Virus genome (UHGV): UHGV-0113213
DNA from: a virus
Reading direction: 5' to 3' (one strand)
DNA: 52,407 nucleotides
Shown here: positions 1 through 52,407 of the stretch, in pieces
Numbering within the stretch: the stretch's first letter is position 1
Layout: each line of letters opens with the position of its first letter
The notes under the pieces: generated by a model
Seen by the model: the letters and a program-made list of their open reading frames with translations, nothing else
What the model was told of the DNA's origin: nothing
The model's database searches: none
Program-made: the position numbers and the translations under genes

Positions 1-544
1 TATCCAGCGAATCATTAAAGGGTATCCACACATCCGGCAGCGGCTGTAAAACATACGCGTAAGGCTGCGCCGTCTGATTGGCGTATTCGTGGGCTTCGTC
101 TCTGTATGTCTTAGCTGAATCGGCTGCGCTTGTCGCTGTTGTTGCAGCGTTGGTTGCAGTGGTAGCTGATTGTGATGCTAATTTTGAGGCTGAAATCACA
201 TCTTTGTTGTCGCTAAAAAATTCAACTGCGTCCGCTATTTCTGATTCTTTGCCCTGATAGTAACGCAGTGTTTCGGCTACATCCTGAGCAAGACCATCCA
301 CAGAGATCGAATCTGAAAGCAGGATACTAAATTTAGTTCCAGCCGGAATAGCAGGACTTGCCGCAGGTGTTACTGATAAACTTGTTGCGCTTTTTACCTC
401 TGTGATTGAGAAAATCTGCACCGGATTGCTAATGGCAATAAGGGTGCAACCAACCCTGATCAGAGATAATGCGGCATTGAATTCAGTCCCCGTTCCGGTA
501 ACTGTTTTTCCGCTAACGGCTATCGTGCCTGTTGTGTAAATCAT
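1..544 (-). CDS. tail fibre protein, N-terminal part (ORF runs off the left edge)
   Basis: Own translation from ATG at 544: MIYTTGTIAVSGKTVTGTGTEFNAALSLIRVGC... It stays open to position 2. GGAG SD lies 8 nt upstream. Ala/Thr/Ser-rich shaft-like stretch (SQSATTATNAATTATSAADSAK). Next gene after J. Absent from the ORF track because it is truncated. Confidence 0.6.
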   Translation of the reverse strand, partial: MIYTTGTIAVSGKTVTGTGTEFNAALSLIRVGCTLIAISNPVQIFSITEVKSATSLSVTPAASPAIPAGTKFSILLSDSISVDGLAQDVAETLRYYQGKESEIADAVEFFSDNKDVISASKLASQSATTATNAATTATSAADSAKTYRDEAHEYANQTAQPYAYVLQPLPDVWIPFNDSLD

Positions 545-582
545 CGCAATGACTCCATTATGTTAATTAACCTGGTAATTTT

Positions 583-625
583 ACCATTTTGTGATCTGTG
601 TTACATTTCTGGCTTATACAAAATG
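583..625. promoter_or_regulatory. divergent intergenic control region: phage motif pair flanking a CRP-like palindrome
   Basis: CCATTTTGTGATC (583-595), TGTGATCTGTGTTACA (589-604, 12/16 to the CRP core) and TTATACAAAATGT (613-625). Lies between the tail fibre start (544, -) and the lipoprotein gene (722, +). Confidence 0.5.
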
Positions 626-721
626 TATTTATTGATTTATATCAATATCCGAAATGTTGTTTTGTCGGATATTTAAGCCACCGGATGAACCTGGCGAGCT
701 AACGAGAATGGGGATTCAAAA

Positions 722-970
722 ATGAAAAACATGCTCAAAGTGGTATTATTCGCTGCGGCTGTTGCTCTTACTGGTTGTGCTGTTGACAAAGATGCTGCAT
801 TGCACAACCTGCCAAATAGCGGAGTAATTCCTCAAGAAATTGTCTATGATGCTAATGGTCATCTTGTCTATGACACTGAAAAACTTCCATATACTGGTCA
901 ATGGTGTCATGAACTAGATCACAATATGCGCCGCATCGGTAGCCCGTCGAATTGTGTAGCTAACTACTAA
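722..970 (+). CDS. small lipoprotein (moron) between J and the tail fibre
   Basis: 82 aa. Signal peptide plus lipobox: MKNMLKVVLFAAAVALTG|C. Opposite strand to the tail genes, with its own terminator. Confidence 0.8.
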   Translation: MKNMLKVVLFAAAVALTGCAVDKDAALHNLPNSGVIPQEIVYDANGHLVYDTEKLPYTGQWCHELDHNMRRIGSPSNCVANY

Positions 971-973
971 AAG

Positions 974-1003
974 AAAACCCCGCGCAAAGCGGGGTTATTT
1001 TTA
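974..1003. terminator. bidirectional rho-independent terminator
   Basis: Stem CCCCGC(978-983)/GCGGGG(989-994), loop GCAAA. T-run follows on the plus strand (TTATTTTTA) and on the minus strand (TTTTCTTTT). Sits between convergent genes. Confidence 0.75.
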
Positions 1004-4000
1004 TGACCACGATCCAGAGCTTCTTGTGACAAGGACTAGGCCTGGTCTCCTTATTGCCGCTGATGATGTATTTGTGTAGTTTTCTGTAACAGTTACGGAA
1101 ACATGCTGAGATGTAATACCTGAAACACAATGAACGGCAACGTCTGACTTGTGGGGCGTTGATGCCGCCCTTTCTATGTCTATAGTCTTTGAATTTCCGT
1201 TAATGTTTATGGTTACGTTAATGCGTCCCGACTGGTTATATGTATAGTAAGCAAGGTTATAAGGTATCATTACATAAACCGTTTTCGATAAAGCAGATGA
1301 TGATGAATCCCAATAATTTTTGGTTACACTCCTGCTACCTGACCCTGATTGCGCAGGGAATGTTGCCTCTGGAATTACTGACATACTCGCAACGTCACCA
1401 ACAAAGGATGTAGCTTCTACAGTGCCTCTGAATTTACCGTCAGTCGCGTAAACAGTACCGTTAAACACACCAGAATTAGCGTATACCGTGCCGCGTACTG
1501 TAACGTTGTTAAATGTAGCCCAGCCATCTTTAACTATTGCCCAACCTTGATCGCTACCGTTCCAATTGTATGACGTTATGACATTGCCTATTTTTGCATT
1601 GTCGATTGAACCGTCTTTAATAAACGCTTCGCGCACATACATTGCGCCGTTAGTGACATAGAAAGGTGTCTGATATGTGCCGTTTGCGGCAGTCATTAAC
1701 ACGAATCGGTCAACAAGGAAAATGCACTGCGATTGAACATCAGTACCGCTGCCAGTGAGGCCAAGTGACATTCCTGTTGCGTATTTCATACCGTTGTTAT
1801 CAGTGGCAATCTTGATTGAATATGACGCATCAACGTTACCTTTAAAATCGGTTAACGCTTTCGATGTTGTCTCGATCGCTGTTGTGTTTCCGTTAACGGT
1901 CACTTTCAATTGATCAATTTTTGTCGATAATGCCTCATCTGCCGTTGACATGGCCTGCGACCATTCCGTGATGCTTGAGTTTACATCGTCGAAAGATGCC
2001 GATATTTGAACAAATTTTTCAGCACTTGATGCCTCGTGAGTTGCGAGCGCCGTTGATATATCTGTTATTTTTGCTGAAATGTTTTCATTAATATTGGCTT
2101 CAAGTGATGCTATAGCCTCCGCGCGGGCCTGTGTTTCGTCTGCTATTGCTGTGTCAATCCTTGCTATTTCCGCTTTTGTTTTTATCTGGCCTTTCCTGTA
2201 TTTTGCCTCAATAACGGTGCTCATCTTGCTTTGCGCTATTGAGTTGTTGATAAGTGCAATCGAGGCGTTTTGCAGACTTGCTTTCGCCTGTTCTATCTTG
2301 TCACTGTTTTTATCAACATCACTTTCAACAGAACCAAGCTCCGCACTGATGCCTGATATTGCCTGGGCGCGAGCGCTTGATTCGTCGGCGATAGCTTGAT
2401 CAAGGCGGCTAACACTGGCATTTGTGCTATTTTCAAGCGTTGTTAAATCAGCTTTAACATCTGTTATTGCGTCGCTTCTTGCCTGCGTTTCATCTGATAT
2501 TGCTTTATCGAGACGAGAAACGCTCGCGTCAGTTTTGTTTTCCAGGCTGCTGATACTGGCGTTAACGTTGCTTATAGCCTCCGTTCTAGCCTGCGTTTCG
2601 GTTGCGATTGCTTTGTCAACGCGGGCGATTTCCCCTTTGGTGCTGGAGTCCATTGCGTTCATTTCTGCTGTGATGGTTTCCAGTGATTCCGCTGTCGCTT
2701 TTTTCTCATCTGCGATAACGTTGTCGATACGGTCAATCTGTGCCTTTGTTTCGTTGCGACCTTTCTTATATTGAGCGGTAAGAGTAACCCGCGTGTTAGT
2801 TTGAGCAAGCGAGTTGTTGATCAGAGCAAGCGAAGCGTTTTGTAAACTTGCTTTTGTCTGTGCCAGTTCGTTATTAACGTTTTCGTTTGATACCTCTAAT
2901 GAGTCTATTCTTACCTCATGTTTGCCTATTCCATCGGCGTTTTCTTCGACTTTTTTATAAAGGTCTTCGGTGTCTTTTTTAAGTGTATCTGTATCAGCTT
3001 TAAGGCCATCTGTAGCTGTTTTAAGGTCGGCGGTTGCTGTTTTAAGGTCGGCGGTTGCGCTTTCTATAATATCAGTGCGATCACCAAGATCCTTAATATC
3101 ACTTACCAATTCCTTAAATTGCTCTGAGTTCATCACGTCTTTGGTGACATAGTCGCTGATTTCATCGAAGTTTTCAGTTGGCTTACCTGACGCCTCAACG
3201 AAGTCTGACACGCCAAAGGCATTGCGCGTGCGCACATAAACGTAATAAGTATGGCCCGTGTTCATTCCACCGAACGTCCACTGATACCCGCGCCCGGTAA
3301 ACTGCGCAGACGTGGTTATTTTTGCAGGATCTGTAATCTGGTTTTTCCCTGCATAGTAGAACTCATACGCTGTATCAGTTGTTAGCGTTGTTTTGCTTAT
3401 CGGGTACACTGTAGCCTGAAATACACCTGGAACCCAGTTAACGCCTATTGGCGAGGCTGGTGCACCAATAACAAGATCAACAATACTTTCAGCGCCCTTC
3501 ATGCCAGTATCATTTCTTCCGCGAACGCCTAACGAATACGCGCCAGCGTCGATGCCATAAAAATCATAACTGTATTTCGTTGTTTCGTAGCTTTTAACAA
3601 CCGCACCATCTGTGTTATATATGCGGATCTCAAAGGTCATGCGATGTGTTGTTGTCTGTGTCTCCCATGTTGCGCGGCATTGAACCGTTTCAGATCCAAT
3701 GTTTACCACCTTCAGATTTTCAATGCTCGGCACGCGGAAGTGATTAAGCGTGTCGTTGTTGATTTCAAATATAGCGCCTTCATCGACTACTGCTTGTTTG
3801 TTCGGGTCATGTTGCGCTGCTTCGATGGTGTACACGCTGTTGTTTTCAGTTTCTGCTACGCTGATGATTCGACATAAAACGGGTTTTGCAGATTCGGTTG
3901 ATACAGCAAAAACAGTACCGTTCCGAATCCATGCCGGGGCTGCTGCCAGTGTGATTTTGTTCCCGTTAACACCAGTGATCTGATGTTTTTTAAATTTGCC

Positions 4001-5578
4001 ATCGCCATCAAGTAAACTGATGGTGTCGCCTGCTGCAATGTATTCTGAATCGACTTTATCGACCGTTATCACTTTCCCATTGTTCGCCACGATACGACCG
4101 CCTAAACGCGCGCCTGCGCGGTTATTGTCGAGGATCTCGATTATATCCCCTGGCGTAAAGTGAATCGCATCACGGGCCATTTTAAACGTGAATTTTGACG
4201 GCTCGCGTTTTGCTGTTTCTATCAGCCATTTACCAGCGCGGTGCGCTTGCCCGCGTGAAGTGCACCCGAACGCCTCCAACGTGGTTTCGTTATAACCATC
4301 ACGGGCGATTAGCTCATCATCTGCCACATACTCTTTTGATTGCTCCCAGCCGTTTTCCGGGTCAGTCCATGATACAATCACGGCGTTGTAGCATTCTGCT
4401 CGGGCGATACTTGAACGAGTGAACGCACCATCAACGACGTTTGCGTTTGTGATGGTGGCGATCGGGTCTTGTGGCGCATCAATCATCACGGTAAGGCGTT
4501 GTCCGTCCCATAACGCGATGCCTCGGAACATCCCGGCGATATTGTCCAGTAAATCGCGGGCGCTCATTTGCTCTGTAATGTAAGCATTAAGCGTCATGCG
4601 AGGCTCAAGGCCACCGTAACCATCATCAACCAACTGGTCGCAGTATCGGGAGAGCGTATATAATGCGCCGTCGTCAACGTCAATATAGCCAGCATGGCGG
4701 GCAAGACCGAAACGCTCGTTTTTAACCAGGTAACGGAAGATCCACGCGGGGTTATTGGTGTACGCCTTCTTGAAGCCGCCAAGCCACAAACCGGAATAAG
4801 TGCGCGTTTCCGGGCTATAGTTATCAGGAACGTCAACAATCAGCCCGCGCAGGTGATAAGTGCGGGTAGGTGTATCAGTGTACTGATCATGATCAATAAC
4901 CGCGCCAGCTACAGCTGTGTGGGGATATGACAAATTATCGTCGATTATTTCGCTGTAACTACTCCATCTCGTATCATTCTGCAATAGATCGCTTGTGCTA
5001 TCGGCCGTTACACGGCGAACGCGAATATCAAACGGCTTTTCATCTGGTGCATTGATAATATGCGCTTCAAGATATTCTCCTCTGATCTTGCCGGGGCCTA
5101 TAGTGACATCTTTAACAAGCGTCCACGTAGAAGAAGATGAAGGCTTGACATCAATCATCATCATAACCGATGTGTTATGTTGATTGCTTTGCTCGTCAGA
5201 TTGTACAAGTGAATCGACGCCGATATTCAGGCGAACGCGCGTAACGTTAGGATCTGATACAGTCCTGATTATTGGGGTATCGTGTTTCACCTGAGCGTTA
5301 ACAATAACGGTTGATTCAATGGCGTTAAAACCGTTAATAGGTGATTGATCTAACGTGCCGTTACGCCACGCCACGCTAACACCAGGGACACTTGTATTGC
5401 CGTTCGCGTCTGTAACAGGTGTATCATTAAGCATCACGCTATTTAATGGCGCTTTTGTATTTACAGGTCCATAAATCGGACCTTCAGAAATAATATCAAG
5501 TACACGATAAAATTGTTTATGGTATAGATTATCGTTAATTAAAGTCGGTGTTTTTGCTTTACCGCCGCCGCTACTCAT
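1001..5578 (-). CDS. J: central tail fibre / host specificity protein J, with a long coiled-coil C-terminal extension
   Basis: 1525 aa. The N-terminus aligns by eye with lambda J (KDNL..Q...V.D.ISEGPI.GPV......V.LN.TPV.D..GNT). FN3-like segment, then about 400 aa of heptad-like repeats and a beta-rich tip. Position after I. Confidence 0.9.
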   Translation of the reverse strand: MSSGGGKAKTPTLINDNLYHKQFYRVLDIISEGPIYGPVNTKAPLNSVMLNDTPVTDANGNTSVPGVSVAWRNGTLDQSPINGFNAIESTVIVNAQVKHDTPIIRTVSDPNVTRVRLNIGVDSLVQSDEQSNQHNTSVMMMIDVKPSSSSTWTLVKDVTIGPGKIRGEYLEAHIINAPDEKPFDIRVRRVTADSTSDLLQNDTRWSSYSEIIDDNLSYPHTAVAGAVIDHDQYTDTPTRTYHLRGLIVDVPDNYSPETRTYSGLWLGGFKKAYTNNPAWIFRYLVKNERFGLARHAGYIDVDDGALYTLSRYCDQLVDDGYGGLEPRMTLNAYITEQMSARDLLDNIAGMFRGIALWDGQRLTVMIDAPQDPIATITNANVVDGAFTRSSIARAECYNAVIVSWTDPENGWEQSKEYVADDELIARDGYNETTLEAFGCTSRGQAHRAGKWLIETAKREPSKFTFKMARDAIHFTPGDIIEILDNNRAGARLGGRIVANNGKVITVDKVDSEYIAAGDTISLLDGDGKFKKHQITGVNGNKITLAAAPAWIRNGTVFAVSTESAKPVLCRIISVAETENNSVYTIEAAQHDPNKQAVVDEGAIFEINNDTLNHFRVPSIENLKVVNIGSETVQCRATWETQTTTHRMTFEIRIYNTDGAVVKSYETTKYSYDFYGIDAGAYSLGVRGRNDTGMKGAESIVDLVIGAPASPIGVNWVPGVFQATVYPISKTTLTTDTAYEFYYAGKNQITDPAKITTSAQFTGRGYQWTFGGMNTGHTYYVYVRTRNAFGVSDFVEASGKPTENFDEISDYVTKDVMNSEQFKELVSDIKDLGDRTDIIESATADLKTATADLKTATDGLKADTDTLKKDTEDLYKKVEENADGIGKHEVRIDSLEVSNENVNNELAQTKASLQNASLALINNSLAQTNTRVTLTAQYKKGRNETKAQIDRIDNVIADEKKATAESLETITAEMNAMDSSTKGEIARVDKAIATETQARTEAISNVNASISSLENKTDASVSRLDKAISDETQARSDAITDVKADLTTLENSTNASVSRLDQAIADESSARAQAISGISAELGSVESDVDKNSDKIEQAKASLQNASIALINNSIAQSKMSTVIEAKYRKGQIKTKAEIARIDTAIADETQARAEAIASLEANINENISAKITDISTALATHEASSAEKFVQISASFDDVNSSITEWSQAMSTADEALSTKIDQLKVTVNGNTTAIETTSKALTDFKGNVDASYSIKIATDNNGMKYATGMSLGLTGSGTDVQSQCIFLVDRFVLMTAANGTYQTPFYVTNGAMYVREAFIKDGSIDNAKIGNVITSYNWNGSDQGWAIVKDGWATFNNVTVRGTVYANSGVFNGTVYATDGKFRGTVEATSFVGDVASMSVIPEATFPAQSGSGSRSVTKNYWDSSSSALSKTVYVMIPYNLAYYTYNQSGRINVTININGNSKTIDIERAASTPHKSDVAVHCVSGITSQHVSVTVTENYTNTSSAAIRRPGLVLVTRSSGSWS

Positions 5579-5592
5579 GGTTAATTCTCCTG

Positions 5593-6123
5593 TTAACTTA
5601 CAACGTCTAAGGCGTCTTTATTGTTTGTTGTGTCTATGCCTAACGATCCGACGTTTGAACCTACTTTCATTTCTCCTAATAGGATTGGCACTGGTCTACC
5701 CTGTCCTACCCTGTTTTCTATGCTGGTGTAAGTGTTATTAGTTATGGTGTTATCCTGCGCGCTTTCTGATGATGTTTTTACCTTCATGTTGCGAGACATA
5801 AAAATAGAAAAAGCGACGCTGACAACTGATATACCAATCATAATCCAGCCAATCACACCAATACCTGCAATACCACCTTCAACTATTGGCGCAATAATTA
5901 CCGTAGTTCCATCTGGATATTTGCTATTAACAGCCGCTGGCGCGGTCTTTTCGTTGTAATCTTTCCCGGCAATTCGTAAGCGCAAAGGTGTATTTAAAAA
6001 CGCCTTTTTAAATTCCTGATTCTGCGCGGTCAATAAGCGAAGCCCTTGCGCTGGCGTTTCAACGTTTAAACACACTTTGCTGTAATATCTTCGAAGATTG
6101 CCCGTAAATCTAAATTTGAGCAT
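5593..6123 (-). CDS. I: tail assembly protein I
   Basis: 176 aa. Lambda I-like: central Gly/Ile-rich hydrophobic segment and C-terminal VPILLGEMKVGSNV (lambda: VLPVLYGEMRVGSRV). Position K-I-J. Confidence 0.8.
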   Translation of the reverse strand: MLKFRFTGNLRRYYSKVCLNVETPAQGLRLLTAQNQEFKKAFLNTPLRLRIAGKDYNEKTAPAAVNSKYPDGTTVIIAPIVEGGIAGIGVIGWIMIGISVVSVAFSIFMSRNMKVKTSSESAQDNTITNNTYTSIENRVGQGRPVPILLGEMKVGSNVGSLGIDTTNNKDALDVVS

Positions 6124-6797
6124 TTATCAGATCTCCATATTGAATGCGTTTGTCGAACATAAGCAGGCCGCATTTGCTCGCGGCGGCTTAATAATCCGGC
6201 ATGGTCATGATGCAAAACCGTGTTATCACCCAGGTAAATCATTGCGTGACACGGGTCAGCGCCTTTGAATGGCTGGCGAATGATCACATCACCAGGCTGT
6301 ATGCTTTGCGCATCAACCTGATAAAACCCGTTCAATGGCAGGTTTTTTAAATACAGGTTTTCACCGCGAAGCCACCAGCCATCAAGGCGCTCGAAGTCAG
6401 GCAGATCTACACCGCAAAGGTGATATGCGTCGCGGAAAAGCGCGTAACAGTCTGTCGTTCCGTGTACGAATTTACGGCCTAGCAGGTGCGCAACCGGACG
6501 GAATTTCCTGATCTTGCCGCCGGAATATAAAAACCAGGGTAGCCCGGAAATAACCTGTTGCTGTCGATCCCGCGCTGACAATACAGGAATATCACCAACG
6601 TGGGAGTGGAAAACGGCGGTTATAACGCCCAATTCGTCCGCCTTGATGTAATCGTCCGGCGAAATCTTGAAGCTGTTGTAAGGCGTTTCAGACACGTTAG
6701 CGCACGGGTAAAAATACTCGTTATCTATTACAAGTCCGCAAACTTCCTCAAACGGATGCGCGGCGGCATAACGCGACATTTTGTCTTCCATCCCCAT
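6066..6797 (-). CDS. K: tail tip assembly protein K (MPN/JAMM + NlpC/P60)
   Basis: Strong recalled similarity to lambda K (HSH.G, DLPW, TDCY.LFRDAYHL.G..MPDF, QPGDV, HHA.IY.GD). The likely start is the ATG at 6797, 2 nt after the L stop. The track ORF extends to 6872. Confidence 0.88.
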   Translation of the reverse strand: MGMEDKMSRYAAAHPFEEVCGLVIDNEYFYPCANVSETPYNSFKISPDDYIKADELGVITAVFHSHVGDIPVLSARDRQQQVISGLPWFLYSGGKIRKFRPVAHLLGRKFVHGTTDCYALFRDAYHLCGVDLPDFERLDGWWLRGENLYLKNLPLNGFYQVDAQSIQPGDVIIRQPFKGADPCHAMIYLGDNTVLHHDHAGLLSRREQMRPAYVRQTHSIWRSDKCSNLDLRAIFEDITAKCV

Positions 6798-6799
6798 GA

Positions 6800-7504
6800 T
6801 TAACCTACCTTGCTGGAACCAGGGAAACAGGAGATCGGCAGTGCTGCCGGACGCGGGAAACGCAAACGGCAACCGCTAAGGCGGTGGCTGCATTTGTCTA
6901 ACGTTGGGTCACTTGTTGGTGTATCTTTATCAGTTGCGACCGGGCCGCCAGAATACATGCACCCGTCGCCTCTGTATTGCCACTGACAAACGTCAGCAAG
7001 GATGGTGCGCCCTGGGATAACGGCTTTATCTGCATCAATTGGCGTTGACAATTCATATTGCACCTGATCCGCTGTTTCTTCGCTCATTGCTTCAACGACG
7101 TAAAAAGATACAGCCTCAATAGATGGATCTGCGTCTGGATTGCCGTTAGGGAAGTTAACGGCGTCCAGGTATTTAACCTCCACCTGGCGGCGCGTAACCT
7201 TCATGCCTCTTAGGTCGTTGAAATCGTTATTCATCCCCGTAATGAGTCCGCCGATGTTGGCTACAACCATTTGAGGGCGCGAATAAACGCCTTCGTTTTT
7301 CATTTCGAAGCCAGTAGCCTCGATCGGGTAGCTGTTGTAAGCCACACCCTTCCAGATAACCGGGCCGTAATAGCCATTCGCGCCGGAATGGAAGCGGATA
7401 ACCTCGCCACCCAGGGGCGTGAGGTCTAATTCAAACAAGTCAATTACCGCGCCGACTCCGGCATCGACGGAATCAATAATCATTTCTCTCGGAATATTGC
7501 GCAT
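6800..7504 (-). CDS. L: minor tail protein L
   Basis: 234 aa. Lambda L-like: FLDAVNF.NGN..ADP, GR.ILA..C.W.YRGD.C.YSG, cysteine cluster CSH.LSGC. Confidence 0.9.
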   Translation of the reverse strand: MRNIPREMIIDSVDAGVGAVIDLFELDLTPLGGEVIRFHSGANGYYGPVIWKGVAYNSYPIEATGFEMKNEGVYSRPQMVVANIGGLITGMNNDFNDLRGMKVTRRQVEVKYLDAVNFPNGNPDADPSIEAVSFYVVEAMSEETADQVQYELSTPIDADKAVIPGRTILADVCQWQYRGDGCMYSGGPVATDKDTPTSDPTLDKCSHRLSGCRLRFPRPAALPISCFPGSSKVG

Positions 7505-7522
7505 TTTCTCACCTTGTCATTC

Positions 7523-7587
7523 TGTGATCTGCGTCACGCTAAATCATACCAAAATGGATTGATCGCGGTTTTTACAATATGTATATT
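7523..7587 (+). promoter_or_regulatory. sigma70-type promoter for the plus-strand cassette, with an upstream CRP-like palindrome
   Basis: TGTGATCTGCGTCACG (7523-7538); TACCAAAATGG motif variant (7547-7557); -35 TTGATC (7559-7564), 17-nt spacer, -10 TATATT (7582-7587). On the minus strand the same region reads TGGTATGAT (extended -10) facing L. Confidence 0.6.
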
Positions 7588-7633
7588 TTACTCAAACGGA
7601 AGCATAGTTAACAAAATGGCGCGGAGGTGCGTT

Positions 7634-7822
7634 ATGACTGAAAAGCTATGGAAGTTGACGGTATTCATGACAGACGGTAGGGAAAAGGTTATCGCCCTGT
7701 ATGACGACGAGGGTGAAGCATTGGTTGACGCGCTTTTACTTGCTGAGGATGACCGCCTTTTGGGATACCAGATCGAACCTGTCAAATATGAGGCTAACAA
7801 AAATGAAAAAATACAGTCTTGA
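7634..7822 (+). CDS. hypothetical small protein (paralog of the next ORF)
   Basis: 62 aa from the ATG at 7634, with GGAGG 6 nt upstream. Shares W/Y.L.V....G......L.D.E..AL...........PVKY.AN with 7803..8150. Confidence 0.6.
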   Translation: MTEKLWKLTVFMTDGREKVIALYDDEGEALVDALLLAEDDRLLGYQIEPVKYEANKNEKIQS

Positions 7823-8150
7823 TGTGTGGTTAAGTGGTAGCAAGGAGTGTTTCGGATTATTTGATAGCGAAGAAGTAGCCCTGGAAGAAGGCAGGATTCT
7901 TGAATGTAGTTTAGGCCATCCAGTGAAATATGCTGCTAATCCGGTACAGATAGTTGATGAGGTGGAAGATATGAACCCGAAAGATATTAATGGTAGCTTC
8001 ACTGCTTATTATGCAGATTCTATGGACCAGTCTTGCCCTGGTGAAATACACGCAAAAGGTTTCCCGGCTGACGATCCAGAAGCAAAACGCGAATACGAAA
8101 AAGCGGCGAAAGATTTCTGTATCGATAACCTTTCAGCATTCGATAAATAA
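7803..8150 (+). CDS. hypothetical protein (paralog of 7634..7822, with a C-terminal extension)
   Basis: 115 aa from the internal ATG at 7803 of track ORF 7701..8150. The start overlaps the previous ORF's end. Acidic. Confidence 0.6.
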   Translation: MKKYSLDVWLSGSKECFGLFDSEEVALEEGRILECSLGHPVKYAANPVQIVDEVEDMNPKDINGSFTAYYADSMDQSCPGEIHAKGFPADDPEAKREYEKAAKDFCIDNLSAFDK

Positions 8151-8159
8151 GGCGGCAAC

Positions 8160-8408
8160 ATGGGGCGGCGCAATCACGGTGATTATGTGTACACGTTGAA
8201 ACAGGCCGCCCGCCTCATCGGTTATCATGAACACGAATTTATTGATTTGCTGATTGAGCGCGGGATACTGTACCAGGTCTGTTTAACGCTGTACCCGAAA
8301 GCGAAATACCTACATGAAAAGTTATTCATCATCATGACGGATGAAAACCAGGTTAACCATTCATTCGTCACTGATAAGGGCGTTAATTATCTGCGTGATA
8401 ACTTATAG
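8160..8408 (+). CDS. KilAC-domain-only protein (antirepressor C-terminal domain-like)
   Basis: 82 aa. YTLKQAARLIG..EHEFIDLLIERGILY....LYPKAKYLHEKLF......VT.KGVNYL matches my recollection of the KilA-C pattern. No Bro-N/ANT/KilA-N domain is attached. Confidence 0.55.
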   Translation: MGRRNHGDYVYTLKQAARLIGYHEHEFIDLLIERGILYQVCLTLYPKAKYLHEKLFIIMTDENQVNHSFVTDKGVNYLRDNL

Positions 8409-8530
8409 GTGACTGATTATAAAAATAAAAGTTTTGGCGCTAATAATAATGGGGTTGATAGTATTTGGCGTTCATGCTGTAGATCTGGACTGGAAAACGA
8501 TAGCAGAAAATATAGCATTAATGGAAATAG

Positions 8531-8560
8531 AATAAAAATAACCCCGCTTCGCGCGGGGTC
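8531..8560 (-). terminator. rho-independent terminator after the small gene downstream of M
   Basis: Stem ACCCCGC(8541-8547)/GCGGGGT(8553-8559), followed on the minus strand by TATTTTTATT. Confidence 0.7.
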
Positions 8561-8564
8561 GTGT

Positions 8565-8762
8565 TTATACGCCATCAACCAAAAATAAAACCTCCTTCCC
8601 TTCCCGGGATCTACACCCAACGTACCCATCACCAACGTCGTGAAGATACCATATATCGCCGTTGTCAGCTTTTACAGTAAGGTCGTTGATCTCATAGTCG
8701 TCAAACAATGTAAAAGCGTAAGTTTTGTCAACTACACAAGTCCCGTACATAACAACCCCCAT
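8565..8762 (-). CDS. small protein, dispersed member of the D-x-x-G-x-x-W family
   Basis: 65 aa. Start overlaps the M stop (TAATG). ...C........F.....Y.I..L.VKADNGDIWYLHD resembles the four tandem genes at 28676-29581. Confidence 0.6.
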   Translation of the reverse strand: MGVVMYGTCVVDKTYAFTLFDDYEINDLTVKADNGDIWYLHDVGDGYVGCRSREGKEVLFLVDGV

Positions 8763-9115
8763 TAGCCAACAACTTGCTCAAACGTTGCGTTTAGCGTGTA
8801 CAAAGGCCCGTCTTTAGTCATACTCCATTGCCGACAGACAAAAAGCCTTTGCACGTTATCCATTGACGGCGACCAGTAAAAAGCCTCGACCGCGCCGCGC
8901 GCCCTCAAGAATGCTTCCGCCTGGATTGCTACGTTTCCACCATCACCACATCCGGCGCTACTGCCTTTAAACACCAGGGTGTAGCTATCAAGCAATGGAT
9001 TGATACCTTTTACCTGTCTTTGCTCATAACCATCGCCCAGCTTAACAACAGATACGTCTGGCTTCCTGGTCACGCTGTAGCTTCTTTGCGGCGTCCATCT
9101 GAACACTTCCGGCAT
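8762..9115 (-). CDS. M: minor tail protein M
   Basis: 117 aa. Lambda M-like: FRW.P.........V..V.LGDGY.QR, C-terminal FEQVV. Confidence 0.85.
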   Translation of the reverse strand: MPEVFRWTPQRSYSVTRKPDVSVVKLGDGYEQRQVKGINPLLDSYTLVFKGSSAGCGDGGNVAIQAEAFLRARGAVEAFYWSPSMDNVQRLFVCRQWSMTKDGPLYTLNATFEQVVG

Positions 9116-9147
9116 AAAACCCCCACAAGTTACATTTTGTATATATC

Positions 9148-9174
9148 TTTACGCGCTTCTACGCGAAAAATAAG
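9148..9174. repeat. conserved 27-nt hairpin element, copy 1 (copy 2 at 21418-21443)
   Basis: TTTACGCGCTTCTACGCGAAAAATAAG versus TTTACGCGTTGCTACGCGAAAAATAGA (23/27 identical). Can fold as TTT.CGCG-loop6-CGCG.AAA. Lies upstream of M on the minus strand. Confidence 0.6.
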
Positions 9175-9175
9175 A

Positions 9176-9192
9176 TCATTGTCACAATGATT
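9176..9192. promoter_or_regulatory. perfect 17-bp palindrome (candidate operator)
   Basis: ATCATTGTCACAATGAT has 8-bp arms around one central base. It sits immediately downstream of a minus-strand TATAAT (9190-9195). Confidence 0.35.
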
Positions 9193-9199
9193 ATAGCTA

Positions 9200-9242
9200 G
9201 TTTACAAAATGGCTTCACATAGCACGCAACAAGATGTATATA
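9200..9242 (+). promoter_or_regulatory. sigma70-type promoter of the 9283-9710 cassette
   Basis: GTTTACAAAATGG motif (9200-9212) abuts -35 TTCACA (9214-9219); 17-nt spacer; -10 TATATA (9237-9242). Confidence 0.6.
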
Positions 9243-9282
9243 GAAAGCAAGAAGAAAGTAGTACCAACGAAGGAGGCCCAAA

Positions 9283-9438
9283 ATGAAACGCTATGTAGTA
9301 GTAATGCTAAATAACGCATTCGAACAAGTGGAAATAGCAATCGTTAAGGGTTTCGACGACGCATTCAAATACGGTCAATTCATGATGAATGCGAAAGAAG
9401 ATGAATACCGGGACTTCTTCCTGAAGGCACTTAACTAA
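9283..9438 (+). CDS. hypothetical small protein
   Basis: 51 aa (below the track cutoff): MKRYVVVMLNNAFEQVEIAIVKGFDDAFKYGQFMMNAKEDEYRDFFLKALN. Strong SD AAGGAGG 7 nt upstream. Confidence 0.6.
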   Translation: MKRYVVVMLNNAFEQVEIAIVKGFDDAFKYGQFMMNAKEDEYRDFFLKALN

Positions 9439-9455
9439 GGATGATGGGGTGAGTT

Positions 9456-9710
9456 ATGAAACTGGTAGCGATTGACAGAAATCTGAAAGCACAGAAAAAC
9501 GCACAGGACCGGATCATCAAGAAAGGTAAGGAATTACTTAAAGCCTTTCTGAGAAAAGAAGTTTACCCCAAAAAGTTACGCGACGGTTACGGATACAAAA
9601 TGGATATCAATCTTGATTGGAGGCTGTTTAGCGAAGATTTGAAGGTTTGGTTAATTGTTGAGCACCGTGCCTATAACAAGTTATGTGGCGTGAAAGGCAC
9701 TCATAAGTGA
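9456..9710 (+). CDS. hypothetical basic protein
   Basis: 84 aa, Lys-rich. GGGGTGAG SD. Second gene of the cassette inserted between H and M. Confidence 0.6.
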   Translation: MKLVAIDRNLKAQKNAQDRIIKKGKELLKAFLRKEVYPKKLRDGYGYKMDINLDWRLFSEDLKVWLIVEHRAYNKLCGVKGTHK

Positions 9711-9765
9711 GTCGAGATATTCGAAAGGGGATATATCGCGCGGAATGGTCGTTTATAAATACGAA

Positions 9766-9800
9766 AAATAACCCCGGCATTGCACCGGGGTTTAGTTTAT
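9766..9800. terminator. bidirectional rho-independent terminator
   Basis: CCCCGG(9772-9777)...CCGGGG(9785-9790), flanked by AAAAATAA on the left and TTTAGTTTATTT on the right. Lies between the cassette end and the tape measure stop. Confidence 0.7.
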
Positions 9801-12139
9801 TTGCGGCGAGGTTGCAACATTCCGCCTGGTCTTTGAGATTCCCTTGTTATCATTTTCATGGCTACACGTTCCATTGTTAATTCAAGTCTGCGGCTGTCTT
9901 CGTCGCTGAATCCGTTCGTGGTCTGAATGCTGATACTGACAGGCATACTAATACCGCCACCGCCGCCAATATCACGGCCCGGAATAACTCTGCCGTTCTC
10001 GCCAGGGATCATATATTGATTGCCGTTAGATGTCTGGAATAGCTCCGGCCTGTTGTGTTCCCCTACGCGGTACATATTACCACCAATGACGCTACCACCA
10101 TTAAAGCGACCGCCGCCGAAAATTGACGTAGCCAGCGACATGATCGCAGTGAGCGCCGCCGAACCAGCCGCCGCCCAGCTACCGCCAGTTGACGCCGCAG
10201 TTGCCGCCGCTGCTGGGGCCGCCGCCGCAGCAATGCTTCCCTGAGCTGCTACCGCGCTTGCTGTTGTACTTGTTTGCGTGGCCTTGCTTTGTGTCTCCAT
10301 CATGATCTGATCTGCTATCCAGTTTGCAGCTATGTCTGAGAGTCTGTTACCGATATTGCCGAGTATATTGCTTCCTAAGTTAGCAAAAACATCACTCAAT
10401 GATTGAGTGCCGTTTAACAGGCCAACAAGCGCATTACTCATTCCGCCTTTAAGGCCATTAACACAATCACCGATAAGGCCGTTTGTGTCGCTTTGCGCCT
10501 GCCATTGTTCCCATTTCAGATCGCGGATCTGTTGCTCATAGGCTAACAATTCCTGTTTCTGTTGCGCTTCAGTAGCGCCCAGGTCTATAAGCATTTGCTT
10601 ACGGATGGCCCATTCATTTTGCGCCTGCTGGATGGGGTCAACTTCGCCTTTTAGCTGATCCATCGGGCTTACTATTTGTGACCATTTATCACGCAATTCA
10701 TCTACCGGAATTTGTGCTAATTCTTCTTTCAGTTCCTTGCCGATCCCTTTTTGCGCGGCGCGGTACTCAAGGAGCGTGATTTTACCCTGGGCAAATGCAG
10801 CATCAATGGCCTTGCCGTTCTCCAACGCTTTGCGCATGGCGGCGGCGTCTTTGTTGTACTGATCAGAAACGCTTATACCTTTGTCACCAAGCCGATCAGC
10901 TTCCGATTTCTTCTCTTTTTTCTGTTTTTTCGGCTTGTCTACTGGCTTGTCGAATCCGGTAATCGCTCCGTCATTGGCAGCATTCTGTTCATTTTTCCTT
11001 GCTTCTTCTGTAGCCTGGATTGCTGCGGTCAGATCATCCTGTAGTTGCATGACCTTGCCAACGGTCTTCCCGTATTTCTTCTCGTAGTTGCTGTTATATT
11101 CGTCGGTTTGCTCTCCTACTACCTCCTTCATCCATTTATAGCCATCCATTAGCGCCTTGATTGGCGTCACCATTGCGATGATCTTCTCTGCCACCTCTCC
11201 AGCCTTAACAGCCACATCATCAAACATGTCGATAAATTCGCTACCAGCCGTTTTGAGTGTGTCGAAGCAGGTTTTAGCGAATTTAGCGCCATCGCCAAGC
11301 CCTTTAACGCCTTTCGTGATCAAGTCGATAGCTGAAACAACGCCATCTGACACGCCAAAAAGATCATCCAACTGCTCAACAAGGCCCATAATTTCTACTT
11401 TAAGCTCATTGATAGCCATGCCGGATGTGCGCGGCAACTGAGCAAACTTATCGTTTGTTTCCTGCGTAGCCGCCTGTATTGCGTTAACCATCCTTTCAGC
11501 CGTGATCTTGCCGTCCAGCATTTCGGCGCGGAACTGGCCCATTGATAATCCCATATGGCGGGCCATTGTTTGTACGATGGTCGGCGTATTTTCAAGCAGG
11601 CTGTTAAATTCTTCGGCACGAAGAACACCGCCGTCGATAGACTGACGGAATTGACGCATTGAGTTAGACATCTGTTCCGCTGACGCGCCGCCTAATGCAC
11701 CCATTTTCTGAATAGTGCCAACCAGGTTAAGCAATTGCCCTTCCGTAGCGGAGGTGTTTTTTAGTGAGATAGCCAGGCCTTGCCATAATTCGCCAGTATC
11801 TTTCAGGCTCTGCCCCGTCTCCCTGGATATTGCTTTCAGGCCGTCGAAAACCCGTCCGGCGGACTCCGCATCGCCCGTAAGCATTTTGATTTTTACGCGA
11901 AGCATTTTTGCTTGCTCCGCCATATCCATAAATTGGCGCACAGCCTCCGCAGCAATTAGCAGATGGATAACCCTGGTCAGTGCCTTGATGGATGTTTTCA
12001 GGGTGTTTACCTGGCGGTCAGCCTGTTTTGCGCCGCGCTCTATACGATCAAAGGCCTGGTCTGCCTGTCGTTGTGCAACGAGAAGTTGACCAGTTTTCGC
12101 ATCAACTTCGTAATAAATTGTACCTACACTGGTAGCCAT
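9797..12139 (-). CDS. H: tail tape measure protein
   Basis: 780 aa. Long alpha-helical, Ala/Gln/Gly-rich, with a Gly/Ala-rich hydrophobic segment near the C-terminus. Position between the chaperone and M. Confidence 0.9.
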   Translation of the reverse strand: MATSVGTIYYEVDAKTGQLLVAQRQADQAFDRIERGAKQADRQVNTLKTSIKALTRVIHLLIAAEAVRQFMDMAEQAKMLRVKIKMLTGDAESAGRVFDGLKAISRETGQSLKDTGELWQGLAISLKNTSATEGQLLNLVGTIQKMGALGGASAEQMSNSMRQFRQSIDGGVLRAEEFNSLLENTPTIVQTMARHMGLSMGQFRAEMLDGKITAERMVNAIQAATQETNDKFAQLPRTSGMAINELKVEIMGLVEQLDDLFGVSDGVVSAIDLITKGVKGLGDGAKFAKTCFDTLKTAGSEFIDMFDDVAVKAGEVAEKIIAMVTPIKALMDGYKWMKEVVGEQTDEYNSNYEKKYGKTVGKVMQLQDDLTAAIQATEEARKNEQNAANDGAITGFDKPVDKPKKQKKEKKSEADRLGDKGISVSDQYNKDAAAMRKALENGKAIDAAFAQGKITLLEYRAAQKGIGKELKEELAQIPVDELRDKWSQIVSPMDQLKGEVDPIQQAQNEWAIRKQMLIDLGATEAQQKQELLAYEQQIRDLKWEQWQAQSDTNGLIGDCVNGLKGGMSNALVGLLNGTQSLSDVFANLGSNILGNIGNRLSDIAANWIADQIMMETQSKATQTSTTASAVAAQGSIAAAAAPAAAATAASTGGSWAAAGSAALTAIMSLATSIFGGGRFNGGSVIGGNMYRVGEHNRPELFQTSNGNQYMIPGENGRVIPGRDIGGGGGISMPVSISIQTTNGFSDEDSRRLELTMERVAMKMITRESQRPGGMLQPRRK

Positions 12140-12159
12140 GATTTAACCTCATGCAAAAA

Positions 12160-12221
12160 TGTGATCTGTGTATCTATTTTATACAAAATGGCTTTACTTC
12201 AACGACTCCATTTTGTATAAG
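12160..12221. promoter_or_regulatory. back-to-back divergent promoters built on a perfect 13-bp inverted repeat
   Basis: TGTGATCTGTGT (12160-12171). TTATACAAAATGG (12179-12191), 16-nt spacer, CCATTTTGTATAA (12208-12220). Plus strand: -35 TTTACT (12193-12198), 17 nt, -10 TATAAG (12216-12221). Minus strand: -10 TATAAA (12178-12183) facing H. Confidence 0.6.
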
Positions 12222-12266
12222 GAAGCTAAAGGGAATGGTCAGTAAATCAAGTTAGCGTGGTGGGTT

Positions 12267-12926
12267 ATGAAACGGTTAGCAAAAGTGGCAATGATTGCGG
12301 CGGTATTGGGTCTGGTTGGTTGCAATGAGGATAATGAAAAAGCGCCTATAGTGACCAATCAAGAGCAACAAGCATTAGTAGAGAAAAATGCTAAATGGCT
12401 TGCAGAACAACAAGCAAAACAAGCCGCATACGATGCACAGTTAGAAAAAGAAAATGCTGGTAAACAGTGGCTTGTAGTTGAAAGAAAAGATGATATGCAG
12501 GACGCAAAAAACGTATTCCTTTTTGTGAAAGCAGAACAATTCAGCGGAAGTCTTGATGCTTTCCCGACACTGAAGGCACAGGATAAGAATAAACCGGTAT
12601 TAACAATCGCTTGCCAGGGTAATAAAACAAAAATGTTCGTAGCATGGTCACACCATGTAACTGACGCCGGGGACACTACTTATATTAACTACCGGATCGG
12701 CGTTCACAAAGCTGTAGCTACTGAGTGGTGGCGGTCAACTAATTATAAAGCTCTTGGATTATGGGACGGCAAAAAAGCCATCCCAATGATTAAAAAACTG
12801 GTTAACGAAAAACAATTCATCATTGAAGTAGTGCCGGAAGCTGGCGACATTGAGAAAGCAGTGTTTAACATTGATGGTCTTTATAACCACATCGACAAAG
12901 TGAAAAACGCTTGCAACTGGAATTAA
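12267..12926 (+). CDS. lipoprotein (moron)
   Basis: 219 aa. MKRLAKVAMIAAVLGLVG|C lipobox. Gln/Ala/Lys-rich linker followed by a globular domain. Confidence 0.8.
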   Translation: MKRLAKVAMIAAVLGLVGCNEDNEKAPIVTNQEQQALVEKNAKWLAEQQAKQAAYDAQLEKENAGKQWLVVERKDDMQDAKNVFLFVKAEQFSGSLDAFPTLKAQDKNKPVLTIACQGNKTKMFVAWSHHVTDAGDTTYINYRIGVHKAVATEWWRSTNYKALGLWDGKKAIPMIKKLVNEKQFIIEVVPEAGDIEKAVFNIDGLYNHIDKVKNACNWN

Positions 12927-12936
12927 GGGGTAAATC

Positions 12937-13311
12937 ATGAAAAAAATAATCAAAGCGGTTCTCATTGGTGTTATGGCTTTAGCTCTTACAGGGTGCGCAA
13001 GATCAACTGATTTCGTTAAGTTAGCTGATAAAAATTTGCAAGTTGGAATGACTTGTGAGCAAGTGAATAAAATAATGGGGGAACCACAAAGAATCGAGCA
13101 TGACGGTAATTATAGTTATCACGTATGGTATTCAGTAACCAGCACGATAGGATTTACTTACATGGATGTTGAAGAATTATCCCCTTCAAGGGTTATCGCA
13201 AAGTTTGATAACTGCATCCTAAAAGAATGGAAAGATCGCAGTAAGGCAAAGTCTGTATACAATACAATCACACACAGTTCACCAGGTACAGCAATTAAAG
13301 ATTTCAATTAG
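12937..13311 (+). CDS. lipoprotein with a BamE/SmpA-OmlA-like fold signature
   Basis: 124 aa. MKKIIKAVLIGVMALALTG|C lipobox. LQVGMTCEQVNKIMGEPQ resembles the BamE-type motif (recalled). Confidence 0.7.
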   Translation: MKKIIKAVLIGVMALALTGCARSTDFVKLADKNLQVGMTCEQVNKIMGEPQRIEHDGNYSYHVWYSVTSTIGFTYMDVEELSPSRVIAKFDNCILKEWKDRSKAKSVYNTITHSSPGTAIKDFN

Positions 13312-14011
13312 CAAAACGCCCGGATCTACCGGGCTTTTCTTGCTCACGATTTTTCATTCTTTCTAGTGCCTTTTTAGCGGCCTCCATTTGCTCGTCATAA
13401 GCACGTTTATTTATGTGAATGTTTGGCTTGCTTTTCTCGTTTCTTTCGTCTGGCGGCGTTTTAGCGCGTACAGCGGCCCTATATCCGGTCATTGTCATAT
13501 TCCATGCTTCCGATTCTGACAAGCCCAGGTGAGCAACGGCAGAATAGACGAATTCAAGGACGTTAAAAGTCGGCTTATATTCCCCTTCCGGGATTTCCCC
13601 GGACTCTTCTTCCGGGCCATCACCAATAAGACCGTGGTACATGCAGTGCTGCGCAAGCGTGATGATATCCTCGATCGGCATTAATCCGGGCTTTAACTTT
13701 AACTTACCCGAAGGAGTAAACCAGCATTCGCCCAATAACGGGCCTATTTCGTCGTCTGAGCAACATTTCAGGATGTGCATTGATGTCTGAACTATTTCAC
13801 CATAACACCGCGCCAGAATGCGATTGCGTAGGTCTGGATCTGCTGGCAATCGTGATGGATATTTGCCGCCGTGGATAAGTGCGAAATATTCGACAAGCTC
13901 ACTATCGTTGCCGATTTTAGCCATCGCAGCAAAGCAAGGATTAAACTCATAGCGCTTACCGTTCACCACGGCAGCAAATTGTCCTGTACGAACATGGATC
14001 ATAGTATTCAC
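13304..14011 (-). CDS. tail assembly chaperone (G/GT-equivalent position)
   Basis: 235 aa, located between the tail tube and tape measure genes. Acidic middle, basic C-terminus. A single continuous ORF; I could not find a convincing slippery site. Confidence 0.5.
   Translation of the reverse strand: MNTMIHVRTGQFAAVVNGKRYEFNPCFAAMAKIGNDSELVEYFALIHGGKYPSRLPADPDLRNRILARCYGEIVQTSMHILKCCSDDEIGPLLGECWFTPSGKLKLKPGLMPIEDIITLAQHCMYHGLIGDGPEEESGEIPEGEYKPTFNVLEFVYSAVAHLGLSESEAWNMTMTGYRAAVRAKTPPDERNEKSKPNIHINKRAYDEQMEAAKKALERMKNREQEKPGRSGRFAN
13315..13342 (+). terminator. rho-independent terminator of the lipoprotein cassette
   Basis: GCCCGG(13318-13323) ATCTA CCGGGC(13329-13334) followed by TTTTCTTG. 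Embedded in the 3' end of the convergent minus-strand ORF. Confidence 0.7.
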
Positions 14012-14013
14012 CT

Positions 14014-14040
14014 TAAAAGAAAAGGGGCCAAATGGCCCCG
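14014..14040 (-). terminator. rho-independent terminator after the major tail gene
   Basis: GGGGCC(14024-14029) AAAT GGCCCC(14034-14039), followed on the minus strand by TTTTCTTTT. Confidence 0.75.
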
Positions 14041-14057
14041 ATTGTTAATATTGGCTG

Positions 14058-14534
14058 TTATGCTGGCGGAACGTCGCCTACCGTTACCTTGCCAGCGCTT
14101 TCGCACTCAATAGACCAGGTGGAAACATCATCATGCGGATCTTCTTCTTTAAAGGAAGTGCAAAGGAATGGGCCTTCAGTTACGTCTACAGGAGAAACGA
14201 TCTTCAGCCATACATAAGGTTGTGATCCGGTGGTTTCACCTGGCGTAATTACGTGGCGTTTCAGCGCTTTCTGATTATGGATTTCTTCAGTGCGGGACAC
14301 ACCGTCGCCGGAGAAAGAAACGGATTTGTAAGTAACCATTGATTCTTTCGTGTAATCGGCTGATTTATCGGCGGTGGCGTCAGCGGTTTCCCATTCAACG
14401 GAAAGTGTTTTACCACGCATCATGCCTAACGCTTTGTACGCTTCAGCTTCCGGCTTCGCATTTGGACAAGCGATAGCGAAGAATACAGCAACGTCACGGC
14501 CTGTAAACGTGCCTTTTTCGCAAGTCTGAGACAT
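14058..14534 (-). CDS. major tail (tube) protein
   Basis: 158 aa. Position, size and a strong downstream terminator. Resembles TP901-1/phi13-type tail tube proteins (recalled, not searched). Confidence 0.7.
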   Translation of the reverse strand: MSQTCEKGTFTGRDVAVFFAIACPNAKPEAEAYKALGMMRGKTLSVEWETADATADKSADYTKESMVTYKSVSFSGDGVSRTEEIHNQKALKRHVITPGETTGSQPYVWLKIVSPVDVTEGPFLCTSFKEEDPHDDVSTWSIECESAGKVTVGDVPPA

Positions 14535-14547
14535 GTTTAGTTACCTC

Positions 14548-14934
14548 TTATCTGGATATTATGGTTTGAAAAGCTACGGTAAAAATAAAGCGCCCTTCTC
14601 TCGTCTGCATTGCGGGAATAGCGCCAACTGGCTTCATGTGTGTAATTTTATCAGTTTTATACTCGGTTATCATACTTTGACGTATTGCGTCGGCGAGGTC
14701 TTCCACTTCACTAATATTTGCATCGTTACGCGCTGAAATAACCAGGATGCGAAAATAGTCACGGGTTATCGCCTCTTCTCCCGCCGCGCCGCCGTTTTGC
14801 TGTATGACAATATATCTGCTGTTATTCGAATTGGATCGCTCATTCCAGAAACGGGCCTGCAAAATATAACCTTCGTCGTACCCGTGGGATTTAATCCAAT
14901 CCCTTATTTCGTCGTAAACCTCGCTGCGTTTCAT
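14548..14934 (-). CDS. tail terminator / tail completion protein (by position)
   Basis: 128 aa, immediately upstream of the tube gene and translationally coupled to the upstream gene. Confidence 0.45.
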   Translation of the reverse strand: MKRSEVYDEIRDWIKSHGYDEGYILQARFWNERSNSNNSRYIVIQQNGGAAGEEAITRDYFRILVISARNDANISEVEDLADAIRQSMITEYKTDKITHMKPVGAIPAMQTREGRFIFTVAFQTIISR

Positions 14935-15371
14935 GTCTTGTAACCTTCTATAATCGTTTTATAAATATCGTCTGCGTTATCTGGTTCCTCGAATGCTTTG
15001 CGCAAAAATTCAGGCTCCGCGTTCGGATCCCAGTAATTACCCTTACCAGTACCGCCGCCAAATTCGACGCCTTCTCTGGTTTTACCGAAATGTTCGCGCG
15101 GCTGGCCTTTTAATGTGCCCGGCATGTCATGCACCCATTCAGCGTAGCGGGCGGTATAACCCAGACGTAATTGCATACCCTCAGGAGTGTCACCTATATA
15201 CTGGAATTGACTGTTAATTAAAAAACCAGTATCGATCGGCGTCATATTTGCAGCAAATCCACCAGCAACAAGCCCCACTCGCCATAATACATCGTGCGTT
15301 TTTCTGTCTGTAATTTCCTTTAGCTCCTGCTTCAATCGCTCCCTGACGCGTTTAACGCCCTTAATAGGCAT
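14931..15371 (-). CDS. HK97 gp10-like head-tail joining protein
   Basis: 146 aa. YTARYAEWVHD and general layout recall the HK97 gp10 family. Position in the connector module. Confidence 0.55.
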   Translation of the reverse strand: MPIKGVKRVRERLKQELKEITDRKTHDVLWRVGLVAGGFAANMTPIDTGFLINSQFQYIGDTPEGMQLRLGYTARYAEWVHDMPGTLKGQPREHFGKTREGVEFGGGTGKGNYWDPNAEPEFLRKAFEEPDNADDIYKTIIEGYKT

Positions 15372-15373
15372 AA

Positions 15374-15763
15374 TTAACCCCCTGTTACGATCTTATAATC
15401 CGGCGTGTCGTTAAACATGCTCATGTCCCATTCAACGATTCCGGTTATAAAGTTGGCCCCAGCCGCCAGCGGGTCGGAAATAGCAGTAGTGTCACCAGTG
15501 GCAAGCATCCATCCTTTTTCAGGGAGCTGCACTGGCTGCATCTTGTGAAGCAGTTCGGTATATACGGTTATCGTGTTGCTAACCTCATTCCCGTTTGCGT
15601 CTGTTGCGGTTCCGTCAGTACGCTCCCATGCACAATCTACCAGGTATGGCGCACCGTATACGTCGGAGTTTGTCCAGTCGTCACGCGTTACGGGGTAAAT
15701 GGTGGCTAATGCCTTGTAACTGAATCTCGCGATCTTACTCATAGCCATAGCTCCATTTAACAA
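15374..15763 (-). CDS. head-tail connector/closure protein (by position)
   Basis: 129 aa. The true start may be an internal Met (15748 or 15742) just after the upstream stop at 15735. Confidence 0.4.
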   Translation of the reverse strand: MLNGAMAMSKIARFSYKALATIYPVTRDDWTNSDVYGAPYLVDCAWERTDGTATDANGNEVSNTITVYTELLHKMQPVQLPEKGWMLATGDTTAISDPLAAGANFITGIVEWDMSMFNDTPDYKIVTGG

Positions 15764-15920
15764 TTTTCGGATGGGTTTTCGCCACGCGCGGGCAAAGAAT
15801 TACCCATTCGCCAGCATCATTGAGGTAGGCGGCTACCTGTCGCCCGGTGTCTGTCTTCACCCATACGCGGGTAAACAGTTTCGGCAATAACGGATCCGGT
15901 AATGTCAGGTCGTTCCACAT
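15735..15920 (-). CDS. hypothetical small structural-module protein
   Basis: 61 aa, tightly packed between connector genes. Confidence 0.45.
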   Translation of the reverse strand: MWNDLTLPDPLLPKLFTRVWVKTDTGRQVAAYLNDAGEWVILCPRVAKTHPKIVKWSYGYE

Positions 15921-15922
15921 TG

Positions 15923-16309
15923 TTACATCCTCCCACTTTTACCTATCCAAAGCCCTGCGTGCGCGGTGTTTTCTGGATCTGCTGGAATCAGTTCGGCTGT
16001 ACAGTGATGTTTATCAATGGAGTAAAGCAACGAATAGGCCGCCTTCCATCGTTTGTTGAAATCGACATAGCGGTATGACTGACTCGCACCGTTCGGCCCA
16101 GTCTGCGAGGAAACGTATTTATCAGCCTGGCTTAGTCCTAACAGGCCAATCAGATAAAGCTGAATCAATGTTGCAGTGGAGGCCGGATAGTTGGCATCAA
16201 GGCATTCATTAACGCTATTTGCCTGCTCCACCAGCAAAGATAAGATAATGTCTGGCAGGTCAATACCCTGGCTTTCAAGATATTCCCGCGCCTGTTCTGT
16301 AGTGACCAT
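15923..16309 (-). CDS. head-tail connector (gp6-like) protein
   Basis: 128 aa from the ATG at 16309 (GGAG SD). The track ORF extends to 16345, across the capsid terminator. First gene after the capsid gene. Confidence 0.5.
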   Translation of the reverse strand: MVTTEQAREYLESQGIDLPDIILSLLVEQANSVNECLDANYPASTATLIQLYLIGLLGLSQADKYVSSQTGPNGASQSYRYVDFNKRWKAAYSLLYSIDKHHCTAELIPADPENTAHAGLWIGKSGRM

Positions 16310-16327
16310 TTTGTTTGCTCCACATAC

Positions 16328-16356
16328 AAAAAAAATCCCCGGCATCGCGCCGGGGA
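16328..16356 (-). terminator. rho-independent terminator after the major capsid gene
   Basis: CCCCGGC(16337-16343)...GCCGGGG(16349-16355), followed on the minus strand by ATTTTTTTT. Confidence 0.75.
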
Positions 16357-16374
16357 GTTACAGGAAATACGAAA

Positions 16375-17427
16375 TTATTTGTGACCGTAAACAACACCGG
16401 AACGGCCCAGCATGTCGCAGGTGATTTGTAAGCCTTCGGCAGACATGATTTTGAAGTTGTAGTTATCGGTAGGCATGGTGCGCGGCAGAGGCACTACGCC
16501 AGTAGTCATACCAACCAGCGGGGTAATGACGTTGCGGCGGCGTTGATAGGCAATGAACTCGTTGCCTTTCAGTGCATAGGTCTGACGGATTTCTTTAACC
16601 GGAATGAACGGTTTAACGATATTCAGAACACTGCCTACGACAGTCCCGTTTGCAATGTGCGGCGCTGCCAGGTTAGCCATAATTTCAGGTGACACCCACA
16701 TGAGATCATACTGGTCAACGCGGTTGTTGCGGGCCATAACACCGAATGCACCAGTGGTGAAGAATTTGATGAGAGCATCGAATCCGTCAGTGGTGAGATC
16801 TTCGGAGGTCATGACTAGTTGCTGGGTATTGCGGTGATTTTTAATACCCTGGCCAGGTTTACCGTTGACGTTGATTTTTGCGTTACCGTTAAGGTAATAA
16901 TCAACGCGGGCCTTGTTGAATTTTTGCAGTTTCAGGCGCTGGCTATCCAGTGCAAGGTCAATACCAACAGTTTTCAGACCTTCGGAATGACGCCAGCTGA
17001 CACCGTAACCCGCTGCGAACATCGGGATCGGGTCGCCATCGCTGCCATATTCAGTGTGATCGAAGCCATGCGGGGCTTGACCATCGATACTAACGACAAC
17101 TTCATCGTTAATATCACCGGATACGCTGTACATTTTCTCGGTTTTACCGATTGGCAATACGGTTTGCACAGCCATCAAATCGTTTACGATTTCAATACCA
17201 GTCTCTTCGGTGCTCATTTCGATAATCTGGTTATCGACAGCTTTCCAGAACTCCTGATCGAAGCCGCCAACGGCATTACATGCCAGGATGTCAGCGGTCA
17301 TGTTTGCCATATTTGCGGCAATAAGAGCGCCGTCCTGATCATTGAACATGTTGCGCTGCGCCCAAAGGTGATCCCACTGGGCACGAATGCGGCTGTTGGT
17401 AGCAAGGTTGTGTTTATTAAACAACAT
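16375..17427 (-). CDS. major capsid protein (DUF2184-type coat protein)
   Basis: 350 aa. Position after the scaffold and decoration genes, with a strong terminator. Family assignment is recalled from the co-occurrence of DUF2213 scaffold and DUF2184 coat. Confidence 0.75.
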   Translation of the reverse strand: MLFNKHNLATNSRIRAQWDHLWAQRNMFNDQDGALIAANMANMTADILACNAVGGFDQEFWKAVDNQIIEMSTEETGIEIVNDLMAVQTVLPIGKTEKMYSVSGDINDEVVVSIDGQAPHGFDHTEYGSDGDPIPMFAAGYGVSWRHSEGLKTVGIDLALDSQRLKLQKFNKARVDYYLNGNAKINVNGKPGQGIKNHRNTQQLVMTSEDLTTDGFDALIKFFTTGAFGVMARNNRVDQYDLMWVSPEIMANLAAPHIANGTVVGSVLNIVKPFIPVKEIRQTYALKGNEFIAYQRRRNVITPLVGMTTGVVPLPRTMPTDNYNFKIMSAEGLQITCDMLGRSGVVYGHK

Positions 17428-17446
17428 AGTTTTTCACCTCTTATTA

Positions 17447-17848
17447 TTATGCAACGCGGACACGTACAAAATCAGCCGCTTCAAGGGTTACAGTTTCCTG
17501 GCAGAAAGCGAAAACAGGTTCATCAGATGTAACCAATTTAAAGCCACCTTCACCAATGGTGATGGCAGCGTCTTTGGTGTAAGCACCTTCAGGAAGCAGA
17601 ATCGCAAATTCACGTCCTTCTTCTGCGTAGTCAGCAACCACGGAATGACCAACCGGGATCGCATCTTCAATGCCTAAACCTTCATGGTATGCCGGGTTAA
17701 CAACATAAATACGTCCTGTGGTATCAGTTGCGGCAGCGAATTTACCAGACGCCATTTTTACCGGAGTACCCGGCTTAAGTGCTGCGGCAGATACTGCTGT
17801 TTCAGTAACGGATTTGCCGTCAATATTTACACGACGAAAACGGGCCAT
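17447..17848 (-). CDS. head decoration / capsid accessory protein
   Basis: 133 aa, beta-rich, located between the scaffold and coat genes. Confidence 0.45.
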   Translation of the reverse strand: MARFRRVNIDGKSVTETAVSAAALKPGTPVKMASGKFAAATDTTGRIYVVNPAYHEGLGIEDAIPVGHSVVADYAEEGREFAILLPEGAYTKDAAITIGEGGFKLVTSDEPVFAFCQETVTLEAADFVRVRVA

Positions 17849-17858
17849 AATTCACCTC

Positions 17859-19145
17859 TTATGCGAAATAGTTGTTAATGTCAGGGGTGGCAGGTTTATT
17901 TCCACCAGCGGCTGAGTTTGCTGCCATTGGTGCTGCTTTACCCAGGGATTTAAACATTGCGTCTAACGCTTCACCACTTAATGCGTTAGCAACAATTTCG
18001 CCGTGTACTTTTGCTACTGCGGCGCGTTTTTCTGCTTCTTCTTTATTTGCGTTTGCTGCGATCTCTTCTTTAATCGCTTTCTGATTGGTCTGTAATTCTT
18101 CAACGCTTGCCTGTACTGGTTTTAATGCCTCTGCTACTGCATTAGCGATATTGGCGGATAAGCCTTCGTTAATTTCTTTTACCAGTTCGGCGCGTTCTTC
18201 TTTGGTCAAAGGCATGGGATCGTCCTCCGATTTATTGGCCTTAATTTTTTCATTCAGGGAGAAAAGATTAGAAAGGTGTTCAGCGAACTGCGTAAACCAG
18301 GATTTACTTTCCTCGTTGGTTGCAAGCTCGCCATTATTGAGAATAATTTTATCAGCCTGTTTTTCATATGCGCAAACTTGAGCACTTTCTGTATTAGTGG
18401 CGATCGTCACTTCTTTATCAGTGAAGTCCACCACATACACGTAATCGGCATCAGGAAATAATTCACGCGCCGCGTCGGTTAATTGTTTCTCAAGCGTACG
18501 GTAACTGTTTTCTTTCATTGCCACCGCCATTAACGGTTTCGCCTGGTCAGTATTAACCATCAACCCTACACCCTGTTCAGGTGATGCGGCTGGCGGCTCA
18601 TGCAGCAAAATAGCGTCATGGTCGATCGACATAATTTTTACTACATGGTCAGCGCCCTGGGCTTTCATCTCTTCAGTAGCTGGCATACGCTGACGATATA
18701 CAGCGACGGACGACCAGATAGGATCTTTGCTTTCTCCTTTCTCCAGTGCTTCCAGTCGGGTTAATAATTCACGCCCCTGTTCTGAATGGCTGGCTGTTTC
18801 AATATCCACCCATTTTTCCACATAAACACGATTGCCGCGTAATTCAACGTTTCTGTTCCACGCTCCACAAAACCCGGTGTTCAATCCTTCCGGGCTAAAT
18901 GCGGAAACAAATTTACCGTCAACGGTAGGATGACCCAGCGGGGCGAGTGTCCCCTCCAGTGACTGGTAATTAGCGATAATTTCAGCTTCCGGGTAATATT
19001 CACGATTCATAACGATATTGAATGGCAGCGTATATGATGGCACAACAATGTGCTCGCGTCCGTTATAAGTTTCCCGGCGTATGGTATTAGCGGTTAATTT
19101 GGTATTAACCTGAATCAGTTCTTTACTCACGGTTTTTACTCCCAA
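17859..19145 (-). CDS. capsid scaffolding (possibly protease-scaffold) protein
   Basis: 428 aa. Globular N-terminal half, then an Ala/Glu/Lys-rich helical C-terminal half (EERAELVKEINEGLSANIANAVAEALKPVQASVEELQ...). Confidence 0.6.
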   Translation of the reverse strand: MGVKTVSKELIQVNTKLTANTIRRETYNGREHIVVPSYTLPFNIVMNREYYPEAEIIANYQSLEGTLAPLGHPTVDGKFVSAFSPEGLNTGFCGAWNRNVELRGNRVYVEKWVDIETASHSEQGRELLTRLEALEKGESKDPIWSSVAVYRQRMPATEEMKAQGADHVVKIMSIDHDAILLHEPPAASPEQGVGLMVNTDQAKPLMAVAMKENSYRTLEKQLTDAARELFPDADYVYVVDFTDKEVTIATNTESAQVCAYEKQADKIILNNGELATNEESKSWFTQFAEHLSNLFSLNEKIKANKSEDDPMPLTKEERAELVKEINEGLSANIANAVAEALKPVQASVEELQTNQKAIKEEIAANANKEEAEKRAAVAKVHGEIVANALSGEALDAMFKSLGKAAPMAANSAAGGNKPATPDINNYFA

Positions 19146-20077
19146 TCTTCGCCATATTTAGCGTGCGCAACTTTATAGTTTTCTTGCGCCCGATCTAATA
19201 TTCGTTCGTTTAATATGTTACCGTCTTCGTCAACTAATACGGTAATCGTGCTACATTTGCAGTTAATTGAATTAGGGGATCTACTCCACCATTCGCGCTG
19301 CTCATCTATGGTGTATGTTTTACCGTGCCGCTGCGCGTGCGATAGCCTGGTAGTCGGTGATAATGCCGAAATGTGCATTTGCATAGTGCGCAGATTAAAT
19401 TCTTCTGTCGCCGCTTCTGCCTCATCCATACGCGCTGTGCGTAACGCTGTGCATATTTCAGTTCGAGCAATACGTTTACACCTGTATAGCGGTAATTGCG
19501 TCTCCTGATTCAATGTGCGCGCTATTTCCAGTGGGTTTAAACCACGGGCCATGCCTTCAGTTAATCGCCGGGCCATATCCTTTTTGATCTGTGCGGTCAG
19601 CCCGCGCATTTCCTCAAATACACGGGTACGGACCAGAGCAAGGCGTGTTCGGTAAGTTGTACTGGATAACACGGCAGATACATCGGGATAAACGCTTGAG
19701 TACGTGACAGACTGGTTAGCAAGGTTGGCGTATTCCTGTGCCGTGCCTCGCAGATACGCGACCTTCACGTATTCCTGCCAGAACCAAAAACTTTCCGGGT
19801 CGGTTAGCTCGAATATCTCATCAATCATGTCGCTGGCGTCCTCCAGCATGTCGTGCAATTCATCCATGTAAATCTGGAAGGTATATTTCTTATTAACAGC
19901 CAGGCTATATTGTATTTTGTCCAGTATGGCGATATATGGATCGGCTACTTTTTTCAGGCAGGATTTGAAACGCTTAATAGCGCCAGACCTCAACCTCCCT
20001 GTCATGGTCGGGTCTTCGGTGTTAGATGGCATTATCGCGGCTGGAGGTATTCGCCTGATTATTTTCTTCACCTTCAT
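19136..20077 (-). CDS. head morphogenesis protein (Mu F / SPP1 gp7 family)
   Basis: 313 aa. RIARTEICTALRTARMDEA-type motif. Directly after the portal gene. The start may be an internal Met at 20032 or 20005, because the ORF overlaps the portal end. Confidence 0.75.
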   Translation of the reverse strand: MKVKKIIRRIPPAAIMPSNTEDPTMTGRLRSGAIKRFKSCLKKVADPYIAILDKIQYSLAVNKKYTFQIYMDELHDMLEDASDMIDEIFELTDPESFWFWQEYVKVAYLRGTAQEYANLANQSVTYSSVYPDVSAVLSSTTYRTRLALVRTRVFEEMRGLTAQIKKDMARRLTEGMARGLNPLEIARTLNQETQLPLYRCKRIARTEICTALRTARMDEAEAATEEFNLRTMQMHISALSPTTRLSHAQRHGKTYTIDEQREWWSRSPNSINCKCSTITVLVDEDGNILNERILDRAQENYKVAHAKYGEDWE

Positions 20078-21395
20078 TGTCGTTTTCCTCGTCGTCCAGT
20101 TCTACTTCCTGCGTTGGCCCTTCATACCCGGCAGCCTCGCGGATCTCGTCACCGTCGAATACTTGTTCACCTGTGGCGAGACATGCCTGATTGATTTGCG
20201 CCATTTTGTATGCCGCGTCGAGTAGCTCGGCTTTCGTCATGGCGTTAAGGTCGTCCCACAGTACCGACACGTCGACTGGCATACTGATAAGGCGGAGATC
20301 TGCCATCTTGCGGAATAGTTCCTCAAGCTCGCCTCCTATTTCCTCCCGGCGGGTCATACAGCGGTTATTGAAGTAGCGGAGGTCTTCGGTTGATGCACGC
20401 TCACCCTGCTGATTCCCAACCAGGATACGCGTTGGAATGTCGATACCAGCGGCGGCGGTTTGCAGGTTGACGTCATAGGTAGCTGATGGATCCGCCACGG
20501 CAGTAACCAGCGGGCTAACGGTAGCTCCCTGTAATGCCATCATCACATCATTCCCTTTGTTTATATCCTCTGCCGCTTCATTGAATTTTTCGCGCAGCTC
20601 TGTAACGTCGCAACCGTATGTCGCAGCCAGGGAACGGAAATCAATCTCTTTGTCGAATGAGATAGCTAGTTGACGCGCTGCGTTTTTCAGAAAGGATTCA
20701 CCGCTACCGCCTTCCACTTTCTCCAGCGATACAAAAGCGTTATAGGACGGCTCAAGGAAAGCGATGGCATCATCAGAATAATCACCGAAGATAAATATGC
20801 GATCTGGATGTATCTTTCTTGCTATGGTCTTACTGTTAATGCGCTCCTTGTATTCCCACCATGTCGGCAGGCCATAGCTTTCACTTTCCGGATCTTCTTC
20901 GAAGTCCTTCGGTGTAAGAGCACCAGCCCATACAGGGGTAAATTTGGCAATGCCTACACCTTTCGTCACTGGCTGATCCCACGGCTGGTTATCCCTGACG
21001 TGAATTAACAGGCCAGCATAACGACCAATGAGGCGGCGGCGATCGCATTCAGCTATGACGCGCCAGAAACGATTATCAAATCGTTTTTTGATTTCTCTTT
21101 CCCACGGCGTTTCCTTTTTTGCTTTCTCGTCTTCCGTACCTTCGATCAGCGTTGGCCTGGTGCGCCAGCACGTAGTGATGATCTTCTCAATAGCACCGTG
21201 AGCGATACCACCGCGACGATACAGTTTGTATAAATCGGCATAGGTGATTTCTTCTTTGAATCCGTATTCACTCCACGCAGCATCACGCTTTGCATCAATA
21301 CCCATTGAGAAAGGATGCGCGGCGGCATAGCGTGCAAAGGCCGCCTGACGTTGTGACAAGGCAGCATTAACCGCCAATTCTAAATTGGATGGCAT
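20022..21395 (-). CDS. portal protein
   Basis: 457 aa from the ATG at 21395 (AGGAG SD). The track ORF starts at 21416. Size, acidic C-terminus and position between TerL and the Mu-F-like gene. Confidence 0.8.
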   Translation of the reverse strand: MPSNLELAVNAALSQRQAAFARYAAAHPFSMGIDAKRDAAWSEYGFKEEITYADLYKLYRRGGIAHGAIEKIITTCWRTRPTLIEGTEDEKAKKETPWEREIKKRFDNRFWRVIAECDRRRLIGRYAGLLIHVRDNQPWDQPVTKGVGIAKFTPVWAGALTPKDFEEDPESESYGLPTWWEYKERINSKTIARKIHPDRIFIFGDYSDDAIAFLEPSYNAFVSLEKVEGGSGESFLKNAARQLAISFDKEIDFRSLAATYGCDVTELREKFNEAAEDINKGNDVMMALQGATVSPLVTAVADPSATYDVNLQTAAAGIDIPTRILVGNQQGERASTEDLRYFNNRCMTRREEIGGELEELFRKMADLRLISMPVDVSVLWDDLNAMTKAELLDAAYKMAQINQACLATGEQVFDGDEIREAAGYEGPTQEVELDDEENDNEGEENNQANTSSRDNAI

Positions 21396-21417
21396 AATGT
21401 TTACTCCTGAATGCATG

Positions 21418-21443
21418 TTTACGCGTTGCTACGCGAAAAATAG
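21418..21443. repeat. conserved hairpin element, copy 2 (see 9148-9174)
   Basis: TTTACGCGTTGCTACGCGAAAAATAG, in the 78-nt gap between TerL and portal. Confidence 0.6.
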
Positions 21444-21473
21444 AAAAATTCGTGATGGATTGTGAGATGTTTT

Positions 21474-22988
21474 TTAAAATCCGCGCAGGCGCTTAGGTAA
21501 CATAAGGCCCATTGCCTGTGGCTGGCTTAATTCAGTGATACCCCACACCATAGCGTCGAGGCGGTCAGGTGATTTTTTAGCGGTAGCTGGCACGTATTCC
21601 ATCATTTGATTTTCCAGCGTGTACAGGCTGCCTGTGTGGGCCACCCTTCCTTGTGCATACAGTGCCGATATTGGCTCGGCGCGGGCGAATTTACCCTTGC
21701 TTGCGTGCACCTTAACAATGCGGCCTTTGAATCCGGCGTTACGTAGCGTGGCCTCTGCCATATCACCACCCTGGTTGGTTTCGATAACCATCGCGTCAGC
21801 TTCATGGATGTTGTAGGCGTTCATTGCTGCTTGCGCCCAGTCATTAGGTGACATGCGTCCTGAGTAGTCACCGTCTACTGAATACTGAGCATTCTTGCCA
21901 CCACCATAAGCGGAACAGGCTACAATCCCTGTTTCGTCTGACTCATCAGATGATGTTGTCGCCGGGTCGATGGCTATCACCGTGCGAATTTTCTCCTGCG
22001 TTATCTGCATCCTGTGCGCGGCGGTTATCATCGCTTCAGTCCACAATGCGCCCTCTTGATCGAACTTGCGCGGACACTGCATATATTGAGCTTCGAATGT
22101 TCGGCGATGTGATTTAAGAGTTGATTCATCTTTATCACTATGCTTATGCAACCATAGCCAGCCATCCGGCAGGTTGTGAGGAACAGGAATAGCAAATTTG
22201 TTTTCCGGGTACAGATCCCAATAGTCAAGACTGTTGTCGATCTTCACTGGCAGGCAAAGGTGATGCCATTTCTCACCACTACCGCCACGTAACAGGTAGC
22301 CGGATAAATCATCGTAGTGGATACGCTGCATGATGACGATCACTGGCGTTGTTTGCACAGCCAGGCGCGAAGAAAGCGTGTCGTTGTAATTGGTATTAAC
22401 CTGCTTTCGCACCACATCAGAATAAGCGTCAGCTGGTTTCAGGGGGTCATCAATAATCATTGCGCCGTTAAACCCAGGTTCCATGTACCCGGCGCGGAAC
22501 CCTGTCACCTGTCCAAGCGATGACGTCGCATACACGCCGCCACCCTGAGTGGTCCACCACAGGTTTTTCGCGTTCGAATCGTTGCGCATTTGCATAGGCC
22601 ACAATTCCTGATATTGCGGCATCGTGATTATGTTTCTTGTCTCTGAGGAATTAAGCAAGGCGAGTCCGTGTGAATACGATACATGCAGGAATCTGGTGCG
22701 GGGTTCTATTGCGAGGCAGCGGGCCATCATGTGAATTGTGGCAATCATTGTTTTGCCATAGCCCGGTGGGATGTTGATTATCAACCTGGTGATTTCACCA
22801 TTAATAACTCGTTGTAGCGTATCGGCAATTATTCTGTGATGACGCCCAACCAAAAAGTCCTTGCCAACCTGTTGCTTATAAAAGTAGGAACTAAAAAACA
22901 AAGGTGCTGATATGTCTTTGGGGGCACAACCTTTAACACACAACCCCCTTAGAACCTCTCTGTCAATCTTTGTCGTCGCAGTCTCCAT
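21474..22988 (-). CDS. terL: terminase large subunit
   Basis: 504 aa. Walker A-like IPPGYGKT, a DD(P) Walker B region and a C-terminal nuclease-like half. Confidence 0.9.
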   Translation of the reverse strand: METATTKIDREVLRGLCVKGCAPKDISAPLFFSSYFYKQQVGKDFLVGRHHRIIADTLQRVINGEITRLIINIPPGYGKTMIATIHMMARCLAIEPRTRFLHVSYSHGLALLNSSETRNIITMPQYQELWPMQMRNDSNAKNLWWTTQGGGVYATSSLGQVTGFRAGYMEPGFNGAMIIDDPLKPADAYSDVVRKQVNTNYNDTLSSRLAVQTTPVIVIMQRIHYDDLSGYLLRGGSGEKWHHLCLPVKIDNSLDYWDLYPENKFAIPVPHNLPDGWLWLHKHSDKDESTLKSHRRTFEAQYMQCPRKFDQEGALWTEAMITAAHRMQITQEKIRTVIAIDPATTSSDESDETGIVACSAYGGGKNAQYSVDGDYSGRMSPNDWAQAAMNAYNIHEADAMVIETNQGGDMAEATLRNAGFKGRIVKVHASKGKFARAEPISALYAQGRVAHTGSLYTLENQMMEYVPATAKKSPDRLDAMVWGITELSQPQAMGLMLPKRLRGF

Positions 22989-23478
22989 GAGTATTGTACT
23001 CCTTATTCAGGTTATCGATTATCTCAAGGACAGTAGTCTGATTTACTTCTACCTGGACGGGCGCTTCTTCCCTGTTACCTACGATCTCCTGCGTGACGCG
23101 CTCACCATATTTACGCGGTTGCAGTTTTGCCAGTAACCATTTACGAGTTTCAATCATCAGTTGATGGCGGCGGCATTGGTCTTTATCGGTGTTCTCCGCT
23201 GCGTCTGCTATGTCGATAATCTCATCAGCCAATATCTCAAAACCGATCTCCTTCGCGCGCATGTACATGTCCGAGAACTCCGGCACGTCTCTGAACCATT
23301 TAAGGATTGTTGAACGCGCAGGCATATCAGGCATCTTCGAAATTTTGTTAATACTCTGACCGTCCGCCACCAGCTCACAGATTTCTAATGCCTTTTCTTC
23401 GGTATAACCATGCGGACGGCCCGTCTTTTTGGCTGCTGGCTTTTTATCGTCAGCATTTGCCTTTTTAGTGCGGGCCAT
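22963..23478 (-). CDS. terS: terminase small subunit
   Basis: 171 aa. Basic N-terminus, HTH (SINKISKMPDMPARSTILKWF), RKWLLAKL..RKYGE motif. Overlaps the TerL start. Confidence 0.8.
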   Translation of the reverse strand: MARTKKANADDKKPAAKKTGRPHGYTEEKALEICELVADGQSINKISKMPDMPARSTILKWFRDVPEFSDMYMRAKEIGFEILADEIIDIADAAENTDKDQCRRHQLMIETRKWLLAKLQPRKYGERVTQEIVGNREEAPVQVEVNQTTVLEIIDNLNKEYNTHGDCDDKD

Positions 23479-23488
23479 AATTCACCTC

Positions 23489-23632
23489 TTAATCATCTTT
23501 ACCAAATCTTAATTTAAATTCATTCATCATCTTTTCTACTTCCTGTTCGGAAAGATAGATGGTTTCATTATTTTCTGCTGAATCAAGTGCCTTTCTTATT
23601 TCATCTGCTATTTTTAGTTCTTCATCGTTCAT
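23489..23632 (-). CDS. hypothetical acidic small protein
   Basis: 47 aa from the ATG at 23632 (GAGGTG SD): MNDEELKIADEIRKALDSAENNETIYLSEQEVEKMMNEFKLRFGKDD. Confidence 0.55.
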   Translation of the reverse strand: MNDEELKIADEIRKALDSAENNETIYLSEQEVEKMMNEFKLRFGKDD

Positions 23633-23643
23633 ATCGTCACCTC

Positions 23644-23727
23644 TTAATATTTGTTGATGATATATACGCAAGCCACAAAACTTGCGCAATATGTTAATAC
23701 TTCCAACCAGTCGAATAGCTCTTTCAT
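23644..23727 (-). CDS. hydrophobic micropeptide, array member 11 of 11 (27 aa)
   Basis: MKELFDWLEVLTYCASFVACVYIINKY. ATGA overlap with member 10. Confidence 0.55.
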   Translation of the reverse strand: MKELFDWLEVLTYCASFVACVYIINKY

Positions 23728-23867
23728 TGTTGCCCCTTGAATATATGCTTCGCTTCTCTGTAAATTAGCGCACCAGTCATTACAATCGCGTATACGCATA
23801 ACATTAACGCGACGATAAGCACGCCAGAACAAAGCAAAAACATCAGTAGATCGATAAATTCAAACAT
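23724..23867 (-). CDS. hydrophobic micropeptide, array member 10 (47 aa)
   Basis: MFEFIDLLMFLLCSGVLIVALMLCVYAIVMTGALIYREAKHIFKGQQ. GGTGAG lies 8 nt upstream. Confidence 0.6.
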   Translation of the reverse strand: MFEFIDLLMFLLCSGVLIVALMLCVYAIVMTGALIYREAKHIFKGQQ

Positions 23868-23875
23868 AATATTTC

Positions 23876-23944
23876 TCACCAGGAGAAAACAATAACAACC
23901 AACAGTGCGCTTATAGCTATAATTAAGAAATCACTATCAGACAT
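23876..23944 (-). CDS. hydrophobic micropeptide, array member 9 (22 aa)
   Basis: MSDSDFLIIAISALLVVIVFSW. The start lies inside the end of member 8. Confidence 0.5.
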   Translation of the reverse strand: MSDSDFLIIAISALLVVIVFSW

Positions 23945-24011
23945 TGATAATTACCAAGATAATAAATAACGCAACTGTACACACGATCAACATAATATCA
24001 ATAGCGTTCAT
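23937..24011 (-). CDS. hydrophobic micropeptide, array member 8 (24 aa)
   Basis: MNAIDIMLIVCTVALFIILVIINV. GGTGAG SD. Confidence 0.55.
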   Translation of the reverse strand: MNAIDIMLIVCTVALFIILVIINV

Positions 24012-24019
24012 TCGCTCAC

Positions 24020-24088
24020 CTACTGAGTCAGTGCTGTCATGGTAAGAACAATCGCGACAATCAGGAAAAAGAAATCAAGCCATTTCAT
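24020..24088 (-). CDS. hydrophobic micropeptide, array member 7 (22 aa)
   Basis: MKWLDFFFLIVAIVLTMTALTQ. AGGAG SD 6 nt upstream. Confidence 0.6.
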   Translation of the reverse strand: MKWLDFFFLIVAIVLTMTALTQ

Positions 24089-24103
24089 TTTAACTCCTGA
24101 GAT

Positions 24104-24175
24104 TCAGTTAACACTTAAAAGCACCGCAACGATGACAATCACTATAATCATGCAAAAGAAGTCTGCTTCTCTCAT
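24104..24175 (-). CDS. hydrophobic micropeptide, array member 6 (23 aa)
   Basis: MREADFFCMIIVIVIVAVLLSVN. ATGA overlap with member 5. Confidence 0.55.
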   Translation of the reverse strand: MREADFFCMIIVIVIVAVLLSVN

Positions 24176-24252
24176 CTTTTTAGCCCTCGATAAAAATCAA
24201 CAGCAATGACTACAACTACAGCCACCAGCAATAGCATTTCGTATGCGTTCAT
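24172..24252 (-). CDS. hydrophobic micropeptide, array member 5 (26 aa)
   Basis: MNAYEMLLLVAVVVVIAVDFYRGLKR. ATGA overlap with member 4. Confidence 0.55.
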   Translation of the reverse strand: MNAYEMLLLVAVVVVIAVDFYRGLKR

Positions 24253-24347
24253 TTGATGCTACCCATAACAAGGCCGATGATAATAATTATGGCGACAATG
24301 CCTAACATCATTCCGAACATAATCGCCATCAGTTCGAATATATCCAT
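24249..24347 (-). CDS. hydrophobic micropeptide, array member 4 (32 aa)
   Basis: MDIFELMAIMFGMMLGIVAIIIIIGLVMGSIK. 3-nt gap after member 3. Confidence 0.55.
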   Translation of the reverse strand: MDIFELMAIMFGMMLGIVAIIIIIGLVMGSIK

Positions 24348-24350
24348 GCT

Positions 24351-24425
24351 TCAGCTTTCAATGAATATCATGATCGCCAGCCATACGGCGACGCATAAGG
24401 AAAGGATGATTAGCGGGTCAATCAT
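24351..24425 (-). CDS. hydrophobic micropeptide, array member 3 (24 aa)
   Basis: MIDPLIILSLCVAVWLAIMIFIES. GGTGGGGTGA SD. Confidence 0.55.
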   Translation of the reverse strand: MIDPLIILSLCVAVWLAIMIFIES

Positions 24426-24429
24426 ATTT

Positions 24430-24540
24430 TCACCCCACCAAATACTTGATATATACGTTTATCAGCGCAACTATAATAGAACCAGCAAGAAACACAGAAA
24501 CGCCGATTAATACGGCAATGATGTAAGCGGCCATAATCAT
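24430..24540 (-). CDS. hydrophobic micropeptide, array member 2 (36 aa)
   Basis: MIMAAYIIAVLIGVSVFLAGSIIVALINVYIKYLVG. TAATG overlap with member 1. Confidence 0.55.
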   Translation of the reverse strand: MIMAAYIIAVLIGVSVFLAGSIIVALINVYIKYLVG

Positions 24541-24602
24541 TACTTCCACAACAAAAACAATATTACAGCCGCCGCCATTCCGATAAATAAATAAGCGTCC
24601 AT
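24540..24602 (-). CDS. hydrophobic micropeptide, array member 1 (20 aa)
   Basis: MDAYLFIGMAAAVILFLLWK. The ATG lies 2 nt after the stop of the HExxH gene. Confidence 0.5.
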   Translation of the reverse strand: MDAYLFIGMAAAVILFLLWK

Positions 24603-24604
24603 AA

Positions 24605-25189
24605 TCAGCCTCGTTTAAAGCTCATTACACGCGGTACAAGCGCCTCTTTTGCTTTAGGCTTACGTTTGCCTTTCTTGGCTGGTTTTTTCTCTTCTTTCGG
24701 CTCCTCTGCCTGCTCTACTGCCTGTTCTGCTGCATCAGTCGCCTTTTCCGCCTGCTCCAATGCCTGCTCAACGACTTCAGCGGCCTGCATAGCTGCCAAC
24801 TGTGCTTCGTTAGATTCAGCCAGGATCGGGAAGAATGCATCAAAGATGCGGCCCACCATGTAAGCATATGTCTCGTTTGCCGGATGGCTTGGTTCTGTAG
24901 TCGCTACGACACCGACATCACTTAAAACGTGGAATGTAGTGTGAGCCGCTTCATGTACCAGCGTACCAAGCTCATTATCGAATACTGCGATCACGTAGAA
25001 GTTACCGCCTTTCTCGCCAGTGCAAGTAAGTGTTAAACCTCCTGCCAGTTCAAAATCAGGTTCGATTGGGATCCCTGCCTTTTCGCAAAATTCATAGAAC
25101 ATGTCACGAGTCGGGCAGAAGAAAACTGTTGTATGCTCGAAGAGCGGGACTTTGAATTGAGGCAACTTAATGCCTTTACCCTTAGCCAT
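24605..25189 (-). CDS. HExxH-motif protein (putative zinc metallopeptidase) with an acidic coiled and Lys-rich tail
   Basis: 194 aa. GTLVHEAAHTTFHV contains HEAAH plus a downstream His. The C-terminus runs AEQAVEQAEEPKEEKKPAKKGKRKPKAKE. Confidence 0.5.
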   Translation of the reverse strand: MAKGKGIKLPQFKVPLFEHTTVFFCPTRDMFYEFCEKAGIPIEPDFELAGGLTLTCTGEKGGNFYVIAVFDNELGTLVHEAAHTTFHVLSDVGVVATTEPSHPANETYAYMVGRIFDAFFPILAESNEAQLAAMQAAEVVEQALEQAEKATDAAEQAVEQAEEPKEEKKPAKKGKRKPKAKEALVPRVMSFKRG

Positions 25190-25526
25190 CAGAATATTCC
25201 TCTATCCTGAAAAATATAACCCCCGCAAAACTGGACACCGCAGGGAGTGAAAACAGATATAAAACACTGAAAACGGCGCTTAGTGAGTACCGTTTGCAGA
25301 ATTTTATAAAACTGGACCTGCTTAACATCTCTGATAAACAGATCCGGGCGCTCGTCCTACGCGTGGCAGGTGAGTAAATGGCGCTTTCTTCTACCCAGGT
25401 AGCGCCGTACCTGTTAATGAGGTTGTTTACCCGGTATTACGTGTTTTTGAATTTCCGCCGTCGCTCGCGGGAAGGATTGACCCGGTTATGGCTGGCTGGC
25501 AGAAACGGCGACACGTCCACGAGCTG

Positions 25527-26015
25527 TTATTCTTTACGCAAGCACTGCGTTTTGATGTAGTCCTGTAGGCCAGTGATCTGTGCGTCTTTTATTTTTAGTT
25601 GTTCTCTGAGGGATAGATAAGCCGATTTAGCGTCGGCAGTAGGTTCGCAGGTGGCTCCATCAATGCGGCTGGAGGTTCCGGTATTACTGTCTGTTCGCAT
25701 TGGCACGGCGTTGACGCGCAACCGGATAGTACCGTTATCAATGCCAGTGCGCAGATCGGCAATGTCAGATCTGATAGCTTTAATCTCATCGTGATACCTC
25801 TTATCAAGTTTTGACAGTTCGGCGTTTCGCTCCTTCATCTGCTGAATAGTGTTACTTGCTGTCTTCAGTGCGCCTTTCGTCACCGTGACTTCTTCCTGTA
25901 ACCTTGTCGCCTCACCCTGGTAATAACACGTTACGGCGGTTAGTCCGGCAATAATGCAAACAACAGCGGCGATAATTAACGCCTTCACCTTGTCCACGTT
26001 TCCCCCCATTCGCAA
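25527..26015 (-). CDS. Rz: i-spanin (Rz-like)
   Basis: 162 aa. N-terminal TM ([17 protein letters not shown]), coiled-coil periplasmic domain. Overlaps the endolysin end. Confidence 0.8.
25595..25789 (-). CDS. Rz1: o-spanin (Rz1-like), embedded in the Rz frame
   Basis: 64 aa from the internal Met: [23 protein letters not shown]|C lipobox, Pro-rich mature part. Fully nested in a different frame of the i-spanin gene. Confidence 0.75.
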   Translation of the reverse strand: MRLKLSDLTLPICALALITVLSGCASTPCQCEQTVIPEPPAALMEPPANLLPTLNRLIYPSENN

Positions 26016-26476
26016 ACGGCATATTCAACATCTCGGCGGTTTACCAGGCCTTGCCACTTCTTACCACCAGCGTATACCCAGCGTTTAAGCTGTGCGCACG
26101 CCTCTGATTTCTTACCGTCATTGAGTAGCTTTAATAAGGTTGATGTTTTGAAGTTGGTTGCGCCTACGTTATAGGCGAATGAATAAAGCGCAGCGCGGGT
26201 AAAATCTGATATTTCGACTTTGATATATGGGTTAATCGCTTTTGCGGTTTTGTGGAGATCTTTGTTTAACAAAGTATCGCATTCTGATTGCGTGTAAGTC
26301 TTACCAAGCATGATGTCTTTTCCGGTGTGACCATAGCAAACAGTCCATACACCGATAACATCACGATAAGGATCGTACTCCACGCCCTCTAATGGTTTAA
26401 CCATCACAGCCGCAATAGCGATCGCCCCACCAGCCGCCGCAGCAATAATTTTATTCTTCAGCGATTGGCTAATCAT
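25985..26476 (-). CDS. R: SAR endolysin (T4-lysozyme-fold muramidase)
   Basis: 163 aa from the ATG at 26476, which follows the holin stop. Weakly hydrophobic Gly/Ala-rich N-terminus [17 protein letters not shown]. Catalytic E-x8-D-x5-T ([16 protein letters not shown]). Confidence 0.85.
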
Positions 26477-26477
26477 G

Positions 26478-26678
26478 TTACTTATTCCCCATTCGCGCGT
26501 CGTGTTCCTCTTGCGCTCGCTTGTTCTCCTGTGATTTGAAGTAATAGTTAACGGCAAATGTGCCTATGGTTGATAAGATACCCACAAAGACAGCAATATC
26601 ATTAATGGTTATCGCGCCGAAAAAAGCAGTTACGGCCCCGGTCACATACGCGCACGCCTCCCGTATTCTGTCGAACAT
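26478..26678 (-). CDS. S: holin (two-TM, pinholin-like)
   Basis: 66 aa, two hydrophobic helices, charged C-terminus ([15 protein letters not shown]). Directly precedes the SAR endolysin. Confidence 0.75.
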
Positions 26679-26694
26679 AGATTTTCCTCCAACA

Positions 26695-26722
26695 AAGCAA
26701 AAACCCGGCTCGTGGCCGGGTA
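26695..26722 (-). terminator. rho-independent terminator immediately upstream of the lysis cassette (tR'-like)
   Basis: CCCGGCC ACGA GCCGGG on the minus strand, followed by TTTTTGCTTTGTT, then GGAGG and the holin ATG. Confidence 0.65.
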
Positions 26723-26783
26723 ATTACAATTTCGCATTGTTAGGAAATATTTTAATCTATTTGTTTTTTATGCGCGATTATGG

Positions 26784-26966
26784 CTACAAATCACTAACTT
26801 TCACCAAATCGCCATTATCAAGCCAGATTTTAATTGTTTCTCGCGTCGTCTTGATGATTGGCGCTACCCACTCACCATCGCTAACGCAAACGCGAATATC
26901 ACCACCCTCTATGCGATAAAACATCTTGTCGATTAGTGTTACGGCGTATATACCATCTTCAATCAT
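26784..26966 (-). CDS. hypothetical small protein
   Basis: 60 aa, last ORF of the accessory block. Start overlaps the upstream stop (ATGA). Confidence 0.5.
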   Translation of the reverse strand: MIEDGIYAVTLIDKMFYRIEGGDIRVCVSDGEWVAPIIKTTRETIKIWLDNGDLVKVSDL

Positions 26967-27157
26967 TTCTTGCGCTCCTTAATAACCCTTTTGATCTGCG
27001 CGCGCGCGGCATCTACGAGAGCAATAAACACCGCTACAGGCCAGAAAGGAATCTCAAGACCACCACGATCGAGATCATTAGATTTGATAAAACAAGACAT
27101 CAGGATAGCGCCAGCAATATAAAGGAGAAACACAGCAATGATAAGACATTCAATCAT
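26963..27157 (-). CDS. small membrane protein
   Basis: 64 aa. Two hydrophobic segments (MIECLIIAVFLLYIAGAILMSCF; IPFWPVAVFIALV), basic tail. Confidence 0.55.
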   Translation of the reverse strand: MIECLIIAVFLLYIAGAILMSCFIKSNDLDRGGLEIPFWPVAVFIALVDAARAQIKRVIKERKK

Positions 27158-27290
27158 CCTCTTTCTCCCCGCCTAAATATTGATATATTTCTTCAGCATT
27201 TTCCCCGCGCTCAAAACAATAATGTTCAAACATGCGCCAATTTTCACTAAGAAACATAACAATAAAATTGTTAACGTATTCGTCATCCAT
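27150..27290 (-). CDS. hypothetical acidic small protein
   Basis: 46 aa (below the cutoff): MDDEYVNNFIVMFLSENWRMFEHYCFERGENAEEIYQYLGGEKEDD. Fills the gap exactly and overlaps the next start. Confidence 0.5.
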   Translation of the reverse strand: MDDEYVNNFIVMFLSENWRMFEHYCFERGENAEEIYQYLGGEKEDD

Positions 27291-27292
27291 AG

Positions 27293-27544
27293 TTAATCAT
27301 CCTCTTCATCATCTTCTTGTTCAGCCAGGAAATCATCTACGGCACGGTAAGTAACTGGAGGGATATATTCGAAGTCATCCGTATCAAGATCGAGCGTCCG
27401 GCTGTCGCCGTCGTCGTCCAGCGTATTCATCCCTAATTCACCGAAAGGGCCGTACCCAATGTGGCCCAGGTATTCGCAACCAATCGTAAACCCAGGGTAT
27501 TCGCCTTTACACCGGATTTTGTAAGGTTTATTTGATGCGCTCAA
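27293..27544 (-). CDS. hypothetical protein with a poly-acidic C-terminus
   Basis: The likely start is the TTG at 27544 (GGAGGG 8 nt upstream). The track ORF's upstream ATG would overlap the previous gene by 77 nt. Confidence 0.5.
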   Translation of the reverse strand: MSASNKPYKIRCKGEYPGFTIGCEYLGHIGYGPFGELGMNTLDDDGDSRTLDLDTDDFEYIPPVTYRAVDDFLAEQEDDEEDD

Positions 27545-27851
27545 TTTCCGACCCTCCACTTTCTGCTTTAGTGATTTTGTATTCTGCCGCCAGTTCAGCG
27601 CCAAGCAATTCCACTTCCATATTAGCGATACCCTGGAACATCAGATAGGCAAAAACTAGGCTTTTAATTCTATCCGGGTCTTCAAGATGGTCTGCATTAA
27701 AAGGCGGTTCCGATACGTGGAAGCATTTAACATGCGCATCGTCTTCAGTGGCTACACAGAAACATGCGCCAGGTTGCCCGGCGAATTCCCCCAATCTTTC
27801 TTCGTTCGGTAAAGTACCACGGAAAACTTTAACGCTGATAAATTTAGTCAT
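27528..27851 (-). CDS. hypothetical protein
   Basis: 107 aa, same-strand operon member. Confidence 0.55.
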   Translation of the reverse strand: MTKFISVKVFRGTLPNEERLGEFAGQPGACFCVATEDDAHVKCFHVSEPPFNADHLEDPDRIKSLVFAYLMFQGIANMEVELLGAELAAEYKITKAESGGSEIERIK

Positions 27852-27854
27852 TGT

Positions 27855-28109
27855 TTATTCTCCTTCGTAAAGAGTTGCCACCAGTTCGGCATCTGTTAGC
27901 GTGTTATAATCTGTATAAAACCCGCAACGCATAAGTGAAGAAAGGCCAGCCACTTTGCACCACATAGGGGTCGATTCGCTCAAATATTCATTCTCCCTTT
28001 TTTCGCTGTATTCCAGTTCATAAAACCGACTATTGTTAACAACCTCAATTACACGGCTGTATGTGCCATCAAGCCTACTAACTCCGCGCCATAGTCTGAT
28101 CACAACCAT
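27855..28109 (-). CDS. hypothetical protein
   Basis: 84 aa from the ATG at 28109 (GGAG SD). Confidence 0.5.
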   Translation of the reverse strand: MVVIRLWRGVSRLDGTYSRVIEVVNNSRFYELEYSEKRENEYLSESTPMWCKVAGLSSLMRCGFYTDYNTLTDAELVATLYEGE

Positions 28110-28148
28110 AATTTCTACTCCGTTTGATGGGGCCATTCTGCCCCGTGT

Positions 28149-28289
28149 TTATTCTTCTTCTCCTCCTCTAAATCCTAAGCACTCCGCGTATTCGTCAATG
28201 CTTAATGCTTCTTCACCTGGTGCCAATACTTCAAAGTAGCGGGCGTATAGTTCGAAAACCCAGGCCGGATATTTAGCGTTAGCGTTCAT
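28149..28289 (-). CDS. hypothetical acidic small protein
   Basis: 46 aa: MNANAKYPAWVFELYARYFEVLAPGEEALSIDEYAECLGFRGGEEE. GGGGG SD. Confidence 0.5.
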   Translation of the reverse strand: MNANAKYPAWVFELYARYFEVLAPGEEALSIDEYAECLGFRGGEEE

Positions 28290-28298
28290 GGTTCCCCC

Positions 28299-28577
28299 TT
28301 ATGCCATGCGTGCAAATTCAAGTGATTTGCATTCGTAGTCTTCCTCTGCCTGTTCGATGACTGCCATCATCATTTCGTTTGCGTTGTTGAATGCGTTGCT
28401 TTGTGCGAACTTGTCGGCTCCACCTTCTTCTTCGAACTCCGCGTTGTTTGCTGCAATGTAGTGATATTCGATGTTGTTCAGGTAAGGGCTTGCAGCGTGT
28501 GCTGGGTCTTCTTTCTCCACCATCTCCCAAAATGCGTTTAAGCGAGATTCGACTTCTTTGTTAATCCAGCGTTTCAT
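28299..28577 (-). CDS. hypothetical acidic protein
   Basis: 92 aa. GGAGGG SD. First gene downstream of the 28613-28674 promoter module. Confidence 0.6.
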   Translation of the reverse strand: MKRWINKEVESRLNAFWEMVEKEDPAHAASPYLNNIEYHYIAANNAEFEEEGGADKFAQSNAFNNANEMMMAVIEQAEEDYECKSLEFARMA

Positions 28578-28612
28578 TTTTCTACCCTCCGCATCGTTCT
28601 CTCTTCAGCTTC

Positions 28613-28674
28613 TTTATAACAAAATGGCACTGCCGAAACAATGCCATTTCGTAAACCTTGTGATACAGATCACA
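28613..28674 (-). promoter_or_regulatory. internal promoter module with a near-consensus CRP site
   Basis: Minus strand: AAATGTGATCTGTATCACA (core 28659-28674, 14/16 to TGTGATCTAGATCACA), then 25 nt from the centre to -35 TTGTTT (28636-28641), a 17-nt spacer containing CCATTTTG, and -10 TATAAA (28613-28618). Confidence 0.6.
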
Positions 28675-28675
28675 T

Positions 28676-28903
28676 TTACGTTTCTTCCGTAAAAGTAACC
28701 TTCATCGCCCCATCCGAACTACGGACAACATAACGACCAATACCGCCTAGCGGCCCTGCATACCATAAGTGACCGTAAGTGTCAGTCACGACGATAAACG
28801 GAAATTTAGGAGACAATCCCATCGGTTTTTCAGCCGTGTACTGTGCTCCTTCCTCAAAACAACCTAATCCCGATTCGTTACACGTTAAAATCATTTTATG
28901 CAC
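28676..28903 (-). CDS. small protein, D-x-x-G-x-x-W family member
   Basis: 75 aa. C..S...CF..G..Y.........FIVVTDTYGHLWY. Confidence 0.6.
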   Translation of the reverse strand: MHKMILTCNESGLGCFEEGAQYTAEKPMGLSPKFPFIVVTDTYGHLWYAGPLGGIGRYVVRSSDGAMKVTFTEET

Positions 28904-29135
28904 CTACATACGAAAACGCAGCAAAAGCACCACCACAAGCCCGCGCATAAACAAGCGCAGTTCCACATCCCATCTTATAAAATCGCCATAACTGGCCCTG
29001 GTCGTCAGTAATGGCGTGAATATATTCCTGATCCTTTGCGTCAAACAATGCCGCTCCGACTTCGTAGATCTTGCCATTCTTAAAAAACGCGCTGCATCGT
29101 GAGTATGTGCACTGGTATCTCTGATTCTGTCTCAT
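28896..29135 (-). CDS. small protein, D-x-x-G-x-x-W family member
   Basis: 79 aa. C..S.CS.FF.NGKIYEV......YIHAITDDQGQLWRFY. Confidence 0.6.
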   Translation of the reverse strand: MRQNQRYQCTYSRCSAFFKNGKIYEVGAALFDAKDQEYIHAITDDQGQLWRFYKMGCGTALVYARACGGAFAAFSYVGA

Positions 29136-29144
29136 AACACTACC

Positions 29145-29360
29145 TCACCACTTAACAAAACGCGCGATCGGTTCCGTACTGAACTGGCTGGCAACGTGTC
29201 CACGCGCGTAACAATCCCAATAGCGCCACGCGTCTCCGTGGTCGTCTTTAATGTATTGGGTGTTAAGTTCATCACCAGTCAGGTGAGCTACGGTATATAT
29301 TCCGCCAACCTCAAAGCATGATGATTTTGATTCAGTGCATCTAACATACATGATATTCAT
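29145..29360 (-). CDS. small protein, D-x-x-G-x-x-W family member
   Basis: 71 aa. VRCTESKSSCFEVGGIYTV......QYIKDDHGDAWRYW. Confidence 0.6.
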   Translation of the reverse strand: MNIMYVRCTESKSSCFEVGGIYTVAHLTGDELNTQYIKDDHGDAWRYWDCYARGHVASQFSTEPIARFVKW

Positions 29361-29581
29361 TCCTTATTTGCATTTATAAATAGCGCAACTGGCACACCAT
29401 TACCGCCAACGCCATCAACGAATCCGCTACCATTGAGATCGTTATAAAAAAACCACGGATCGCCATCTTCATCATAAATGTACTGAATATCGTTAGTTCT
29501 GCTTATTAGCGTTTCTATGTCGTAAATCTCATCAACCACAAAAAGATTAGGGAAACGAGACTTTATACATTTTACAAACAT
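29357..29581 (-). CDS. small protein, D-x-x-G-x-x-W family member
   Basis: 74 aa. VKCIKSRFPNLFVVDEIYDI......QYIYDEDGDPWFFY. Confidence 0.6.
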   Translation of the reverse strand: MFVKCIKSRFPNLFVVDEIYDIETLISRTNDIQYIYDEDGDPWFFYNDLNGSGFVDGVGGNGVPVALFINANKE

Positions 29582-29832
29582 CAGAAAACCCCTTTATAAT
29601 CGACCGTGTATTTTACCACCAATTTCCACTCGCTATAGTTTTCCATGTCGCGCGGCTGCCAGCCTTTCATGCCTACAGCACTACGCGCAGCGTGGCGGCG
29701 ATAATCGTCATTAAGATCGGCAATGCACCACGGTTGAAGGAAGAACATATAATTCGCTTCGTTAACCAGAATAGCCATCATCCGTCCAGTGGCCTTATCT
29801 TTCGCCCTGAAATAACTTACCTTGATTTTCAT
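29581..29832 (-). CDS. hypothetical protein
   Basis: 83 aa, ATGA-coupled to its neighbours. Confidence 0.5.
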   Translation of the reverse strand: MKIKVSYFRAKDKATGRMMAILVNEANYMFFLQPWCIADLNDDYRRHAARSAVGMKGWQPRDMENYSEWKLVVKYTVDYKGVF

Positions 29833-30044
29833 TTTAATACCTCGTCGATCAGCATTTCTTCTTCCAGGTTAGCCGGACGTTTACGGAATATCCCGGCAAA
29901 AACCAGGTCATCAAGTAGGTCTTTGCGTTTAAATAGCCACTCTTTCATTATTACCCCGTCATCGCTGCGATATACGACGCCGTTTTTCAAAAAATAAAAA
30001 GTGCTGGTATTTGTTTGAAGGTATAAATCTTCGTAAACGTCCAT
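29829..30044 (-). CDS. hypothetical protein
   Basis: 71 aa, operon member. Confidence 0.5.
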   Translation of the reverse strand: MDVYEDLYLQTNTSTFYFLKNGVVYRSDDGVIMKEWLFKRKDLLDDLVFAGIFRKRPANLEEEMLIDEVLK

Positions 30045-30048
30045 GATA

Positions 30049-30276
30049 TTAACCCTCGACTACTTGCAAGCCGCGCCCCTTATCGCCTACGAAGTCGCCC
30101 AGGCTAAACGTATATGACCACGCCGGGTTAATGTAGTAATCATCAGCACCGTGAGCGATAAGGTCTTTACCCAAAATGACGCAGGTCACATCATCAGAAT
30201 GAACAACGTCTACCGTTTCCCCTACCACGCGTTTTAATGATGGGTAGCCGTGATCGTGCAAGAATTTAACTTTCAT
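30049..30276 (-). CDS. hypothetical protein
   Basis: 75 aa, operon member. Confidence 0.5.
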   Translation of the reverse strand: MKVKFLHDHGYPSLKRVVGETVDVVHSDDVTCVILGKDLIAHGADDYYINPAWSYTFSLGDFVGDKGRGLQVVEG

Positions 30277-30560
30277 ATTTCTTTCCCTTTATAAGTAACA
30301 GCATCAGCGATCAACAATACCGCCAGCAATTCACCGTCATGTAACGGGTCTGGAATAGCAAAAAATATGTCGCTGTTTTTGTCCGGCACTACTACGCGCA
30401 TATTTCCCTGTTTGTCTTCATGCACGAACCACGGCTTTTCGTGTGGCTCAAACATGCCGAAAAGTAATTTAAGATCTATTTCTTCACCCTTCGTGAATAA
30501 CGACACATCAGTTGTAGTGATAACTAACGCTTTCTGATCTGCTGTTTTCTTCGCTCTCAT
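30273..30560 (-). CDS. hypothetical protein
   Basis: 95 aa. Contains F.KG....L...........PWFVHEDKQGN, possibly distantly related to the D-x-x-G family. Confidence 0.5.
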   Translation of the reverse strand: MRAKKTADQKALVITTTDVSLFTKGEEIDLKLLFGMFEPHEKPWFVHEDKQGNMRVVVPDKNSDIFFAIPDPLHDGELLAVLLIADAVTYKGKEI

Positions 30561-30790
30561 TCCTCTGTCTCCCAGCGGTCTATGCTGATTAAAAAGTCCC
30601 GGATAGCGTGTCGCTCGTCGCGCGTCGGTTTACGCTTCCGGTAAATTTTGAAATCGAACCATTCTTTTTCTTGTTCGAAGTCCAGATCGTAAGCAAGCGC
30701 CTCGATATATCCGCAGTCGTGATACTGGTAAGCCACGCCAGCACGAACAAAAAAGCGGGTTTTATCCCGCTTGTGTTCATAGATACACAT
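30557..30790 (-). CDS. hypothetical protein
   Basis: 77 aa from the internal ATG at 30790 (GGGG SD), which avoids overlap with the upstream gene. The track ORF starts at 30835. Confidence 0.45.
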   Translation of the reverse strand: MCIYEHKRDKTRFFVRAGVAYQYHDCGYIEALAYDLDFEQEKEWFDFKIYRKRKPTRDERHAIRDFLISIDRWETEE

Positions 30791-30800
30791 ATTTGCCCCA

Positions 30801-31031
30801 CTATGCAGTTGTGTAACTATCAACCAGCTTTTCATCCTTCATTCTGGAAAGCTGCATGATATTCATCGTGTAGCCGTTGTCAGAGAAAAGCCACTCCGCA
30901 GCCTTGCGACGAAAAACAATATCATCATGGTTACGTGTCCATGTAGCTATCACAACGCGTTTCCCGTTAGTGGCGAACATAGATAACGCGTTATCAACTA
31001 CGTCGATAGCCTGCCAGATTTTTAGTTCCAT
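30801..31031 (-). CDS. hypothetical protein
   Basis: 76 aa, operon member. Confidence 0.5.
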   Translation of the reverse strand: MELKIWQAIDVVDNALSMFATNGKRVVIATWTRNHDDIVFRRKAAEWLFSDNGYTMNIMQLSRMKDEKLVDSYTTA

Positions 31032-31387
31032 GATTTATCTCCGTAGATTTTGAATAGTTCACACGCTTCCTGATTTTCAAGTATATTCATATGCAGGTCA
31101 CGCAGGCGGCGCATTGTGCGGAATCGCGGTCTGAACTCCTGGCTACGTTTAATGTATTTGCCGCCAATTGAATAAATATGCCCGTATGCGTACCATCTGT
31201 TGCCTACCCATATATCATATTCTTTTCCTTCGTAATTAAATTTTATAGTTAGCTCGCCTACTTCAACTATTAACCCTTTATCAATGATGTCATTAAGCAT
31301 TTCGTCCCATTCTTTGAGGAATGGTTGCTGATAAAAACCAAAAAGCGTATTTGCAGCATGGCAAAGATAATCAATGATTATTTGCAT
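31022..31387 (-). CDS. hypothetical protein
   Basis: 121 aa, operon member. Confidence 0.5.
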   Translation of the reverse strand: MQIIIDYLCHAANTLFGFYQQPFLKEWDEMLNDIIDKGLIVEVGELTIKFNYEGKEYDIWVGNRWYAYGHIYSIGGKYIKRSQEFRPRFRTMRRLRDLHMNILENQEACELFKIYGDKSWN

Positions 31388-31391
31388 ATTA

Positions 31392-31604
31392 TCACCACAT
31401 CATGTAATAAACGTTCTCGTCAGCTAATGCGTCCGCTACATCCTGCGTCATGTGCCTGACTTCAAGGAAAAAATCCTCATCATGCCATTCACTAACAAGC
31501 ATACGCGCCCATTTACGGCGGCGGCGCTTATTGTGTCGTAGATCATCAAAAGTCATTAATGCTTTGTCATATGCCCTTACAAGGCGTTTACGGTTACTTT
31601 TCAT
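31392..31604 (-). CDS. hypothetical basic protein
   Basis: 70 aa from the ATG at 31604 (ATGA overlap with the upstream stop). Confidence 0.45.
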   Translation of the reverse strand: MKSNRKRLVRAYDKALMTFDDLRHNKRRRRKWARMLVSEWHDEDFFLEVRHMTQDVADALADENVYYMMW

Positions 31605-31909
31605 TGCTCGACCCACCTTAACATCCAATTCACATCACATTTAATTGCGAATACTCTCACCGGATCAGTGCCGAATAATGGATGTGTGATAGTTTTCACT
31701 TCGTACCCAAAATAAGGAAGGTTAATAATCCTGTGTTTTTCGTGGTTGGCAGGGTATCCCCATTTAATAATCAGGCGCTCATATTCCCGCCCTTCCAGAC
31801 GTTTACGCCAATAGTCATTATAAAGCCGGTATTCCTCCACCTTCTTTCCCGCCCGGATAGCGTGGAAATATTCCCCTTTCAGATTCAAATGCAGGTCTTT
31901 ACTTGCCAT
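31601..31909 (-). CDS. ASCH-domain-like protein
   Basis: 102 aa from Met13. LHLNLKGEYFHAIRAGKKVEEYR and ...VFAIK recall the ASCH beta-barrel pattern. Confidence 0.5.
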   Translation of the reverse strand: MASKDLHLNLKGEYFHAIRAGKKVEEYRLYNDYWRKRLEGREYERLIIKWGYPANHEKHRIINLPYFGYEVKTITHPLFGTDPVRVFAIKCDVNWMLRWVEQ

Positions 31910-32081
31910 CGCTATGATCCTGTAAACAGTCGTTATAGCCTTCAATATATCCGGTTAATCCGGTATTACTCACTGACCATTCAGCCGAACGGCGTTTGAT
32001 GGCCTTGTCCATCGTCATTTCATCGCCTGGTCCGCCTGGCTCAATGTATTTTCTTAAATCCCTTACTATCCACGCCATCAA
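31899..32081 (-). CDS. hypothetical protein
   Basis: 60 aa, operon member. Confidence 0.4.
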   Translation of the reverse strand: MMAWIVRDLRKYIEPGGPGDEMTMDKAIKRRSAEWSVSNTGLTGYIEGYNDCLQDHSDGK

Positions 32082-32156
32082 TGATGCGTATCACTGCACA
32101 CACGCGCCGTTAATGTCAGGTCATTGACCAGCTTTGCAAATAGATGTTCTTTTAAT

Positions 32157-32504
32157 TTAGGCTTCATTGTCGTCACCTTCGAAATACTGCTCAATCGCAC
32201 GTTTGACGTTCATTTCTCGCTGATAATTGTTACCGCTATAGATTGCGGCTGCCGATACGTGATCGATAATTTGCTGTAATAAATAAGGATGAATTTTTAT
32301 TTTTTCATCAAGGACAATGCGAGATGGCTTAGGTGCTGTAGCAATATCATCAACGATTTCTATCTCACCACCTCCGCCGCAGCGAGGACAAACGAATTTA
32401 TCACCTTGATACAGCATGATGCCGCAACCTTTTTCGGTTTTTACGACCATGCCATCGTCGTCGCAGTTTTCGCAATACAGCCACCGAATATTAATTATTT
32501 TCAT
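32157..32504 (-). CDS. zinc-ribbon protein
   Basis: 115 aa from the ATG at 32504. CENC...(26)...CPRCGGGG, a four-Cys ribbon. Confidence 0.5.
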   Translation of the reverse strand: MKIINIRWLYCENCDDDGMVVKTEKGCGIMLYQGDKFVCPRCGGGGEIEIVDDIATAPKPSRIVLDEKIKIHPYLLQQIIDHVSAAAIYSGNNYQREMNVKRAIEQYFEGDDNEA

Positions 32505-32694
32505 TGTCGTTACTCCGTCCGTAAATATGGACAGGCTCAACTGGTACTGCTGGCAATTCGCCATCATTTAACTCGCTCGCCATGCCTAATATTAAACGCG
32601 CTTCAGCACCAGTGACTTTCTTGCACCATGCGTCGCCTGTTTTATCTTCAAATAAGATAACGGCAAACTGATCGTTTATTTCCAGCTTATCCAT
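32491..32694 (-). CDS. hypothetical small protein
   Basis: 67 aa. The start overlaps the Q stop. Contains ILFEDKTGDAWCK (the D-x-x-G-x-x-W motif). Confidence 0.5.
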   Translation of the reverse strand: MDKLEINDQFAVILFEDKTGDAWCKKVTGAEARLILGMASELNDGELPAVPVEPVHIYGRSNDNENN

Positions 32695-33422
32695 TATTCA
32701 CCCCGTGTCACTCGTTTGATTTCGCTTTCCGCGCGAGATTCTTCTTTGAATAGCTCCGCTATGGCGTCTTCATAGAAAACCCTGTATTTCTTCCACCATG
32801 TTGATCTGCTTACCGGGAAAACAAGCTGGTTAACAGCCTGCCGGACGAGATCTACAGGGAAACGCGAGTACCCGCGCCCGCCGCAGTGCTGGCACGTTTT
32901 GAATACTGGCATTTCCGCCGCTTCGCTGGCTGCTTTATCCGGTACTTCGCCACGCCCCTTGCACCTCTGGCAATGGTTTTTAACGTAGCCTTTGCCGTTG
33001 CACCGCGAGCAAACTGTCGATGTGTATTCACAATATGGATTCGGTAAAAGCCCGTTACCTCCGCACTTAGGGCAAACCTTTTCGGTAGCCGCACTTTGGC
33101 AGTAATCCCGAAACGCGAAAACGGCAACAAGAATAATAAGATCATTGCGTTGTTCTTCATTTAATTCCATCACGTATTCGTAATCTTTCGCCATAACCCT
33201 TAAACGCTCTGTAAGCAAAATTACGGCCCTGTGTTTTTCAGCTTGCGATAGCTCCATTTTCCCTAAAAAAGCACTATAGCCAAGCTCTACGCGCGATTGC
33301 GCCATACCAGCGGCGGTAAGCGCATCCGTCGTATTAAGTGCATCCGGGGATGTTCCCCGGCTTTCGTCTGATAATCGCGGTGATTTGGGAAAGTGGAATT
33401 TCAGAATGGATTCTAAATTCAT
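32694..33422 (-). CDS. Q: late-gene antiterminator Q-like protein with four DnaJ-type CxxCxGxG zinc knuckles
   Basis: 242 aa. CPKCGGNG, CSRCNGKG, CQRCKGRG, CQHCGGRG. The N-terminus MNLESILKFHFPKSP... resembles Q-family proteins of enterobacterial prophages as I recall them. Position after RusA. Confidence 0.65.
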   Translation of the reverse strand: MNLESILKFHFPKSPRLSDESRGTSPDALNTTDALTAAGMAQSRVELGYSAFLGKMELSQAEKHRAVILLTERLRVMAKDYEYVMELNEEQRNDLIILVAVFAFRDYCQSAATEKVCPKCGGNGLLPNPYCEYTSTVCSRCNGKGYVKNHCQRCKGRGEVPDKAASEAAEMPVFKTCQHCGGRGYSRFPVDLVRQAVNQLVFPVSRSTWWKKYRVFYEDAIAELFKEESRAESEIKRVTRGE

Positions 33423-33604
33423 TATTTACCCCCATAGCGAGCAATAAGGCGTTTGCGATCAGAAATGGTTTGCACCAGTTTTCTTTCAAGCTCTTTCAGC
33501 GCAAGTAATTCCTGCATGTGAAAAGCCTGGATTCGTCTGACTGTCGCTAAATCATGCTCGTCACGTTGAACATCTATTTGCAGATCTTTAATTTCGTTTT
33601 TCAT
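33422..33604 (-). CDS. hypothetical coiled-coil protein
   Basis: 60 aa, heptad-like, coupled on both sides. Confidence 0.5.
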   Translation of the reverse strand: MKNEIKDLQIDVQRDEHDLATVRRIQAFHMQELLALKELERKLVQTISDRKRLIARYGGK

Positions 33605-34008
33605 TGCTCACCCCACATATTAGTCGCATATTCGTTAATATCCGGTAGCAGGTCGCCGCGTTCGCATACCTTAATAAACAATCGCCCGCCTTTTACCTTC
33701 CGGCAGCGGACAATTTTTATTGAGTCGATTTGCCCATCATCATTCCAGAATCCGGCACAAGTAAGGCTGTCAAAAAGGCATTTTGGGATATTATCAAGAT
33801 CTCTGACCCGGTTATCCGGCGGCGCGGCATAAATGGCGATTGCCAGTCGGCAAGATAGGTTAATGTCTAAATTTAATAATTCGATGATGTCTTTTACTTG
33901 TTCCCGGTATTCCTTCCCCACTTCGCTGATATAGTGAAAACCTCGTGAATGTCGGTAATATCGGTTATTAGATGGCGGGTAAGGTAGGCTAAATGTATAC
34001 TCGTTCAT
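33601..34008 (-). CDS. rusA: Holliday junction resolvase RusA
   Basis: 135 aa. LPYPPSNNRYYRH..G....S..G..YR, RDLDN..K..FD.LT.AGFW.DD.Q, KGGRL. Close to E. coli RusA by eye. Confidence 0.9.
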   Translation of the reverse strand: MNEYTFSLPYPPSNNRYYRHSRGFHYISEVGKEYREQVKDIIELLNLDINLSCRLAIAIYAAPPDNRVRDLDNIPKCLFDSLTCAGFWNDDGQIDSIKIVRCRKVKGGRLFIKVCERGDLLPDINEYATNMWGEQ

Positions 34009-34610
34009 GCTGCCTTTCTCCTTAAGGCGTCCAATTTTGCCTGATAGATGTTTATTAGCTCCTTACATTCTGCGATCGTCCATTTATGCGTATCATTGTT
34101 GTTCTCCAGCGCTTCCACCCTGGCGAGGCCAATTTTTCGAATCAGTGCTGGGCGATAGGCTTGTATGTTTCCGTCTAATGTCTGATTGCAGTGCCTACAT
34201 TGTTTATGGACGTTATCTTCATTGAAGCGAAGGTGTCCGGCGGCGGCGACCGTCCTGTAATGCCCCGCATCGTATCCGCATTGCTCACCGTAGTAAGTCC
34301 CGCAGGATATGCACGGCAACCGCGCGTCACGTTCGCGGATATAGGCATTAAATACCGCTTGTGCCTGCTTTAACCAATAGCTACGCGGATTTAACTGCTT
34401 CCGCTTCCGGTTGCGTTCTTCCCGCTGGCTATCACGGCGTTTCTTCCGTTCCATAGCCTTCATAGCCTTCTCACGGTCGCGGCATAACTGGTCAAATTTC
34501 AGTTCTTCCAGGCATTCGTCGCTGCACCACGTTTGATTGTGATATTTAGGCTCAAAAAAAACGCCGCAGCATTTGCAACGGCGTCTTATTGGTTTCTTAG
34601 GGTTTTGCAT
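34005..34610 (-). CDS. ninG: NinG/Rap family recombination endonuclease
   Basis: 201 aa from the ATG at 34610. C.CCG..F, W.KQAQ..FN.YIR.RD....CISCG......DAGHY......LRF.E.N.H.QC..CN, as in lambda NinG. Confidence 0.85.
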   Translation of the reverse strand: MQNPKKPIRRRCKCCGVFFEPKYHNQTWCSDECLEELKFDQLCRDREKAMKAMERKKRRDSQREERNRKRKQLNPRSYWLKQAQAVFNAYIRERDARLPCISCGTYYGEQCGYDAGHYRTVAAAGHLRFNEDNVHKQCRHCNQTLDGNIQAYRPALIRKIGLARVEALENNNDTHKWTIAECKELINIYQAKLDALRRKAA

Positions 34611-34624
34611 AAAAACCACCCCAA

Positions 34625-34801
34625 TTATTTTTGATTCTCTGTTTCGTTCAGCCTTTCGGCGTGTCCGGCCCTTAGCGAGTGATCTACACATTCGTTGTAC
34701 TCGTTACATTCTCCTTTTTTCGTGCTGCATACATTGCACATTGCACGCATGACGCTTTCTCGTTCATAGTCGTCATGCCATTGGTAATCATCAAAAGACA
34801 T
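34625..34801 (-). CDS. Cys-rich small protein
   Basis: 58 aa (below the cutoff): MSFDDYQWHDDYERESVMRAMCNVCSTKKGECNEYNECVDHSLRAGHAERLNETENQK. AAGGAG SD. First ORF after the 34878-34959 promoter module. Confidence 0.55.
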   Translation of the reverse strand: MSFDDYQWHDDYERESVMRAMCNVCSTKKGECNEYNECVDHSLRAGHAERLNETENQK

Positions 34802-34877
34802 AATGCTCTCTCCTTTTCAGGTGATTTCTACGCATTTCAGCGCTGCCGGATTTTTAAAGAGCATTTTGTTTGCTTGA

Positions 34878-34959
34878 AGTATACAAAATGGATACCCCCA
34901 AACAAGGCAAAAAGCGCCATTATGTGATCCGCATCACGCAATGATGCCATTTTGTAAAC
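34878..34959 (-). promoter_or_regulatory. internal promoter module with a CRP-like site
   Basis: Minus strand: GTTTACAAAATGG (34947-34959), CGTGATGCGGATCACA (34923-34938), 25 nt from the centre to -35 TTGTTT (34900-34905), a 16-nt spacer ending CCATTTTG, and -10 TATACT (34878-34883). Confidence 0.6.
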
Positions 34960-34960
34960 T

Positions 34961-35725
34961 TTAGTCCGGTAAAATGCGGTTAAGCGTAGTACGAGTGATG
35001 GCCCGGTCGTTAGCCAGGAATACAGCACGGGCAAAGCCGCGCGGCGTTAGTGAGCGGATCATCTTAGTGCGTTTCGACTCTCCTCCTAACTTCGCGTGCT
35101 GTTTGCTGTCTTCCCATTCATCCGGCATAGGTACAGGCCGGAATAGCGGCTGCTTAAATCCATTCCCGCACCAGATACAAGTTTTCTTCGTGTATGCGTC
35201 GCGGGCAGCTATGTATTCAGGGAAAGCAGGGTGTTTGTCGTCTTCAGGCAGGTAGCCACCGTAAGCGCACGGGTTGAAGATAAAATCAGGTTTGCGCCAT
35301 AACGTTGACAGCGCACCTACCGGATTTTCCACCATCCACGGGACGTGGTACATATCAGCAAGCGTTTCTACCAGTTTTGCGTTGTATACCGCCTTCTGCT
35401 GGAAGTAAGGTTCTTTTTTCCGCTTATCAGCAAACCAGCGAGCGCCGGACACCGCAAGATCGTCGCACGGAGGAAAGCCCAGGATAATGTCAGGATCTGG
35501 ATAAACAGACAATTCAGGGGAGAACATTACCAGGAAATGGCTGTCAATCCATACGTTGATATACTCAATGTTCGGATGAATGATTTTGACGCCTTCATAA
35601 TCGCCGTGATTAGCGCCATCATAGTTGAAGCAATAGCATTTATAACCAGCGTCGGCCCAATCTTTAACGGCGTATCCGCTGCCGTCGTACAGCGACCACA
35701 CCACCCAATTTCTAAGCCCACTCAT
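34961..35725 (-). CDS. DNA (cytosine-5) methyltransferase, orphan
   Basis: 254 aa. Motif I LYDGSG, motif IV GFPPCDDLAVSG, motif VI MVENP. No restriction partner seen. Confidence 0.7.
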   Translation of the reverse strand: MSGLRNWVVWSLYDGSGYAVKDWADAGYKCYCFNYDGANHGDYEGVKIIHPNIEYINVWIDSHFLVMFSPELSVYPDPDIILGFPPCDDLAVSGARWFADKRKKEPYFQQKAVYNAKLVETLADMYHVPWMVENPVGALSTLWRKPDFIFNPCAYGGYLPEDDKHPAFPEYIAARDAYTKKTCIWCGNGFKQPLFRPVPMPDEWEDSKQHAKLGGESKRTKMIRSLTPRGFARAVFLANDRAITRTTLNRILPD

Positions 35726-36225
35726 TTCCTACCCTCGAACGTAAAGTAGCGGCGCATGATGATAGTGATCACCGTTACCGCCGCCATTTTTGAGATGAAT
35801 TGCATAGCTGATATTTCCGGCATGAATGCCATAAACGATAGCGTTGGGAAAATTAACGCATCGCCAATGGCGGACGCTATATTTGCAGGCCAGCGTTTAG
35901 AATCGAAATCACCAGGTAAAACCCGGTAAACGCCGCCAGAAATAAGCGCACCGGAAACAACCGCGACGAATGACGCGATCGCCACCATTCCGGCGTCGTA
36001 ATTTATCAGCACCGTGATTGCGCCAGCGGCGGCGCATGTTGTAGCCGACCATTTAAGGCCGCCGTCATATAACAGAAAATCACGAATCATCATATTGACA
36101 CACACGGCGGCTACCGTGGTGATCGGAATTACCCACGGGCCACAGTGGTTAACAATAAGATTGATGATAACGAAAACGGCGACATAAACGCAGGCTAATA
36201 ACCTGTCAATTGCCACCATCTTCAT
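35722..36225 (-). CDS. polytopic membrane protein, VUT/YhhQ-like (queuosine-precursor transporter family)
   Basis: 167 aa, about 5 TM segments. ANIASAIGDALIFPTLSFMAF resembles the conserved YhhQ/DUF165 segment (recalled). Shorter than YhhQ. Confidence 0.4.
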   Translation of the reverse strand: MKMVAIDRLLACVYVAVFVIINLIVNHCGPWVIPITTVAAVCVNMMIRDFLLYDGGLKWSATTCAAAGAITVLINYDAGMVAIASFVAVVSGALISGGVYRVLPGDFDSKRWPANIASAIGDALIFPTLSFMAFMPEISAMQFISKMAAVTVITIIMRRYFTFEGRK

Positions 36226-36525
36226 TTAGCTCTTCCTCCCGATACGCTAATATCTGTTCGGCCTTAAGCGCGTTATAAGCAATAAGGTCTATAAGAGTGT
36301 CGAGCGGATCAGTTCCATTAGCGAGAATAGCCCCTAAACGCGCTTCCTTGAGGCAAATCATTAGATCCCATACATCAAGTGGGGTTAAATTCGCATTCAT
36401 CTTAGCGTTGAAAATAGCCGCTATTTTTGGCGCTGATTTTTCTTCTTTTCGATCGTATCCGTTTTGCTCCCTCTTGCCTCGATAGTTTCAGCCGCAAGTC
36501 TCAGCAATTCAGCCGCTTTATTCAT
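36206..36525 (-). pseudogene. frameshifted small gene (G-x-R-x3-Y-G ... K-x-x-R ... D-x3-D-x3-Y family, DUF6378-like)
   Basis: Frame A starts at 36525 (MNKAAELLRLAAETIEARGSKTDT...) and stops at 36421. Frame B is open from 36487 (..RGKREQNGYDRKEEKSAPKIAAIFNAKMNANLTPLDVWDLMICLKEARL...) and runs to 36206. Together they read as one protein. Confidence 0.5.
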
Positions 36526-37057
36526 TTTCTGCACCTCTTGCATATAGCTCTTTACGTGTTATCTGCGTGAAAATACATTCATGTCTGCATCGTGGATGCC
36601 AGATCAGGAACAAGCTCCCCTTATTGTTCCCGCTTACTGGTTTCCCTGTTGCAGCATTGATAAACGCCAGCCGCCCGCGCGTGATTAATCGGCATTCGTT
36701 TGCCGTCTCCACGCCGTTCATAAACCAGCTAACAGAAATGTCAGCGGGCAATAACATTACGCATCCGATATGATTTCGGCTGTGTTCAAGCGCCGCTTTA
36801 TCAACGAATGGCCCCGGATTAGAATATGGCGGATTCATCCAGACATACTCACCAGGCATCGCCACCGCTCCCCACGGATAATGGAGCGTGTCCATTTCTT
36901 CGGTTATATATCGCGGTATTAATGCGTTTGCCTTGTTTGCCGCCACATCCGCGACGAACTCGAATTCTCGATCCATTCCTCTAAAAACGGGTTTTGGCGT
37001 TTGCCATAAGTCCTTTATTTCTTTCGGCGTATGGCTGCCGCCGTAATCATTTTTCAT
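36518..37057 (-). CDS. dam: phage N6-adenine DNA methyltransferase (Dam family)
   Basis: 179 aa. W.TP..VF......F.F..DVAA...NA, NPPYS, LLPA..S..WF. Confidence 0.85.
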   Translation of the reverse strand: MKNDYGGSHTPKEIKDLWQTPKPVFRGMDREFEFVADVAANKANALIPRYITEEMDTLHYPWGAVAMPGEYVWMNPPYSNPGPFVDKAALEHSRNHIGCVMLLPADISVSWFMNGVETANECRLITRGRLAFINAATGKPVSGNNKGSLFLIWHPRCRHECIFTQITRKELYARGAENE

Positions 37058-37066
37058 TACGCCCCC

Positions 37067-37555
37067 TTAGAAATAATCCTGATCTGTTCCCCAGCGGTTA
37101 TTCAGATACCCCACCAACCACACAAAACGCTCAATACTGATTAGCGGGGCGACCTTGCGATAATGCTTATCTAATATCAGCCGCGTGGCTTTATCGCTGT
37201 AGCCGTTCTTCTCTACCTCCGCTTTGCAGGCCGAAAGCGCGGCGCGGGCGGCAGTCTTTACGGCGTTAAATTGCGGCTCTGACATATTGAATAAGGCCAT
37301 AGGATCACCATGTGTCAGTCCAATCCGGCGCGGCAGTCCAGCAAAAACCAATGAATGCGCTAACAGCCAATAAAGCGCGGGCTGCAAAAAGAATATTCCC
37401 AATGTCGTTAAATTCAGGAAGCGACCACGTAATAAACATAGCCCCAGCATAATAACACCGATAACAGTCATGGCCGCCAGGAAAACAAAAAGCGTAGCCA
37501 AAAGCCACGCCCCCAACCAGTTAAAAAAGCTCTTAAGCATTTTAAACGTCCTCAA
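37067..37555 (-). CDS. membrane protein
   Basis: 162 aa, three N-terminal TM helices and a soluble C-terminal domain. Confidence 0.55.
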   Translation of the reverse strand: MRTFKMLKSFFNWLGAWLLATLFVFLAAMTVIGVIMLGLCLLRGRFLNLTTLGIFFLQPALYWLLAHSLVFAGLPRRIGLTHGDPMALFNMSEPQFNAVKTAARAALSACKAEVEKNGYSDKATRLILDKHYRKVAPLISIERFVWLVGYLNNRWGTDQDYF

Positions 37556-37745
37556 TTACCCCGCCTTTCACACGCTCTTTAATATCCCATACGTGAGGCT
37601 TGCATATTTCCTGATAATAGTGATCCGGCCTGCTGCCGAAATACCATTTGCCATCCATATAAAAATAAACGCCAGAATAATTTCCTGGCGCTGCCTTTGT
37701 TGCTGCTTCTGGAATTTTCCATTCCATGTAATGTTTAAATTTCAT
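37542..37745 (-). CDS. hypothetical protein
   Basis: 67 aa, operon member. Confidence 0.5.
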   Translation of the reverse strand: MKFKHYMEWKIPEAATKAAPGNYSGVYFYMDGKWYFGSRPDHYYQEICKPHVWDIKERVKGGVIEDV

Positions 37746-37929
37746 GAGTTTTTAAATAACCCCTTCTGAATGCTTTGATGTAAAGTCCTAGCCTTCTTAT
37801 ATGCTGAACGCCATCAATGATGCGCACTAAATAAATTGCACCGTTTGTGTCAGATACAAAATGACAGCCAAAACCAATACCAACCAACTTCAGGTTGTCA
37901 GGTATTCTATAATCAGTTTTCTGTTCCAT
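37735..37929 (-). CDS. hypothetical protein
   Basis: 64 aa, operon member. Confidence 0.5.
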   Translation of the reverse strand: MEQKTDYRIPDNLKLVGIGFGCHFVSDTNGAIYLVRIIDGVQHIRRLGLYIKAFRRGYLKTHEI

Positions 37930-37932
37930 GCC

Positions 37933-38025
37933 TCACCTCATATGGTATTCAATAAACCACCTGATAAACAGACATAAGGCAATAAAACCCCAGCAACAGC
38001 ACATATAAAACAATGTGTCGTCCAT
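37933..38025 (-). CDS. hydrophobic micropeptide (30 aa)
   Basis: MDDTLFYMCCCWGFIALCLFIRWFIEYHMR. The ATG lies 2 nt after the upstream stop, and the stop lies 3 nt before the next ATG. Confidence 0.5.
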   Translation of the reverse strand: MDDTLFYMCCCWGFIALCLFIRWFIEYHMR

Positions 38026-38027
38026 AA

Positions 38028-38246
38028 TTAAGCCTCAATAACACCGTAATCGAACGTGCCTAAATACCGTTCGATACTTACAACCTCAATACCATCAATG
38101 CACCGTTTCCACACAGACACCTGGCTTTCATTTTCTCTGAAGTGCATATTAGAAAGCACTTCATCGGCTGGGTAGCCTTTCCCGGCGACGTAGGCATCGT
38201 GACCTACGCCACCTTCTACGCAATAAAGCATCAATTCGCGTTCCAT
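38028..38246 (-). CDS. hypothetical protein
   Basis: 72 aa from the ATG at 38246 (GGAGG SD). The track ORF's longer N-terminus would cover the promoter module. Confidence 0.5.
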   Translation of the reverse strand: MERELMLYCVEGGVGHDAYVAGKGYPADEVLSNMHFRENESQVSVWKRCIDGIEVVSIERYLGTFDYGVIEA

Positions 38247-38280
38247 CTTGTTTCCTCCGTGCCGTAAACCTCTTAATTTC

Positions 38281-38341
38281 AGTTTACAAAACGGATATGC
38301 GATCGCAATACAAAATGTATATTTATGTGATCGCAATCACG
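38281..38341 (-). promoter_or_regulatory. internal promoter module with a CRP-like site
   Basis: Minus strand: CGTGATTGCGATCACA (38326-38341), 25 nt from the centre to -35 TTGCGA (38303-38308), a 16-nt spacer ending CCGTTTTG, and -10 TAAACT (38281-38286). Confidence 0.55.
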
Positions 38342-38344
38342 CTG

Positions 38345-38965
38345 TTAATGCAGTACACGTTTTTCCTGTTCATGAATAGGCTGTGCACTTTTCATTGCTT
38401 CGTTAAGCGTAGCTATAGCCGCCTGTACGCCGAATTCATTAGCGCGCATATCATCGCCAACAAATTTTCCGTAAAGCACCGGAATAAACGCCTTAACGTT
38501 CACTTCTTCGTGTCCTTCCTCAATAAATTTCTGCAACATCTTAACCTCAAAGACCTTTTTCATCAGGCCGCGCATAGAATGCAGTGAAACACTGCCAAGC
38601 AGATCCTTGTTCAACGGGAAAATAACAGCACTTCCGAACGCGAGCGGATCAACATCTTCCGGCACTGGTGCGCGTCCGAATTCCTCCTCCATGCGTCTTA
38701 CGAAAGTGAGGCAGAACACATAACGCGCTACCGATGTTTTTTCTTCCATGCTTAAAGACACGTAATCGCGGATTGATGCATTCATCATAATATCGACAAT
38801 CTGTAGCGCCAGATTTAAGTCACTGTCATACACTCCTGCTTCCATATCTTTTAAAACTTCGTGATAATCCTTAGTTACCACTTCGTGAAAGCTCGCGTCC
38901 TCTGTGTAGCGAGTAATTAACATGCCTTCGCTGCCGAGTGAATAAGCCGTTTTGATATTGTTCAT
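38345..38965 (-). CDS. hypothetical protein
   Basis: 206 aa from the ATG at 38965, just after the upstream stop at 38977. Confidence 0.55.
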   Translation of the reverse strand: MNNIKTAYSLGSEGMLITRYTEDASFHEVVTKDYHEVLKDMEAGVYDSDLNLALQIVDIMMNASIRDYVSLSMEEKTSVARYVFCLTFVRRMEEEFGRAPVPEDVDPLAFGSAVIFPLNKDLLGSVSLHSMRGLMKKVFEVKMLQKFIEEGHEEVNVKAFIPVLYGKFVGDDMRANEFGVQAAIATLNEAMKSAQPIHEQEKRVLH

Positions 38966-38976
38966 AATATTTACCC

Positions 38977-39309
38977 TTATAGTGGATGATGCCATTTCAT
39001 TTCAGTTTCTGAATTAAACGGGTTTCCTTCGCTTGAAAGGAATAAATCACGCTCCCGTTTCAGTTCTTCCGGGCTTATTTCTATTTCATCAATCTGACCG
39101 AACGATCCAGGCATCATCCGTTTTAAATCGGATAGCGGACGCATAAGGCCGCAGCCACGTAACAGCATGTCTATAGCGAATTGTCTACGCCCTGCTGCAT
39201 CATTAAAGCGACGCGCCCACGGGACACACACAATCCGGCGTTCGAACTCAATAAATAGTGATAGCTTGTTAGTCTGACTATCATAGGCCTTATGTAATTT
39301 AATTTTCAT
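38977..39309 (-). CDS. hypothetical protein
   Basis: 110 aa, operon member. Confidence 0.55.
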   Translation of the reverse strand: MKIKLHKAYDSQTNKLSLFIEFERRIVCVPWARRFNDAAGRRQFAIDMLLRGCGLMRPLSDLKRMMPGSFGQIDEIEISPEELKRERDLFLSSEGNPFNSETEMKWHHPL

Positions 39310-39490
39310 TTAACACCTCAACATATTGTTCAAGATGCCATCTCCCCACCTCATCATCTTCCTCATCAAATAATATTACTTGACCACCAGGCAAAAAAGA
39401 AAAGGCAGCTATAATAAACTCATAGCCATACCAAGTGCGGATCTTCTCACCGCCTTTCAGGTGTTTTACTTTCACTAATTTTATAGCCAT
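39299..39490 (-). CDS. hypothetical small protein
   Basis: 63 aa. Contains ILFDEEDDEVGRWHL (the D-x-x-G-x-W motif). Confidence 0.5.
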   Translation of the reverse strand: MAIKLVKVKHLKGGEKIRTWYGYEFIIAAFSFLPGGQVILFDEEDDEVGRWHLEQYVEVLNEN

Positions 39491-39753
39491 ACGCCGTACA
39501 TCCCATTCAGCCCGGCAAACAATTTCCGCCAGTGGTCTTCAACATAATCCCGGAACGGCTTAACGCGAACATTGCGGGCCTTCAGTTCAATCTTGTCAAA
39601 GAAACGAGGCTCAATAATCGTTCCATCCAGATATTTAACCAGGATCGGGCGCTCAAGATCGTTATATGTCTTGTTCAGCACAACCAGACCAGGGTCGCTA
39701 CGATATTCTGGCAAAACAACAAGATCGCCATCTTTTGCATTCCAAGTAACCAT
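39481..39753 (-). CDS. hypothetical protein
   Basis: 90 aa from the ATG at 39753 (the track uses the GTG at 39756). Confidence 0.5.
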   Translation of the reverse strand: MVTWNAKDGDLVVLPEYRSDPGLVVLNKTYNDLERPILVKYLDGTIIEPRFFDKIELKARNVRVKPFRDYVEDHWRKLFAGLNGMYGVWL

Positions 39754-39872
39754 CACATCGCCCCTTTACAAATAAAGCTAATCACCGCAGCAAGTGCGCC
39801 GCAAAACACAATCGTAAACAGGAAACAAATAACGCAAAAAGCGACCCTTACAATATTCTTGCAAACCTTCAT
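39753..39872 (-). CDS. hydrophobic Cys-rich micropeptide (39 aa)
   Basis: MKVCKNIVRVAFCVICFLFTIVFCGALAAVISFICKGAM. GGGGTGAG SD. The stop overlaps the next ATG. Confidence 0.5.
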   Translation of the reverse strand: MKVCKNIVRVAFCVICFLFTIVFCGALAAVISFICKGAM

Positions 39873-39875
39873 AAC

Positions 39876-39995
39876 TCACCCCAACAATGCAACAATTAAT
39901 TCAGCAATAAAAACGGCGACATAAAAAGAAGCTGTGATATAAATCACCCCAATAACGAAGGCGGCGGCTAATGCCGCAATTTTTACCATGCTCAT
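39876..39995 (-). CDS. hydrophobic micropeptide (39 aa)
   Basis: MSMVKIAALAAAFVIGVIYITASFYVAVFIAELIVALLG. ATGA overlap with the upstream gene. Confidence 0.5.
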   Translation of the reverse strand: MSMVKIAALAAAFVIGVIYITASFYVAVFIAELIVALLG

Positions 39996-40231
39996 TTATC
40001 AGCCTCCGCAATGAACTTATCAAGCCATTTGTTATTGGCCAGGCGTTCGGCATCTTCGCCAAATGTTTTACGTTCGCTTAATTCCTTGCGCGTTGGTATA
40101 GGCCATTTATCGTGCCACCCGGCAGACGTTTCGAACTCATACAGGCCGCCGTTAAAAGTGACATAGTCATCAGATGAGTCAGGCAGCTCTTTATCAACAT
40201 CTTTTTCTTCGATCATGATTTGATACCTCAT
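39992..40231 (-). CDS. hypothetical acidic protein
   Basis: 79 aa, ATGA-coupled. Confidence 0.5.
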   Translation of the reverse strand: MRYQIMIEEKDVDKELPDSSDDYVTFNGGLYEFETSAGWHDKWPIPTRKELSERKTFGEDAERLANNKWLDKFIAEADK

Positions 40232-40509
40232 TAATCGTTAATAACCTGGCCCATACGCCCGCGATATTTGCGCATACGTGGATCGACATATTCAGGCCAG
40301 TGCATATCCGGTTTTCTTTGCAGCGGATAAAAACTTGCCTGCCAGTTGTCGAACCATATTTGTTTTGCGTACAGGTCACTAAATCTTTTCGCCATCCGTT
40401 CCGCTGCCGTGCCGCATAAAAAAAGCCCGCGATCGATTTGATCACGGGCTTCTTTTAATACTTGCTCTTTTGTTCGTGGCGGTGGTGGCGGTTTTAGATA
40501 ATCAACCAT
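40231..40509 (-). CDS. hypothetical protein
   Basis: 92 aa, Pro-rich N-terminus, directly after ssb. Confidence 0.5.
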   Translation of the reverse strand: MVDYLKPPPPPRTKEQVLKEARDQIDRGLFLCGTAAERMAKRFSDLYAKQIWFDNWQASFYPLQRKPDMHWPEYVDPRMRKYRGRMGQVIND

Positions 40510-40524
40510 CGCTAACCTATTGGA

Positions 40525-40929
40525 TCAAAACGGGATATCGTCATCAAAGTCCATCGGCGGATTATTCCCGTTATTATTCTGCTGCTGCGGAGGCGCTTTC
40601 TGCTGCTGGCCTTGTTGGTTAACGTTCATGAATTCAAATTCGTTAACCGCCACTTCTACCGCCGTTCCCTTCGTGCCGTCGTTCCGGTCATATTGCCGAA
40701 CATCCAGGCGACCGCTTACCACTATTTTTCCACCCTTGCGGATATGTGGCGCTAATTTTTCCGCACGCTCACCAAATACCAGGCAAGTGACCCACATTGT
40801 CCGCTTATTATCGCCGTAGCCATTCGTTACAGCTAACGGAAAACTACCAATCGCTTTCCCGTTTTGTGTGTAGCGAACCTCCATATCATTACCGATATTC
40901 CCGCCCAGCGTGATTGAATTTAAACTCAT
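40525..40929 (-). CDS. ssb: single-stranded DNA-binding protein
   Basis: 134 aa. OB-fold N-terminus, Gln/Pro/Asn-rich linker, canonical acidic tail DFDDDIPF. Confidence 0.92.
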   Translation of the reverse strand: MSLNSITLGGNIGNDMEVRYTQNGKAIGSFPLAVTNGYGDNKRTMWVTCLVFGERAEKLAPHIRKGGKIVVSGRLDVRQYDRNDGTKGTAVEVAVNEFEFMNVNQQGQQQKAPPQQQNNNGNNPPMDFDDDIPF

Positions 40930-41573
40930 TAACCCATCTCCCCGTTAAGCTCTGCTACCCGGATGTCATAAACATCTTTTGCCTTGATTCGATGTTCCGA
41001 TCCTTCCGGTAGTAATTTCCAGCATTTGCCAAATATTTCACGCAGCTTGTTAGCGTCCTGCGCTTTCGCTGCTGCATCACAGAAACGTGCTAATACTTCA
41101 TCAGGATTTGGCGGCGCTTTCTGCTGCTGTGGTTGTTGTTTTGGTGGGTTTTTCTGCTGGCGAGGCTGCTGGCCTGTCTGCTTAGCGTATGCGTCAGTAT
41201 CAGGATCTCGCGCATCATCAATGCAGAATAAACCGTTCAAAGCGTATTTTCGCGCGTAACTTGATGTCGCACCTGTTAGCTGGCTTGCGTCCATTCCCTT
41301 CTTGCTTTCTTCTTCCCTGGCGTAAGCCGTTACCGCTATTTCGTCTTCACCGTCGCTTAGCGTCGCCGTAGCTTTCACATAATAGCGATTGCCGATCAGG
41401 ACAATTTCATCGCTTACAGTCAGCGTAATACTTTGAAGCAGTGGTTTAACCGCCTCTAAAATATCCTCCGCCGACCTGTAATTATATCCACCAAAATTAT
41501 TACGCTGATTTTTCGGCGCGTTCAGCGTTTGCTGAATCGTCCATAGCTTTTTATGTAACTCTGTTTTCACCAT
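40929..41573 (-). CDS. erf: Erf-family single-strand annealing recombinase
   Basis: 214 aa. Long stretches match my recollection of P22 Erf (LNAPKNQ.N.FG.Y.YRS.EDILE.VKPLL, SDEIVLIG.RYYVKATAT..DGE, KKGMDA.Q.TGATSSYARKY.LNGLF.IDDA.D.D). Confidence 0.9.
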   Translation of the reverse strand: MVKTELHKKLWTIQQTLNAPKNQRNNFGGYNYRSAEDILEAVKPLLQSITLTVSDEIVLIGNRYYVKATATLSDGEDEIAVTAYAREEESKKGMDASQLTGATSSYARKYALNGLFCIDDARDPDTDAYAKQTGQQPRQQKNPPKQQPQQQKAPPNPDEVLARFCDAAAKAQDANKLREIFGKCWKLLPEGSEHRIKAKDVYDIRVAELNGEMG

Positions 41574-41689
41574 TTAATCTCCCGTGCTGTTAACACTATG
41601 TATAAGGCTTTATTCGCGGCGCTCCACATTTCGGCATCGTGAAGCATTTCCGCTACTGCCAGTTTGAATTGAAGCGCCTGAATAACCAT
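41567..41689 (-). CDS. hypothetical small protein upstream of erf
   Basis: 40 aa: MVIQALQFKLAVAEMLHDAEMWSAANKALYIVLTAREIKW. GGAG SD. The stop overlaps the erf start. Confidence 0.45.
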   Translation of the reverse strand: MVIQALQFKLAVAEMLHDAEMWSAANKALYIVLTAREIKW

Positions 41690-41719
41690 AATGTCATCTC
41701 CGGATGTTTACATTTTGTA

Positions 41720-42010
41720 TTAATGGTAGCGGACTTTATCCAGGGGTTTTTCCCCTAAATGGCGTGGTTGCGTTGCGTGGTAGTAGCTGCCGCTTTCATT
41801 TTCCGTATACCATTTTACTGATCCTTTGCGACGTTCTTTAATGCTATTTGGTTTGCATCTTTCCTCGTTTGCAAATCGAATAGCTTTATCCACATTGTCT
41901 GTTTTATTGATTGCAGGTGATGATTTTCTTTCGTTTTCTCTTTTTATCCTTCTGCGTTCCCTGGCATTCATTTTGCTATCACATTTACCATATATAATTG
42001 TAACGCTCAT
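41720..42010 (-). CDS. N: N-like transcription antiterminator (arginine-rich motif)
   Basis: 96 aa, first gene after PL. Residues 14-29, MNARERRRIKRENERK, resemble the ARMs of lambda N (MDAQTRRRERRAEKQ) and P22 N. boxA/boxB-like elements are present (see 43322-43354). Confidence 0.6.
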   Translation of the reverse strand: MSVTIIYGKCDSKMNARERRRIKRENERKSSPAINKTDNVDKAIRFANEERCKPNSIKERRKGSVKWYTENESGSYYHATQPRHLGEKPLDKVRYH

Positions 42011-42358
42011 AATCTGATCTCCGTATATCCTTGATGATACTTAATAAAAAATCATCTTCGTTAATTGCCGCACTTCCAGCGGCTGACCAGATTGTTAATG
42101 AGCGGCTTAACATCTTTCAACTAATCCCGCAATCATCGCCGTTCCCGGCGTGACCTTGCTCACTCCAAGCAAGCTGACTCGTCGCCTTGCGTGCGGTTTC
42201 GTGGGGGATGTAACGCTTTAAACACCCCATGCGCCTTGTTATCAGTGCCGCTTTCGGTCCCCCATCGGGGAGTTACTCCACGGTTGACAAGGTGTTAAGC
42301 CTGATTTTTAAAGTGCCAGGAAGTTGCTTTTGTTACCTGCGCCCTTCCTTTGACTCGC

Positions 42359-42401
42359 AATATACGCCCCGTAAAACATCGAGTCAATCCATTTTGTATA
42401 C
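42359..42401 (-). promoter_or_regulatory. PL-like early leftward promoter with an abutting phage motif
   Basis: Minus strand: GTATACAAAATGG (42389-42401), then -35 TTGACT (42382-42387), a 17-nt spacer and -10 TATATT (42359-42364). Confidence 0.65.
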
Positions 42402-42477
42402 TTTTTTAAAATATTTTATATGCCATTGATATTTAAATAATAAATAACGTTTTCTGTTTACGTTTTGGTGTTTTCCA

Positions 42478-42504
42478 GGCAAAGAAAAGCCGCCATTCGG
42501 CGGC
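42478..42504 (-). terminator. rho-independent terminator after the repressor gene
   Basis: GCCGCC(42489-42494) ATTC GGCGGC(42499-42504), followed on the minus strand by TTTTCTTT. Confidence 0.75.
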
Positions 42505-42510
42505 TAATGT

Positions 42511-43158
42511 TTATGGCAGGTTTACGATCTTCGCATCAACCACCACGCCTATAATTTTTGATTCTGGATTCATAGGGATTGGCGGATACAGCGGATTGAG
42601 CGAACGTAAAAGCCTTTGACCTCCATCAATAATCAACTGTTTAAACGTCGGTATCTGCCCTTCCTCAAGCTGGGCTATAACCAGTTTGCCGTCAATAGCT
42701 GGCGCGTGCGGGTCCACAAGTATCATCGTCCCCGCCGGGATGCTCAACCCCTGCGGCGCGTTCATTGATTCACCTTTGGCAACCAGCCAGTAACTGTCAT
42801 CTGAACAAATAACGCTAGTCGTAACGTGTCGTAATGCTGAACGCCTTGCGTCATCCATATTGTTTACTGTGTCCTTCCAGTCAATAACCGGGTAACTACC
42901 TAAATCACGCGGCGGCACGGCCTGAAGTGTATTAGAAACAGAATCATCAATGACCATGCCATCATGTGTAACAGTAAACTGCCGACGACCAAGCTCGCGC
43001 ATAATCCGCGCAATATCTTCAAGATTTGGCTCTCGGCGACCGTTCAGCCAGTGTGACAGGCCGCCTTTAGTTATCCCCATACGATCCGCGAGTGAATCCT
43101 GGCTCATGCCCTGCGCCCGCATGAGCTGCTTTGCTAAGTCATACCATTTTGTTTTCAT
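42511..43158 (-). CDS. cI: CI-type prophage repressor (HTH + S24 LexA-like peptidase)
   Basis: 215 aa. N-terminal HTH (SQDSLADRMGITKGGLSHWLNGRREP). C-terminal autocleavage domain with GESM (Ser) and a downstream Lys (FKQL). Confidence 0.88.
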   Translation of the reverse strand: MKTKWYDLAKQLMRAQGMSQDSLADRMGITKGGLSHWLNGRREPNLEDIARIMRELGRRQFTVTHDGMVIDDSVSNTLQAVPPRDLGSYPVIDWKDTVNNMDDARRSALRHVTTSVICSDDSYWLVAKGESMNAPQGLSIPAGTMILVDPHAPAIDGKLVIAQLEEGQIPTFKQLIIDGGQRLLRSLNPLYPPIPMNPESKIIGVVVDAKIVNLP

Positions 43159-43217
43159 GTCGCTACCCTATAACCTCAAAAAGTTTGATGCAAGTCACAA
43201 AACGTGTATTTTAAGCC

Positions 43218-43245
43218 TTGATCTTAAAATTCCATTTTGTAAACT
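43218..43245 (+). promoter_or_regulatory. PR-like early rightward promoter overlapped by the phage motif
   Basis: -35 TTGATC (43218-43223), a 16-nt spacer ending CCATTTTG, -10 TAAACT (43240-43245). An alternative is TTGATG (43185)-16-TATTTT (43207). Exact motif CCATTTTGTAAAC at 43232-43244. Confidence 0.5.
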
Positions 43246-43321
43246 TGCAGACAAGGTAAGGCCATACTTGCAAAGACGCAAGGAAAAAGATAACGGAAGG
43301 CACAAAAAGGCACTTACCTTA

Positions 43322-43354
43322 TGCTCTTTAAAAATCCGGTGTCGCTGCGAAGCG
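43322..43354 (+). promoter_or_regulatory. nutR-like site: boxA plus a boxB hairpin
   Basis: TGCTCTTTAAAAA (43322-43334) against the boxA consensus (C/T)GCTCTTTAACAA. 8 nt later, CGCT-GCGA-AGCG (43343-43354): a 4-bp stem with a GNRA loop. Confidence 0.55.
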
Positions 43355-43463
43355 AAAAACAAATATCACGCAACGGCGGGATCTGTTGAGCGGTCAGTCA
43401 CTGCTATCTAATGCTAATGGGATGCCCGCCCGCGCGTTCACTCTAACCATAGGAGAAAATGCG

Positions 43464-43730
43464 ATGAGTATAAACATGATTAGTAAAGCATGGAACGTAA
43501 AACTTAATAGCCCGATTCAAAAACTTGTCTTAATGGCTCTGGCTGAAAAGGCAGATAACAAAGGACGGGTACATGATGCATCACGCAAAGAAGTAGCCGC
43601 AATGTGTGAACTTCCTGTTCATACGGTACATGATGCCTTCGCCGCGTTAATGGATAAAGGATTTGTTTGTCGTCTTGATGCATTCAGTGATGTCTATGTA
43701 GTGATGTTGCCGGGGGGGGATGATCTATGA
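43464..43730 (+). CDS. winged-helix/HTH protein (HTH_36-like), first gene of the rightward operon
   Basis: 88 aa from the ATG at 43464 (AGGAG SD). AWNVKLNSPIQKLVLMALAEKADNKGRV...S..EVAAMCELPVHTVHDAFAAL..KGFV. Confidence 0.6.
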   Translation: MSINMISKAWNVKLNSPIQKLVLMALAEKADNKGRVHDASRKEVAAMCELPVHTVHDAFAALMDKGFVCRLDAFSDVYVVMLPGGDDL

Positions 43731-44773
43731 AGTGGTTTAAGCATGACAGCGATGCGAACCGCGATGAAAAACTTCAAAACGTTTTGTTAGATTATGGCCT
43801 GGAAGGGTACGGGCTTTATTGGTATTGCCTCGAACTAATAACTTATGACGTAGATCAGCACAATCTGAATTTTGACCTACGACATGACGCGAGAATCATT
43901 GCGCGAAACGTCGGATCGACTGAAAAACGTATAGAAGAAATGATGAAATACTTCATCGAAATTGGTTTGTTTGAATGTTCTCAAGGCCACATAACTTGTT
44001 TAAAGTTATTGAAAAGGCTTGATCAATCAATGACTTCTAAAAGCGCGTACAGGGCCGCCATAAACACAGCTAAGGAGCAATTAAAATTAGAAAAGTTAAT
44101 CAATCCAACACAAAAAGGTCATGATAGGGTCATGACCGGGTCAGGAAAGGGTCATGAATTAGAAGTAGAAGAAGAAAGAGAAAAAGATATATACACTTCG
44201 TGTATTGTCGAAAATGAACAAAAAATGTTCAATCGGGATGGCGTAAACGAAGCGGCATTGCGTTGTCTTTCCTTCTACAACGACAAGGCAGGATGCAAAT
44301 GTCGTGATGCGAAGCCATTCATAGAACTACTGACAGAAACAAAAACACGTAAAGCATATACTGAGGAAGAAATCACATTAGTAATCGAGTGGGCTTTAAC
44401 GCAATGGCGTAGCCGTGGTGGAACACCTAAGCCTATCAACATTTGCCGGGTAACTAAATTTGATGGGTATCTGGCTGATGCTGAACAATGGCGCAAACTG
44501 TCAGCCACTGCAAACGCTGCCGATGTGGTGGAAGCATTTAACAGCACGTTTGACGGTCTGTTACCACATGCCGAACTGGATCGGGATCTTGAACGTAAGA
44601 TCTATGCGTTCACTGACTACCTGAAAGACAAAAGCATCACTGGCTTTATTGCTTACTTTGAGGCGTTCAAAAACACGGCTTCAGATTTTTACTTCGGCAA
44701 TGGCTTTACTGCGACACTGGATTTTCTACTTAAACCAAAAACGCTACGTGATACACGATGTGGCGCTCTTTGA
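43727..44773 (+). CDS. replisome organiser / replication initiator (DUF4373-like N-terminus)
   Basis: 348 aa. MKWFKHDSDANRDEKL..LL..YGLEGYGLYWYCLELI. Contains an internal iteron array. Precedes the helicase module. Confidence 0.65.
   Translation: MKWFKHDSDANRDEKLQNVLLDYGLEGYGLYWYCLELITYDVDQHNLNFDLRHDARIIARNVGSTEKRIEEMMKYFIEIGLFECSQGHITCLKLLKRLDQSMTSKSAYRAAINTAKEQLKLEKLINPTQKGHDRVMTGSGKGHELEVEEEREKDIYTSCIVENEQKMFNRDGVNEAALRCLSFYNDKAGCKCRDAKPFIELLTETKTRKAYTEEEITLVIEWALTQWRSRGGTPKPINICRVTKFDGYLADAEQWRKLSATANAADVVEAFNSTFDGLLPHAELDRDLERKIYAFTDYLKDKSITGFIAYFEAFKNTASDFYFGNGFTATLDFLLKPKTLRDTRCGAL
44117..44160 (+). repeat. candidate replication origin iterons inside the initiator gene
   Basis: Four direct 11-bp units, GGTCATGATAG GGTCATGACCG GGTCAGGAAAG GGTCATGAATT (one helical turn apart), followed by a purine/AT-rich tract at 44161-44200. 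Confidence 0.6.
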
Positions 44774-44905
44774 CCAATCACGATCCGCAAAAATCCAAAA
44801 TTACCCACAAACAACCTCACCAGCTAGCTAAATCGCATGTGGTGCTACACTTGCTTACCTTTTTGCGATTAGCTCGTTATAGAGCGTTACAGAGAGGATT
44901 TTAAA

Positions 44906-45007
44906 ATGGACGGTAAACACGTTTTCGCCCTGGCTTTTGCCATCGCTGCGGCAATCGCTGTTAACGTCGCCTTGTTCGGCGGATTGTATCTGCTAGTTAA
45001 TCCATAA
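44906..45007 (+). CDS. hydrophobic micropeptide (33 aa)
   Basis: MDGKHVFALAFAIAAAIAVNVALFGGLYLLVNP. GAGAGG lies 10 nt upstream. Confidence 0.45.
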   Translation: MDGKHVFALAFAIAAAIAVNVALFGGLYLLVNP

Positions 45008-45147
45008 CTACCCTTCTACCTTAAAAATCGAAAATTAGCCACATGATTGCGCTTCTGGCGCAAAAAAGACACTGCAACCTTACAAGTGGGTTACGCGGTG
45101 GGTTTTTGCGTTGTAGCGCGTCTGAGGCGTTTTAAGGAGTTGGATCG

Positions 45148-46071
45148 ATGCGCAAGTTAACACATGATGAACAGGTTGCGGCTATCGCTAAGGTTAATCA
45201 TGATGTCGAAGTGCTTGGGGAAATTGTCAATAACAGGACAAAAGTATCCTGCCGCTGCAAGGTTTGCAGTCACGAATGGTCGGCTAGACCTTACAATCTT
45301 AAAAGCGGTTACGGCTGCCCGAAATGCGCCGGAAAGATGAAATTATCACACGAAGAACAGGTTGCCGCTATCGAGAAGGTTAATTCTGATGTCGAAGTGA
45401 TTGGCGAAATAATAAACGGCGATACAAAAGCATTATGCCGCTGCAAAGTTTGTAATCACGAATGGTCGGCTAAACCTAACAACCTAAAAAACGGGCGCGG
45501 CTGCCCGAAATGTAAAGGTTTAAAAATCGCACAAAGACGAACATTATCACACGAAGAACATTTATCCGCTATCACTAAGGTAAATCATGATATTGAAGTA
45601 TTGGGAGAAATAATAAACGATAGGACAAAAGTATTATGTCGATGCAAGGTTTGTGATCATAAGTGGTCGCCTAGACCTTATGCTATTAAAAGCGGGCAAG
45701 GCTGCCCGAAATGTGCGAAACACGGTTTTTTGTCACACAATTTCGGCAAACTTTACATCATGGTTGATGATCCTGAAGTGCCTACACAAATGAAAATCGG
45801 CGTAAGCGTTAATGAGAACAAGCGAAGAAATCGGGTATTAAAAAGCGCACATAAATCAGGCGTTAGAATCCCTGATTTATGTGTCGTGAAAACGTTAGAA
45901 GGTCCAACCGAAAATATCCATGAATTAGAAAGCACGATGCATAAATATTTCAGCAATTATAAAATTAACTTTCCTGTAAAATTTGATGGCAGTAATGAGT
46001 TTTTCTATTACAGGCCGGAAGTATTCGACATGGTAGAAGAAGCATATAAAGAGATTGTTTGCTGTCAATGA
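45148..46071 (+). CDS. triple zinc-ribbon repeat protein with a C-terminal T5orf172 (GIY-YIG-like) domain
   Basis: 307 aa. Three repeats of about 65 aa (LSHEEQVAAI.KVN.DVEV.GEI.N..TK..CRCKVC.HEWSA.P.NLK.G.GCPKC.G). The C-terminus KLYIMVDDP...KIGVS.N...R...L........P.L.....EGP.ENIHELESTMHKYF...K......GSNEFFY is T5orf172-like (recalled). Confidence 0.6.
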   Translation: MRKLTHDEQVAAIAKVNHDVEVLGEIVNNRTKVSCRCKVCSHEWSARPYNLKSGYGCPKCAGKMKLSHEEQVAAIEKVNSDVEVIGEIINGDTKALCRCKVCNHEWSAKPNNLKNGRGCPKCKGLKIAQRRTLSHEEHLSAITKVNHDIEVLGEIINDRTKVLCRCKVCDHKWSPRPYAIKSGQGCPKCAKHGFLSHNFGKLYIMVDDPEVPTQMKIGVSVNENKRRNRVLKSAHKSGVRIPDLCVVKTLEGPTENIHELESTMHKYFSNYKINFPVKFDGSNEFFYYRPEVFDMVEEAYKEIVCCQ

Positions 46072-46104
46072 ATATACAAAATGTAAACATGAGGAAATAA
46101 CAAC

Positions 46105-47223
46105 ATGTCACAAAGAAAGATAAGCGATGAGCAATTGATCGCTGAATATAACAACGGTTTAACGTACAAGCAGATCGCTGAAAAATATGGCATGTCAAAA
46201 CGCAACGTCGAGCGCCTGGGCGCAAAGCTGGCGAAACGCGGTTTAATATCCACGCGTCGCGCGCCGGGTTTTGGCGTCAATGGCGAGTCATTGCTAGTTG
46301 ATAAGGATGGCAATGTGATTATGCGCTGGATTAAAACAGCCCGTGATCGCGATGAAATGGAAAGGCTAATGCAAGCGGCTTGCGATGCTTTCACGGAAGA
46401 CATGCCACGCGCTGAGGCTGTGCCAGTGCCGGAAATTGATTTCCAAAAAAGCCTGGCTCTTTATCCGGTATTCGATCTGCATATCGGTGCGCTTGCGCAT
46501 AAAGCTGAATGCGGTGAGAGCTACGACACCGGGATCGCCGAACGTGTGTTAAATGACTTCTTCGACTACGCGGTGGGCGCTGCGCCAATGTCTGAAAAGG
46601 CTGTTTTGTTGTTAGGAGGTGATATTCTTCACACTGACGGCCTGTTACCAGTGACGCCATCAAGCAATCACGTCCTGGATTGCGATTCACGCTACGCAAA
46701 ACTGGTTTACGTGGCGATCCGGTCGGTCCGGCGTGCGGTCGGGAAGATGTTACTAAATCATAAGTATGTCGAGATCCAGACATTATCCGGTAATCACGAC
46801 CAATCAGGGATGATCTGGCTACGTGCGGCGCTGGCGGCTTTTTACGAAGATGAACCGCGCGTAACTGTTGATGTGTCCCCTGCTATCGTTCACCACACAC
46901 AGTACGGCAAAACATTCCTTGCTTACCACCACGGACACACCATCAAAAAACCAGAAAATTTGTTGTCTGCCTGCGTCTCTGACTGGCGGGAGGATTTCGG
47001 CAAGTCGTCGGCGGTTTACGCTCATTGCGGACACTGGCATCACCAACGGCTGATTGAATCATCGTTAGGCGTTGTTGAGTATCACGGCACGTTAGCTGGC
47101 AAAGACGCTTATTCAACAAATGGCGGCTGGCGGTCGCGTCGGCTGGCTGCGGTAATAATTTACAGTCCTGATCATGGGGAAATCGGGCGCTTTGTTTATT
47201 ACCCTGAATATTCCATTTTGTAA
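46105..47223 (+). CDS. HTH + calcineurin-like metallophosphoesterase protein
   Basis: 372 aa. N-terminal HTH (LTYKQIAEKYGMSKRNVERL). Phosphoesterase motifs DLHIG, GGDILH, SGNHD, HHGH, GHWHH. Confidence 0.65.
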   Translation: MSQRKISDEQLIAEYNNGLTYKQIAEKYGMSKRNVERLGAKLAKRGLISTRRAPGFGVNGESLLVDKDGNVIMRWIKTARDRDEMERLMQAACDAFTEDMPRAEAVPVPEIDFQKSLALYPVFDLHIGALAHKAECGESYDTGIAERVLNDFFDYAVGAAPMSEKAVLLLGGDILHTDGLLPVTPSSNHVLDCDSRYAKLVYVAIRSVRRAVGKMLLNHKYVEIQTLSGNHDQSGMIWLRAALAAFYEDEPRVTVDVSPAIVHHTQYGKTFLAYHHGHTIKKPENLLSACVSDWREDFGKSSAVYAHCGHWHHQRLIESSLGVVEYHGTLAGKDAYSTNGGWRSRRLAAVIIYSPDHGEIGRFVYYPEYSIL

Positions 47224-47241
47224 ACCGGAGGCGATACCATA

Positions 47242-48663
47242 ATGATAACCGAACAAGTAAACTCATTGCGGCAAGAAAGAGAATCTGCGGTTATCGGTGG
47301 CCTGCTGTTAGGTGGGCTTACTCCTAACGCGCAAGACGTTCTCGCTACTCTAGATCCTGAAGTATTCACTATTCCGCTATATAAGCGGGCTTTTGAAATT
47401 ATCCGTGCGCAAGCCAGAAACAGAAATCTCATCGACGCGTTACTGGTTGGTGATGAGATTGGTAATGAAAACTTTGTGCCGCTAATGCAAACGGCGCGAT
47501 CGTGCCCTTCTGCTGCCAACCTGAAGGGGTACGCACAGTTACTACGTGAAGAGCACCAACGTCGGCAGATGTTGGAACTCATCGACGATATGCGCTACAA
47601 ACTGGAAACTGGGACACTTGAGGTCGTCAAAGAGACGATGAAAGATTTTGATTCCCGGTATTCAAAATTAAAGGTAACAAAAGATCAGATTATCCCGGTG
47701 CTGTTGCGAGATGCTGTCCAGGAATACACGGAAGTGCTAAGTAAACGCATGGAGTGTGGCGTGAACTCTGACAACATCAAAACAGGGATTGACCCACTCG
47801 ACGAAATGTTAGGCGGCATTAACGCTACTGATATGGTGCTTATCGCCGGACGCCCAGGGTCTGGTAAATCGGCGTTGGCGTTGGCAATTGCCCGCGCGGC
47901 GGCTGAACGCCAATACCCTGGCGGAGAAGGTCAGCGGGTAGGCGTTTTGCTGTTCACGCTTGAAATGTCGCTCGATCAGATGACTGAACGCGCTATCGCT
48001 GGCGCAGGGAACTTGTCAACGGATTGCCTACGTAATCCGGTAAAACTGGATGACGAAGGGTGGGCGCACGTTGCCCAGGGGATGAGCGCACTTGCCGATC
48101 TCGACGTGTGGATTGTTGACGCATCACAGTTAACGGTCGAGGAAATACGCGCCACCACGGAACGGATGAAACAGGACCATCCTAACCTGGGAATGGTAAT
48201 GATTGACTACATCGGGTTAATGAAGCTGGCTAAGGCCGAACGTCATGATCTCGCCGTAGGGCAATTGTCGTGGTCATTGAAAATGATGGCGAAAGAGTTG
48301 CGCGTGCCAGTGGCGGCGCTGGCGCAATTATCCCGCCGCGTTGAAGAACGACCGAACAAGCGCCCTAACAATTCTGATCTGCGTGATTCCGGCAATCTGG
48401 AACAAGACGCAGACAGGATCATCATGGTCTACCGCGACGGCTACTACAACGAACAATCAGTTGCACGCGAGTACATGGAGATCATCGTTTCAAAAAACCG
48501 TCACGGGAAAACGGGTACTGTTTACCAGCGGTTTGATGATAACGGCAACATTTTACCATGCGACCAGGCCCGCGCGGCGTCCGCGTGTATCCAGTCAATG
48601 CAACAACGTCAGGCGACAAGCCGATTCTCCCAGCGAAATAACCAGACAAACTCATCTTTTTAA
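47242..48663 (+). CDS. dnaB: replicative DNA helicase (DnaB family)
   Basis: 473 aa. Walker A GRPGSGKS, IDYIGLM, SQLSR..E.R..KRP..SDLR.SG..EQDAD. Confidence 0.92.
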   Translation: MITEQVNSLRQERESAVIGGLLLGGLTPNAQDVLATLDPEVFTIPLYKRAFEIIRAQARNRNLIDALLVGDEIGNENFVPLMQTARSCPSAANLKGYAQLLREEHQRRQMLELIDDMRYKLETGTLEVVKETMKDFDSRYSKLKVTKDQIIPVLLRDAVQEYTEVLSKRMECGVNSDNIKTGIDPLDEMLGGINATDMVLIAGRPGSGKSALALAIARAAAERQYPGGEGQRVGVLLFTLEMSLDQMTERAIAGAGNLSTDCLRNPVKLDDEGWAHVAQGMSALADLDVWIVDASQLTVEEIRATTERMKQDHPNLGMVMIDYIGLMKLAKAERHDLAVGQLSWSLKMMAKELRVPVAALAQLSRRVEERPNKRPNNSDLRDSGNLEQDADRIIMVYRDGYYNEQSVAREYMEIIVSKNRHGKTGTVYQRFDDNGNILPCDQARAASACIQSMQQRQATSRFSQRNNQTNSSF

Positions 48664-48739
48664 TTAACTTGAGAAACGGCTTACCGGAAAGTTTACCGCT
48701 TTCTGGTGGCTGTTTTCGCGCTTAAATCGAGGCTAAAAA

Positions 48740-49297
48740 ATGAGCGTTGAACTTGAAACAAAAATTATCAATATCCTTGAACTTGATGGCATCGACACAA
48801 TGCACCAGCTACGCCAGAAAACAGGATTATCAGCGGAATATGACGAAGCTGGATGTTTGCCTGAGACAATTAAACACCTGATAGACGCTGGTATTGTTGA
48901 GCGTGTGTATACATATTTTGGACCGCGCCGCCGCTTGCTGGGGTATCGAATTAAATATTTGTATGCTCAACGGCGCGATCGTGTGGCGGCGTTATTTAGT
49001 GACTACAGCGTTAAAAAGCGTATGCGTGACATTAGCGCGGAAACTGGTATTCCGTGGAATTACCTGTCGCGCACGCTGCGTTTAATGGTACTTGATGAAA
49101 CGCTTTGCATAGACACCAATAAACACGGCCTTAACTTTTACTCACTGTTTAAACCTGGGCGCTTTGGTCACGCTAATGATCTCGCGTTTAATTTTGACAG
49201 CCGCCTGAATGAATACCGGAAAAATAACGGCCTGTTACCGGATAAACCAGTATTTGAGATCGAAAAACTTAACGGTGAAACGGGGTTAGAATTATGA
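48740..49297 (+). CDS. hypothetical protein (winged-helix-like repeats)
   Basis: 185 aa, operon member after dnaB. Confidence 0.5.
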   Translation: MSVELETKIINILELDGIDTMHQLRQKTGLSAEYDEAGCLPETIKHLIDAGIVERVYTYFGPRRRLLGYRIKYLYAQRRDRVAALFSDYSVKKRMRDISAETGIPWNYLSRTLRLMVLDETLCIDTNKHGLNFYSLFKPGRFGHANDLAFNFDSRLNEYRKNNGLLPDKPVFEIEKLNGETGLEL

Positions 49298-49500
49298 GAC
49301 GGGTAATCTTTTATTCAGTTGAAACGTTTATCGACGATACGCGCGTTTATTATCCGTGGGAAGTATACGACGCAAAGGTGTATACACCGCCACTGATGCG
49401 GAAATATAAACACGTAAAATTTAACCGGGTTTTTGTGCCAATGCACGATGCATTGCGGGCGCTGCGTGGGGAATTGCGAAACACAATGCGGATTGTGTAA
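49294..49500 (+). CDS. hypothetical protein
   Basis: 68 aa, ATGA-coupled. Confidence 0.5.
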   Translation: MRRVIFYSVETFIDDTRVYYPWEVYDAKVYTPPLMRKYKHVKFNRVFVPMHDALRALRGELRNTMRIV

Positions 49501-49508
49501 GGGGAGTT

Positions 49509-49706
49509 ATGGACAAGGAACTGGATTTAACTGTTGAAGACCTGAGCACGATTGCGGAATACATGCGCGGCGATGATCCTGATCGCCCTGTTGTCGTTGA
49601 TATGAAAAAACTTAAAAACGATTTTATGGCTAGTTCAAGGCTCATTTCTTTATGGGCGATCATGTATGCGCGTGCACCGCGTGAAAATAGTAACGGTGTA
49701 TCATGA
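49509..49706 (+). CDS. hypothetical protein
   Basis: 65 aa, coupled to ninB. Confidence 0.5.
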   Translation: MDKELDLTVEDLSTIAEYMRGDDPDRPVVVDMKKLKNDFMASSRLISLWAIMYARAPRENSNGVS

Positions 49707-50134
49707 AACAAATTAGATTTGAAATAGTTAATGACGCTGTGAAAGAAAATGCTATCAGGCAGATAAGGGAAATACAGCCTGATAGCAAAAGCCCGCTGAT
49801 AATTACCATCCAGGAGAAAACCCGCTCGCTAAGCCAAAATGCGTTGCTTTGGGCGCTGTTGACCGACATTAGCGATCAGGTTAATTGGTACGGTAAGAAG
49901 CTGTCGCCGGAAGACTGGAAAGCGGTATTCACTGCCGGACTTAAGAAATATGGCGTAGTCCCTAACCTGGATAAATCAGGCTTCGTTGTATTGGGAACGT
50001 CTACAAGTCGAATGAGTAAATCAGAATTCAGCGAACTAATCGAATTGATTTACTCGTTCGGTGCGGAGCATGATGTTCAATGGTCGGGTGATACGAAATT
50101 AAATGAGGAATTCATAAAACGCTGGGGGCAATAA
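49703..50134 (+). CDS. ninB: recombination protein NinB (Orf family)
   Basis: 143 aa. Aligns by eye with lambda NinB (F.I.......NAI..I..I.PD...P....IQE..RSL.QN..LWA.L.D.S.QV.W.G..L...WK.VFTA.LK....VPNL...GFVV.G.STSRM...EF.EL.EL...FG). Confidence 0.9.
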   Translation: MKQIRFEIVNDAVKENAIRQIREIQPDSKSPLIITIQEKTRSLSQNALLWALLTDISDQVNWYGKKLSPEDWKAVFTAGLKKYGVVPNLDKSGFVVLGTSTSRMSKSEFSELIELIYSFGAEHDVQWSGDTKLNEEFIKRWGQ

Positions 50135-50310
50135 TGGCGCGTTATTATATGGCTAAACCTACCGGAATTTTGTATAAGATTGATGGCGAATACGTTTTTT
50201 ATTTTCACAACCAGGCGCGAGAGTGGCGATTGTGTCACGCGCACTTTCAGCACGAAATAGAAAACCACCCTGAATATTTTATTAAGGTTGACAATGTAAC
50301 GGTGGCGTAA
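50134..50310 (+). CDS. hypothetical small protein
   Basis: 58 aa (below the cutoff): MARYYMAKPTGILYKIDGEYVFYFHNQAREWRLCHAHFQHEIENHPEYFIKVDNVTVA. TAATG overlap with ninB. Confidence 0.5.
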   Translation: MARYYMAKPTGILYKIDGEYVFYFHNQAREWRLCHAHFQHEIENHPEYFIKVDNVTVA

Positions 50311-50325
50311 CTGAGGATAGGCAAA

Positions 50326-50973
50326 ATGAATAAACTTAAAGCAATTGGCGTAATTCGCCATCGTGTAGACCCGGACTACCCTTCTTTTGAGGTTGCCACA
50401 TACCGCAACGAATACCAATATGGATCATCTTTCCTTGTGGGTGTTCGCGCTGATACTGGCGGCACTTATTCAGTTATGGCGGCTTCATGTGTTTTTGAAG
50501 AATATAAAAATATAGATGATGACGGCATGAATAAAGAAAGTGAAATCATTGATGAATTAATCGAAGATGAGCGGCATGATTGCGATAAACCGGAAGTTAC
50601 AGAATGGAAGGCAGGAGAAAAGCCGCCGTGCGGAGTGTGGCTTGATTGCATTGGATCAAGAAGCGATATAGTGATTGATGTCGTTAAGTTTTTCTACCTG
50701 GGCGATAAGTGGTCTATTGCTCACAGTAAATTAGATACAGGTATTGAAACACCAATTGCATGGAAACAATACTCGTACCGCATTCACATTGACCCGAAAG
50801 AAAAAGCACTGGCGGAAATTGCGTTTGCGCTGGCTACTAAGGTGATTGGTGAAGATGCGGCAAAAGAAATTAATTTTAACCGCGACAACGAATTTTCATG
50901 CGATTATCGCAACATGGCGCAAGCTATTATCGACGGATGTATCGGACACGTTGAATACACGGGAGGTAAATAA
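50326..50973 (+). CDS. hypothetical protein
   Basis: 215 aa, operon member. Confidence 0.55.
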   Translation: MNKLKAIGVIRHRVDPDYPSFEVATYRNEYQYGSSFLVGVRADTGGTYSVMAASCVFEEYKNIDDDGMNKESEIIDELIEDERHDCDKPEVTEWKAGEKPPCGVWLDCIGSRSDIVIDVVKFFYLGDKWSIAHSKLDTGIETPIAWKQYSYRIHIDPKEKALAEIAFALATKVIGEDAAKEINFNRDNEFSCDYRNMAQAIIDGCIGHVEYTGGK

Positions 50974-51203
50974 TGGATAAAACAGGGACAATCCTTCTTA
51001 GTCGCCCTGCCATCTGCCGGATGCTTGGTGGAATTAGCAGGGGAACATTTTATTTATGGCGTAAAAAATGGGAACGGAACGGAACTCCGTTCCCCGACCC
51101 GGTTGATGTACTTGGTAACGGTCGTGGCGTTATGTACCGCTATCAGGACGTAATGCAGTTCTTTGATCAGATTGGTTTAACGTCAGCCAAAGATAATACA
51201 TAA
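50973..51203 (+). CDS. AlpA-family HTH protein (likely excisionase / regulator)
   Basis: 76 aa. LLSRPAICRMLGGISRGTFYLWRKK....FP.PV resembles the AlpA/Xis pattern. Converges on and overlaps the integrase 3' end. Confidence 0.65.
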   Translation: MDKTGTILLSRPAICRMLGGISRGTFYLWRKKWERNGTPFPDPVDVLGNGRGVMYRYQDVMQFFDQIGLTSAKDNT

Positions 51204-52357
51204 TCAGCAAACTTATTTAGCGCCTCCTTTTGTTCGTCAAGATAATCGTATTTATCGTACACCGCCAGTATTCCCCTTAATGAATGGCCTAAGATCTTTT
51301 CCGCAATATGTACCGGAACACCTATAGCTGAAAGGTGTGTCCGGCACGTCCTGCGGAGGTCGTGACAGGACCATGATTTACCGCCCATCCTTTTACGCAC
51401 GAAGATTGCGGCTACTTTTATCACCGATGCGTTTACTGGCCTGTTACCGCCGTTAATCACTGGCGGGAACACGTAATCATACTCATGGGAGGATAACACC
51501 TCCCTGAGCATTTTTATCGACAAATCTGATAATCCCCGCCTGATTTCACTTCTTGTCTTCGCCACCGCTGCCGGGACGGTCCACACCCCGTTATCCAGGT
51601 CGAGGTGCTCCCTTCTCATTTTCTGCAACTCCCCCACCCTGCACCCGGTGAGCAATAATAGCTTTAATGCTATCTTGTTCTGACGGTAGATCTGCGAATC
51701 ATCCACCGTTCGCCAGAAATGGCCTATTTCATCGCATGATAAATAACGCTCGCCAACCGCATAATTTTCGCCAACGTCAATAACCCTGATATTGTTTATC
51801 GCTGTACTGGTCATTAGCCCGCGCCTGATAGCGCTGTTCACAACAATCTTCATTCGCTTAAGTATCAGTCCCGCCGTAACCGCGTGGCCCGCCGCAGTGA
51901 TCTCGCCGAATATGTCCATCCATTGTTTCGTACTGACATCATCGGCAATATACTCACCGAATTTATCGACAACATGGCGCTTAAGCGCGCTCCTGACGTC
52001 ATTATATGCAACCAGCTTAATAACGTTCGGCAGGGATAAATAGTCACTCACAATGGCGCTTATTGTTAATTTGCCACGCTCAATACTTATCGCTTGCTTT
52101 ACTGAAACGGTTGGATTCTTCCCCTTCGCTAATAGTTCTTTGTATTCTGCCACCGCGTGGCGTGCATCTTTCAACGTCATGCTGCCGTAATCGCCGATCT
52201 TCATCCTTACAGGCTTACCGTTGAACCTGTACCGGAACTGGAAAATAATTTTCCCTTTCGGGCTTATCCTGGCAGACAAGCCATCGCGATCTGCTATCTC
52301 GTTCGGGCCGTCATATGGCTTGTTTGCTATTGCGCGTAATTTCGTATCCGTCAGCAT
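51167..52357 (-). CDS. int: tyrosine integrase (P4-like, with an N-terminal arm-binding domain)
   Basis: 396 aa. MLTDTKLRA......G...I.D..GL.ARISPKG...F.FRYRF.GK. Catalytic-domain residues R...HDLRRT...GH...Y. Confidence 0.9.
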   Translation of the reverse strand: MLTDTKLRAIANKPYDGPNEIADRDGLSARISPKGKIIFQFRYRFNGKPVRMKIGDYGSMTLKDARHAVAEYKELLAKGKNPTVSVKQAISIERGKLTISAIVSDYLSLPNVIKLVAYNDVRSALKRHVVDKFGEYIADDVSTKQWMDIFGEITAAGHAVTAGLILKRMKIVVNSAIRRGLMTSTAINNIRVIDVGENYAVGERYLSCDEIGHFWRTVDDSQIYRQNKIALKLLLLTGCRVGELQKMRREHLDLDNGVWTVPAAVAKTRSEIRRGLSDLSIKMLREVLSSHEYDYVFPPVINGGNRPVNASVIKVAAIFVRKRMGGKSWSCHDLRRTCRTHLSAIGVPVHIAEKILGHSLRGILAVYDKYDYLDEQKEALNKFADYVLSLADVKPI

Positions 52358-52407
52358 TCTGATACCTCTTTTTGGTCACGATTTGGTACACAGTTTTATC
52401 TGAACGG

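Follow-up and report, generated by a model that had tools for sequence, protein, structure and literature searches.

Accessory genes inside phage late operons

Lambdoid morons have been reviewed (PMC3594210; Juhala et al. 2000; HK97 gp15, Cumby et al. 2012), and the first of them, HK97 gp15, encodes an exclusion protein and is located where the tail chaperone genes adjoin the tape measure gene (PMC3594210). In phi80, the Q late operon is broken by tai, a moron on the opposite strand, and it was reported that Tai was made in the lysogen and fell on Q expression (PMC11364771). In the Pseudomonas phage JBD26, the defence gene tab is found on the minus strand inside the late operon with its own promoter, and a small late-strand counter-defence gene (anti-Tab) overlaps the late gene before it at that gene's end; the two can be lost jointly (PMC10884400). 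Among human faecal isolates, mEpimmI phages reportedly equal lambdoid phages in frequency, and Lpp010 expressed from a plasmid excluded mEp010, mEp044, mEp554 and lambda (PMC11893012).

We analyzed the virus genome UHGV-0113213, a stretch of 52,407 nucleotides referred to here as the window. By its sequence, this is a temperate E. coli phage of the mEp021-like (mEpimmI) group, with 82-88% identity to the sequenced group members MagusPhagus and the mEp phages; relatives of its tail region were matched in 397 of 5426 complete E. coli genomes. The lambda-like tail genes lie on the minus strand and are interrupted at the J/tail-fibre, L/M, M/H and H/DUF6246 junctions by four plus-strand cassettes, which hold nine ORFs altogether.

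Like lambdoid morons, the cassettes are predicted promoter-gene-terminator units of deviant GC placed between genes that are adjacent in relatives. They differ in that there are four per tail module, all on the opposite strand, with promoters that appear to sit in a conserved phage scaffold and not to travel with the cargo, and in that two of the four are near-core. HK97 gp15 occupies the same chaperone/tape-measure junction as one of our cassettes, where the cargo is also envelope-directed nearly throughout, but it has no sequence similarity to the cargo here. The phi80 tai/ati genes are likewise opposite-strand, prophage-type genes flanked by Q-controlled late genes, although they occur once, upstream of the packaging genes, whereas the four cassettes here lie inside the tail genes, for which Q control is predicted, and have no sequence relation to them. 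Receptor-blocking lipoproteins encoded by the receptor-binding gene are represented by Llp of T5, next to pb5, and Cor of phi80, N15 and HK022. These share with our J/fibre cassette a small lipoprotein gene beside the receptor-binding end, and the one found here covaries with the receptor-binding type; their sequences, however, are unrelated to Lpp. JBD26 Tab/anti-Tab is matched at L/M by the arrangement of M with a 65-aa late-strand ORF, a terminator and a convergent cassette, and by one relative (L007) that lacks both partners. The JBD26 pair, however, lies at a terminase-gene junction, and the likeness here is one of gene geometry, with no PADLOC match. The lipoproteins Lpp010 and Lpp021 agree with our J/fibre gene in lipobox and in position between J and the tail tip gene, and Lpp010 shows no substantial difference from it; the study describing them is without the other three cassettes or the four-slot layout, and the words "moron" and "opposite" are absent from its text (PMC11893012). 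The four cassettes are a dense yet recognisable case of phage morons, which extends known moron biology and is no new kind of system.

The cassettes as insertions of real genes

The minus-strand genes flanking the cassettes were identified as tail genes through Pfam: tail tube, DUF6246 (at the G/T position), TMP_3 and Phage_min_tail (M), then Phage_tail_L, NlpC/P60 (K), I and J. On the gene map, the opposite-strand genes are flanked on both sides by consecutive co-oriented tail genes, which is the geometry of a noncontiguous operon.

1..543, minus strand: N-terminal part of the tail fibre / tail tip gene, running off the stretch; homologous to the MagusPhagus, mEp021 and mEp010 fibre genes
1001..7504, minus strand: coupled tail block L-K-I-J (L 6800-7504, K 6066-6872, I 5593-6123, J 1001-5578)
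8762..9115, minus strand: minor tail protein M (PF05939, E = 1.2e-27)
9797..12139, minus strand: tape measure protein H (PF20155, E = 1.1e-49)
13304..14011, minus strand: DUF6246 protein at the G/T (tail assembly chaperone) position (PF19759, E = 2.2e-54)

The L-K-I-J genes are always coupled in close relatives, with spacings of -73, -58 and about +13 nt that are invariant across about 110 loci, save for rare I/J inserts. In a distant clade (Enterobacter, Erwinia, Pantoea, Yersinia and others), the H-M spacing is -1 to +11 nt (about 25 loci) and the M-L spacing -4 to 36 nt (16 loci); M and L are adjacent in lambda-type loci. Because distant relatives and lambda-type prophages show this empty, coupled state, we conclude from the comparison that the cassettes are insertions. 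The earlier note had placed four plus-strand cassettes of lower GC in the tail module, interrupting genes coupled in lambda; all four were found at its positions, and the H-M and M-L coupling of distant relatives bears out the interruption. Their GC content is indeed low, with the junctions at 39.3-42.4% and the pooled cargo at 40.9%, compared to 47.5% for the pooled tail genes, and the sign of the GC skew flips exactly across the cassettes. The note had also called this density of morons unusual: four in one module is dense, but the layout is not peculiar to a single genome. By comparison with its relatives, the four-slot layout is conserved throughout the mEpimmI clade.

The plus-strand ORFs are judged to be real genes because their dN/dS values are 0.03-0.32 (0.05-0.06 for the tail genes M and L). 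That they are instead chance antisense frames in spacers, encoding nothing, is extremely improbable. Several are indeed short (51-84 aa) and most are of no known function. However, every cassette ORF matched a PHROG family (E = 1e-21 to 1e-80), four Pfam matches were obtained, ribosome-binding sites and lipoboxes are readable in the cassette sequences, the GC skew follows them, and one homologue has been experimentally tested (PMC11893012). The chance reading was rejected on the selection and homology data. A PADLOC search gave no match of any cargo protein to a defence model.

Gene content and control regions of the four slots

At the J/fibre junction, a single lipoprotein gene is encoded.

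544..721: divergent control region separating the fibre and Lpp genes, conserved in relatives with three different cargo genes
722..970, plus strand: type-C Lpp lipoprotein, 82 aa, lipobox LTGC, predicted superinfection-exclusion gene (91% identity to mEp010 gp116, Lpp010)
976..996: bidirectional intrinsic terminator between Lpp and J (-17.4 and -14.5 kcal/mol)

The 722-970 product is identical to Lpp010 at 75 of its 82 residues and belongs to phrog_12984 ("lipoprotein"), with a dN/dS of 0.09; no similarity to the type-A Lpp021 was found. By its identity to Lpp010, it is a type-C Lpp lipoprotein and a predicted exclusion protein. Its control region holds a CRP-like palindrome (590-605), TACAAAATGT (617-626) and, upstream of the Lpp gene, a perfect FNR-consensus TTGATTTATATCAA (632-645), together with the minus-strand -10-like TGGTAAAAT (586->578) before the fibre gene. 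In mEp021, a J/fibre gene on the cassette strand is gp80 (DUF6453), whose annotation is that of a structural protein of the virion, detected by mass spectrometry; by this annotation, at least one opposite-strand gene is made in lytic growth.

The L/M slot holds a trio of ORFs facing a late-strand ORF.

7505..7633: divergent control region between L and the cassette, with a footprint conserved in relatives
7634-7822, plus strand: 62-aa ORF (phrog_29559)
7803-8150, plus strand: ORF of about 115 aa (phrog_38567)
8160-8408, plus strand: 82-aa KilAC-domain protein (PF03374)
8540..8560: bidirectional terminator separating the cassette from the 65-aa tail-strand ORF (terminator scan and folding energy)
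8565..8762, minus strand: 65-aa late-strand ORF overlapping the M stop codon (mEp021 gp70 homologue, phrog_3249)

This control region carries the palindrome TGTGATCTGCGTCACG at 7523-7538, a plus-strand TTGATC-17-TATATT (7559-7587), a minus-strand TTGTTA-18-TAAAAT (7614->7585) and, before L, the minus-strand -10-like TGGTATGAT (7551->7543). The trio shows dN/dS of 0.16-0.32 and a dS of about 0.2, lower than that of the M/H pair. The 65-aa ORF, which was absent from the earlier note, has a dN/dS of 0.08 and is convergent with 7634-8408; it is a candidate late-expressed partner of the cassette.

The M/H slot contains two ORFs.

9116..9282: divergent control region between M and the cassette (conserved blocks and motifs)
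9283-9438, plus strand: 51-aa ORF (phrog_29810)
9456-9710, plus strand: 84-aa ParE-like toxin-domain protein (PF24732)
9770..9792: bidirectional terminator between the cassette and H (terminator scan and folding energy)

Within the control region we found CATTTTGTA at 9132-9141, the palindrome ATCATTGTCACAATGAT at about 9175-9191, a minus-strand TATAAT (9195->9190) before M, and TACAAAATGG at 9203-9212. The 9456-9710 product matched PF24732 ParE_like at 44 bits (cutoff 24.4; E = 2.2e-11), and its RefSeq name is "ParE family toxin-like protein". No PDB sequence match was obtained for it, and its AlphaFold2 model (pLDDT 62.9) gave no PDB fold match at E <= 0.001; the beta-alpha-beta-beta-beta order of the model is compatible with a RelE/ParE fold. 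The 51-aa ORF lies 17 nt upstream and is co-conserved with the ParE-like ORF in 32 of 34 relatives, and it matched no Pfam, NCBIfam or PADLOC family, those of known antitoxins included. We regard the two as a candidate toxin-antitoxin pair. Their dN/dS values are 0.03 and 0.09, and their dS is as deep as that of M and L.

The DUF6246/H slot encodes two predicted lipoproteins.

12140..12266: divergent control region between H and the cassette, core 100% conserved in 24 unique relatives
12267-12926, plus strand: VasI/TagO-like lipoprotein, 219 aa, lipobox LVGC (PF11319, E = 1e-15)
12937-13311, plus strand: 124-aa lipoprotein, lipobox LTGC (phrog family and lipobox)
13318..13334: bidirectional terminator within the last codons of the DUF6246 gene (terminator scan and folding energy)
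14024..14039: terminator after the tail tube gene, 14058-14534 (terminator scan, folding energy)

The two cargo genes belong to phrog_1848 and phrog_18614, with "TagO" as the RefSeq name. Their control region has TGTGATCTGTGTATCT at 12160-12175 and an inverted TACAAAATGG pair (12182-12191 and 12208-12217), which carries back-to-back -10-like elements, TATAAAAT on the minus strand (12183->12176, before H) and TATAAG on the plus strand.

Occupancy and cargo turnover among relatives

Occupancy was counted in 34 close relatives, with denominators that differ by slot (28-34). The DUF6246/H slot was occupied in 30/30, although its VasI/TagO-like and 124-aa lipoprotein cargo was replaced by six other families in relatives. 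Six of the seven families altogether have a signal peptide, lipobox or membrane-helix N-terminus, and the spacing is 4 nt in locus L081. The J/fibre slot was occupied in 25/28, with four cargo families or none; J/fibre spacings were 62-113 nt in loci L041, L073, L013 and L033, and the empty junctions of L013 and L033 retained a terminator and a fibre-proximal upstream region. The H/M slot was occupied in 34/34, with the ParE-like ORF in all 34, and the M/L slot, with its trio, in 31/32; at both, only add-on genes vary, and these sit between the last conserved cassette gene and the terminator. The exception at M/L, L007, has lost the whole cassette along with the 65-aa ORF but retains a control region of the 7505..7633 type.

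The earlier note had taken a conserved core with no cargo turnover among related phages as counting against its reading. The outcome is split: turnover was observed at DUF6246/H and J/fibre, and H/M and M/L were near-core. The H/M pair and the M/L trio resemble functions integral to the phage rather than dispensable cargo of benefit to the host, and the H/M pair appears to be old. The M/L slot is common to Enterobacterales genera, and the distant clade shows the same convergent geometry with many unrelated gene pairs.

At DUF6246/H, alignments with relatives that carry other cargo lose homology at 12232-12238, whatever the cargo, and regain it at 13313-13315 (13329 in one of six comparisons). 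The promoter scaffold is kept on one side at DUF6246/H and, likewise, at J/fibre; the terminator is also kept at DUF6246/H. The predicted promoters belong to conserved phage scaffolds that stay put during cargo swaps and are not imported with the cargo. Cargo exchange would then proceed by recombination in the promoter scaffold on one side and in the terminator on the other, with the receptor-binding end of J as the other exchange point for Lpp. The C-terminal type of J covaries with the J/fibre cargo, and a link of Lpp to this end of J would explain how immunity to the phage's own receptor type travels with host range. Conserved flanks of this kind would provide a ready recombination mechanism for cargo swapping, and fixed slots with a conserved scaffold (plus a terminator at three) offer a simple rule for finding prophage cargo such as exclusion, toxin-like and possibly defence genes.

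Shared motifs, promoter candidates and terminators

Two motifs recur in the control regions. TGTGATCTGNGT occurs exactly at 590, 7523 and 12160 only, and TACAAAATGG with at most one mismatch occurs 26 times (5.8 +/- 2.5 expected), including in all four control regions. Phage-wide, the palindrome occurs 9 times (1.4 expected), with 8 of the 9 intergenic. In 21-27 unique relatives, the motif half-sites are conserved and the spacer is variable. The palindrome/TACAAAATGG-type motif is absent from the distant clade's junctions, and we therefore consider it specific to the mEp021-like clade. Agreement with the TGTGA-N6-TCACA (CRP) core is 9/10 bases at 590-605 and 7523-7538 and 7/10 at 12160-12175; the M/H control region has no CRP-like core. 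The distance of the CRP-like palindrome from the promoter candidates is ambiguous, as it lies about -60 to -64 from two plus-strand candidates and overlaps minus-strand start sites. As a counterpoint to prophage expression, phage-wide motifs could mean phage-programmed, possibly lytic-phase, expression.

A simple sigma-70 scan gave no overall enrichment (16 vs 26 expected) and flagged only the L/M region. With a weighted hexamer score of our own, each control region had a candidate on either strand that ranked at the 99.9-100th percentile for the window; the minus-strand candidates before H, M, L and the fibre gene ranked at the 99.98-99.997th percentile. These minus-strand -10-like or extended -10 elements are conserved and lie 40-110 nt upstream of the four genes.

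Terminator-like sites numbered 31 in comparison to 14.8 +/- 4.1 in shuffles. The best were called on both strands at 976-996, 8540-8560, 9770-9792, 13318-13334 and 14024-14039, with folding energies of -14 to -19 kcal/mol in either direction, and terminators are independently annotated in the mEp021 and mEp010 GenBank records. A Q-type late antiterminator gene was identified upstream on the late strand.

32694..33422, minus strand: Q-type late antiterminator gene (PF03589, E = 1.7e-31), aligning with mEp021_37, annotated "late gene regulator Q"

Polymerase modified by Q reads past such terminators in lambda-like phages. Several further readings of the earlier note were confirmed here: the phage motif in the control regions, the minus-strand -10-like elements before H, M and L (the fibre gene has one too), a strong bidirectional hairpin with T-runs after each of the four cassettes, and late transcription that has several terminators to cross, five intrinsic ones lying on the minus-strand path.

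Expression of the cassettes

We consider it probable that this temperate mEpimmI phage has four accessory-gene slots that are expressed in the prophage and crossed by Q-antiterminated late transcription. Each slot consists of a conserved divergent control region adjoining the next tail gene at its start, between one and three cargo genes oriented against the late genes, and a bidirectional intrinsic terminator at the end of the tail gene before it. The late operon would be silent in the lysogen, where each cassette would be transcribed from its own promoter as far as its own terminator. The products would mostly be envelope proteins (three lipoproteins, including Lpp, which would block LamB-dependent phages), along with the ParE-like/51-aa pair and three small cytoplasmic proteins. 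On induction, Q-modified polymerase would read the minus strand through all five terminators, antisense across the cassettes, so that the tail genes would be expressed as one interrupted ("noncontiguous") operon and the cassettes probably damped; the internal -10-like elements may add to tail-gene expression. The analysis shows the anatomy and its conservation, the polarity of the insertions, the turnover of cargo, the coding status of the ORFs, the identity of Lpp and the presence of Q; we infer the promoter activity, lysogenic expression, read-through by Q, damping by antisense transcription and what the eight genes other than Lpp do.

An unlikely explanation is that the cassette genes follow the phage's own programme, with mainly lytic or early expression set by one regulator, of phage or host origin, that binds the palindrome and TACAAAATGG. 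Their products would be assembly helpers or have takeover or counter-defence functions, and the scaffolds would be switches coordinating each cassette with the adjacent tail gene. The genome-wide enrichment and mostly intergenic placement of the motifs, the conserved half-sites with varying spacers, the clade specificity, the near-core H/M and M/L cassettes (the former with deep dS) and the virion protein gp80 on the cassette strand of mEp021 all point this way. Against this, the exclusion role of Lpp makes sense only if the protein is made in the lysogen (PMC11893012), and three lipoproteins with a toxin-like pair are typical prophage cargo. Moreover, the cassettes are insulated from the phage operons by terminators on both sides, an essential role for the phage is hard to reconcile with cargo turnover at two slots, and L007 is without the whole M/L cassette. 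Less probable still is that the tail module is not one operon, with H, M plus the 65-aa ORF, L-K-I-J and the fibre gene transcribed as separate units from internal minus-strand promoters, the terminators fully working and Q read-through not needed. The strong, conserved elements upstream of these genes, the hairpin and T-run ending every late-strand block, and the terminator and upstream region retained in the empty J/fibre junctions agree with such units. However, unrepressed constitutive sigma-70 promoters would yield tail proteins in lysogens, although the palindrome, which spans about +1 to +16 relative to the candidates before H and L, might serve repression. A Q-type antiterminator is encoded, a late regulator is annotated in mEp021, and Q-modified polymerase ignores such terminators in lambda-like phages; the two routes are not mutually exclusive.

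Beyond the favored reading of prophage-expressed slots crossed by Q, a speculative and rather doubtful extension is that the four control regions form a coordinated switch system and are not independent moron promoters, that the M/L slot across Enterobacterales siphophages is a dedicated convergent defence/counter-defence site of the Tab/anti-Tab type, and that the 65-aa ORF is the antidote to the cassette. Under this extension, a clade-specific operator may consist of the CRP-consensus-like palindrome and CCATTTTGTA elements, which also occur at about six other intergenic sites. Host CRP (or FNR, in the case of the Lpp gene) or else a phage protein may bind the operator, which may decide in which direction, cassette or tail gene, each scaffold fires. 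Should the shared operator be real, a joint response to host physiology would be expected of many accessory genes in a common gut prophage.

Plus-strand cassettes in the tail module

The lambda-like tail operon of this phage was proposed in the earlier note to be cut four times by opposite-strand promoter-gene-terminator cassettes, and we found this observation to be correct and its general interpretation to be largely right. The cassettes are morons in their anatomy, and one of them is a known exclusion gene. What is unusual is their number within one tail module and their uniform opposite orientation, the fixed promoter frames at the slots together with terminator frames also fixed at three of them, and the finding that two of the four cassettes consist of genes stable across the clade instead of shifting cargo. 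Public annotations of the mEpimmI phages show the layout, which is not discussed in the paper that describes this group as Nus-dependent, siphoviral, non-lambdoid by immunity and prevalent in human faeces (PMC11893012).

The first 14 kb share 82-88% identity with Escherichia phages MagusPhagus, mEp010, mEp013, mEp021, mEp044, mEp515 and mEp554, all members of the mEpimmI group, and a related region was encountered in 397 of 5426 complete E. coli genomes. From the alignment to mEp021, the window corresponds to approximately an entire phage genome with its late genes on the minus strand.

Features of the tail module and its cassettes (source of the assignment in brackets)
14058-14534, minus: tail tube (Pfam)
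13304-14011, minus: DUF6246 protein, in the G/T position (Pfam)
12267-12926 and 12937-13311, plus: ORFs of the DUF6246/H cassette
9797-12139, minus: tape measure H (Pfam)
9283-9438 and 9456-9710, plus: ORFs of the H/M cassette
8762-9115, minus: M (Pfam)
8565-8762, minus: 65-aa ORF (gene map)
7634-7822, 7803-8150 and 8160-8408, plus: ORFs of the M/L cassette
7504 down to 1001, minus: L, K, I and J (Pfam and gene map)
722-970, plus: ORF of the J/fibre cassette
543 down to 1, minus: tail fibre gene, start only

The gene map places plus-strand ORFs in the four tail gaps where they had been claimed. PHROG matches were obtained for all nine ORFs (E = 1e-21 to 1e-80) and Pfam matches for four (KilAC, ParE_like, VasI and, weakly, DUF7738). 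The dN/dS values of the cassette ORFs (0.03-0.32, compared to 0.05-0.06 for M and L) reflect purifying selection; these are genes and not antisense accidents. Junction ORFs in relatives were identified by strand-aware calling followed by a dN/dS check; length-greedy picks gave antisense artefacts in conflict with the GenBank annotation. The lower GC content ascribed to the cassettes also holds, with 39.3-42.4% GC in the gaps compared to 47.5% in the pooled tail genes, and the sign of the GC skew switches over the gaps.

Hairpin terminators, described previously as often bidirectional, were top-ranked and called on both strands at each cassette 3' end, with folding energies of -14 to -19 kcal/mol in both directions, and terminators are annotated at the same sites in the mEp021 and mEp010 GenBank records. 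Terminator-like hairpins in general were twice as frequent as in shuffles (31 vs 14.8 ± 4.1). Three of the four cassette terminators (976-996, 8540-8560 and 9770-9792) have nearly the same stem, AACCCCG(C/G)...(C/G)CGGGGTT, which suggests common descent or gene conversion of terminator modules; the J terminators of two relatives (L013 and L033) resemble this stem. The minus-strand -10-like elements before the tail blocks are readable directly in the sequence. The evidence is weaker for the sigma70 promoters assigned to the cassettes: a custom weighted score found candidates on both strands of all control regions (99.9-100th percentile of the window), and a consensus scan gave no enrichment (16 sites vs 26.1 expected) and flagged only M/L among the control regions. 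An Rfam search of 1-14600 found no known RNA.

Distribution of the layout and polarity of insertion

Loci centred on M homologues were compared, comprising the best 80 of at least 593 confirmed IMG/VR relatives and 43 genome loci, with the tail genes located in each. The close set drawn from this sample consists of 34 sequences (M 82-100% identical). The distant clade (M 59-70% identical) covers Enterobacter, Franconibacter, Phytobacter, Atlantibacter, Citrobacter, Pectobacterium, Erwinia, Pantoea and Yersinia, and lambda-type prophages (M 37% identical) were also included.

Within the 34 close sequences of this best-80-plus-43 sample, the gene spacings from L to J do not vary (-73, -58 and about +13 nt), and the other four tail junctions span 0.45-2.1 kb each. 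Among these sampled close relatives, DUF6246/H was occupied in 30 of 30, H/M in 34 of 34, M/L in 31 of 32 and J/fibre in 25 of 28. The four-cassette layout is a property of the clade. Among the distant-clade loci compared, about 25 have H and M coupled (-1 to +11 nt) and 16 of 74 have M and L coupled (-4 to 36 nt), the remainder holding 0.3-1.3 kb; M and L are adjacent in lambda-type prophages. Because the genes are coupled or adjacent in these loci, the cassettes are insertions into a block that was coupled in the ancestor. The M/L junction is an insertion site common to several genera.

Approximately 25 of the distant-clade loci L035-L106 carry a same-strand ORF of 70-73 aa (cluster d1) at H/M, and other H/M junctions among them carry opposite-strand ORFs of 75-132 aa, so this junction takes cargo in either orientation. 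The I-J junction, elsewhere invariant, holds an occasional same-strand insert: an annotated HNH endonuclease of 571 nt in mEp021 (locus L002, 8132-8698), and 682-698 nt in three distant loci (L051, L055 and L069).

Turnover and exchange of cargo

Comparison of related prophages for cargo turnover had been proposed in the earlier note, and the outcome was split, with turnover at two of the slots: DUF6246/H and J/fibre swap families, whereas at H/M and M/L the core genes are stable and extras vary. Seven unrelated gene families alternate at DUF6246/H among the close relatives sampled, six of which start with a Sec signal, lipobox or membrane helices. The J/fibre slot holds one of four alternating families, made up of small lipoproteins or secreted proteins, with a DUF6453 protein added in some loci; three loci are empty. 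The ParE-like gene at H/M was encountered in 34 of 34 close relatives sampled and its 51-aa neighbour in 32 of 34, while the KilAC-like gene at M/L and its 115-aa neighbour were present in 31 of 32; variation at both slots consists of extra genes, located between conserved genes, or after the last of these and before the terminator. The H/M pair has diverged at synonymous sites (dS about 1.0-1.5) as deeply as M and L (0.7-0.9), which makes it an old resident.

Break points were located by pairwise comparison with relatives carrying other cargo. At DUF6246/H, homology extends from H through the control region, ends at 12232-12238 and restarts at the terminator at 13313-13315 (13329 in one of six comparisons); in one relative (L004), the second cargo gene alone is replaced. 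At J/fibre, homology ends at about 630-656 and the swapped block takes in the 3' end of J, consistent with a J C-terminal type that follows the cargo family. The control regions are strongly conserved regardless of the cargo downstream. From these fixed break points and conserved control regions, the promoters belong to the phage scaffold and are not carried along with the cargo, and the conserved flanks offer the homology required for cassette exchange.

Although the DUF6246/H genes are otherwise unrelated, their 5' ends, which code for the signal peptide (12256-12309), share 78-88% DNA identity with those of L002, L015 and L025; this suggests that the slot recombines within the part coding for the signal peptide, or that a single leader is reused. 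Linkage of cargo to the tape measure was rejected, as the sequence type of the tape measure is no guide to the cargo at DUF6246/H; family c42, for one, accompanies H proteins that are 83-100% identical to that of the window.

The M/L slot and the 65-aa ORF

The 65-aa late-strand ORF overlaps the M stop codon and is convergent with the M/L cassette across the terminator. This geometry is that of tab/anti-tab in Pseudomonas phage JBD26, where a minus-strand defence gene is read from a promoter of its own and the late gene before it has the antidote fused onto its end (PMC10884400). In one relative (L007, IMGVR_UViG_3300045988_076424), a clean deletion between short repeats (TTGTTA) at 10354-10480, equivalent to window 7618-8748, has removed the 65-aa ORF, the terminator and the entire cassette, with the control region kept. 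The ORF and the cassette are thus dispensable together, and their joint loss fits the tab/anti-tab model. In the distant-clade loci compared, the slot is almost always filled by a small late-strand ORF, starting 10-26 nt after M, together with at least one opposite-strand gene. The late-strand ORFs form several families, one of which begins with the conserved MTLEQRV.ALE and varies in its tail, and the opposite-strand genes form more than 15, including aspartyl-protease-like, DUF6602 and DUF1883 proteins. We put forward a defence/counter-defence site of the tab/anti-tab type as a novel and rather unlikely reading of the M/L slot, and not as its main explanation.

Cargo genes and their likely roles

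The product of 722-970 has a lipobox and 91% identity to Lpp010 of mEp010, with no relatedness to the type-A Lpp021. Plasmid-expressed Lpp010 excluded mEp010, mEp044, mEp554 and lambda, each of which uses LamB (PMC11893012). In mEp021 (gp80, L002 1980-2915) and in L032, the J/fibre slot holds a DUF6453 protein of 311-320 aa on the cassette strand. The mEp021 record annotates gp80 as a virion structural protein detected by mass spectrometry, which suggests that an opposite-strand gene is active during lytic growth.

Both products of the DUF6246/H cassette are lipoproteins (lipoboxes LVGC and LTGC), and the first of them has a VasI/TagO-like domain (PF11319, E = 1e-15; RefSeq name TagO). NCBIfam gave sub-threshold matches alone for the cargo (VasI at 47 bits, cutoff 124, and lipoprotein signal regions). 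This cassette was found in 15 of the 5426 E. coli genomes, each time within this prophage context. Its chaperone/tape-measure junction is shared with gp15 of HK97, the first moron named and an inner-membrane exclusion protein (PMC3594210), which fits the envelope bias of the cargo here.

In the H/M cassette, 17 nt separate the 51-aa ORF from the gene after it, which encodes an 84-aa ParE_like protein (E = 2.2e-11). This geometry is that of a toxin-antitoxin pair, and we consider it a candidate pair. The 51-aa partner fits no antitoxin family, and the ParE-like protein has no PDB sequence match. Homologues of the latter (69-98% identical) occur in this phage clade alone, which made for a shallow alignment; the resulting AlphaFold2 model reached a pLDDT of 62.9, and Foldseek found nothing below E = 2 for it in the PDB. 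For the three M/L proteins, the KilAC domain is the only functional clue, and PADLOC gave no match for any cargo protein.

Expression model

A Q-type antiterminator gene (PF03589, E = 1.7e-31), the counterpart of the annotated late regulator Q of mEp021, lies upstream on the late strand, which carries five strong intrinsic terminators between the tail tube and fibre genes. The best-supported reading has two states. In the lysogen, the late operon would be off and the cassettes would be read from their own promoters, insulated by two-way terminators; after induction, polymerase modified by Q would pass all terminators, and this read-through would also give antisense RNA over the cassettes. We infer each of promoter activity, timing, read-through and antisense damping. 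The arrangement that we propose has been called a noncontiguous operon in phi80, where it involves the opposite-strand tai moron; lysogens contained the Tai protein, and its level dropped upon expression of Q (PMC11364771). The annotation of mEp021 gp80 as a virion protein points against lysogen-only cassette expression for at least one gene.

Shared DNA motifs

The phage motif reported in the cassette promoters is enriched, as the window contains 26 copies of TACAAAATGG or its complement CCATTTTGTA with at most one mismatch (5.8 ± 2.5 expected), mostly at intergenic sites and often as inverted pairs. A CRP-consensus-like palindrome, TGTGA-N6-TCACA, occurs nine times with at most one mismatch (1.4 ± 1.1 expected), eight of them intergenic. 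The copy at 28659-28674 has a perfect CRP-consensus core, two of the four tail control regions match at 9 of 10 core bases, and 12160-12175 is partial (7 of 10). Seven sites were found at homologous places in mEp021. Half-sites are conserved in relatives and the spacer is variable, which is the signature of a dimeric DNA-binding protein.

Candidate binders of the palindrome and FNR sites are host CRP and FNR, or a phage protein. In 44 occupied loci of the distant clade, the M/L control regions lack the palindrome and one unrelated site type was encountered (background 14 sites in 1.03 Mb), so the palindrome is specific to this clade, and this weakens the simple reading of a generic CRP site. 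The immunity region (43140-43440) has no clear repeated copies, so the palindrome is not assignable to a CI-like repressor. A perfect FNR-consensus palindrome, TTGATTTATATCAA, lies at 632-645 upstream of the Lpp gene (722-970), with TTGAT-N4-(A/G)TCAA half-sites retained in relatives with three kinds of cargo gene, a hint that this exclusion lipoprotein is under anaerobic control.

Further intergenic sites (28618-28674, 34882-34956, 38285-38341, 39933-39948 and 43184-43241) carry the composite element of the tail control regions, in which an inverted TACAAAATGG-type pair adjoins TGTGA-N6-TCACA, and most copies contain a GATC (Dam) site. The other plus-strand ORFs of the late and early regions gave no PHROG match except 31682-31999, so opposite-strand cassettes outside the tail module have no family support beyond this ORF. 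It is assigned to phrog_20945, the sole other supported plus-strand ORF inside the minus-strand operons; it begins right at a TGTGATAGTTTTCACT palindrome, downstream of the Q gene and between Q and the lysis genes, and may represent a fifth opposite-strand unit.

Follow-up and report, generated by a model that had tools for sequence, protein, structure and literature searches.

Repressors with many dispersed sites

In the cluster A mycobacteriophage L5, a single repressor, gp71, is matched by some 20-30 short sites that occupy small gaps between genes across the genome, and some of these stoperators are inside operons, where they could block elongation. The L5 sites are genuinely asymmetric, with a strong orientation along transcription, and gp71 is neither related to lambda CI nor cleavable through RecA. 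Another example is the C1 repressor of P1 and P7, which has many genome-dispersed operators, each over a promoter, and a specificity conserved between relatives; the P1 operators are 17 bp long and asymmetric, the prophage is a plasmid, and a separate immI/antirepressor circuit is present. In the Streptomyces phage phiC31, palindromic sites for the c repressor (CIRs) are repeated at many intergenic positions by early promoters and are confined to the early region.

The closest described operators by repressor homology are those at OL and OR of phages L, ST64T and epsilon34, where a putative consensus, WTACRAWWTGTAT, has been given for the epsilon34 repressor (PMC2629481). In the mEpimmI coliphages, which their describers termed non-lambdoid and which are reported to equal lambdoids in prevalence in a collection of human faecal isolates, the repressor has been shown to confer immunity, all 48 known phages share one immunity, and the operators were stated as unknown (PMC11893012). 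The window analysed here (the whole 52,407-nucleotide stretch of UHGV virus genome UHGV-0113213) is a prophage of this mEp021/mEpimmI group, so that the label "lambdoid" attached to it in the original prediction does not agree with the describers' usage (PMC11893012).

A recurrent word in short intergenic gaps

The original prediction held that a 13-nt word recurs in this DNA, mostly between genes, and this is borne out. The word CCATTTTGTAWAM has eight exact copies in the window against 0.05 expected from dinucleotide shuffles (0 of 100 shuffles reach eight), with every coordinate and strand as first reported (Table 1), and copies with up to two mismatches number 29 where 8.3 are expected. 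A prior-free count of 10-mers likewise gives CATTTTGTAT/TACAAAATGG as the most over-represented in the window (12 against 0.24), and the core CATTTTGTA occurs exactly 16 times against 0.8 in third-order Markov simulations; in five relatives there are 10-15 exact cores each, with fewer than one expected, a 10- to 20-fold enrichment. The family comprises about 20 copies between 581 and 47224, in short intergenic gaps throughout the genome. On a curated gene map (89.5% coding, 10.5% non-coding), 21 of the 31 matrix matches in the window fall in non-coding DNA, while the exact copy at 47213 straddles a stop codon, as had been noted. The degenerate copies that had been listed exist, at offsets of 1-2 nt (584, 614, 7546, 7607, 9132, 28615, 28644, 38282, 38306, 41710 and 46072), except that the one at 34861 is weak, with a matrix score below 9. 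Some weaker matches are coding coincidences, such as the opening cI codons at 43140-43156 (MKTKW) and the surroundings of a start codon at 16307. A literature search for the word returned no relevant record, only unrelated primer matches.

Table 1. Repressor gene, word copies, proposed operators and CRP-like palindromes in the window. Matrix, score against the matrix built from the window's sites.
Feature	Position	Strand	Matrix	Context
cI	42511..43158	-		HTH_3 + peptidase S24 repressor; proposed reader of the sites
Exact copies (sequence search)	9200(-), 12179(-), 12208(+), 34879(-), 34947(+), 42389(+), 43232(+), 47213(+)
Site A1 (TACCATTTTGTGATC)	581..595	+	14.1	operator-like, weak right arm; fused to TGTGA..TTACA palindrome; tail fibre(-)/lipoprotein(+) junction; kept in 3/3 relatives possessing the region
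Putative operator A2 (ATACATTTTGTATAA)	615..629	-	22.5	perfect ATACA-N3-TGTAT dyad; centre 34 bp from A1; in relatives core conserved, -10-like part drifts
Putative operator B1 (CCATTTTGGTATG; CCA-TTT-TGG)	7547..7561	-	9.2	abuts -35 TTGATC of plus-strand island-B promoter
Putative operator B2 (ACATATTGTAAAA)	7571..7585	-	18.5	24 bp from B1; within spacer and -10 of island-B promoter
Putative operator B3 (CCATTTTGTTAAC)	7608..7622	-	16.6	37 bp from B2; directly upstream of RBS of first island-B gene
Putative operator C1 (ACATTTTGTATAT)	9129..9143	+	20.0	M-like tail gene(-)/island C(+) junction; weaker in mEp021 and mEp010
Putative operator C2 (CCATTTTGTAAAC, exact)	9201..9215	-	23.9
Putative operator D1 (exact)	12180..12194	-	23.1	5/5 relatives; upstream of tape-measure gene; 25 bp from D2
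Putative operator D2 (exact)	12205..12219	+		over -10 of putative island-D promoter TTTACT-17-TATAAG; in relatives AATACATTTTGTATAA, a fuller dyad
Putative operator E1 (CCATTTTGTTATA)	28616..28630	-	17.5	putative promoter TTGTTT-16-TTATAA, co-directional with operon
Putative operator E2 (CCATTTCGTAAAC)	28641..28655	+	20.7	25 bp from E1; followed by perfect TGTGA-N6-TCACA at 28659-28674
Putative operator F1 (exact)	34880..34894	-	24.1	5/5 relatives; TTGTTT-16-TATACT; boxA of nutR2 starts 16 nt downstream
Putative operator F2 (exact)	34944..34958	+	24.0	against operon; adjoins palindrome at 34923-34938
Putative operator G1 (CCGTTTTGTAAAC)	38283..38297	-	20.9	5/5 relatives
Putative operator G2 (ATACATTTTGTATTG)	38307..38321	-	18.2	perfect dyad; 24 bp from G1
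Putative operator H (TTACATTTTGTATTA)	41707..41721	+	20.2	5/5 relatives; candidate roadblock; between N-like gene and next gene, 4 nt upstream of latter's RBS
Weak candidate second dyad, N-operon promoter (TATAC-GCCCC-GTAAA)	42364..42378	+	below 3	GC-centred, over spacer and -10; 22 bp from strong site; arms match operators of homologues; arm GTG in relatives
Putative operator, N-operon early promoter (exact)	42386..42400	+	23.0	invariant in 5 relatives; overlaps first 2 bp of -35 TTGACT (42387..42382, minus strand); centred about -41
Putative operator, rightward early promoter PR (exact)	43229..43243	+	25.1	best in window; covers spacer and -10 of TTGATC-16-TAAACT; nutL boxA 78 nt downstream
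Putative operator K (TACA-AAA-TGTA)	46073..46087	-	20.6	4 nt upstream of RBS of gene 46105..47223; in relatives arms kept, central triplet varies
Putative operator L (exact)	47210..47224	+	23.1	overlaps stop codon of 46105..47223; 1 nt upstream of dnaB RBS
CRP-like sites, seven	590, 7523, 12156, 28659, 34923, 38326, 43184
CRP-consensus-like palindrome (TTTGA-N6-TCACA)	43184..43199	.		centre 40.5 bp upstream of PR operator start

Conservation at orthologous sites, proposed at the outset as a test, was found in the relatives: over 91 orthologous comparisons, identity is 0.947 at operator positions against 0.869 in the flanks, and drops to 0.77 at position 14, one of the least conserved. This bears on the idea that the copies are passive linker remnants at module boundaries, mostly non-regulatory, which promote the shuffling of moron islands. 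In its favour, many copies flank plus-strand islands, whose gene content varies between relatives, and the N-operon promoter is a paralogue of the island-B promoter over about 55 nt. However, the footprint is sharper than its flanks, paired elements keep a fixed spacing around unrelated intervening sequence, and H, K, L and the E and G sites are inside conserved operons, away from mosaic boundaries, which makes passive linkers a very improbable account.

Architecture of the site

Information content is concentrated in [C/A]CATTTTGTA[A/T]A, at positions 1-12, where C2 and G8 never vary. The word had been described as asymmetric, which is not truly the case: in its 15-bp form (n-W-T-[C/A]-C-A-T-T-T-T-G-T-A-W-A) the site is a quasi-palindrome, T[C/A]CA-TTT-TGTAW, in which an A/T centre separates the variant arm [C/A]CA from the consensus arm TGTAW, and its two-fold pseudosymmetry lies in the range of about 13-17 bp. 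One consensus and one variant half-site are what is expected for a CI dimer. The variant CCA left arm, as opposed to the ACA of the operator family, is present in 13 of 19 copies, while ACA is present in six, of which 614- and 38306- have the complete ATACA-N3-TGTAT. Against a CI operator, the direction of the T-tract is always coupled to the CCA arm, and the two together give more asymmetry than two independent half-sites would.

Inside unidirectional operons, six sites are co-directional with transcription and five are opposed. Dispersal in short intergenic gaps, with some sites inside operons, is thus shared with the L5 stoperators, and this part of the analogy first drawn with them stands; the mixed orientation and quasi-palindromic form do not fit it, nor does the repressor, a homologue of the cleavable lambda CI rather than a gp71-like protein. 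A role at the RNA level (hairpins of inverted pairs, RNase III sites or translational operators) was rejected, as orientation with respect to transcription is mixed and pairs are both convergent and divergent. None of the host factors considered (IHF, Fis, LexA, TyrR, PhoP, ArcA, GadE and the sigma32 -10) matches the conserved positions.

Comparison with sigma70 promoters

The -10 element of sigma70 promoters is best conserved at the A of -11 and the T of -7, and there is little preference upstream of the hexamer. The word had been read as the end of a spacer plus a -10, and one explanation is that host RNA polymerase alone reads it, as part of weak or constitutive promoters spread with moron cassettes and without a repressor. 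Positions 9-12 (T-A-W-A) do fit the start of a -10 hexamer, and about five copies have a usable -35 16-18 bp upstream, namely PR (TTGATC-16-TAAACT), 34879- and 28615- (TTGTTT-16), 38282- and 12208+ (TTTACT-17). Two copies have a boxA downstream, and a CRP-like site is centred about -60 from five copies in a fixed register, which fits a defined start site. The reading holds at some copies, and, as predicted, at the rightward early promoter the word overlaps the -10, and at the leftward one it abuts the -35.

It does not hold for the family as a whole. Information peaks upstream of the hexamer, at C2, A3, T4-T7 and G8; A is present at position 10 in 16 of 19 copies, but the T that would be -7 (position 14) in only 9 of 19, with a conservation of just 0.77, which is unlike a sigma70 -10. 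Over the family, a -35 at a fixed distance from the word is not enriched (score 3.16 against 2.87 in controls). H, K and L are located 1-4 nt before an RBS, which excludes L as the promoter of dnaB. In the N-operon promoter and in that of island B, the word precedes the -35 and is inverted, and it is not the -10 of the N-operon promoter. Finally, phages with homologous repressors carry the same word as a putative triplet operator. With no -35 enriched at a set distance and the T of the supposed -7 free to vary, sigma70 alone is insufficient to explain the word, and a purely promoter-based reading is unlikely.

The CI homologue and the putative operators of its relatives

The product of cI is by sequence a homologue of lambda CI (E 1.4e-20 to 3BDN; PF01381 and PF00717), with an HTH at the N-terminus and an S24 autocleavage/oligomerisation domain at the C-terminus. 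It is 44-51% identical to the repressors of L/ST64T and of Klebsiella, Erwinia and Enterobacter phages (44% to L/ST64T c2, 51% to CI of Klebsiella phage KPP5665-2), and its N-terminal domain is about 57% identical to that of L c2. The recognition helix starts with T-K-G in the window CI and in the Erwinia and Enterobacter phage repressors, and the CI proteins of the relatives differ from it at only 2-3 of the N-terminal 70 residues, with an identical recognition helix.

Three dyads of the ATACA-N3-TGTAT type are present in the repressor-cro spacer of L/ST64T and of the Klebsiella, Erwinia and Enterobacter phages, and Vibrio P2 has ATTAC-N5-GTAAT three times. These triplets, in canonical position in ST64T/L, KPP5665-2, Midgardsormr38, ENT1 and Vibrio P2, are themselves inferred from position and repetition. 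In ST64T, AATAC-N5-GTATT dyads with at most one mismatch occur only at OL (three) and OR (two), with a third, two-mismatch dyad between the two at OR, and four of the five ST64T matches scoring at least 9 with the window-derived matrix are OL/OR dyads. Judged on its letters, the window word is an operator word of this ATACA-N3-TGTAT/epsilon34 type with a degenerate left arm. As in L, ST64T and epsilon34, the repressor is of the HTH_3 plus S24 family, the half-site core is TACA/TGTA around a 3-bp A/T centre, a site lies over the -10 of the rightward early promoter, and adjacent sites are 24-37 bp apart. Dyad centres are spaced by 24, 24, 25, 25, 34 and 37 bp in the window and by 25, 30, 26 and 34 bp in ST64T.

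Sites overlap both early promoters flanking the repressor gene, as lambda-type operators do. In contrast to L, ST64T and epsilon34 (ST64T confines its sites to the immunity region), the window has no tandem triplets at OL/OR, only one strong site per early promoter, with about 18 further sites over 47 kb; doublets and triplets are instead found at tail-gene/island junctions (B, D, E and G). Its left arm is mostly CCA, and no cro follows PR. A Cro-like gene is not evident anywhere in the window, and the 88-aa product of the first gene after PR, considered as a Cro analogue, matches the N-terminal domains of replication initiators. For a covariation test, no usable cousin of the same architecture with a different repressor was found, the capsid relatives being ES18-like lambdoids. 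The text of the 933W repressor paper gives no operator sequences.

Some other phage or host DNA-binding protein might bind the sites, such as an unrecognised Cro analogue, a 76-aa HTH_23 protein, a MarR-like 185-aa protein or the Q antiterminator; several DNA-binding candidates are encoded in the window. In lambdoid phages Cro shares the CI operators, so that a second reader is expected, and with no Cro gene found an unrecognised protein may take that role. On the other hand, none of these candidates has homologues tied to the word, whereas CI has them in five independent phages; a Q-type protein has just one late promoter as its target, and cI has sites on either side of it, at the two early promoters. 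A reader other than CI is accordingly quite unlikely. The original suggestion of CI as a putative genome-wide reader gains support from its homology to lambda CI and from the triplet words of five homologues (PMC2629481).

A proposed network of CI operators

The site family, its enrichment, conservation and positions, and its homology to the putative operators of phages with related repressors are observations made here. The word is probably the operator of the prophage's lambda-type CI, in a prophage-wide operator network, to which we give a probability of about 0.72. A word homologous to those of the CI family, scattered rather than clustered by cI, suggests one protein silencing many promoters at once, and we infer one strong operator per early promoter with about 18 sites elsewhere, in place of two triplets flanking cI.

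A CI dimer would bind each site through its helix-turn-helix domains. At copies whose TGTAWA arm also serves as a -10 (PR, 34879-, 28615-, 38282- and 12208+), bound CI would occlude RNA polymerase. The island-B promoter would be held by three sites at about -40, -16 and +21, and the N-operon promoter by the strong site at about -41 with the weak GC-centred dyad at about -19. H, K and L, 1-4 nt before an RBS inside operons, could act only by blocking the passage of polymerase or by controlling antisense promoters. Pairs with centres separated by 24-37 bp, in line with neighbouring operators in relatives, would permit cooperative binding through the conserved C-terminal domain, and one repressor would thus silence the whole prophage, with joint release upon RecA-mediated cleavage.

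Several observations speak against CI operators. Neither early promoter carries a classical triplet, and a Cro-like gene is not evident. The strong N-operon site is near -41, where lambda CI acts as an activator of PRM and not as a repressor, and the second site there is weak. The lipoprotein gene is behind a junction with two sites (A1 and A2), and since others have shown that it has a role in superinfection exclusion, it is presumably expressed from the prophage.

If confirmed, a lambda-CI-family repressor would be organised as a genome-wide network, a layout that to our knowledge is otherwise known from the unrelated P1 C1, L5 gp71 and phiC31 c. P1/P7 C1 is likewise a primary repressor with many dispersed operators in an enterobacterial temperate phage, but is unrelated in sequence to the window CI and has asymmetric operators. 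The phiC31 CIRs, also palindromic and repeated, serve an unrelated repressor in an unrelated host and keep to the early region. The mEpimmI repressor thus receives a concrete candidate operator, with about 20 sites mapped; the need to keep that many sites matched would explain the single immunity type of the group, and the map, if confirmed, predicts which accessory (moron) genes lysogens silence or express.

CRP-like palindromes

The consensus core for CRP is TGTGA-N6-TCACA, and at up to one mismatch it occurs at nine sites in the window against 1.4 expected. A TGTGATC-NN-GATCACA palindrome was rejected as the CI operator, because it does not occur in the core of the N-operon promoter and differs from the putative operators of the homologues. 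A CRP site would be expected to have its centre at -61.5 or -41.5 from the transcription start and to confer dependence on cAMP-CRP. The CRP-like sites are centred about -60 from the inferred start sites in five modules, at a fixed spacing from the operator with unrelated sequence between. A broader scheme, offered tentatively, is that a RecA-cleavable lambda-type CI has abandoned the OL/OR triplet switch and, it seems, Cro as well, and that about 20 dispersed operators hold the whole prophage, many in fixed register with CRP sites. Operators at early, replication, tail-gene and moron promoters, together with roadblocks inside operons, would then allow catabolite state and repressor occupancy to be integrated promoter by promoter.

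Conservation of the motif in an mEpimmI prophage

The window is a coliphage prophage of the mEp021/mEpimmI group and is 84-90% identical to mEp021, mEp010/013/044/515/554 and MagusPhagus, with an immunity region 99.9% identical to that of a prophage of E. coli M15; its phage family is present in 35 of 5,426 complete E. coli genomes. The mEpimmI phages form a single shared immunity group and have a functional CI-like repressor (Rep021) whose operators are unknown, as well as an N-like antiterminator and three nut sites, and the paper describing the group makes no mention of the motif repeat (PMC11893012). In the window the minus strand carries cI, the N-like gene, recombination genes, Q, and the lysis, head and tail genes, and the plus strand carries the replication operon and, placed between tail genes, four small islands of genes.

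The eight exact copies of CCATTTTGTAWAM in the original prediction were all recovered at their coordinates, where 0.05 are expected and none of 100 shuffles reaches eight. Matches with at most two mismatches number 29 (8.3 expected), the exact core CATTTTGTA occurs 16 times (0.8 in third-order Markov simulations), and an unbiased word count returned CATTTTGTAT/TACAAAATGG as the top over-represented 10-mer of the window (12 copies, 0.24 expected). The consensus of 19 intergenic copies is [C/A]CATTTTGTA[A/T]A, in which C2 and G8 never vary. A weight matrix finds 31 matches (7.2 in simulations), 21 of them in the non-coding DNA that makes up 10.5% of the window; some weak motif matches are coding or start-codon coincidences. 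Exact cores number 10-15 in each of five relatives, where fewer than one is expected, and copies lie at orthologous positions, with an identity over 91 orthologous comparisons of 0.947 at positions -1 to 12, as opposed to 0.869 in the flanks and 0.77 at positions 14-15. The motif is a real, conserved feature. At site K, the TACA/TGTA arms are constant and the central bases vary among relatives, which is compatible with a dyad that has no direct readout of its centre.

Sequence features of the window and of phages with related repressors
Feature	Coordinates (strand)	Sequence	Remarks
Site K centre	46073-46087 (-)	ACAAAATGT	window, UMNK88
Site K centre		ACAAAACGT	mEp021
Site K centre		ACATTCTGT	MagusPhagus, mEp010, STEC308
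Strong operator-like site	9592-9606 (-)	ATCCATTTTGTATCC	matrix 18.6; within island-C gene 9456..9710, antisense to it
Immunity-region dyads, phage L/ST64T		ATTACGAGATGTATT, CACACATATTGTATT, AGTACGAAATGTATT, AATACAAAATGTACT (x2), AATACTATGTGTATG	
Immunity-region dyads, Klebsiella KPP5665-2		AATACAAAATGGAAG, AATACGTTATGTATT	and others
Immunity-region dyads, Erwinia Midgardsormr38		TATACATTTCGTAT, TATACAAAATGTGT, ATACAGATTGTAT	
Immunity-region dyads, Enterobacter ENT1		TATACGTTTTGTAT, TATACGAATTGTGG, ATACAACTTGTAT	
Immunity-region dyads, Vibrio P2		ATTACATTTCGTAAT, ATTACACTGAGTAAT	
boxA-like sequences	43323-43334 (+), 42305-42316 (-), 34851-34862 (-)	GCTCTTTAAAAA (twice), GCACTTTAAAAA (once)	
Near-consensus CRP-type palindromes	590-605, 7523-7538, 12156-12171, 28659-28674, 34923-34938, 38326-38341, 43184-43199		
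GC-rich hairpins	976-996, 8540-8560, 9770-9792, 13318-13334		end plus-strand islands

The motif and promoters

It had been proposed that, where a sigma70 promoter can be read, the motif supplies its spacer end and -10 hexamer, and some copies do read this way: the rightward early promoter PR is TTGATC-16-TAAACT with nutL downstream, and copy 34879(-) is TTGTTT-16-TATACT with the nutR2 boxA 16 nt downstream. For the copies as a whole this reading fits poorly. The critical T at -7 would be motif position 14, which is T in only 9 of the 19 intergenic copies; no -35 was found at a fixed distance from these copies (mean best score 3.16, as opposed to 2.87 at random positions); and sites H (41707-41721, +), K and L (47210-47224, +) cannot be promoters of the next gene because they lie 1-4 nt ahead of ribosome-binding sites. 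On these sequence grounds, the motif does not appear to be a plain promoter element.

The leftward N-operon promoter has as its best sigma70 match TTGACT(42387..42382)-17-TATATT (minus strand), with a boxA-like site after it, and the motif lies directly upstream of its -35 in opposite orientation. The island-B plus-strand promoter, TTGATC-17-TATATT, has the same layout, and the two (42345-42401, - and 7546-7600, +) resemble each other over about 55 nt in the common order of upstream inverted operator, 1 base, TTGAYY, 5 bases, TTTTAC, 6 bases and TATATT, a likeness which suggests a duplicated promoter-operator cassette. The three boxA-like sequences match the nutL, nutR1 and nutR2 sites already published, each of which lies downstream of a promoter bearing a putative operator.

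A candidate operator network for CI

The most likely explanation of the motif is a network of operators, dispersed over the genome, for the lambda-type CI encoded at 42511..43158 (-). This protein combines an HTH_3 with a peptidase S24 domain, and its alignment to lambda CI spans both (E 1.4e-20). Among relatives of the window it is 90-98% identical, with only 2-3 differences in the first 70 residues and an identical recognition helix. With repressors from outside the group it shares 51% identity (CI of Klebsiella phage KPP5665-2), 44-45% (Erwinia Midgardsormr38, Enterobacter ENT1 and Salmonella L/ST64T) and 40% (Vibrio phages); the T-K-G start of the recognition helix is common to the window CI and the repressors of the Erwinia and Enterobacter phages. 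In their immunity regions, these phages have repeated dyads, all of one type, and the motif, read as the 15-bp T[C/A]CA-TTT-TGTAW, appears to be of this operator type. A scan of the whole ST64T genome places good dyads (at most one mismatch) at OL (three) and OR (two) and nowhere else; at OR a further, two-mismatch dyad lies between the two. The operator WTACRAWWTGTAT has been proposed for epsilon34, whose repressor most resembles those of L and VT2-Sa in its DNA-binding domain (PMC2629481).

The asymmetry claimed in the original prediction gives way to this dyad type: ATACA-N3-TGTAT is matched perfectly by copies 614(-) and 38306(-), and the relatives' version of the 12208 copy is AATACATTTTGTATAA. 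Of the five ST64T matches that score at least 9 with a matrix built solely from window sites, four are operators, and this recovery, with the homologous dyads, supports the main idea of the original prediction, that CI may read the motif genome-wide.

In the proposed mechanism, CI dimers would bind about 20 operators, keeping polymerase off those promoters whose -10 is the TGTAWA arm. They would sit over the island-B promoter at about -40, -16 and +21, and at sites H, K and L they would stop elongating polymerase or shut off antisense promoters. Island B contains a gene that is annotated by RefSeq, in the relatives UMNK88 and STEC308, as encoding a KilAC-domain antirepressor. At the N-operon promoter the strong site has its centre near -41, where lambda CI acts as an activator and not as a repressor, a placement that counts against the proposal. 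A GC-centred dyad, TATAC-GCCCC-GTAAA (42364-42378), 22 bp from the strong site, may supply repression, although its matrix score is poor.

While four of the five ST64T matches adjoin c2, only four of the 31 in the window lie near cI, two of these inside coding sequence. One operator-like word (43140-43156, matrix 15.2) coincides with the first cI codons (MKTKW), and since the N-terminal arm is similar in homologous repressors (MKTPW, MKQRW, MKW), it may reflect coding by chance or serve in autoregulation. The window has one strong site per early promoter, with doublets and one triplet at tail-gene/island junctions and within the long operon; dyad centres are spaced by 24, 24, 25, 25, 34 and 37 bp (two further pairs by 64 and 72 bp), resembling the 25, 30, 26 and 34 bp of ST64T. 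The suggested analogy to mycobacteriophage stoperators fits the dispersal of sites but not their orientation, which within unidirectional operons is mixed (six co-directional, five anti), unlike in L5. In KPP5665-2, the dyads cluster around cI with few outliers. The best window-matrix match in that phage (GAAGACATTTTGTAAAT, 35421-35437, score 20.1) lies between the Q and holin genes, outside the immunity region, so limited operator dispersal may exist beyond the mEpimmI group.

Neighbouring elements

No Cro analogue was found adjoining cI or following PR; the first ORF after PR and nutL (43464-43730, +) matches the N-terminal DNA-binding part of replication initiators (phrog_4617, E 2e-22). 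Just downstream of PR (43245-43285) are conserved ACTTGCA repeats (three, one inverted at 43191) and a dyad CTTGC-N6-GCAAG, and the N-operon promoter start site bears a related word, TGCGAGTCA.

The CRP consensus core, TGTGA-N6-TCACA, occurs nine times in the window at up to one mismatch (1.4 expected). In five modules, and in all relatives, the palindrome centre lies 39.5-40.5 bp ahead of the first motif base, and hence at about -60 relative to inferred start sites, with unrelated intervening sequence; for partner copies, this palindrome lies across the start site or -35. Finally, each island-end hairpin reads as a putative terminator on both strands, so that the late operon would be interrupted four times by convergent transcription units.

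Follow-up and report, generated by a model that had tools for sequence, protein, structure and literature searches.

The described parallels to the locus studied here are Llp acting on FhuA and Rtp45 acting on LptDE, both of which are periplasmic lipoproteins that disable outer-membrane receptors (PMC12685063). Llp of phage T5, which has been solved with FhuA (PMC9586334), acts from the periplasm to inactivate the receptor that T5 itself uses, and Rtp45 with LptDE has been determined by cryo-EM (PDB 9RPS; PMC12685063). The closest described protein is gp116 of phage mEp010, which was named Lpp010 and classified as a 'type-C Lpp' (Front Microbiol 2025, PMC11893012). Cloned on a plasmid under Ptac, Lpp010 excluded mEp010, mEp044, mEp554 and, unexpectedly, lambda, and it did not exclude mEp013 (PMC11893012). 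Tests on Keio mutants revealed a need for LamB in each of mEp010, mEp013, mEp044, and mEp554; lambda, unrelated in immunity, is LamB-dependent as well (PMC11893012). The published exclusion data for Lpp010 cover LamB- and OmpA-dependent phages only (PMC11893012).

The window, that is, the whole stretch of 52,407 nucleotides of virus genome UHGV-0113213 that was analyzed, carries a gene for a small lipoprotein. This gene is already known, being an orthologue of the protein characterized in 2025. Its product was 91.5% identical to mEp010 gp116 over 82/82 aa, 89-91.5% identical to the counterparts in mEp010, mEp013, mEp044, and mEp554, and 95% identical to a 'lipoprotein' of MagusPhagus. In the mature part, 59 of 64 residues (92%) were shared with Lpp010; the five changes (D24E, E39D, I40V, A44G, and N45S) were all conservative, and residues 46-82, the last 37, were identical. 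The plating test that the preliminary description had proposed for the window gene is thus already published for a 91.5%-identical orthologue, and LamB phages were excluded (PMC11893012).

The gene was located at 722..970 on the plus strand, stop included, and started with ATG. A Shine-Dalgarno sequence, GGGGA, was found at 710..714 (+), 7 nt before the ATG, and was replaced by GAGGA in relatives. The translation was MKNMLKVVLFAAAVALTGCAVDKDAALHNLPNSGVIPQEIVYDANGHLVYDTEKLPYTGQWCHELDHNMRRIGSPSNCVANY. The signal peptide M1-G18 (722..775, +) read MKNMLKVVLFAAAVALTG followed by C, with cleavage before Cys19, and ended in the lipobox L16-T17-G18-C19 (767-778, +). The 82-aa precursor and the clean lipobox (LTG/C, with Cys19 as its cysteine) were both present as described earlier. 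The mature lipoprotein, C19-Y82 (776..967, +), comprised 64 aa and 7.2 kDa and contained three Cys, one Trp, and four Tyr, which agreed with the earlier mention of cysteine and aromatic residues and adjusted its length from about 63 residues to 64. Alignments revealed three conserved motifs in the mature part, PNSGVIP, DTEKLP(Y/M)TGQWC, and RRIGSPSNC..(D/N)Y, and the lipobox Cys plus 18 further positions were invariant among 25 homologues. A likeness of the segment VYDANGHLVYDTE to YD/Rhs repeats was rejected, with no Pfam RHS match even at E<=10. Among seven orthologues, the variable sites at codon positions 1, 2, and 3 numbered 8, 3, and 29, a pattern of purifying selection acting on this frame and marking the ORF as a real gene. 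Cys62 and Cys78 form a probable disulfide pair, judging from their conservation and the periplasmic location. The +2 rule of Lol sorting is established. Sorting of the lipoprotein to the outer membrane by the Lol system is predicted because residue +2 is Ala and Asp never occurs at this position across the family.

The lipoprotein gene lay antisense between the genes for the host-specificity protein J and the side tail fibre, as the preliminary description had placed it. The J gene (1001..5578, minus strand, 1525 aa) was its convergent partner, with a gap of 30 nt between the lipoprotein gene and the J stop, and the last ~145 aa of J (1004..1438, -) formed the presumed receptor-binding tip. 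The left neighbor (1..543, -) was the N-terminal part of a gene for a side tail fibre, truncated where the window begins, and matched MagusPhagus CDS0019, 'tail fiber protein'. The first 6 kb of the window showed 83-88% identity to mEp013, mEp010, mEp554, mEp044, mEp515, mEp021, and MagusPhagus, and the window represents a coliphage or prophage of the mEpimmI type (mEp021 group). The identical lipoprotein was found in viral contigs of ~52-55 kb in IMG/VR. The gene was detected in 10-13 of 5426 complete Escherichia coli genomes, always on the chromosome and annotated as 'hypothetical protein', and is rare prophage cargo.

A scan and a fold identified an intrinsic terminator at 976..996, with a stem of eight pairs (six of them G-C) and T-runs flanking it on both strands. 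Its folding energy was -17.7 kcal/mol (z = -5.2), a value equalled by none of 200 shuffles, and a terminator was annotated at the same position in mEp010, mEp013, mEp044, and mEp554. The lipoprotein gene had been credited with a terminator of its own; the terminator does exist, but it is bidirectional and common to the lipoprotein gene (+) and J (-).

Upstream of the gene, the intergenic leader at 544..721 (+) was conserved, with 93% column identity in six phages, and presumably holds the promoter. A strict consensus scan found no promoter upstream of the lipoprotein gene. The best sigma-70 candidate in a PWM scan, at 580..607 (+), consisted of a -35 element TTTACC, a 16-nt spacer, and an extended -10 element TGtTACATT. 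It scored 11.2, a score of 10 being attained at about 0.07% of positions in the window, and was kept only partly in relatives; we regard it, by inference only, as a candidate promoter. A CRP-like palindrome at 590-605 was considered as a regulatory site and set aside, as its right half was degraded in four of six relatives. A 38-aa ORF also fell within the leader (560-676, +), and MagusPhagus and the mEp phages have counterparts of it labelled 'hypothetical protein'. This ORF is unlikely to be a gene: the region is a 93%-conserved non-coding leader that in mEp013 contains a 1-nt deletion, and the annotated counterparts begin at differing sites between phages. In E. coli M15, PGAP joins the counterpart of this ORF to cor as an N-terminal extension.

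Palindromes of the form TGTGA-N6-TCACA (at most one mismatch) occurred at window positions 590, 7523, 28659, 31685, 34923, 38326, 39933, 43184, and 46618, that is, nine copies against 1.4 expected, and none of 100 shuffles reached nine. The majority appeared intergenic when compared with the list of ORFs of at least 90 aa; one copy lay 5' of the lipoprotein gene, one lay 5' of a second antisense cassette, and the copy at 43184 was in an apparent divergent intergenic space of the immunity region. These palindromes may serve as CRP sites or as operators for a phage regulator. Another motif, CCATTTYGTRA, was present in six copies against 0.31 expected (584, 9202 on the minus strand, 28644, 34947, 43232, and 47213), and four of the six (584, 28644, 34947, and 43232) were within ~50 nt of such a palindrome. 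The second antisense cassette (7634-8408, +) was embedded in the tail region, flanked by L and the next tail gene, and comprised three small ORFs matching phrog_29559, phrog_38567, and phrog_5689. Its 5' side contained TGTGATCTGCGTCACG and a CAAAATG element, arranged as upstream of the lipoprotein gene.

The window lipoprotein matched phrog_12984 ('lipoprotein') with an E-value of 2.4e-27, its residues 7-82 aligning to positions 5-77 of the 77-position profile. Pfam, NCBIfam, and PADLOC yielded no family for it. With tblastn, the family was detected in 44 phage records, which spanned the mEpimmI group, the Queuovirinae (Seuratvirus and Nonagvirus, with CAjan, Seurat, 9g, slur01, and others), Dhillonvirus (EP23, PNS1, HH3, and others), and one phage each of Salmonella, Cronobacter, and Enterobacter. 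Searched with a profile, 1.84 billion cluster representatives yielded only four matching clusters, indicating that the family is narrow and self-contained. One of the four, a 4467-aa CshA/SdrD-repeat adhesin with nine short repeat matches, was regarded as a repeat artefact. Profile-based searching of PDB chains yielded chance matches only, and a scan of GTDB species representatives found no relatives. Structure prediction by AF2 produced low-quality models for both the full precursor (25 sequences, pLDDT 57.6) and the mature part (23 sequences, pLDDT 59.6); a Foldseek search of the PDB from such a model gave nothing below E = 2 and, at this model quality, is uninformative on a shared fold and no evidence against one. 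AF3 also mis-predicts Rtp45, according to the LptDE study (PMC12685063). Two IMG/VR loci (L046, 3020-3238; L047, 3667-3822) encoded a 72-aa variant of the family that had no canonical lipobox and read MKKLIAVVAILLCTNAFA followed by NT... at the corresponding site. This variant was located among small ORFs of the same strand, with no J gene nearby. It is possibly cleaved by signal peptidase I, and may represent a soluble form in the periplasm, set in another phage context.

The preliminary description had proposed a Cor/Llp-type exclusion factor while noting no similarity to Llp or Cor that could be vouched for. The latter observation was borne out: hhalign on the mature parts gave a probability of 0.1% each for Cor and Llp, 2% for Rtp45, and 0.2% for Lpp021. 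The higher values with full-length sequences (85% for Rtp45 and 92% for Cor) were driven by the signal peptides and disappeared once these were removed, and were not accepted as kinship. The NCBIfam profile for Cor, NF047972, did not match the window lipoprotein at E<=10; its cut-off is 31 bits, and the positive control, T1 Cor, scored 55.8 bits. The Cor family phrog_1119 gave only E 0.16, over signal-peptide residues 4-22. The proposal itself has to be divided, since the exclusion function stands, by way of Lpp010, whereas membership of the family does not, with no sequence homology to Cor, Llp, or Rtp45. The lipoprotein would be a functional analogue of Cor and Llp, and it belongs to neither family.

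The BASEL collection, in which receptors have been assigned, includes 12 small siphoviruses of the same genera as the phages carrying the lipoprotein (PMC8594841, S5 Table). By tblastn, a homologue was present in all four that use LamB (Bas21-24), in none of the three that use FhuA (Bas15-17), and in none of the five that use LptD (Bas14, Bas18, Bas19, Bas20, and Bas25). All eight phages with no homologue were verified as present in the searched database. LamB use and the presence of the lipoprotein were thus associated among these 12 phages (Fisher p = 0.002), and the receptor tied to the lipoprotein is likely LamB, not FhuA. The behavior of mEp013 is informative here. Since this phage infects Lpp010-expressing cells via LamB, LamB is not removed from them and remains present and usable; its escape also indicates that exclusion by Lpp010 depends on the J variant. 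Lpp010 would accordingly alter a feature on which the majority of J tips, though not every one, rely.

The gene arrangement was conserved together with the lipoprotein. In 29 of 31 IMG/VR loci, a J gene running convergently stopped 28-34 nt from the end of the lipoprotein gene. The convergent order was shared by mEp010, mEp013, mEp044, mEp554, KurtStettler, and EP23, and was also found in Seuratvirus, Nonagvirus, and Dhillonvirus phages and in Salmonella prophages. In KurtStettler, which uses LamB, a J-like protein of 987 aa was followed by the convergent lipoprotein. Its congener VogelGryff, which uses LptD, lacked such a lipoprotein; behind its J of 879 aa stood a distinct antisense gene (321 aa), in the position that BASEL assigns to receptor-binding proteins (PMC8594841). 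The J proteins linked to the lipoprotein had C-terminal tips (last ~130 aa) that constituted one superfamily with two subclasses, which joined at E<=1e-3. Subclass 1 contained mEp010, mEp013, and KurtStettler, all proven LamB users. Subclass 2 contained the window phage, MagusPhagus, and EP23, and the window tip was 28-33% identical to the LamB-proven tips of subclass 1. Altogether, 34 of the 35 lipoprotein-linked J proteins fell in this superfamily, which was not found in the J proteins of Cor- or Rtp45-type phages (T1, Rtp, VogelGryff, mEp021, and E. coli M15) or of lambda. The single exception was a Salmonella prophage (L016/L017, 388-4230), whose J matched neither subclass over its last 130 aa. 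Its member of the lipoprotein family was 80 aa long, with 55% identity.

In sister phages, the same slot held other genes. The mEpimmI-like prophage of E. coli M15 (NZ_CP185789, L014 5500-10910) had J, two small genes, and then cor in this slot. Its leader was 97% identical to positions 545-646 of the window, and the homology broke at ~646. The break was just past an inverted repeat, TTGATTTATATCAA, at window positions 632-645, and this repeat delimits a swappable receptor/exclusion cassette on its left side. In mEp021 (MH706966, L002 1762-2915), the slot was occupied by homologues of Rtp44 and Rtp45: gp80 ('virion structural protein', 311 aa) showed 64% identity to Rtp44 over 311/311 aa (E 3e-150), and gp81 ('Lpp021', a type-A lipoprotein) showed 49% identity to Rtp45 (E 4e-24). 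BASEL regards Rtp44 as the bona fide protein by which phage RTP binds its receptor LptD. These comparisons point to the essential LptD as a candidate receptor of mEp021 and mEp515, for which leaky OmpA dependence has been published (PMC11893012). On the evidence of these sequences, the window gene is one allele of a swappable module that combines a receptor-binding tip with the matching exclusion lipoprotein. The slot between J and the tail fibre accepts interchangeable cassettes of a LamB type, an FhuA/Cor type, and an LptD/Rtp45 type, which in mEpimmI phages stand behind a common leader.

From these data, we consider it probable that the product of the window gene is a small outer-membrane lipoprotein that brings about receptor-specific superinfection exclusion in line with the specificity of the phage's own tail tip. 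By sequence rules, the precursor would be exported, lipidated at Cys19, and cut by signal peptidase II, and Lol would deliver the lipoprotein, with Ala at +2, to the periplasmic leaflet of the outer membrane. The cell would then become refractory to LamB-requiring phages. This step has been shown for Lpp010, and we infer it for the window allele because 59 of 64 residues of the mature part are identical. By analogy, the ~7-kDa mature protein most likely binds LamB directly from the periplasmic side, and, with LamB so altered, most LamB-specific tips would fail to bind productively or to eject DNA. Comparative genomics showed that the lipoprotein gene travels as a cassette with the receptor-binding tip of J, and that its place is taken in sister phages by Cor (FhuA type) or by a pair resembling Rtp44 and Rtp45 (LptD type). 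The benefit would be that the lysogen or infected cell is guarded from competing LamB phages and that fewer progeny are lost on cell debris.

Direct binding to LamB is the part of this proposal that has the most serious competitor. LamB has no plug, no TonB coupling, and a narrow pore, and the mechanisms of Llp and Rtp45 therefore do not transfer directly; that the pore is too narrow for an Rtp45-like hairpin is established structural knowledge. Exclusion might instead proceed with no binding to LamB, either by a block at a step after adsorption (insertion of the tail tip or tape measure, periplasmic transit, or DNA ejection) or through other envelope proteins. Action through other envelope proteins has been argued for Cor. 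LamB is evidently exposed and functional in Lpp010-expressing cells, as mEp013 still infects them via LamB, and interference with DNA ejection is listed as an option in the mEpimmI study (PMC11893012). However, what the excluded phages, the unrelated lambda among them, have in common is their receptor rather than their lineage. Across at least three phage lineages, the lipoprotein keeps strictly to LamB users and to one J-tip superfamily, and both structurally solved analogues bind the receptor itself (PMC12685063). We thus consider exclusion with no LamB binding to be unlikely, and direct binding is preferred.

Even less probable, in our opinion, is that the lipoprotein and the tip of the window phage target a receptor other than LamB. 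The window tip belongs to subclass 2 and is only 28-33% identical to the LamB-proven tips, and the Salmonella prophage pairs the lipoprotein with an unrelated tip. Against this, the mature lipoprotein is 92% identical to Lpp010 and its C-terminal 37 aa are the same, the two tip subclasses unite at E<=1e-3, and both accompany the same lipoprotein within the Seuratvirus-like and mEpimmI phages. The size and lipobox would also suit other small phage lipoproteins, such as an Rz1-type outer-membrane spanin acting in lysis or a Bor-like moron for host fitness, but this explanation is very improbable. No Bor or spanin match was found in Pfam, PHROG, or NCBIfam, even at E<=10; the gene is between J and the tail fibre, not in a lysis cassette, with no adjacent or overlapping plus-strand partner or Rz-like gene; and its orthologue Lpp010 has a direct exclusion phenotype (PMC11893012).

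The family might provide the first exclusion lipoprotein to disable a classical plug-less trimeric porin, LamB, from the periplasm, with a fold unrelated to those of Llp, Cor, and Rtp45 and a different mechanism; we put this forward tentatively, leaning somewhat against it. The mechanism would then be neither allostery mediated by a plug nor a hairpin passing through a wide lumen. The loops or turns of LamB might be re-shaped such that most J tips are defeated with the porin still present; this would fit the escape of mEp013, and maltodextrin uptake might change. How a periplasmic lipoprotein protects LamB is of some structural interest, and of some practical use where phage cocktails depend on LamB. 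The pairing of receptor and exclusion in one slot helps to predict receptors from sequence and to engineer host range. The gene, labelled 'hypothetical protein' or just 'lipoprotein' in RefSeq and GenBank, can be annotated as a LamB-associated superinfection-exclusion lipoprotein, orthologue of Lpp010.

Compared with Lpp010, the window protein has the same 82-aa length, the same lipobox, and the same slot convergent with J, and the two share the terminator and the phage group. They differ in the five conservative substitutions, all in the N-terminal half of the mature window protein, and in the partner J tip, which in the window is of the EP23/MagusPhagus type instead of the mEp010/KurtStettler type. 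Cor (phi80, N15, HK022, T1, and mEp167) is likewise a small outer-membrane lipoprotein with receptor-specific exclusion of heterologous phages. In T1 and the E. coli M15 prophage, cor is antisense and lies a few genes beyond J, and in the latter it occupies the identical slot behind the same leader. However, Cor is tied to FhuA and the window family to LamB, and their sequence relationship is confined to the signal peptide.

T5 Llp resembles the window protein as a lipoprotein of ~7 kDa whose gene adjoins that of the receptor-binding protein on the opposite strand. Llp, however, acts by reverse allostery via the plug and loops of FhuA, and LamB has no plug. Rtp45 of phage Rtp is also a small exclusion lipoprotein convergent with J, and its homologue mEp021 gp81 (49% identity) fills the same slot in sister phages. 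In Rtp, the receptor-binding function is encoded by the separate gene Rtp44, whereas in the window the receptor-binding domain is the C-terminus of J. The Rtp45 hairpin threads the wide lumen of LptD, which is implausible for the narrow pore of LamB. Nevertheless, Rtp45 demonstrates that exclusion lipoproteins can target outer-membrane proteins that are not TonB-dependent.

Follow-up and report, generated by a model that had tools for sequence, protein, structure and literature searches.

An inverted repeat at the lipoprotein cassette promoter of an mEpimmI prophage is probably a pair of CI operators

A 42-bp element with inverted arms lies between the start of a tape measure gene (12139, minus strand) and a lipoprotein cassette on the opposite strand, which raises the question of whether it belongs to a promoter, folds in a transcript or binds a regulator, and which regulator that might be. 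The window analysed here, the whole 52,407-nucleotide stretch of virus genome UHGV-0113213, corresponds to a prophage from the mEpimmI group, which comprises temperate phages of E. coli and has mEp021 as its archetype. Several E. coli genomes contain prophages with 99.8% identity to it, and its tape measure region shares 81-85% identity with that of mEpimmI phages. The gene layout was derived from the annotation of a near-identical prophage and from Pfam scans. On the minus strand a long transcription unit starts at an early promoter, passes through recombination and nin-type genes and a Q-type antiterminator gene (PF03589), and extends over the lysis, head and tail genes. The replication genes are in a divergent early operon on the plus strand, and four short plus-strand cassettes are embedded among the tail genes. 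The mEp021 counterpart of CI, the repressor Rep021 (at least 90% identical), confers immunity, and the operators of mEpimmI phages were not defined in that work (PMC11893012). The gene at 12267 was considered as the exclusion lipoprotein tested in the same study (PMC11893012) and rejected, the tested protein, mEp021 gp81, having its counterpart in a separate cassette, in an ORF with a signal peptide at 722..970. Upstream of this ORF we observed a perfect FNR consensus box, TTGAT-TTAT-ATCAA (632-645), through which its expression may be responsive to anaerobiosis. The features discussed below are collected in Table 1.

Table 1. Features of the lipoprotein cassette region and of related promoters in the window. 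Promoter positions are relative to assumed transcription starts.
Feature	Coordinates	Strand	Remarks
Three same-orientation sites (7545, 7570, 7607) around the KilAC antirepressor-like cassette promoter	7545..7623	+	
ParE-like toxin cassette promoter sites	9200..9241	+	-41 (9200-9216), -16 (9225-9241)
Tape measure gene	9797..12139	-	Opposite strand to cassette; adjoins 42-bp element
CRP-consensus-like half palindrome TGTGATCTGTGTATCT	12160..12175	+	Centred at -60.5 of cassette promoter
Upstream operator-like site, left arm + 4 nt, TTATACA-AAA-TGGCTTT	12179..12195	+	Centre 12187 = -41
-35-like hexamer TTTACT, between both sites	12193..12198	+	Read from sequence
Downstream operator-like site, right arm + 4 nt, GACTCCA-TTT-TGTATAA	12204..12220	+	Centre 12212 = -16
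-10-like hexamer TATAAG, inside right half-site	12216..12221	+	TATAAA in most relatives
Cassette gene 1, lipoprotein, lipobox LVGC, VasI/TagO-like	12267..12926	+	Pfam PF11319, E = 1e-15; PGAP name in near-identical prophages
Cassette gene 2, no function assigned	12937..13311	+	
Terminator-like hairpin, bidirectional, closing the lipoprotein cassette	13318..13334		
Paralogous operator pair, leftward promoter for 28299..28577	28615..28656	-	GTTTACG-AAA-TGGCATT at -42; CCATTTTGT over spacer and -10
Perfect CRP-consensus core TGTGATCTGTATCACA	28659..28674		Centred at -60.5 of 28.6-kb promoter
Main early promoter (N-like gene side), TTGACT-17-TATATT	42360..42401	-	Sites at -41 (42385-42401) and -16 (42360-42376)
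CI repressor gene, HTH_3 + S24 peptidase	42511..43158	-	Proposed binder
Site AATTCCA-TTT-TGTAAAC, -16 of rightward early promoter TTGATC-16-TAAACT	43228..43244	+	Between the CI gene and the divergent early operon

The repeat was found to be as the preliminary description of the sequence had claimed, with perfect 13-bp arms, TTATACAAAATGG (12179-12191) and CCATTTTGTATAA (12208-12220), on either side of a 16-nt spacer (12192-12207). Scanning of the 52 kb revealed just two perfect inverted repeats with arms of at least 13 bp and a spacer of at most 40 nt, and one or more comparable repeats arose in 3 of 200 composition-preserving block shuffles. Homology searches with the flanking DNA or the N-terminus of the tape measure protein, and not with the repeat itself, yielded 58 related loci. 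The repeat is kept in all 58, and 21 different versions of the 42-mer occur among them. Within each arm the inner 11 bp (12180-12190 and 12209-12219) do not vary in these loci save for one A-to-G position, and in the 21 distinct 42-mers 5 of the 26 arm positions vary as against 11 of the 16 spacer positions (Fisher p = 0.0027). The flank and core of the left-arm site, TCTATTTTATACAAAATG, are invariant or nearly so in relatives. The block is retained beside a tape measure protein only ~32% identical (L139-141), and also where the downstream cargo differs among relatives. The inverted repeat is genuine and conserved. No tape measure homologues were found in species-representative genomes, and the distant homologues from viral contigs lack an intergenic region at the corresponding position.

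Several further observations were made on these alignments. Comparison of 12140-12238 with L139-L141 and L001-L013 showed that the stretch bounded by the ribosome-binding site of the tape measure gene and the -10 hexamer forms a mosaic joint, kept next to at least three different downstream cargos. In most relatives (L001-L003, L005-L012) a very small conserved ORF with a strong ribosome-binding site, MKNVNYRPNEHERYADFIEEMLKALKK, follows closely 3' of the cassette promoter, ahead of the cargo gene; this ORF is absent from the window, L004 and L013. The second perfect 13-bp inverted repeat of the window, CACATAAATCAGG-N10-CCTGATTTATGTG at 45848-45883, lies within a zinc-ribbon gene (45148..46071) of the replication operon and may be an origin or a regulatory site.

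The arms of the 42-bp repeat are copies of TACAAAATG, which is over-represented in the phage more than any other word and has 16 exact copies as against roughly 0.5 expected. The same word ranks first in mEp021, and the commonest 10-mer of the window is ATACAAAATG, with 12 copies. A weight matrix built on 19 copies revealed an invariant, asymmetric core, ACAAAATG, and two sub-types, GT(T/A)TACAAAATGG and (A/T)ATACAAAATGTA. Twenty sites score at least 15 bits, and at least 11 of them are located in the ~8.6% of the window left as non-coding by a generous ORF tiling (p = 1.6e-7). Relative to local transcription the copies point either way, without orientation bias, and several, located within operons (at 41709, 46072 and 47212) or within genes (at 9591 and 20200), have no nearby promoter. 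Footprinting of the other copies across ~44 genomes showed that their flanks are ~90% identical too. As the relatives have diverged by only ~10-15%, conservation at most sites besides the 42-bp element is weak evidence.

The motif fits a partly dyad-symmetric template of 17 bp, GTWTACA-NNN-TGTAWAC, which is enriched in the window: 6 sites have at most 2 mismatches, compared with 0.63 in shuffles, and 29 have at most 3, compared with 7.8. A pattern with a free centre, TATAC-N5-GTATA, was not enriched (31 sites for 29 expected), so that the 7+3+7 template was adopted. Its best copies are near-palindromic (ATATACA-AAA-TGTAAAC, GTATACA-AAA-TGGATAC). On this template the T-type copies form near-perfect palindromes, and the G-type copies join a consensus half-site to a weak half-site. 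The central AAA/TTT is nearly invariant in the copies of the window, unlike in distant lineages. The two arms of the 42-bp repeat deviate from the template by 1+4 and 1+3 mismatches, and the right-arm site by 1+1 in most relatives. In the latter, position 12208 is A instead of C. This change disrupts pair 13 of the long repeat, yet with it the -16 site reads GAATACA-TTT-TGTATAA and is a near-perfect dyad over 17 bp, which favours each arm as a whole operator. Three dyad-symmetric T-type copies (ATACAAAATGTAAAC; 41709-41725, 46072-46088 and 9128-9144) lie inside operons, 15-25 nt before start codons; they have no recognisable promoter and contain an ATG-TAA mini-ORF, and might be roadblock-type sites or auxiliary looping sites.

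At five promoters of the window, namely the main early promoter and those of the lipoprotein cassette, its paralogue at 28.6 kb, the KilAC cassette at 7.5 kb and the ParE cassette at 9.2 kb, sites centred at -41 and -16 flank the -35 hexamer at a distance of 25 bp from each other, the transcription start being assumed 7 nt after each -10 hexamer at all promoters. The main early promoter shows no variation in the -41 site, the -35 or the -10 over 34 distinct sequences, in contrast to its variable spacer. The -16 sites of the main early and 9.2-kb promoters are weak, with 4-5 mismatches (2+2 at the main early promoter), and follow partly from the -10 hexamer itself. The KilAC cassette promoter has sites at -16, at +22 and, weakly, at -41, while those of the 28.6-kb promoter are centred at -42 and about -17. 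This -17 site, with 7 mismatches to the template, and the -41 site at 7.5 kb were placed by eye, beyond the scan threshold of 6 mismatches. A similar arrangement to that of the 42-bp element had been pointed out at 28619-28652. It reads ACAAAATGG-N16-CCATTTCGT, with the same 16-nt spacing, and is indeed its counterpart in a paralogous promoter module of ~85 bp: the 12.2-kb and 28.6-kb modules share AAATGTGATCTGT, TAC(A/G)AAATGGC and CCATTTTG(T)TATAA(A/G)GAAGCT, and their spacers are unrelated. Two earlier readings of the motif, one placing it at -46 to -38 in the direction of transcription and the other over the spacer and -10 in the opposite direction, each fitted some copies and not others; they are the two members of one pair flanking the -35.

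A boxA-like element, GCTCTTTAA, was also observed downstream of three motif-bearing promoters (43323-43331 on the plus strand, 42303-42313 and ~34850 on the minus strand). These elements match the nut sites described for mEp021 (nutL, nutR1 and nutR2). Four motif copies and a CRP-like palindrome are also found in the region of nutR2 (34860-34960) and suggest a repressor-controlled internal promoter at this place.

Two interleaved promoters had been read inside the 42-bp element, and only one of them has both hexamers. The plus-strand cassette promoter, TTTACT-17-TATAAG, has its hexamers and its 17-nt spacer, but a strict sigma-70 scan did not call it, TATAAG being without T at -7. Its -35-like hexamer appears in relatives as TTTACT, TTCACT, TTCATT, TTTATT or TTTGCT. 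As had been described, the arms bracket this -35, their sites being centred at -41 and -16, and the downstream site overlaps the spacer and the -10. The minus-strand promoter found no support: it consists of a -10-like hexamer alone, with no acceptable -35 at 16-18 nt, and was not called by the strict scan. The sequences present on that strand are TATAAA/TAAAAT and, at a 15-nt spacing, a poorly conserved TTGAAG. The 42-bp element does not fit a back-to-back divergent pair of sigma-70 promoters, with -35 and -10 hexamers 16-18 nt apart on each strand.

A clue to the binding protein came from repressors of other phages. CI homologues with several recognition-helix types were collected by protein search and their genomic contexts compared. 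Distant homologues at 37-55% identity, whose recognition helix is identical to that of CI or resembles it, adjoin arrays of the same site type and spacing. On three viral contigs (L189-191) the CI homologue is 37-38% identical, agrees with CI in its first ten residues and resembles it in the recognition helix; three GTATACA-NNN-xGTxxxx sites occupy the repressor-cro gap and a pair 23 bp apart is found at another promoter. It is on the basis of these arrays, too, that the motif of the window was read on the 7+3+7 template. Two Logan contigs of about 47-53 kb (L192/L193) represent a sister family to mEpimmI with the same gene order, a CI of 55% identity whose recognition helix is unchanged, and an unrelated HTH_3 protein as Cro in place of the winged-helix protein; their top 9-mer is again ACAAAATGG. 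In an Enterobacter prophage remnant (L194; CI 51% identical) the gene has sites on either side; those downstream, with spacings of 34 and 25 bp, are at -75, -41 and -16 of TTGCGC-17-TATATT, followed by a boxA. Apart from the repressor gene almost no phage is left in this remnant, yet the arrays flank the gene. Two triple arrays, spaced 33/26 and 34/25 bp, accompany a CI that is 44% identical (L197), and a Citrobacter homologue with a variant helix (L195; 50% identical) has AATACA-N3-TGTATT arrays on both sides of its gene. ATACA-N3-TGTAT arrays thus surround the repressor gene in four lineages with related N-domains. As a negative control, a repressor with the same C-terminal domain and a P22-C2-type N-domain (L196) has P22-type operators, and none of the window's type near its gene. 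Across the lineages compared, the site type follows the DNA-binding domain of the repressor. A PDB search with the repressor N-domain returned no close relative with a known operator. GATAC-N5-GTATC operator arrays were seen in two unrelated low-GC phage contigs (L036, L083) and rejected as part of the same system, their centre being variable and their repressors not close relatives.

In the window itself, the gap between CI and the divergent early operon contains one strong and one weak copy of the motif rather than a classic set of three. One position of the strong copy differs among relatives, and other blocks in this gap, ACTTGCAGACAAGG and TTGCAA..GCAAG, are at least as conserved; these could be the true repressor sites.

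We consider it likely, with a probability of about two in three, that the 42-bp repeat consists of two adjacent CI operators at the promoter of the accessory lipoprotein cassette. The preliminary description had suggested an operator rather than a plain promoter element, and this is what the arrays beside distant CI genes, the negative control and the uniform -41/-16 geometry argue for; the same arrays and control make CI the best candidate binder. Each arm, extended by 4 nt inward, would form a whole 17-bp operator with its consensus half-site outside and its weak half inside. Two CI dimers would then sit side by side, 25 bp apart, probably in a cooperative manner as at lambda OR1-OR2, and would cover the upstream edge of the -35 region as well as the spacer and the -10, so that the cassette promoter would be shut while the repressor is present. 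The earlier idea of a dimeric or looping regulator held by both arms would thus retain its occlusion of the cassette promoter, with two neighbouring dimers in place of a single one over 42 bp. CI as the binder, cooperativity and net repression are what the sequence evidence suggests, repression being the preferred direction because the -16 site overlaps the -10. Repression by CI would be unexpected if the cassettes were lysogenic-conversion genes.

A wider reading is conceivable. Beyond action at two promoters only, CI may run a genome-wide regulon and directly control the four reverse-oriented cassettes of the tail operon (two lipoprotein, one KilAC antirepressor-like and one ParE-like toxin), activating from -41 in lysogens and capping or shutting expression from -16. 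The pair would then act like lambda OR2/OR3 at PRM, and the cassettes would be tuned by the repressor level, possibly together with CRP at -60.5. The positions of OR2 and OR3 relative to PRM resemble the -41/-16 geometry, and at PRM this geometry gives activation from the upstream site. We put this reading forward only tentatively and think it on balance unlikely.

The proteins that could occupy the sites in place of CI include the early winged-helix protein at the Cro position (43473-43730), a small phage protein or a host factor. The asymmetry of the motif core and the single strong copy in the CI-adjacent gap would be consistent with this, and since Cro-type proteins normally share operators with the repressor, a second binder is likely anyway. 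However, L192 keeps the motif despite its unrelated HTH_3-type Cro, the arrays of L194 flank the repressor gene though little else of the phage remains, and the site type changes with the repressor N-domain. As to host factors, a literature search gave no matching site, the motif strings retrieving only unrelated primer sequences, and to our knowledge none of the DnaA box, IHF, Fis, OmpR, marbox, TyrR and LexA sites fits the invariant ACAAAATG core. Ownership of the sites by a protein other than CI therefore seems doubtful. A promoter-strength element for the host RNA polymerase is improbable as well. In such an element the left arm would be UP-like (-46 to -38), the right arm would supply the spacer and -10, and the symmetry would arise from back-to-back divergent promoters of shared design, one for the cassette (plus) and one for the tape measure gene (minus). 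At five promoters the motif does end 1-2 nt before a -35-like hexamer with its A-tract at about -43 to -40, which is the position of the proximal UP subsite; on the other strand, CCATTTTG abuts a -10-like TATAAG, TAAACT or TATACT, and the motif is found at promoters expected to be active at different times. UP elements, which bind the alpha C-terminal domain, are A/T-rich tracts at about -60 to -38 that make few demands on sequence, and the left arm fits by its position, but G/C positions are invariant in it: C, TG and G are fixed across the copies, and an A/T-tract alpha site would not need them. Moreover, the same word occurs at -16 and at promoterless places, the late promoter candidate is without the motif and the minus-strand partner is without a -35 at 16-18 nt. 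Polymerase contacts would also leave unexplained both the association with a repressor domain across unrelated prophages and the negative control.

Neither the fold of the repeat in RNA nor its place at a recombination joint accounts well for it. A hairpin in the minus-strand late transcript, where this crosses the cassette towards the tape measure gene, acting in processing, stability or attenuation, would draw on a 13-bp stem that folds on both strands at -13.5 to -14.6 kcal/mol (z = -3.1). But the stem has no U-tract and matches no Rfam family, the 21 distinct 42-mers contain no compensatory change and break the innermost pair in 15 cases, and the arms repeat a motif most of whose copies stand alone, all of which makes such a role very unlikely. 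That the repeat is functionless, either as a conserved recombination joint for accessory cassettes or as a chance symmetry, appears scarcely credible: homology among relatives breaks just 3' of the element, where the cargo differs, and the block is kept even beside the tape measure protein that is only 32% identical, but the constraint within this block is much stronger on the arms than on the spacer, and the architecture recurs at other promoters and at a paralogue whose spacer has fully diverged.

With CI as the probable binder, the sites can be compared with known systems. Like lambda CI, the repressor combines an HTH with an S24 self-cleaving domain. Like lambda operators, the sites are partly symmetric over 17 bp, with one consensus and one weaker half-site, and they overlap the -10 and flank the -35; neighbouring sites are, as in lambda, 23-25 bp apart centre to centre, with 25 bp at the 42-bp element and 25-27 bp in the arrays beside distant homologues. 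The partial dyad of ~17 bp, the spacing of 2.2-2.4 helical turns and the overlap with early promoter cores are those of lambda-type CI operators. In contrast to lambda, the half-site is GTWTACA and not TATCACC, ~20 strong copies are spread over roughly ten regulatory regions, including the four reverse-oriented tail-operon cassettes, whereas lambda sites are confined to two immunity-region promoters, and the repressor-adjacent gap has fewer strong sites than lambda OR. Phage P1 offers a parallel for the dispersal, with many C1 operators of one consensus in separate operons, some as inverted pairs. P1 C1 binds asymmetric 17-bp sites as a monomer; it is unrelated in sequence, and the best sites of the window are dyad-symmetric, with a repressor of the lambda CI/LexA type. 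The stoperators of mycobacteriophage L5 gp71 are likewise tens of scattered repressor sites, of 13 bp, several in short intra-operon gaps. They are, however, asymmetric and oriented with transcription; the motif copies of the window do not have this combination, showing no orientation bias, and most of them stand at fixed promoter positions. P22 immI, where Mnt and Arc control ant, resembles the window in having an antirepressor-type cassette in late/tail genes with operators over its promoter, but P22 uses dedicated ribbon-helix-helix repressors, while in the window the main immunity repressor appears to act directly.

The kind of element proposed here is already known. What would be new is its occurrence in a phage group without previously defined operators, and what seems unusual is the wide scatter of the sites. 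The analysis proposes an operator consensus, GTWTACA-NNN-TGTAWAC, and a map of about twenty candidate sites for phages that are common in human gut E. coli. If the CI reading is true, tail-embedded accessory cassettes, including the counterpart of the tested superinfection-exclusion lipoprotein, would answer directly to the immunity repressor. Their expression would then fall in the early period following infection or induction, or depend on the repressor level, instead of being constitutive as for lysogenic-conversion genes, and a lambda-type repressor could control many promoters scattered over a genome.

A second regulatory input is suggested by CRP-like elements. The half palindrome upstream of the 42-bp element matches the left half only of the CRP consensus TGTGA-N6-TCACA, and relatives show no variation in its TGTGAT. 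A CRP-like site with 1 mismatch (43183-43198) accompanies the rightward early promoter and is also centred at -60.5. In class I activation CRP binds at about -61.5. The window contains 34 CRP-type palindromes with at most 2 mismatches for 11.7 expected; on the assumed starts, three are centred at -60.5 and one at -63.5 of predicted promoters. These positions suggest a class I CRP input to the early and cassette promoters. Further CRP-type palindromes were noted at 7523-7538, 590-605, 34923-34938, 38326-38341 and 39933-39947.

The motif was also considered as a loading site for the Q antiterminator and rejected, the likely late promoter (26804 to 26777) having no motif copy. This promoter, GTGAAA-16-CATAAT in the 26703-26804 region of the minus strand, is probably Q-dependent. 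About 60 nt downstream of it, just before the holin gene, lies a strong terminator (26721 to 26703), an arrangement comparable to lambda PR'/tR', and the position of this terminator matches that of terminator t5 demonstrated in mEp021.
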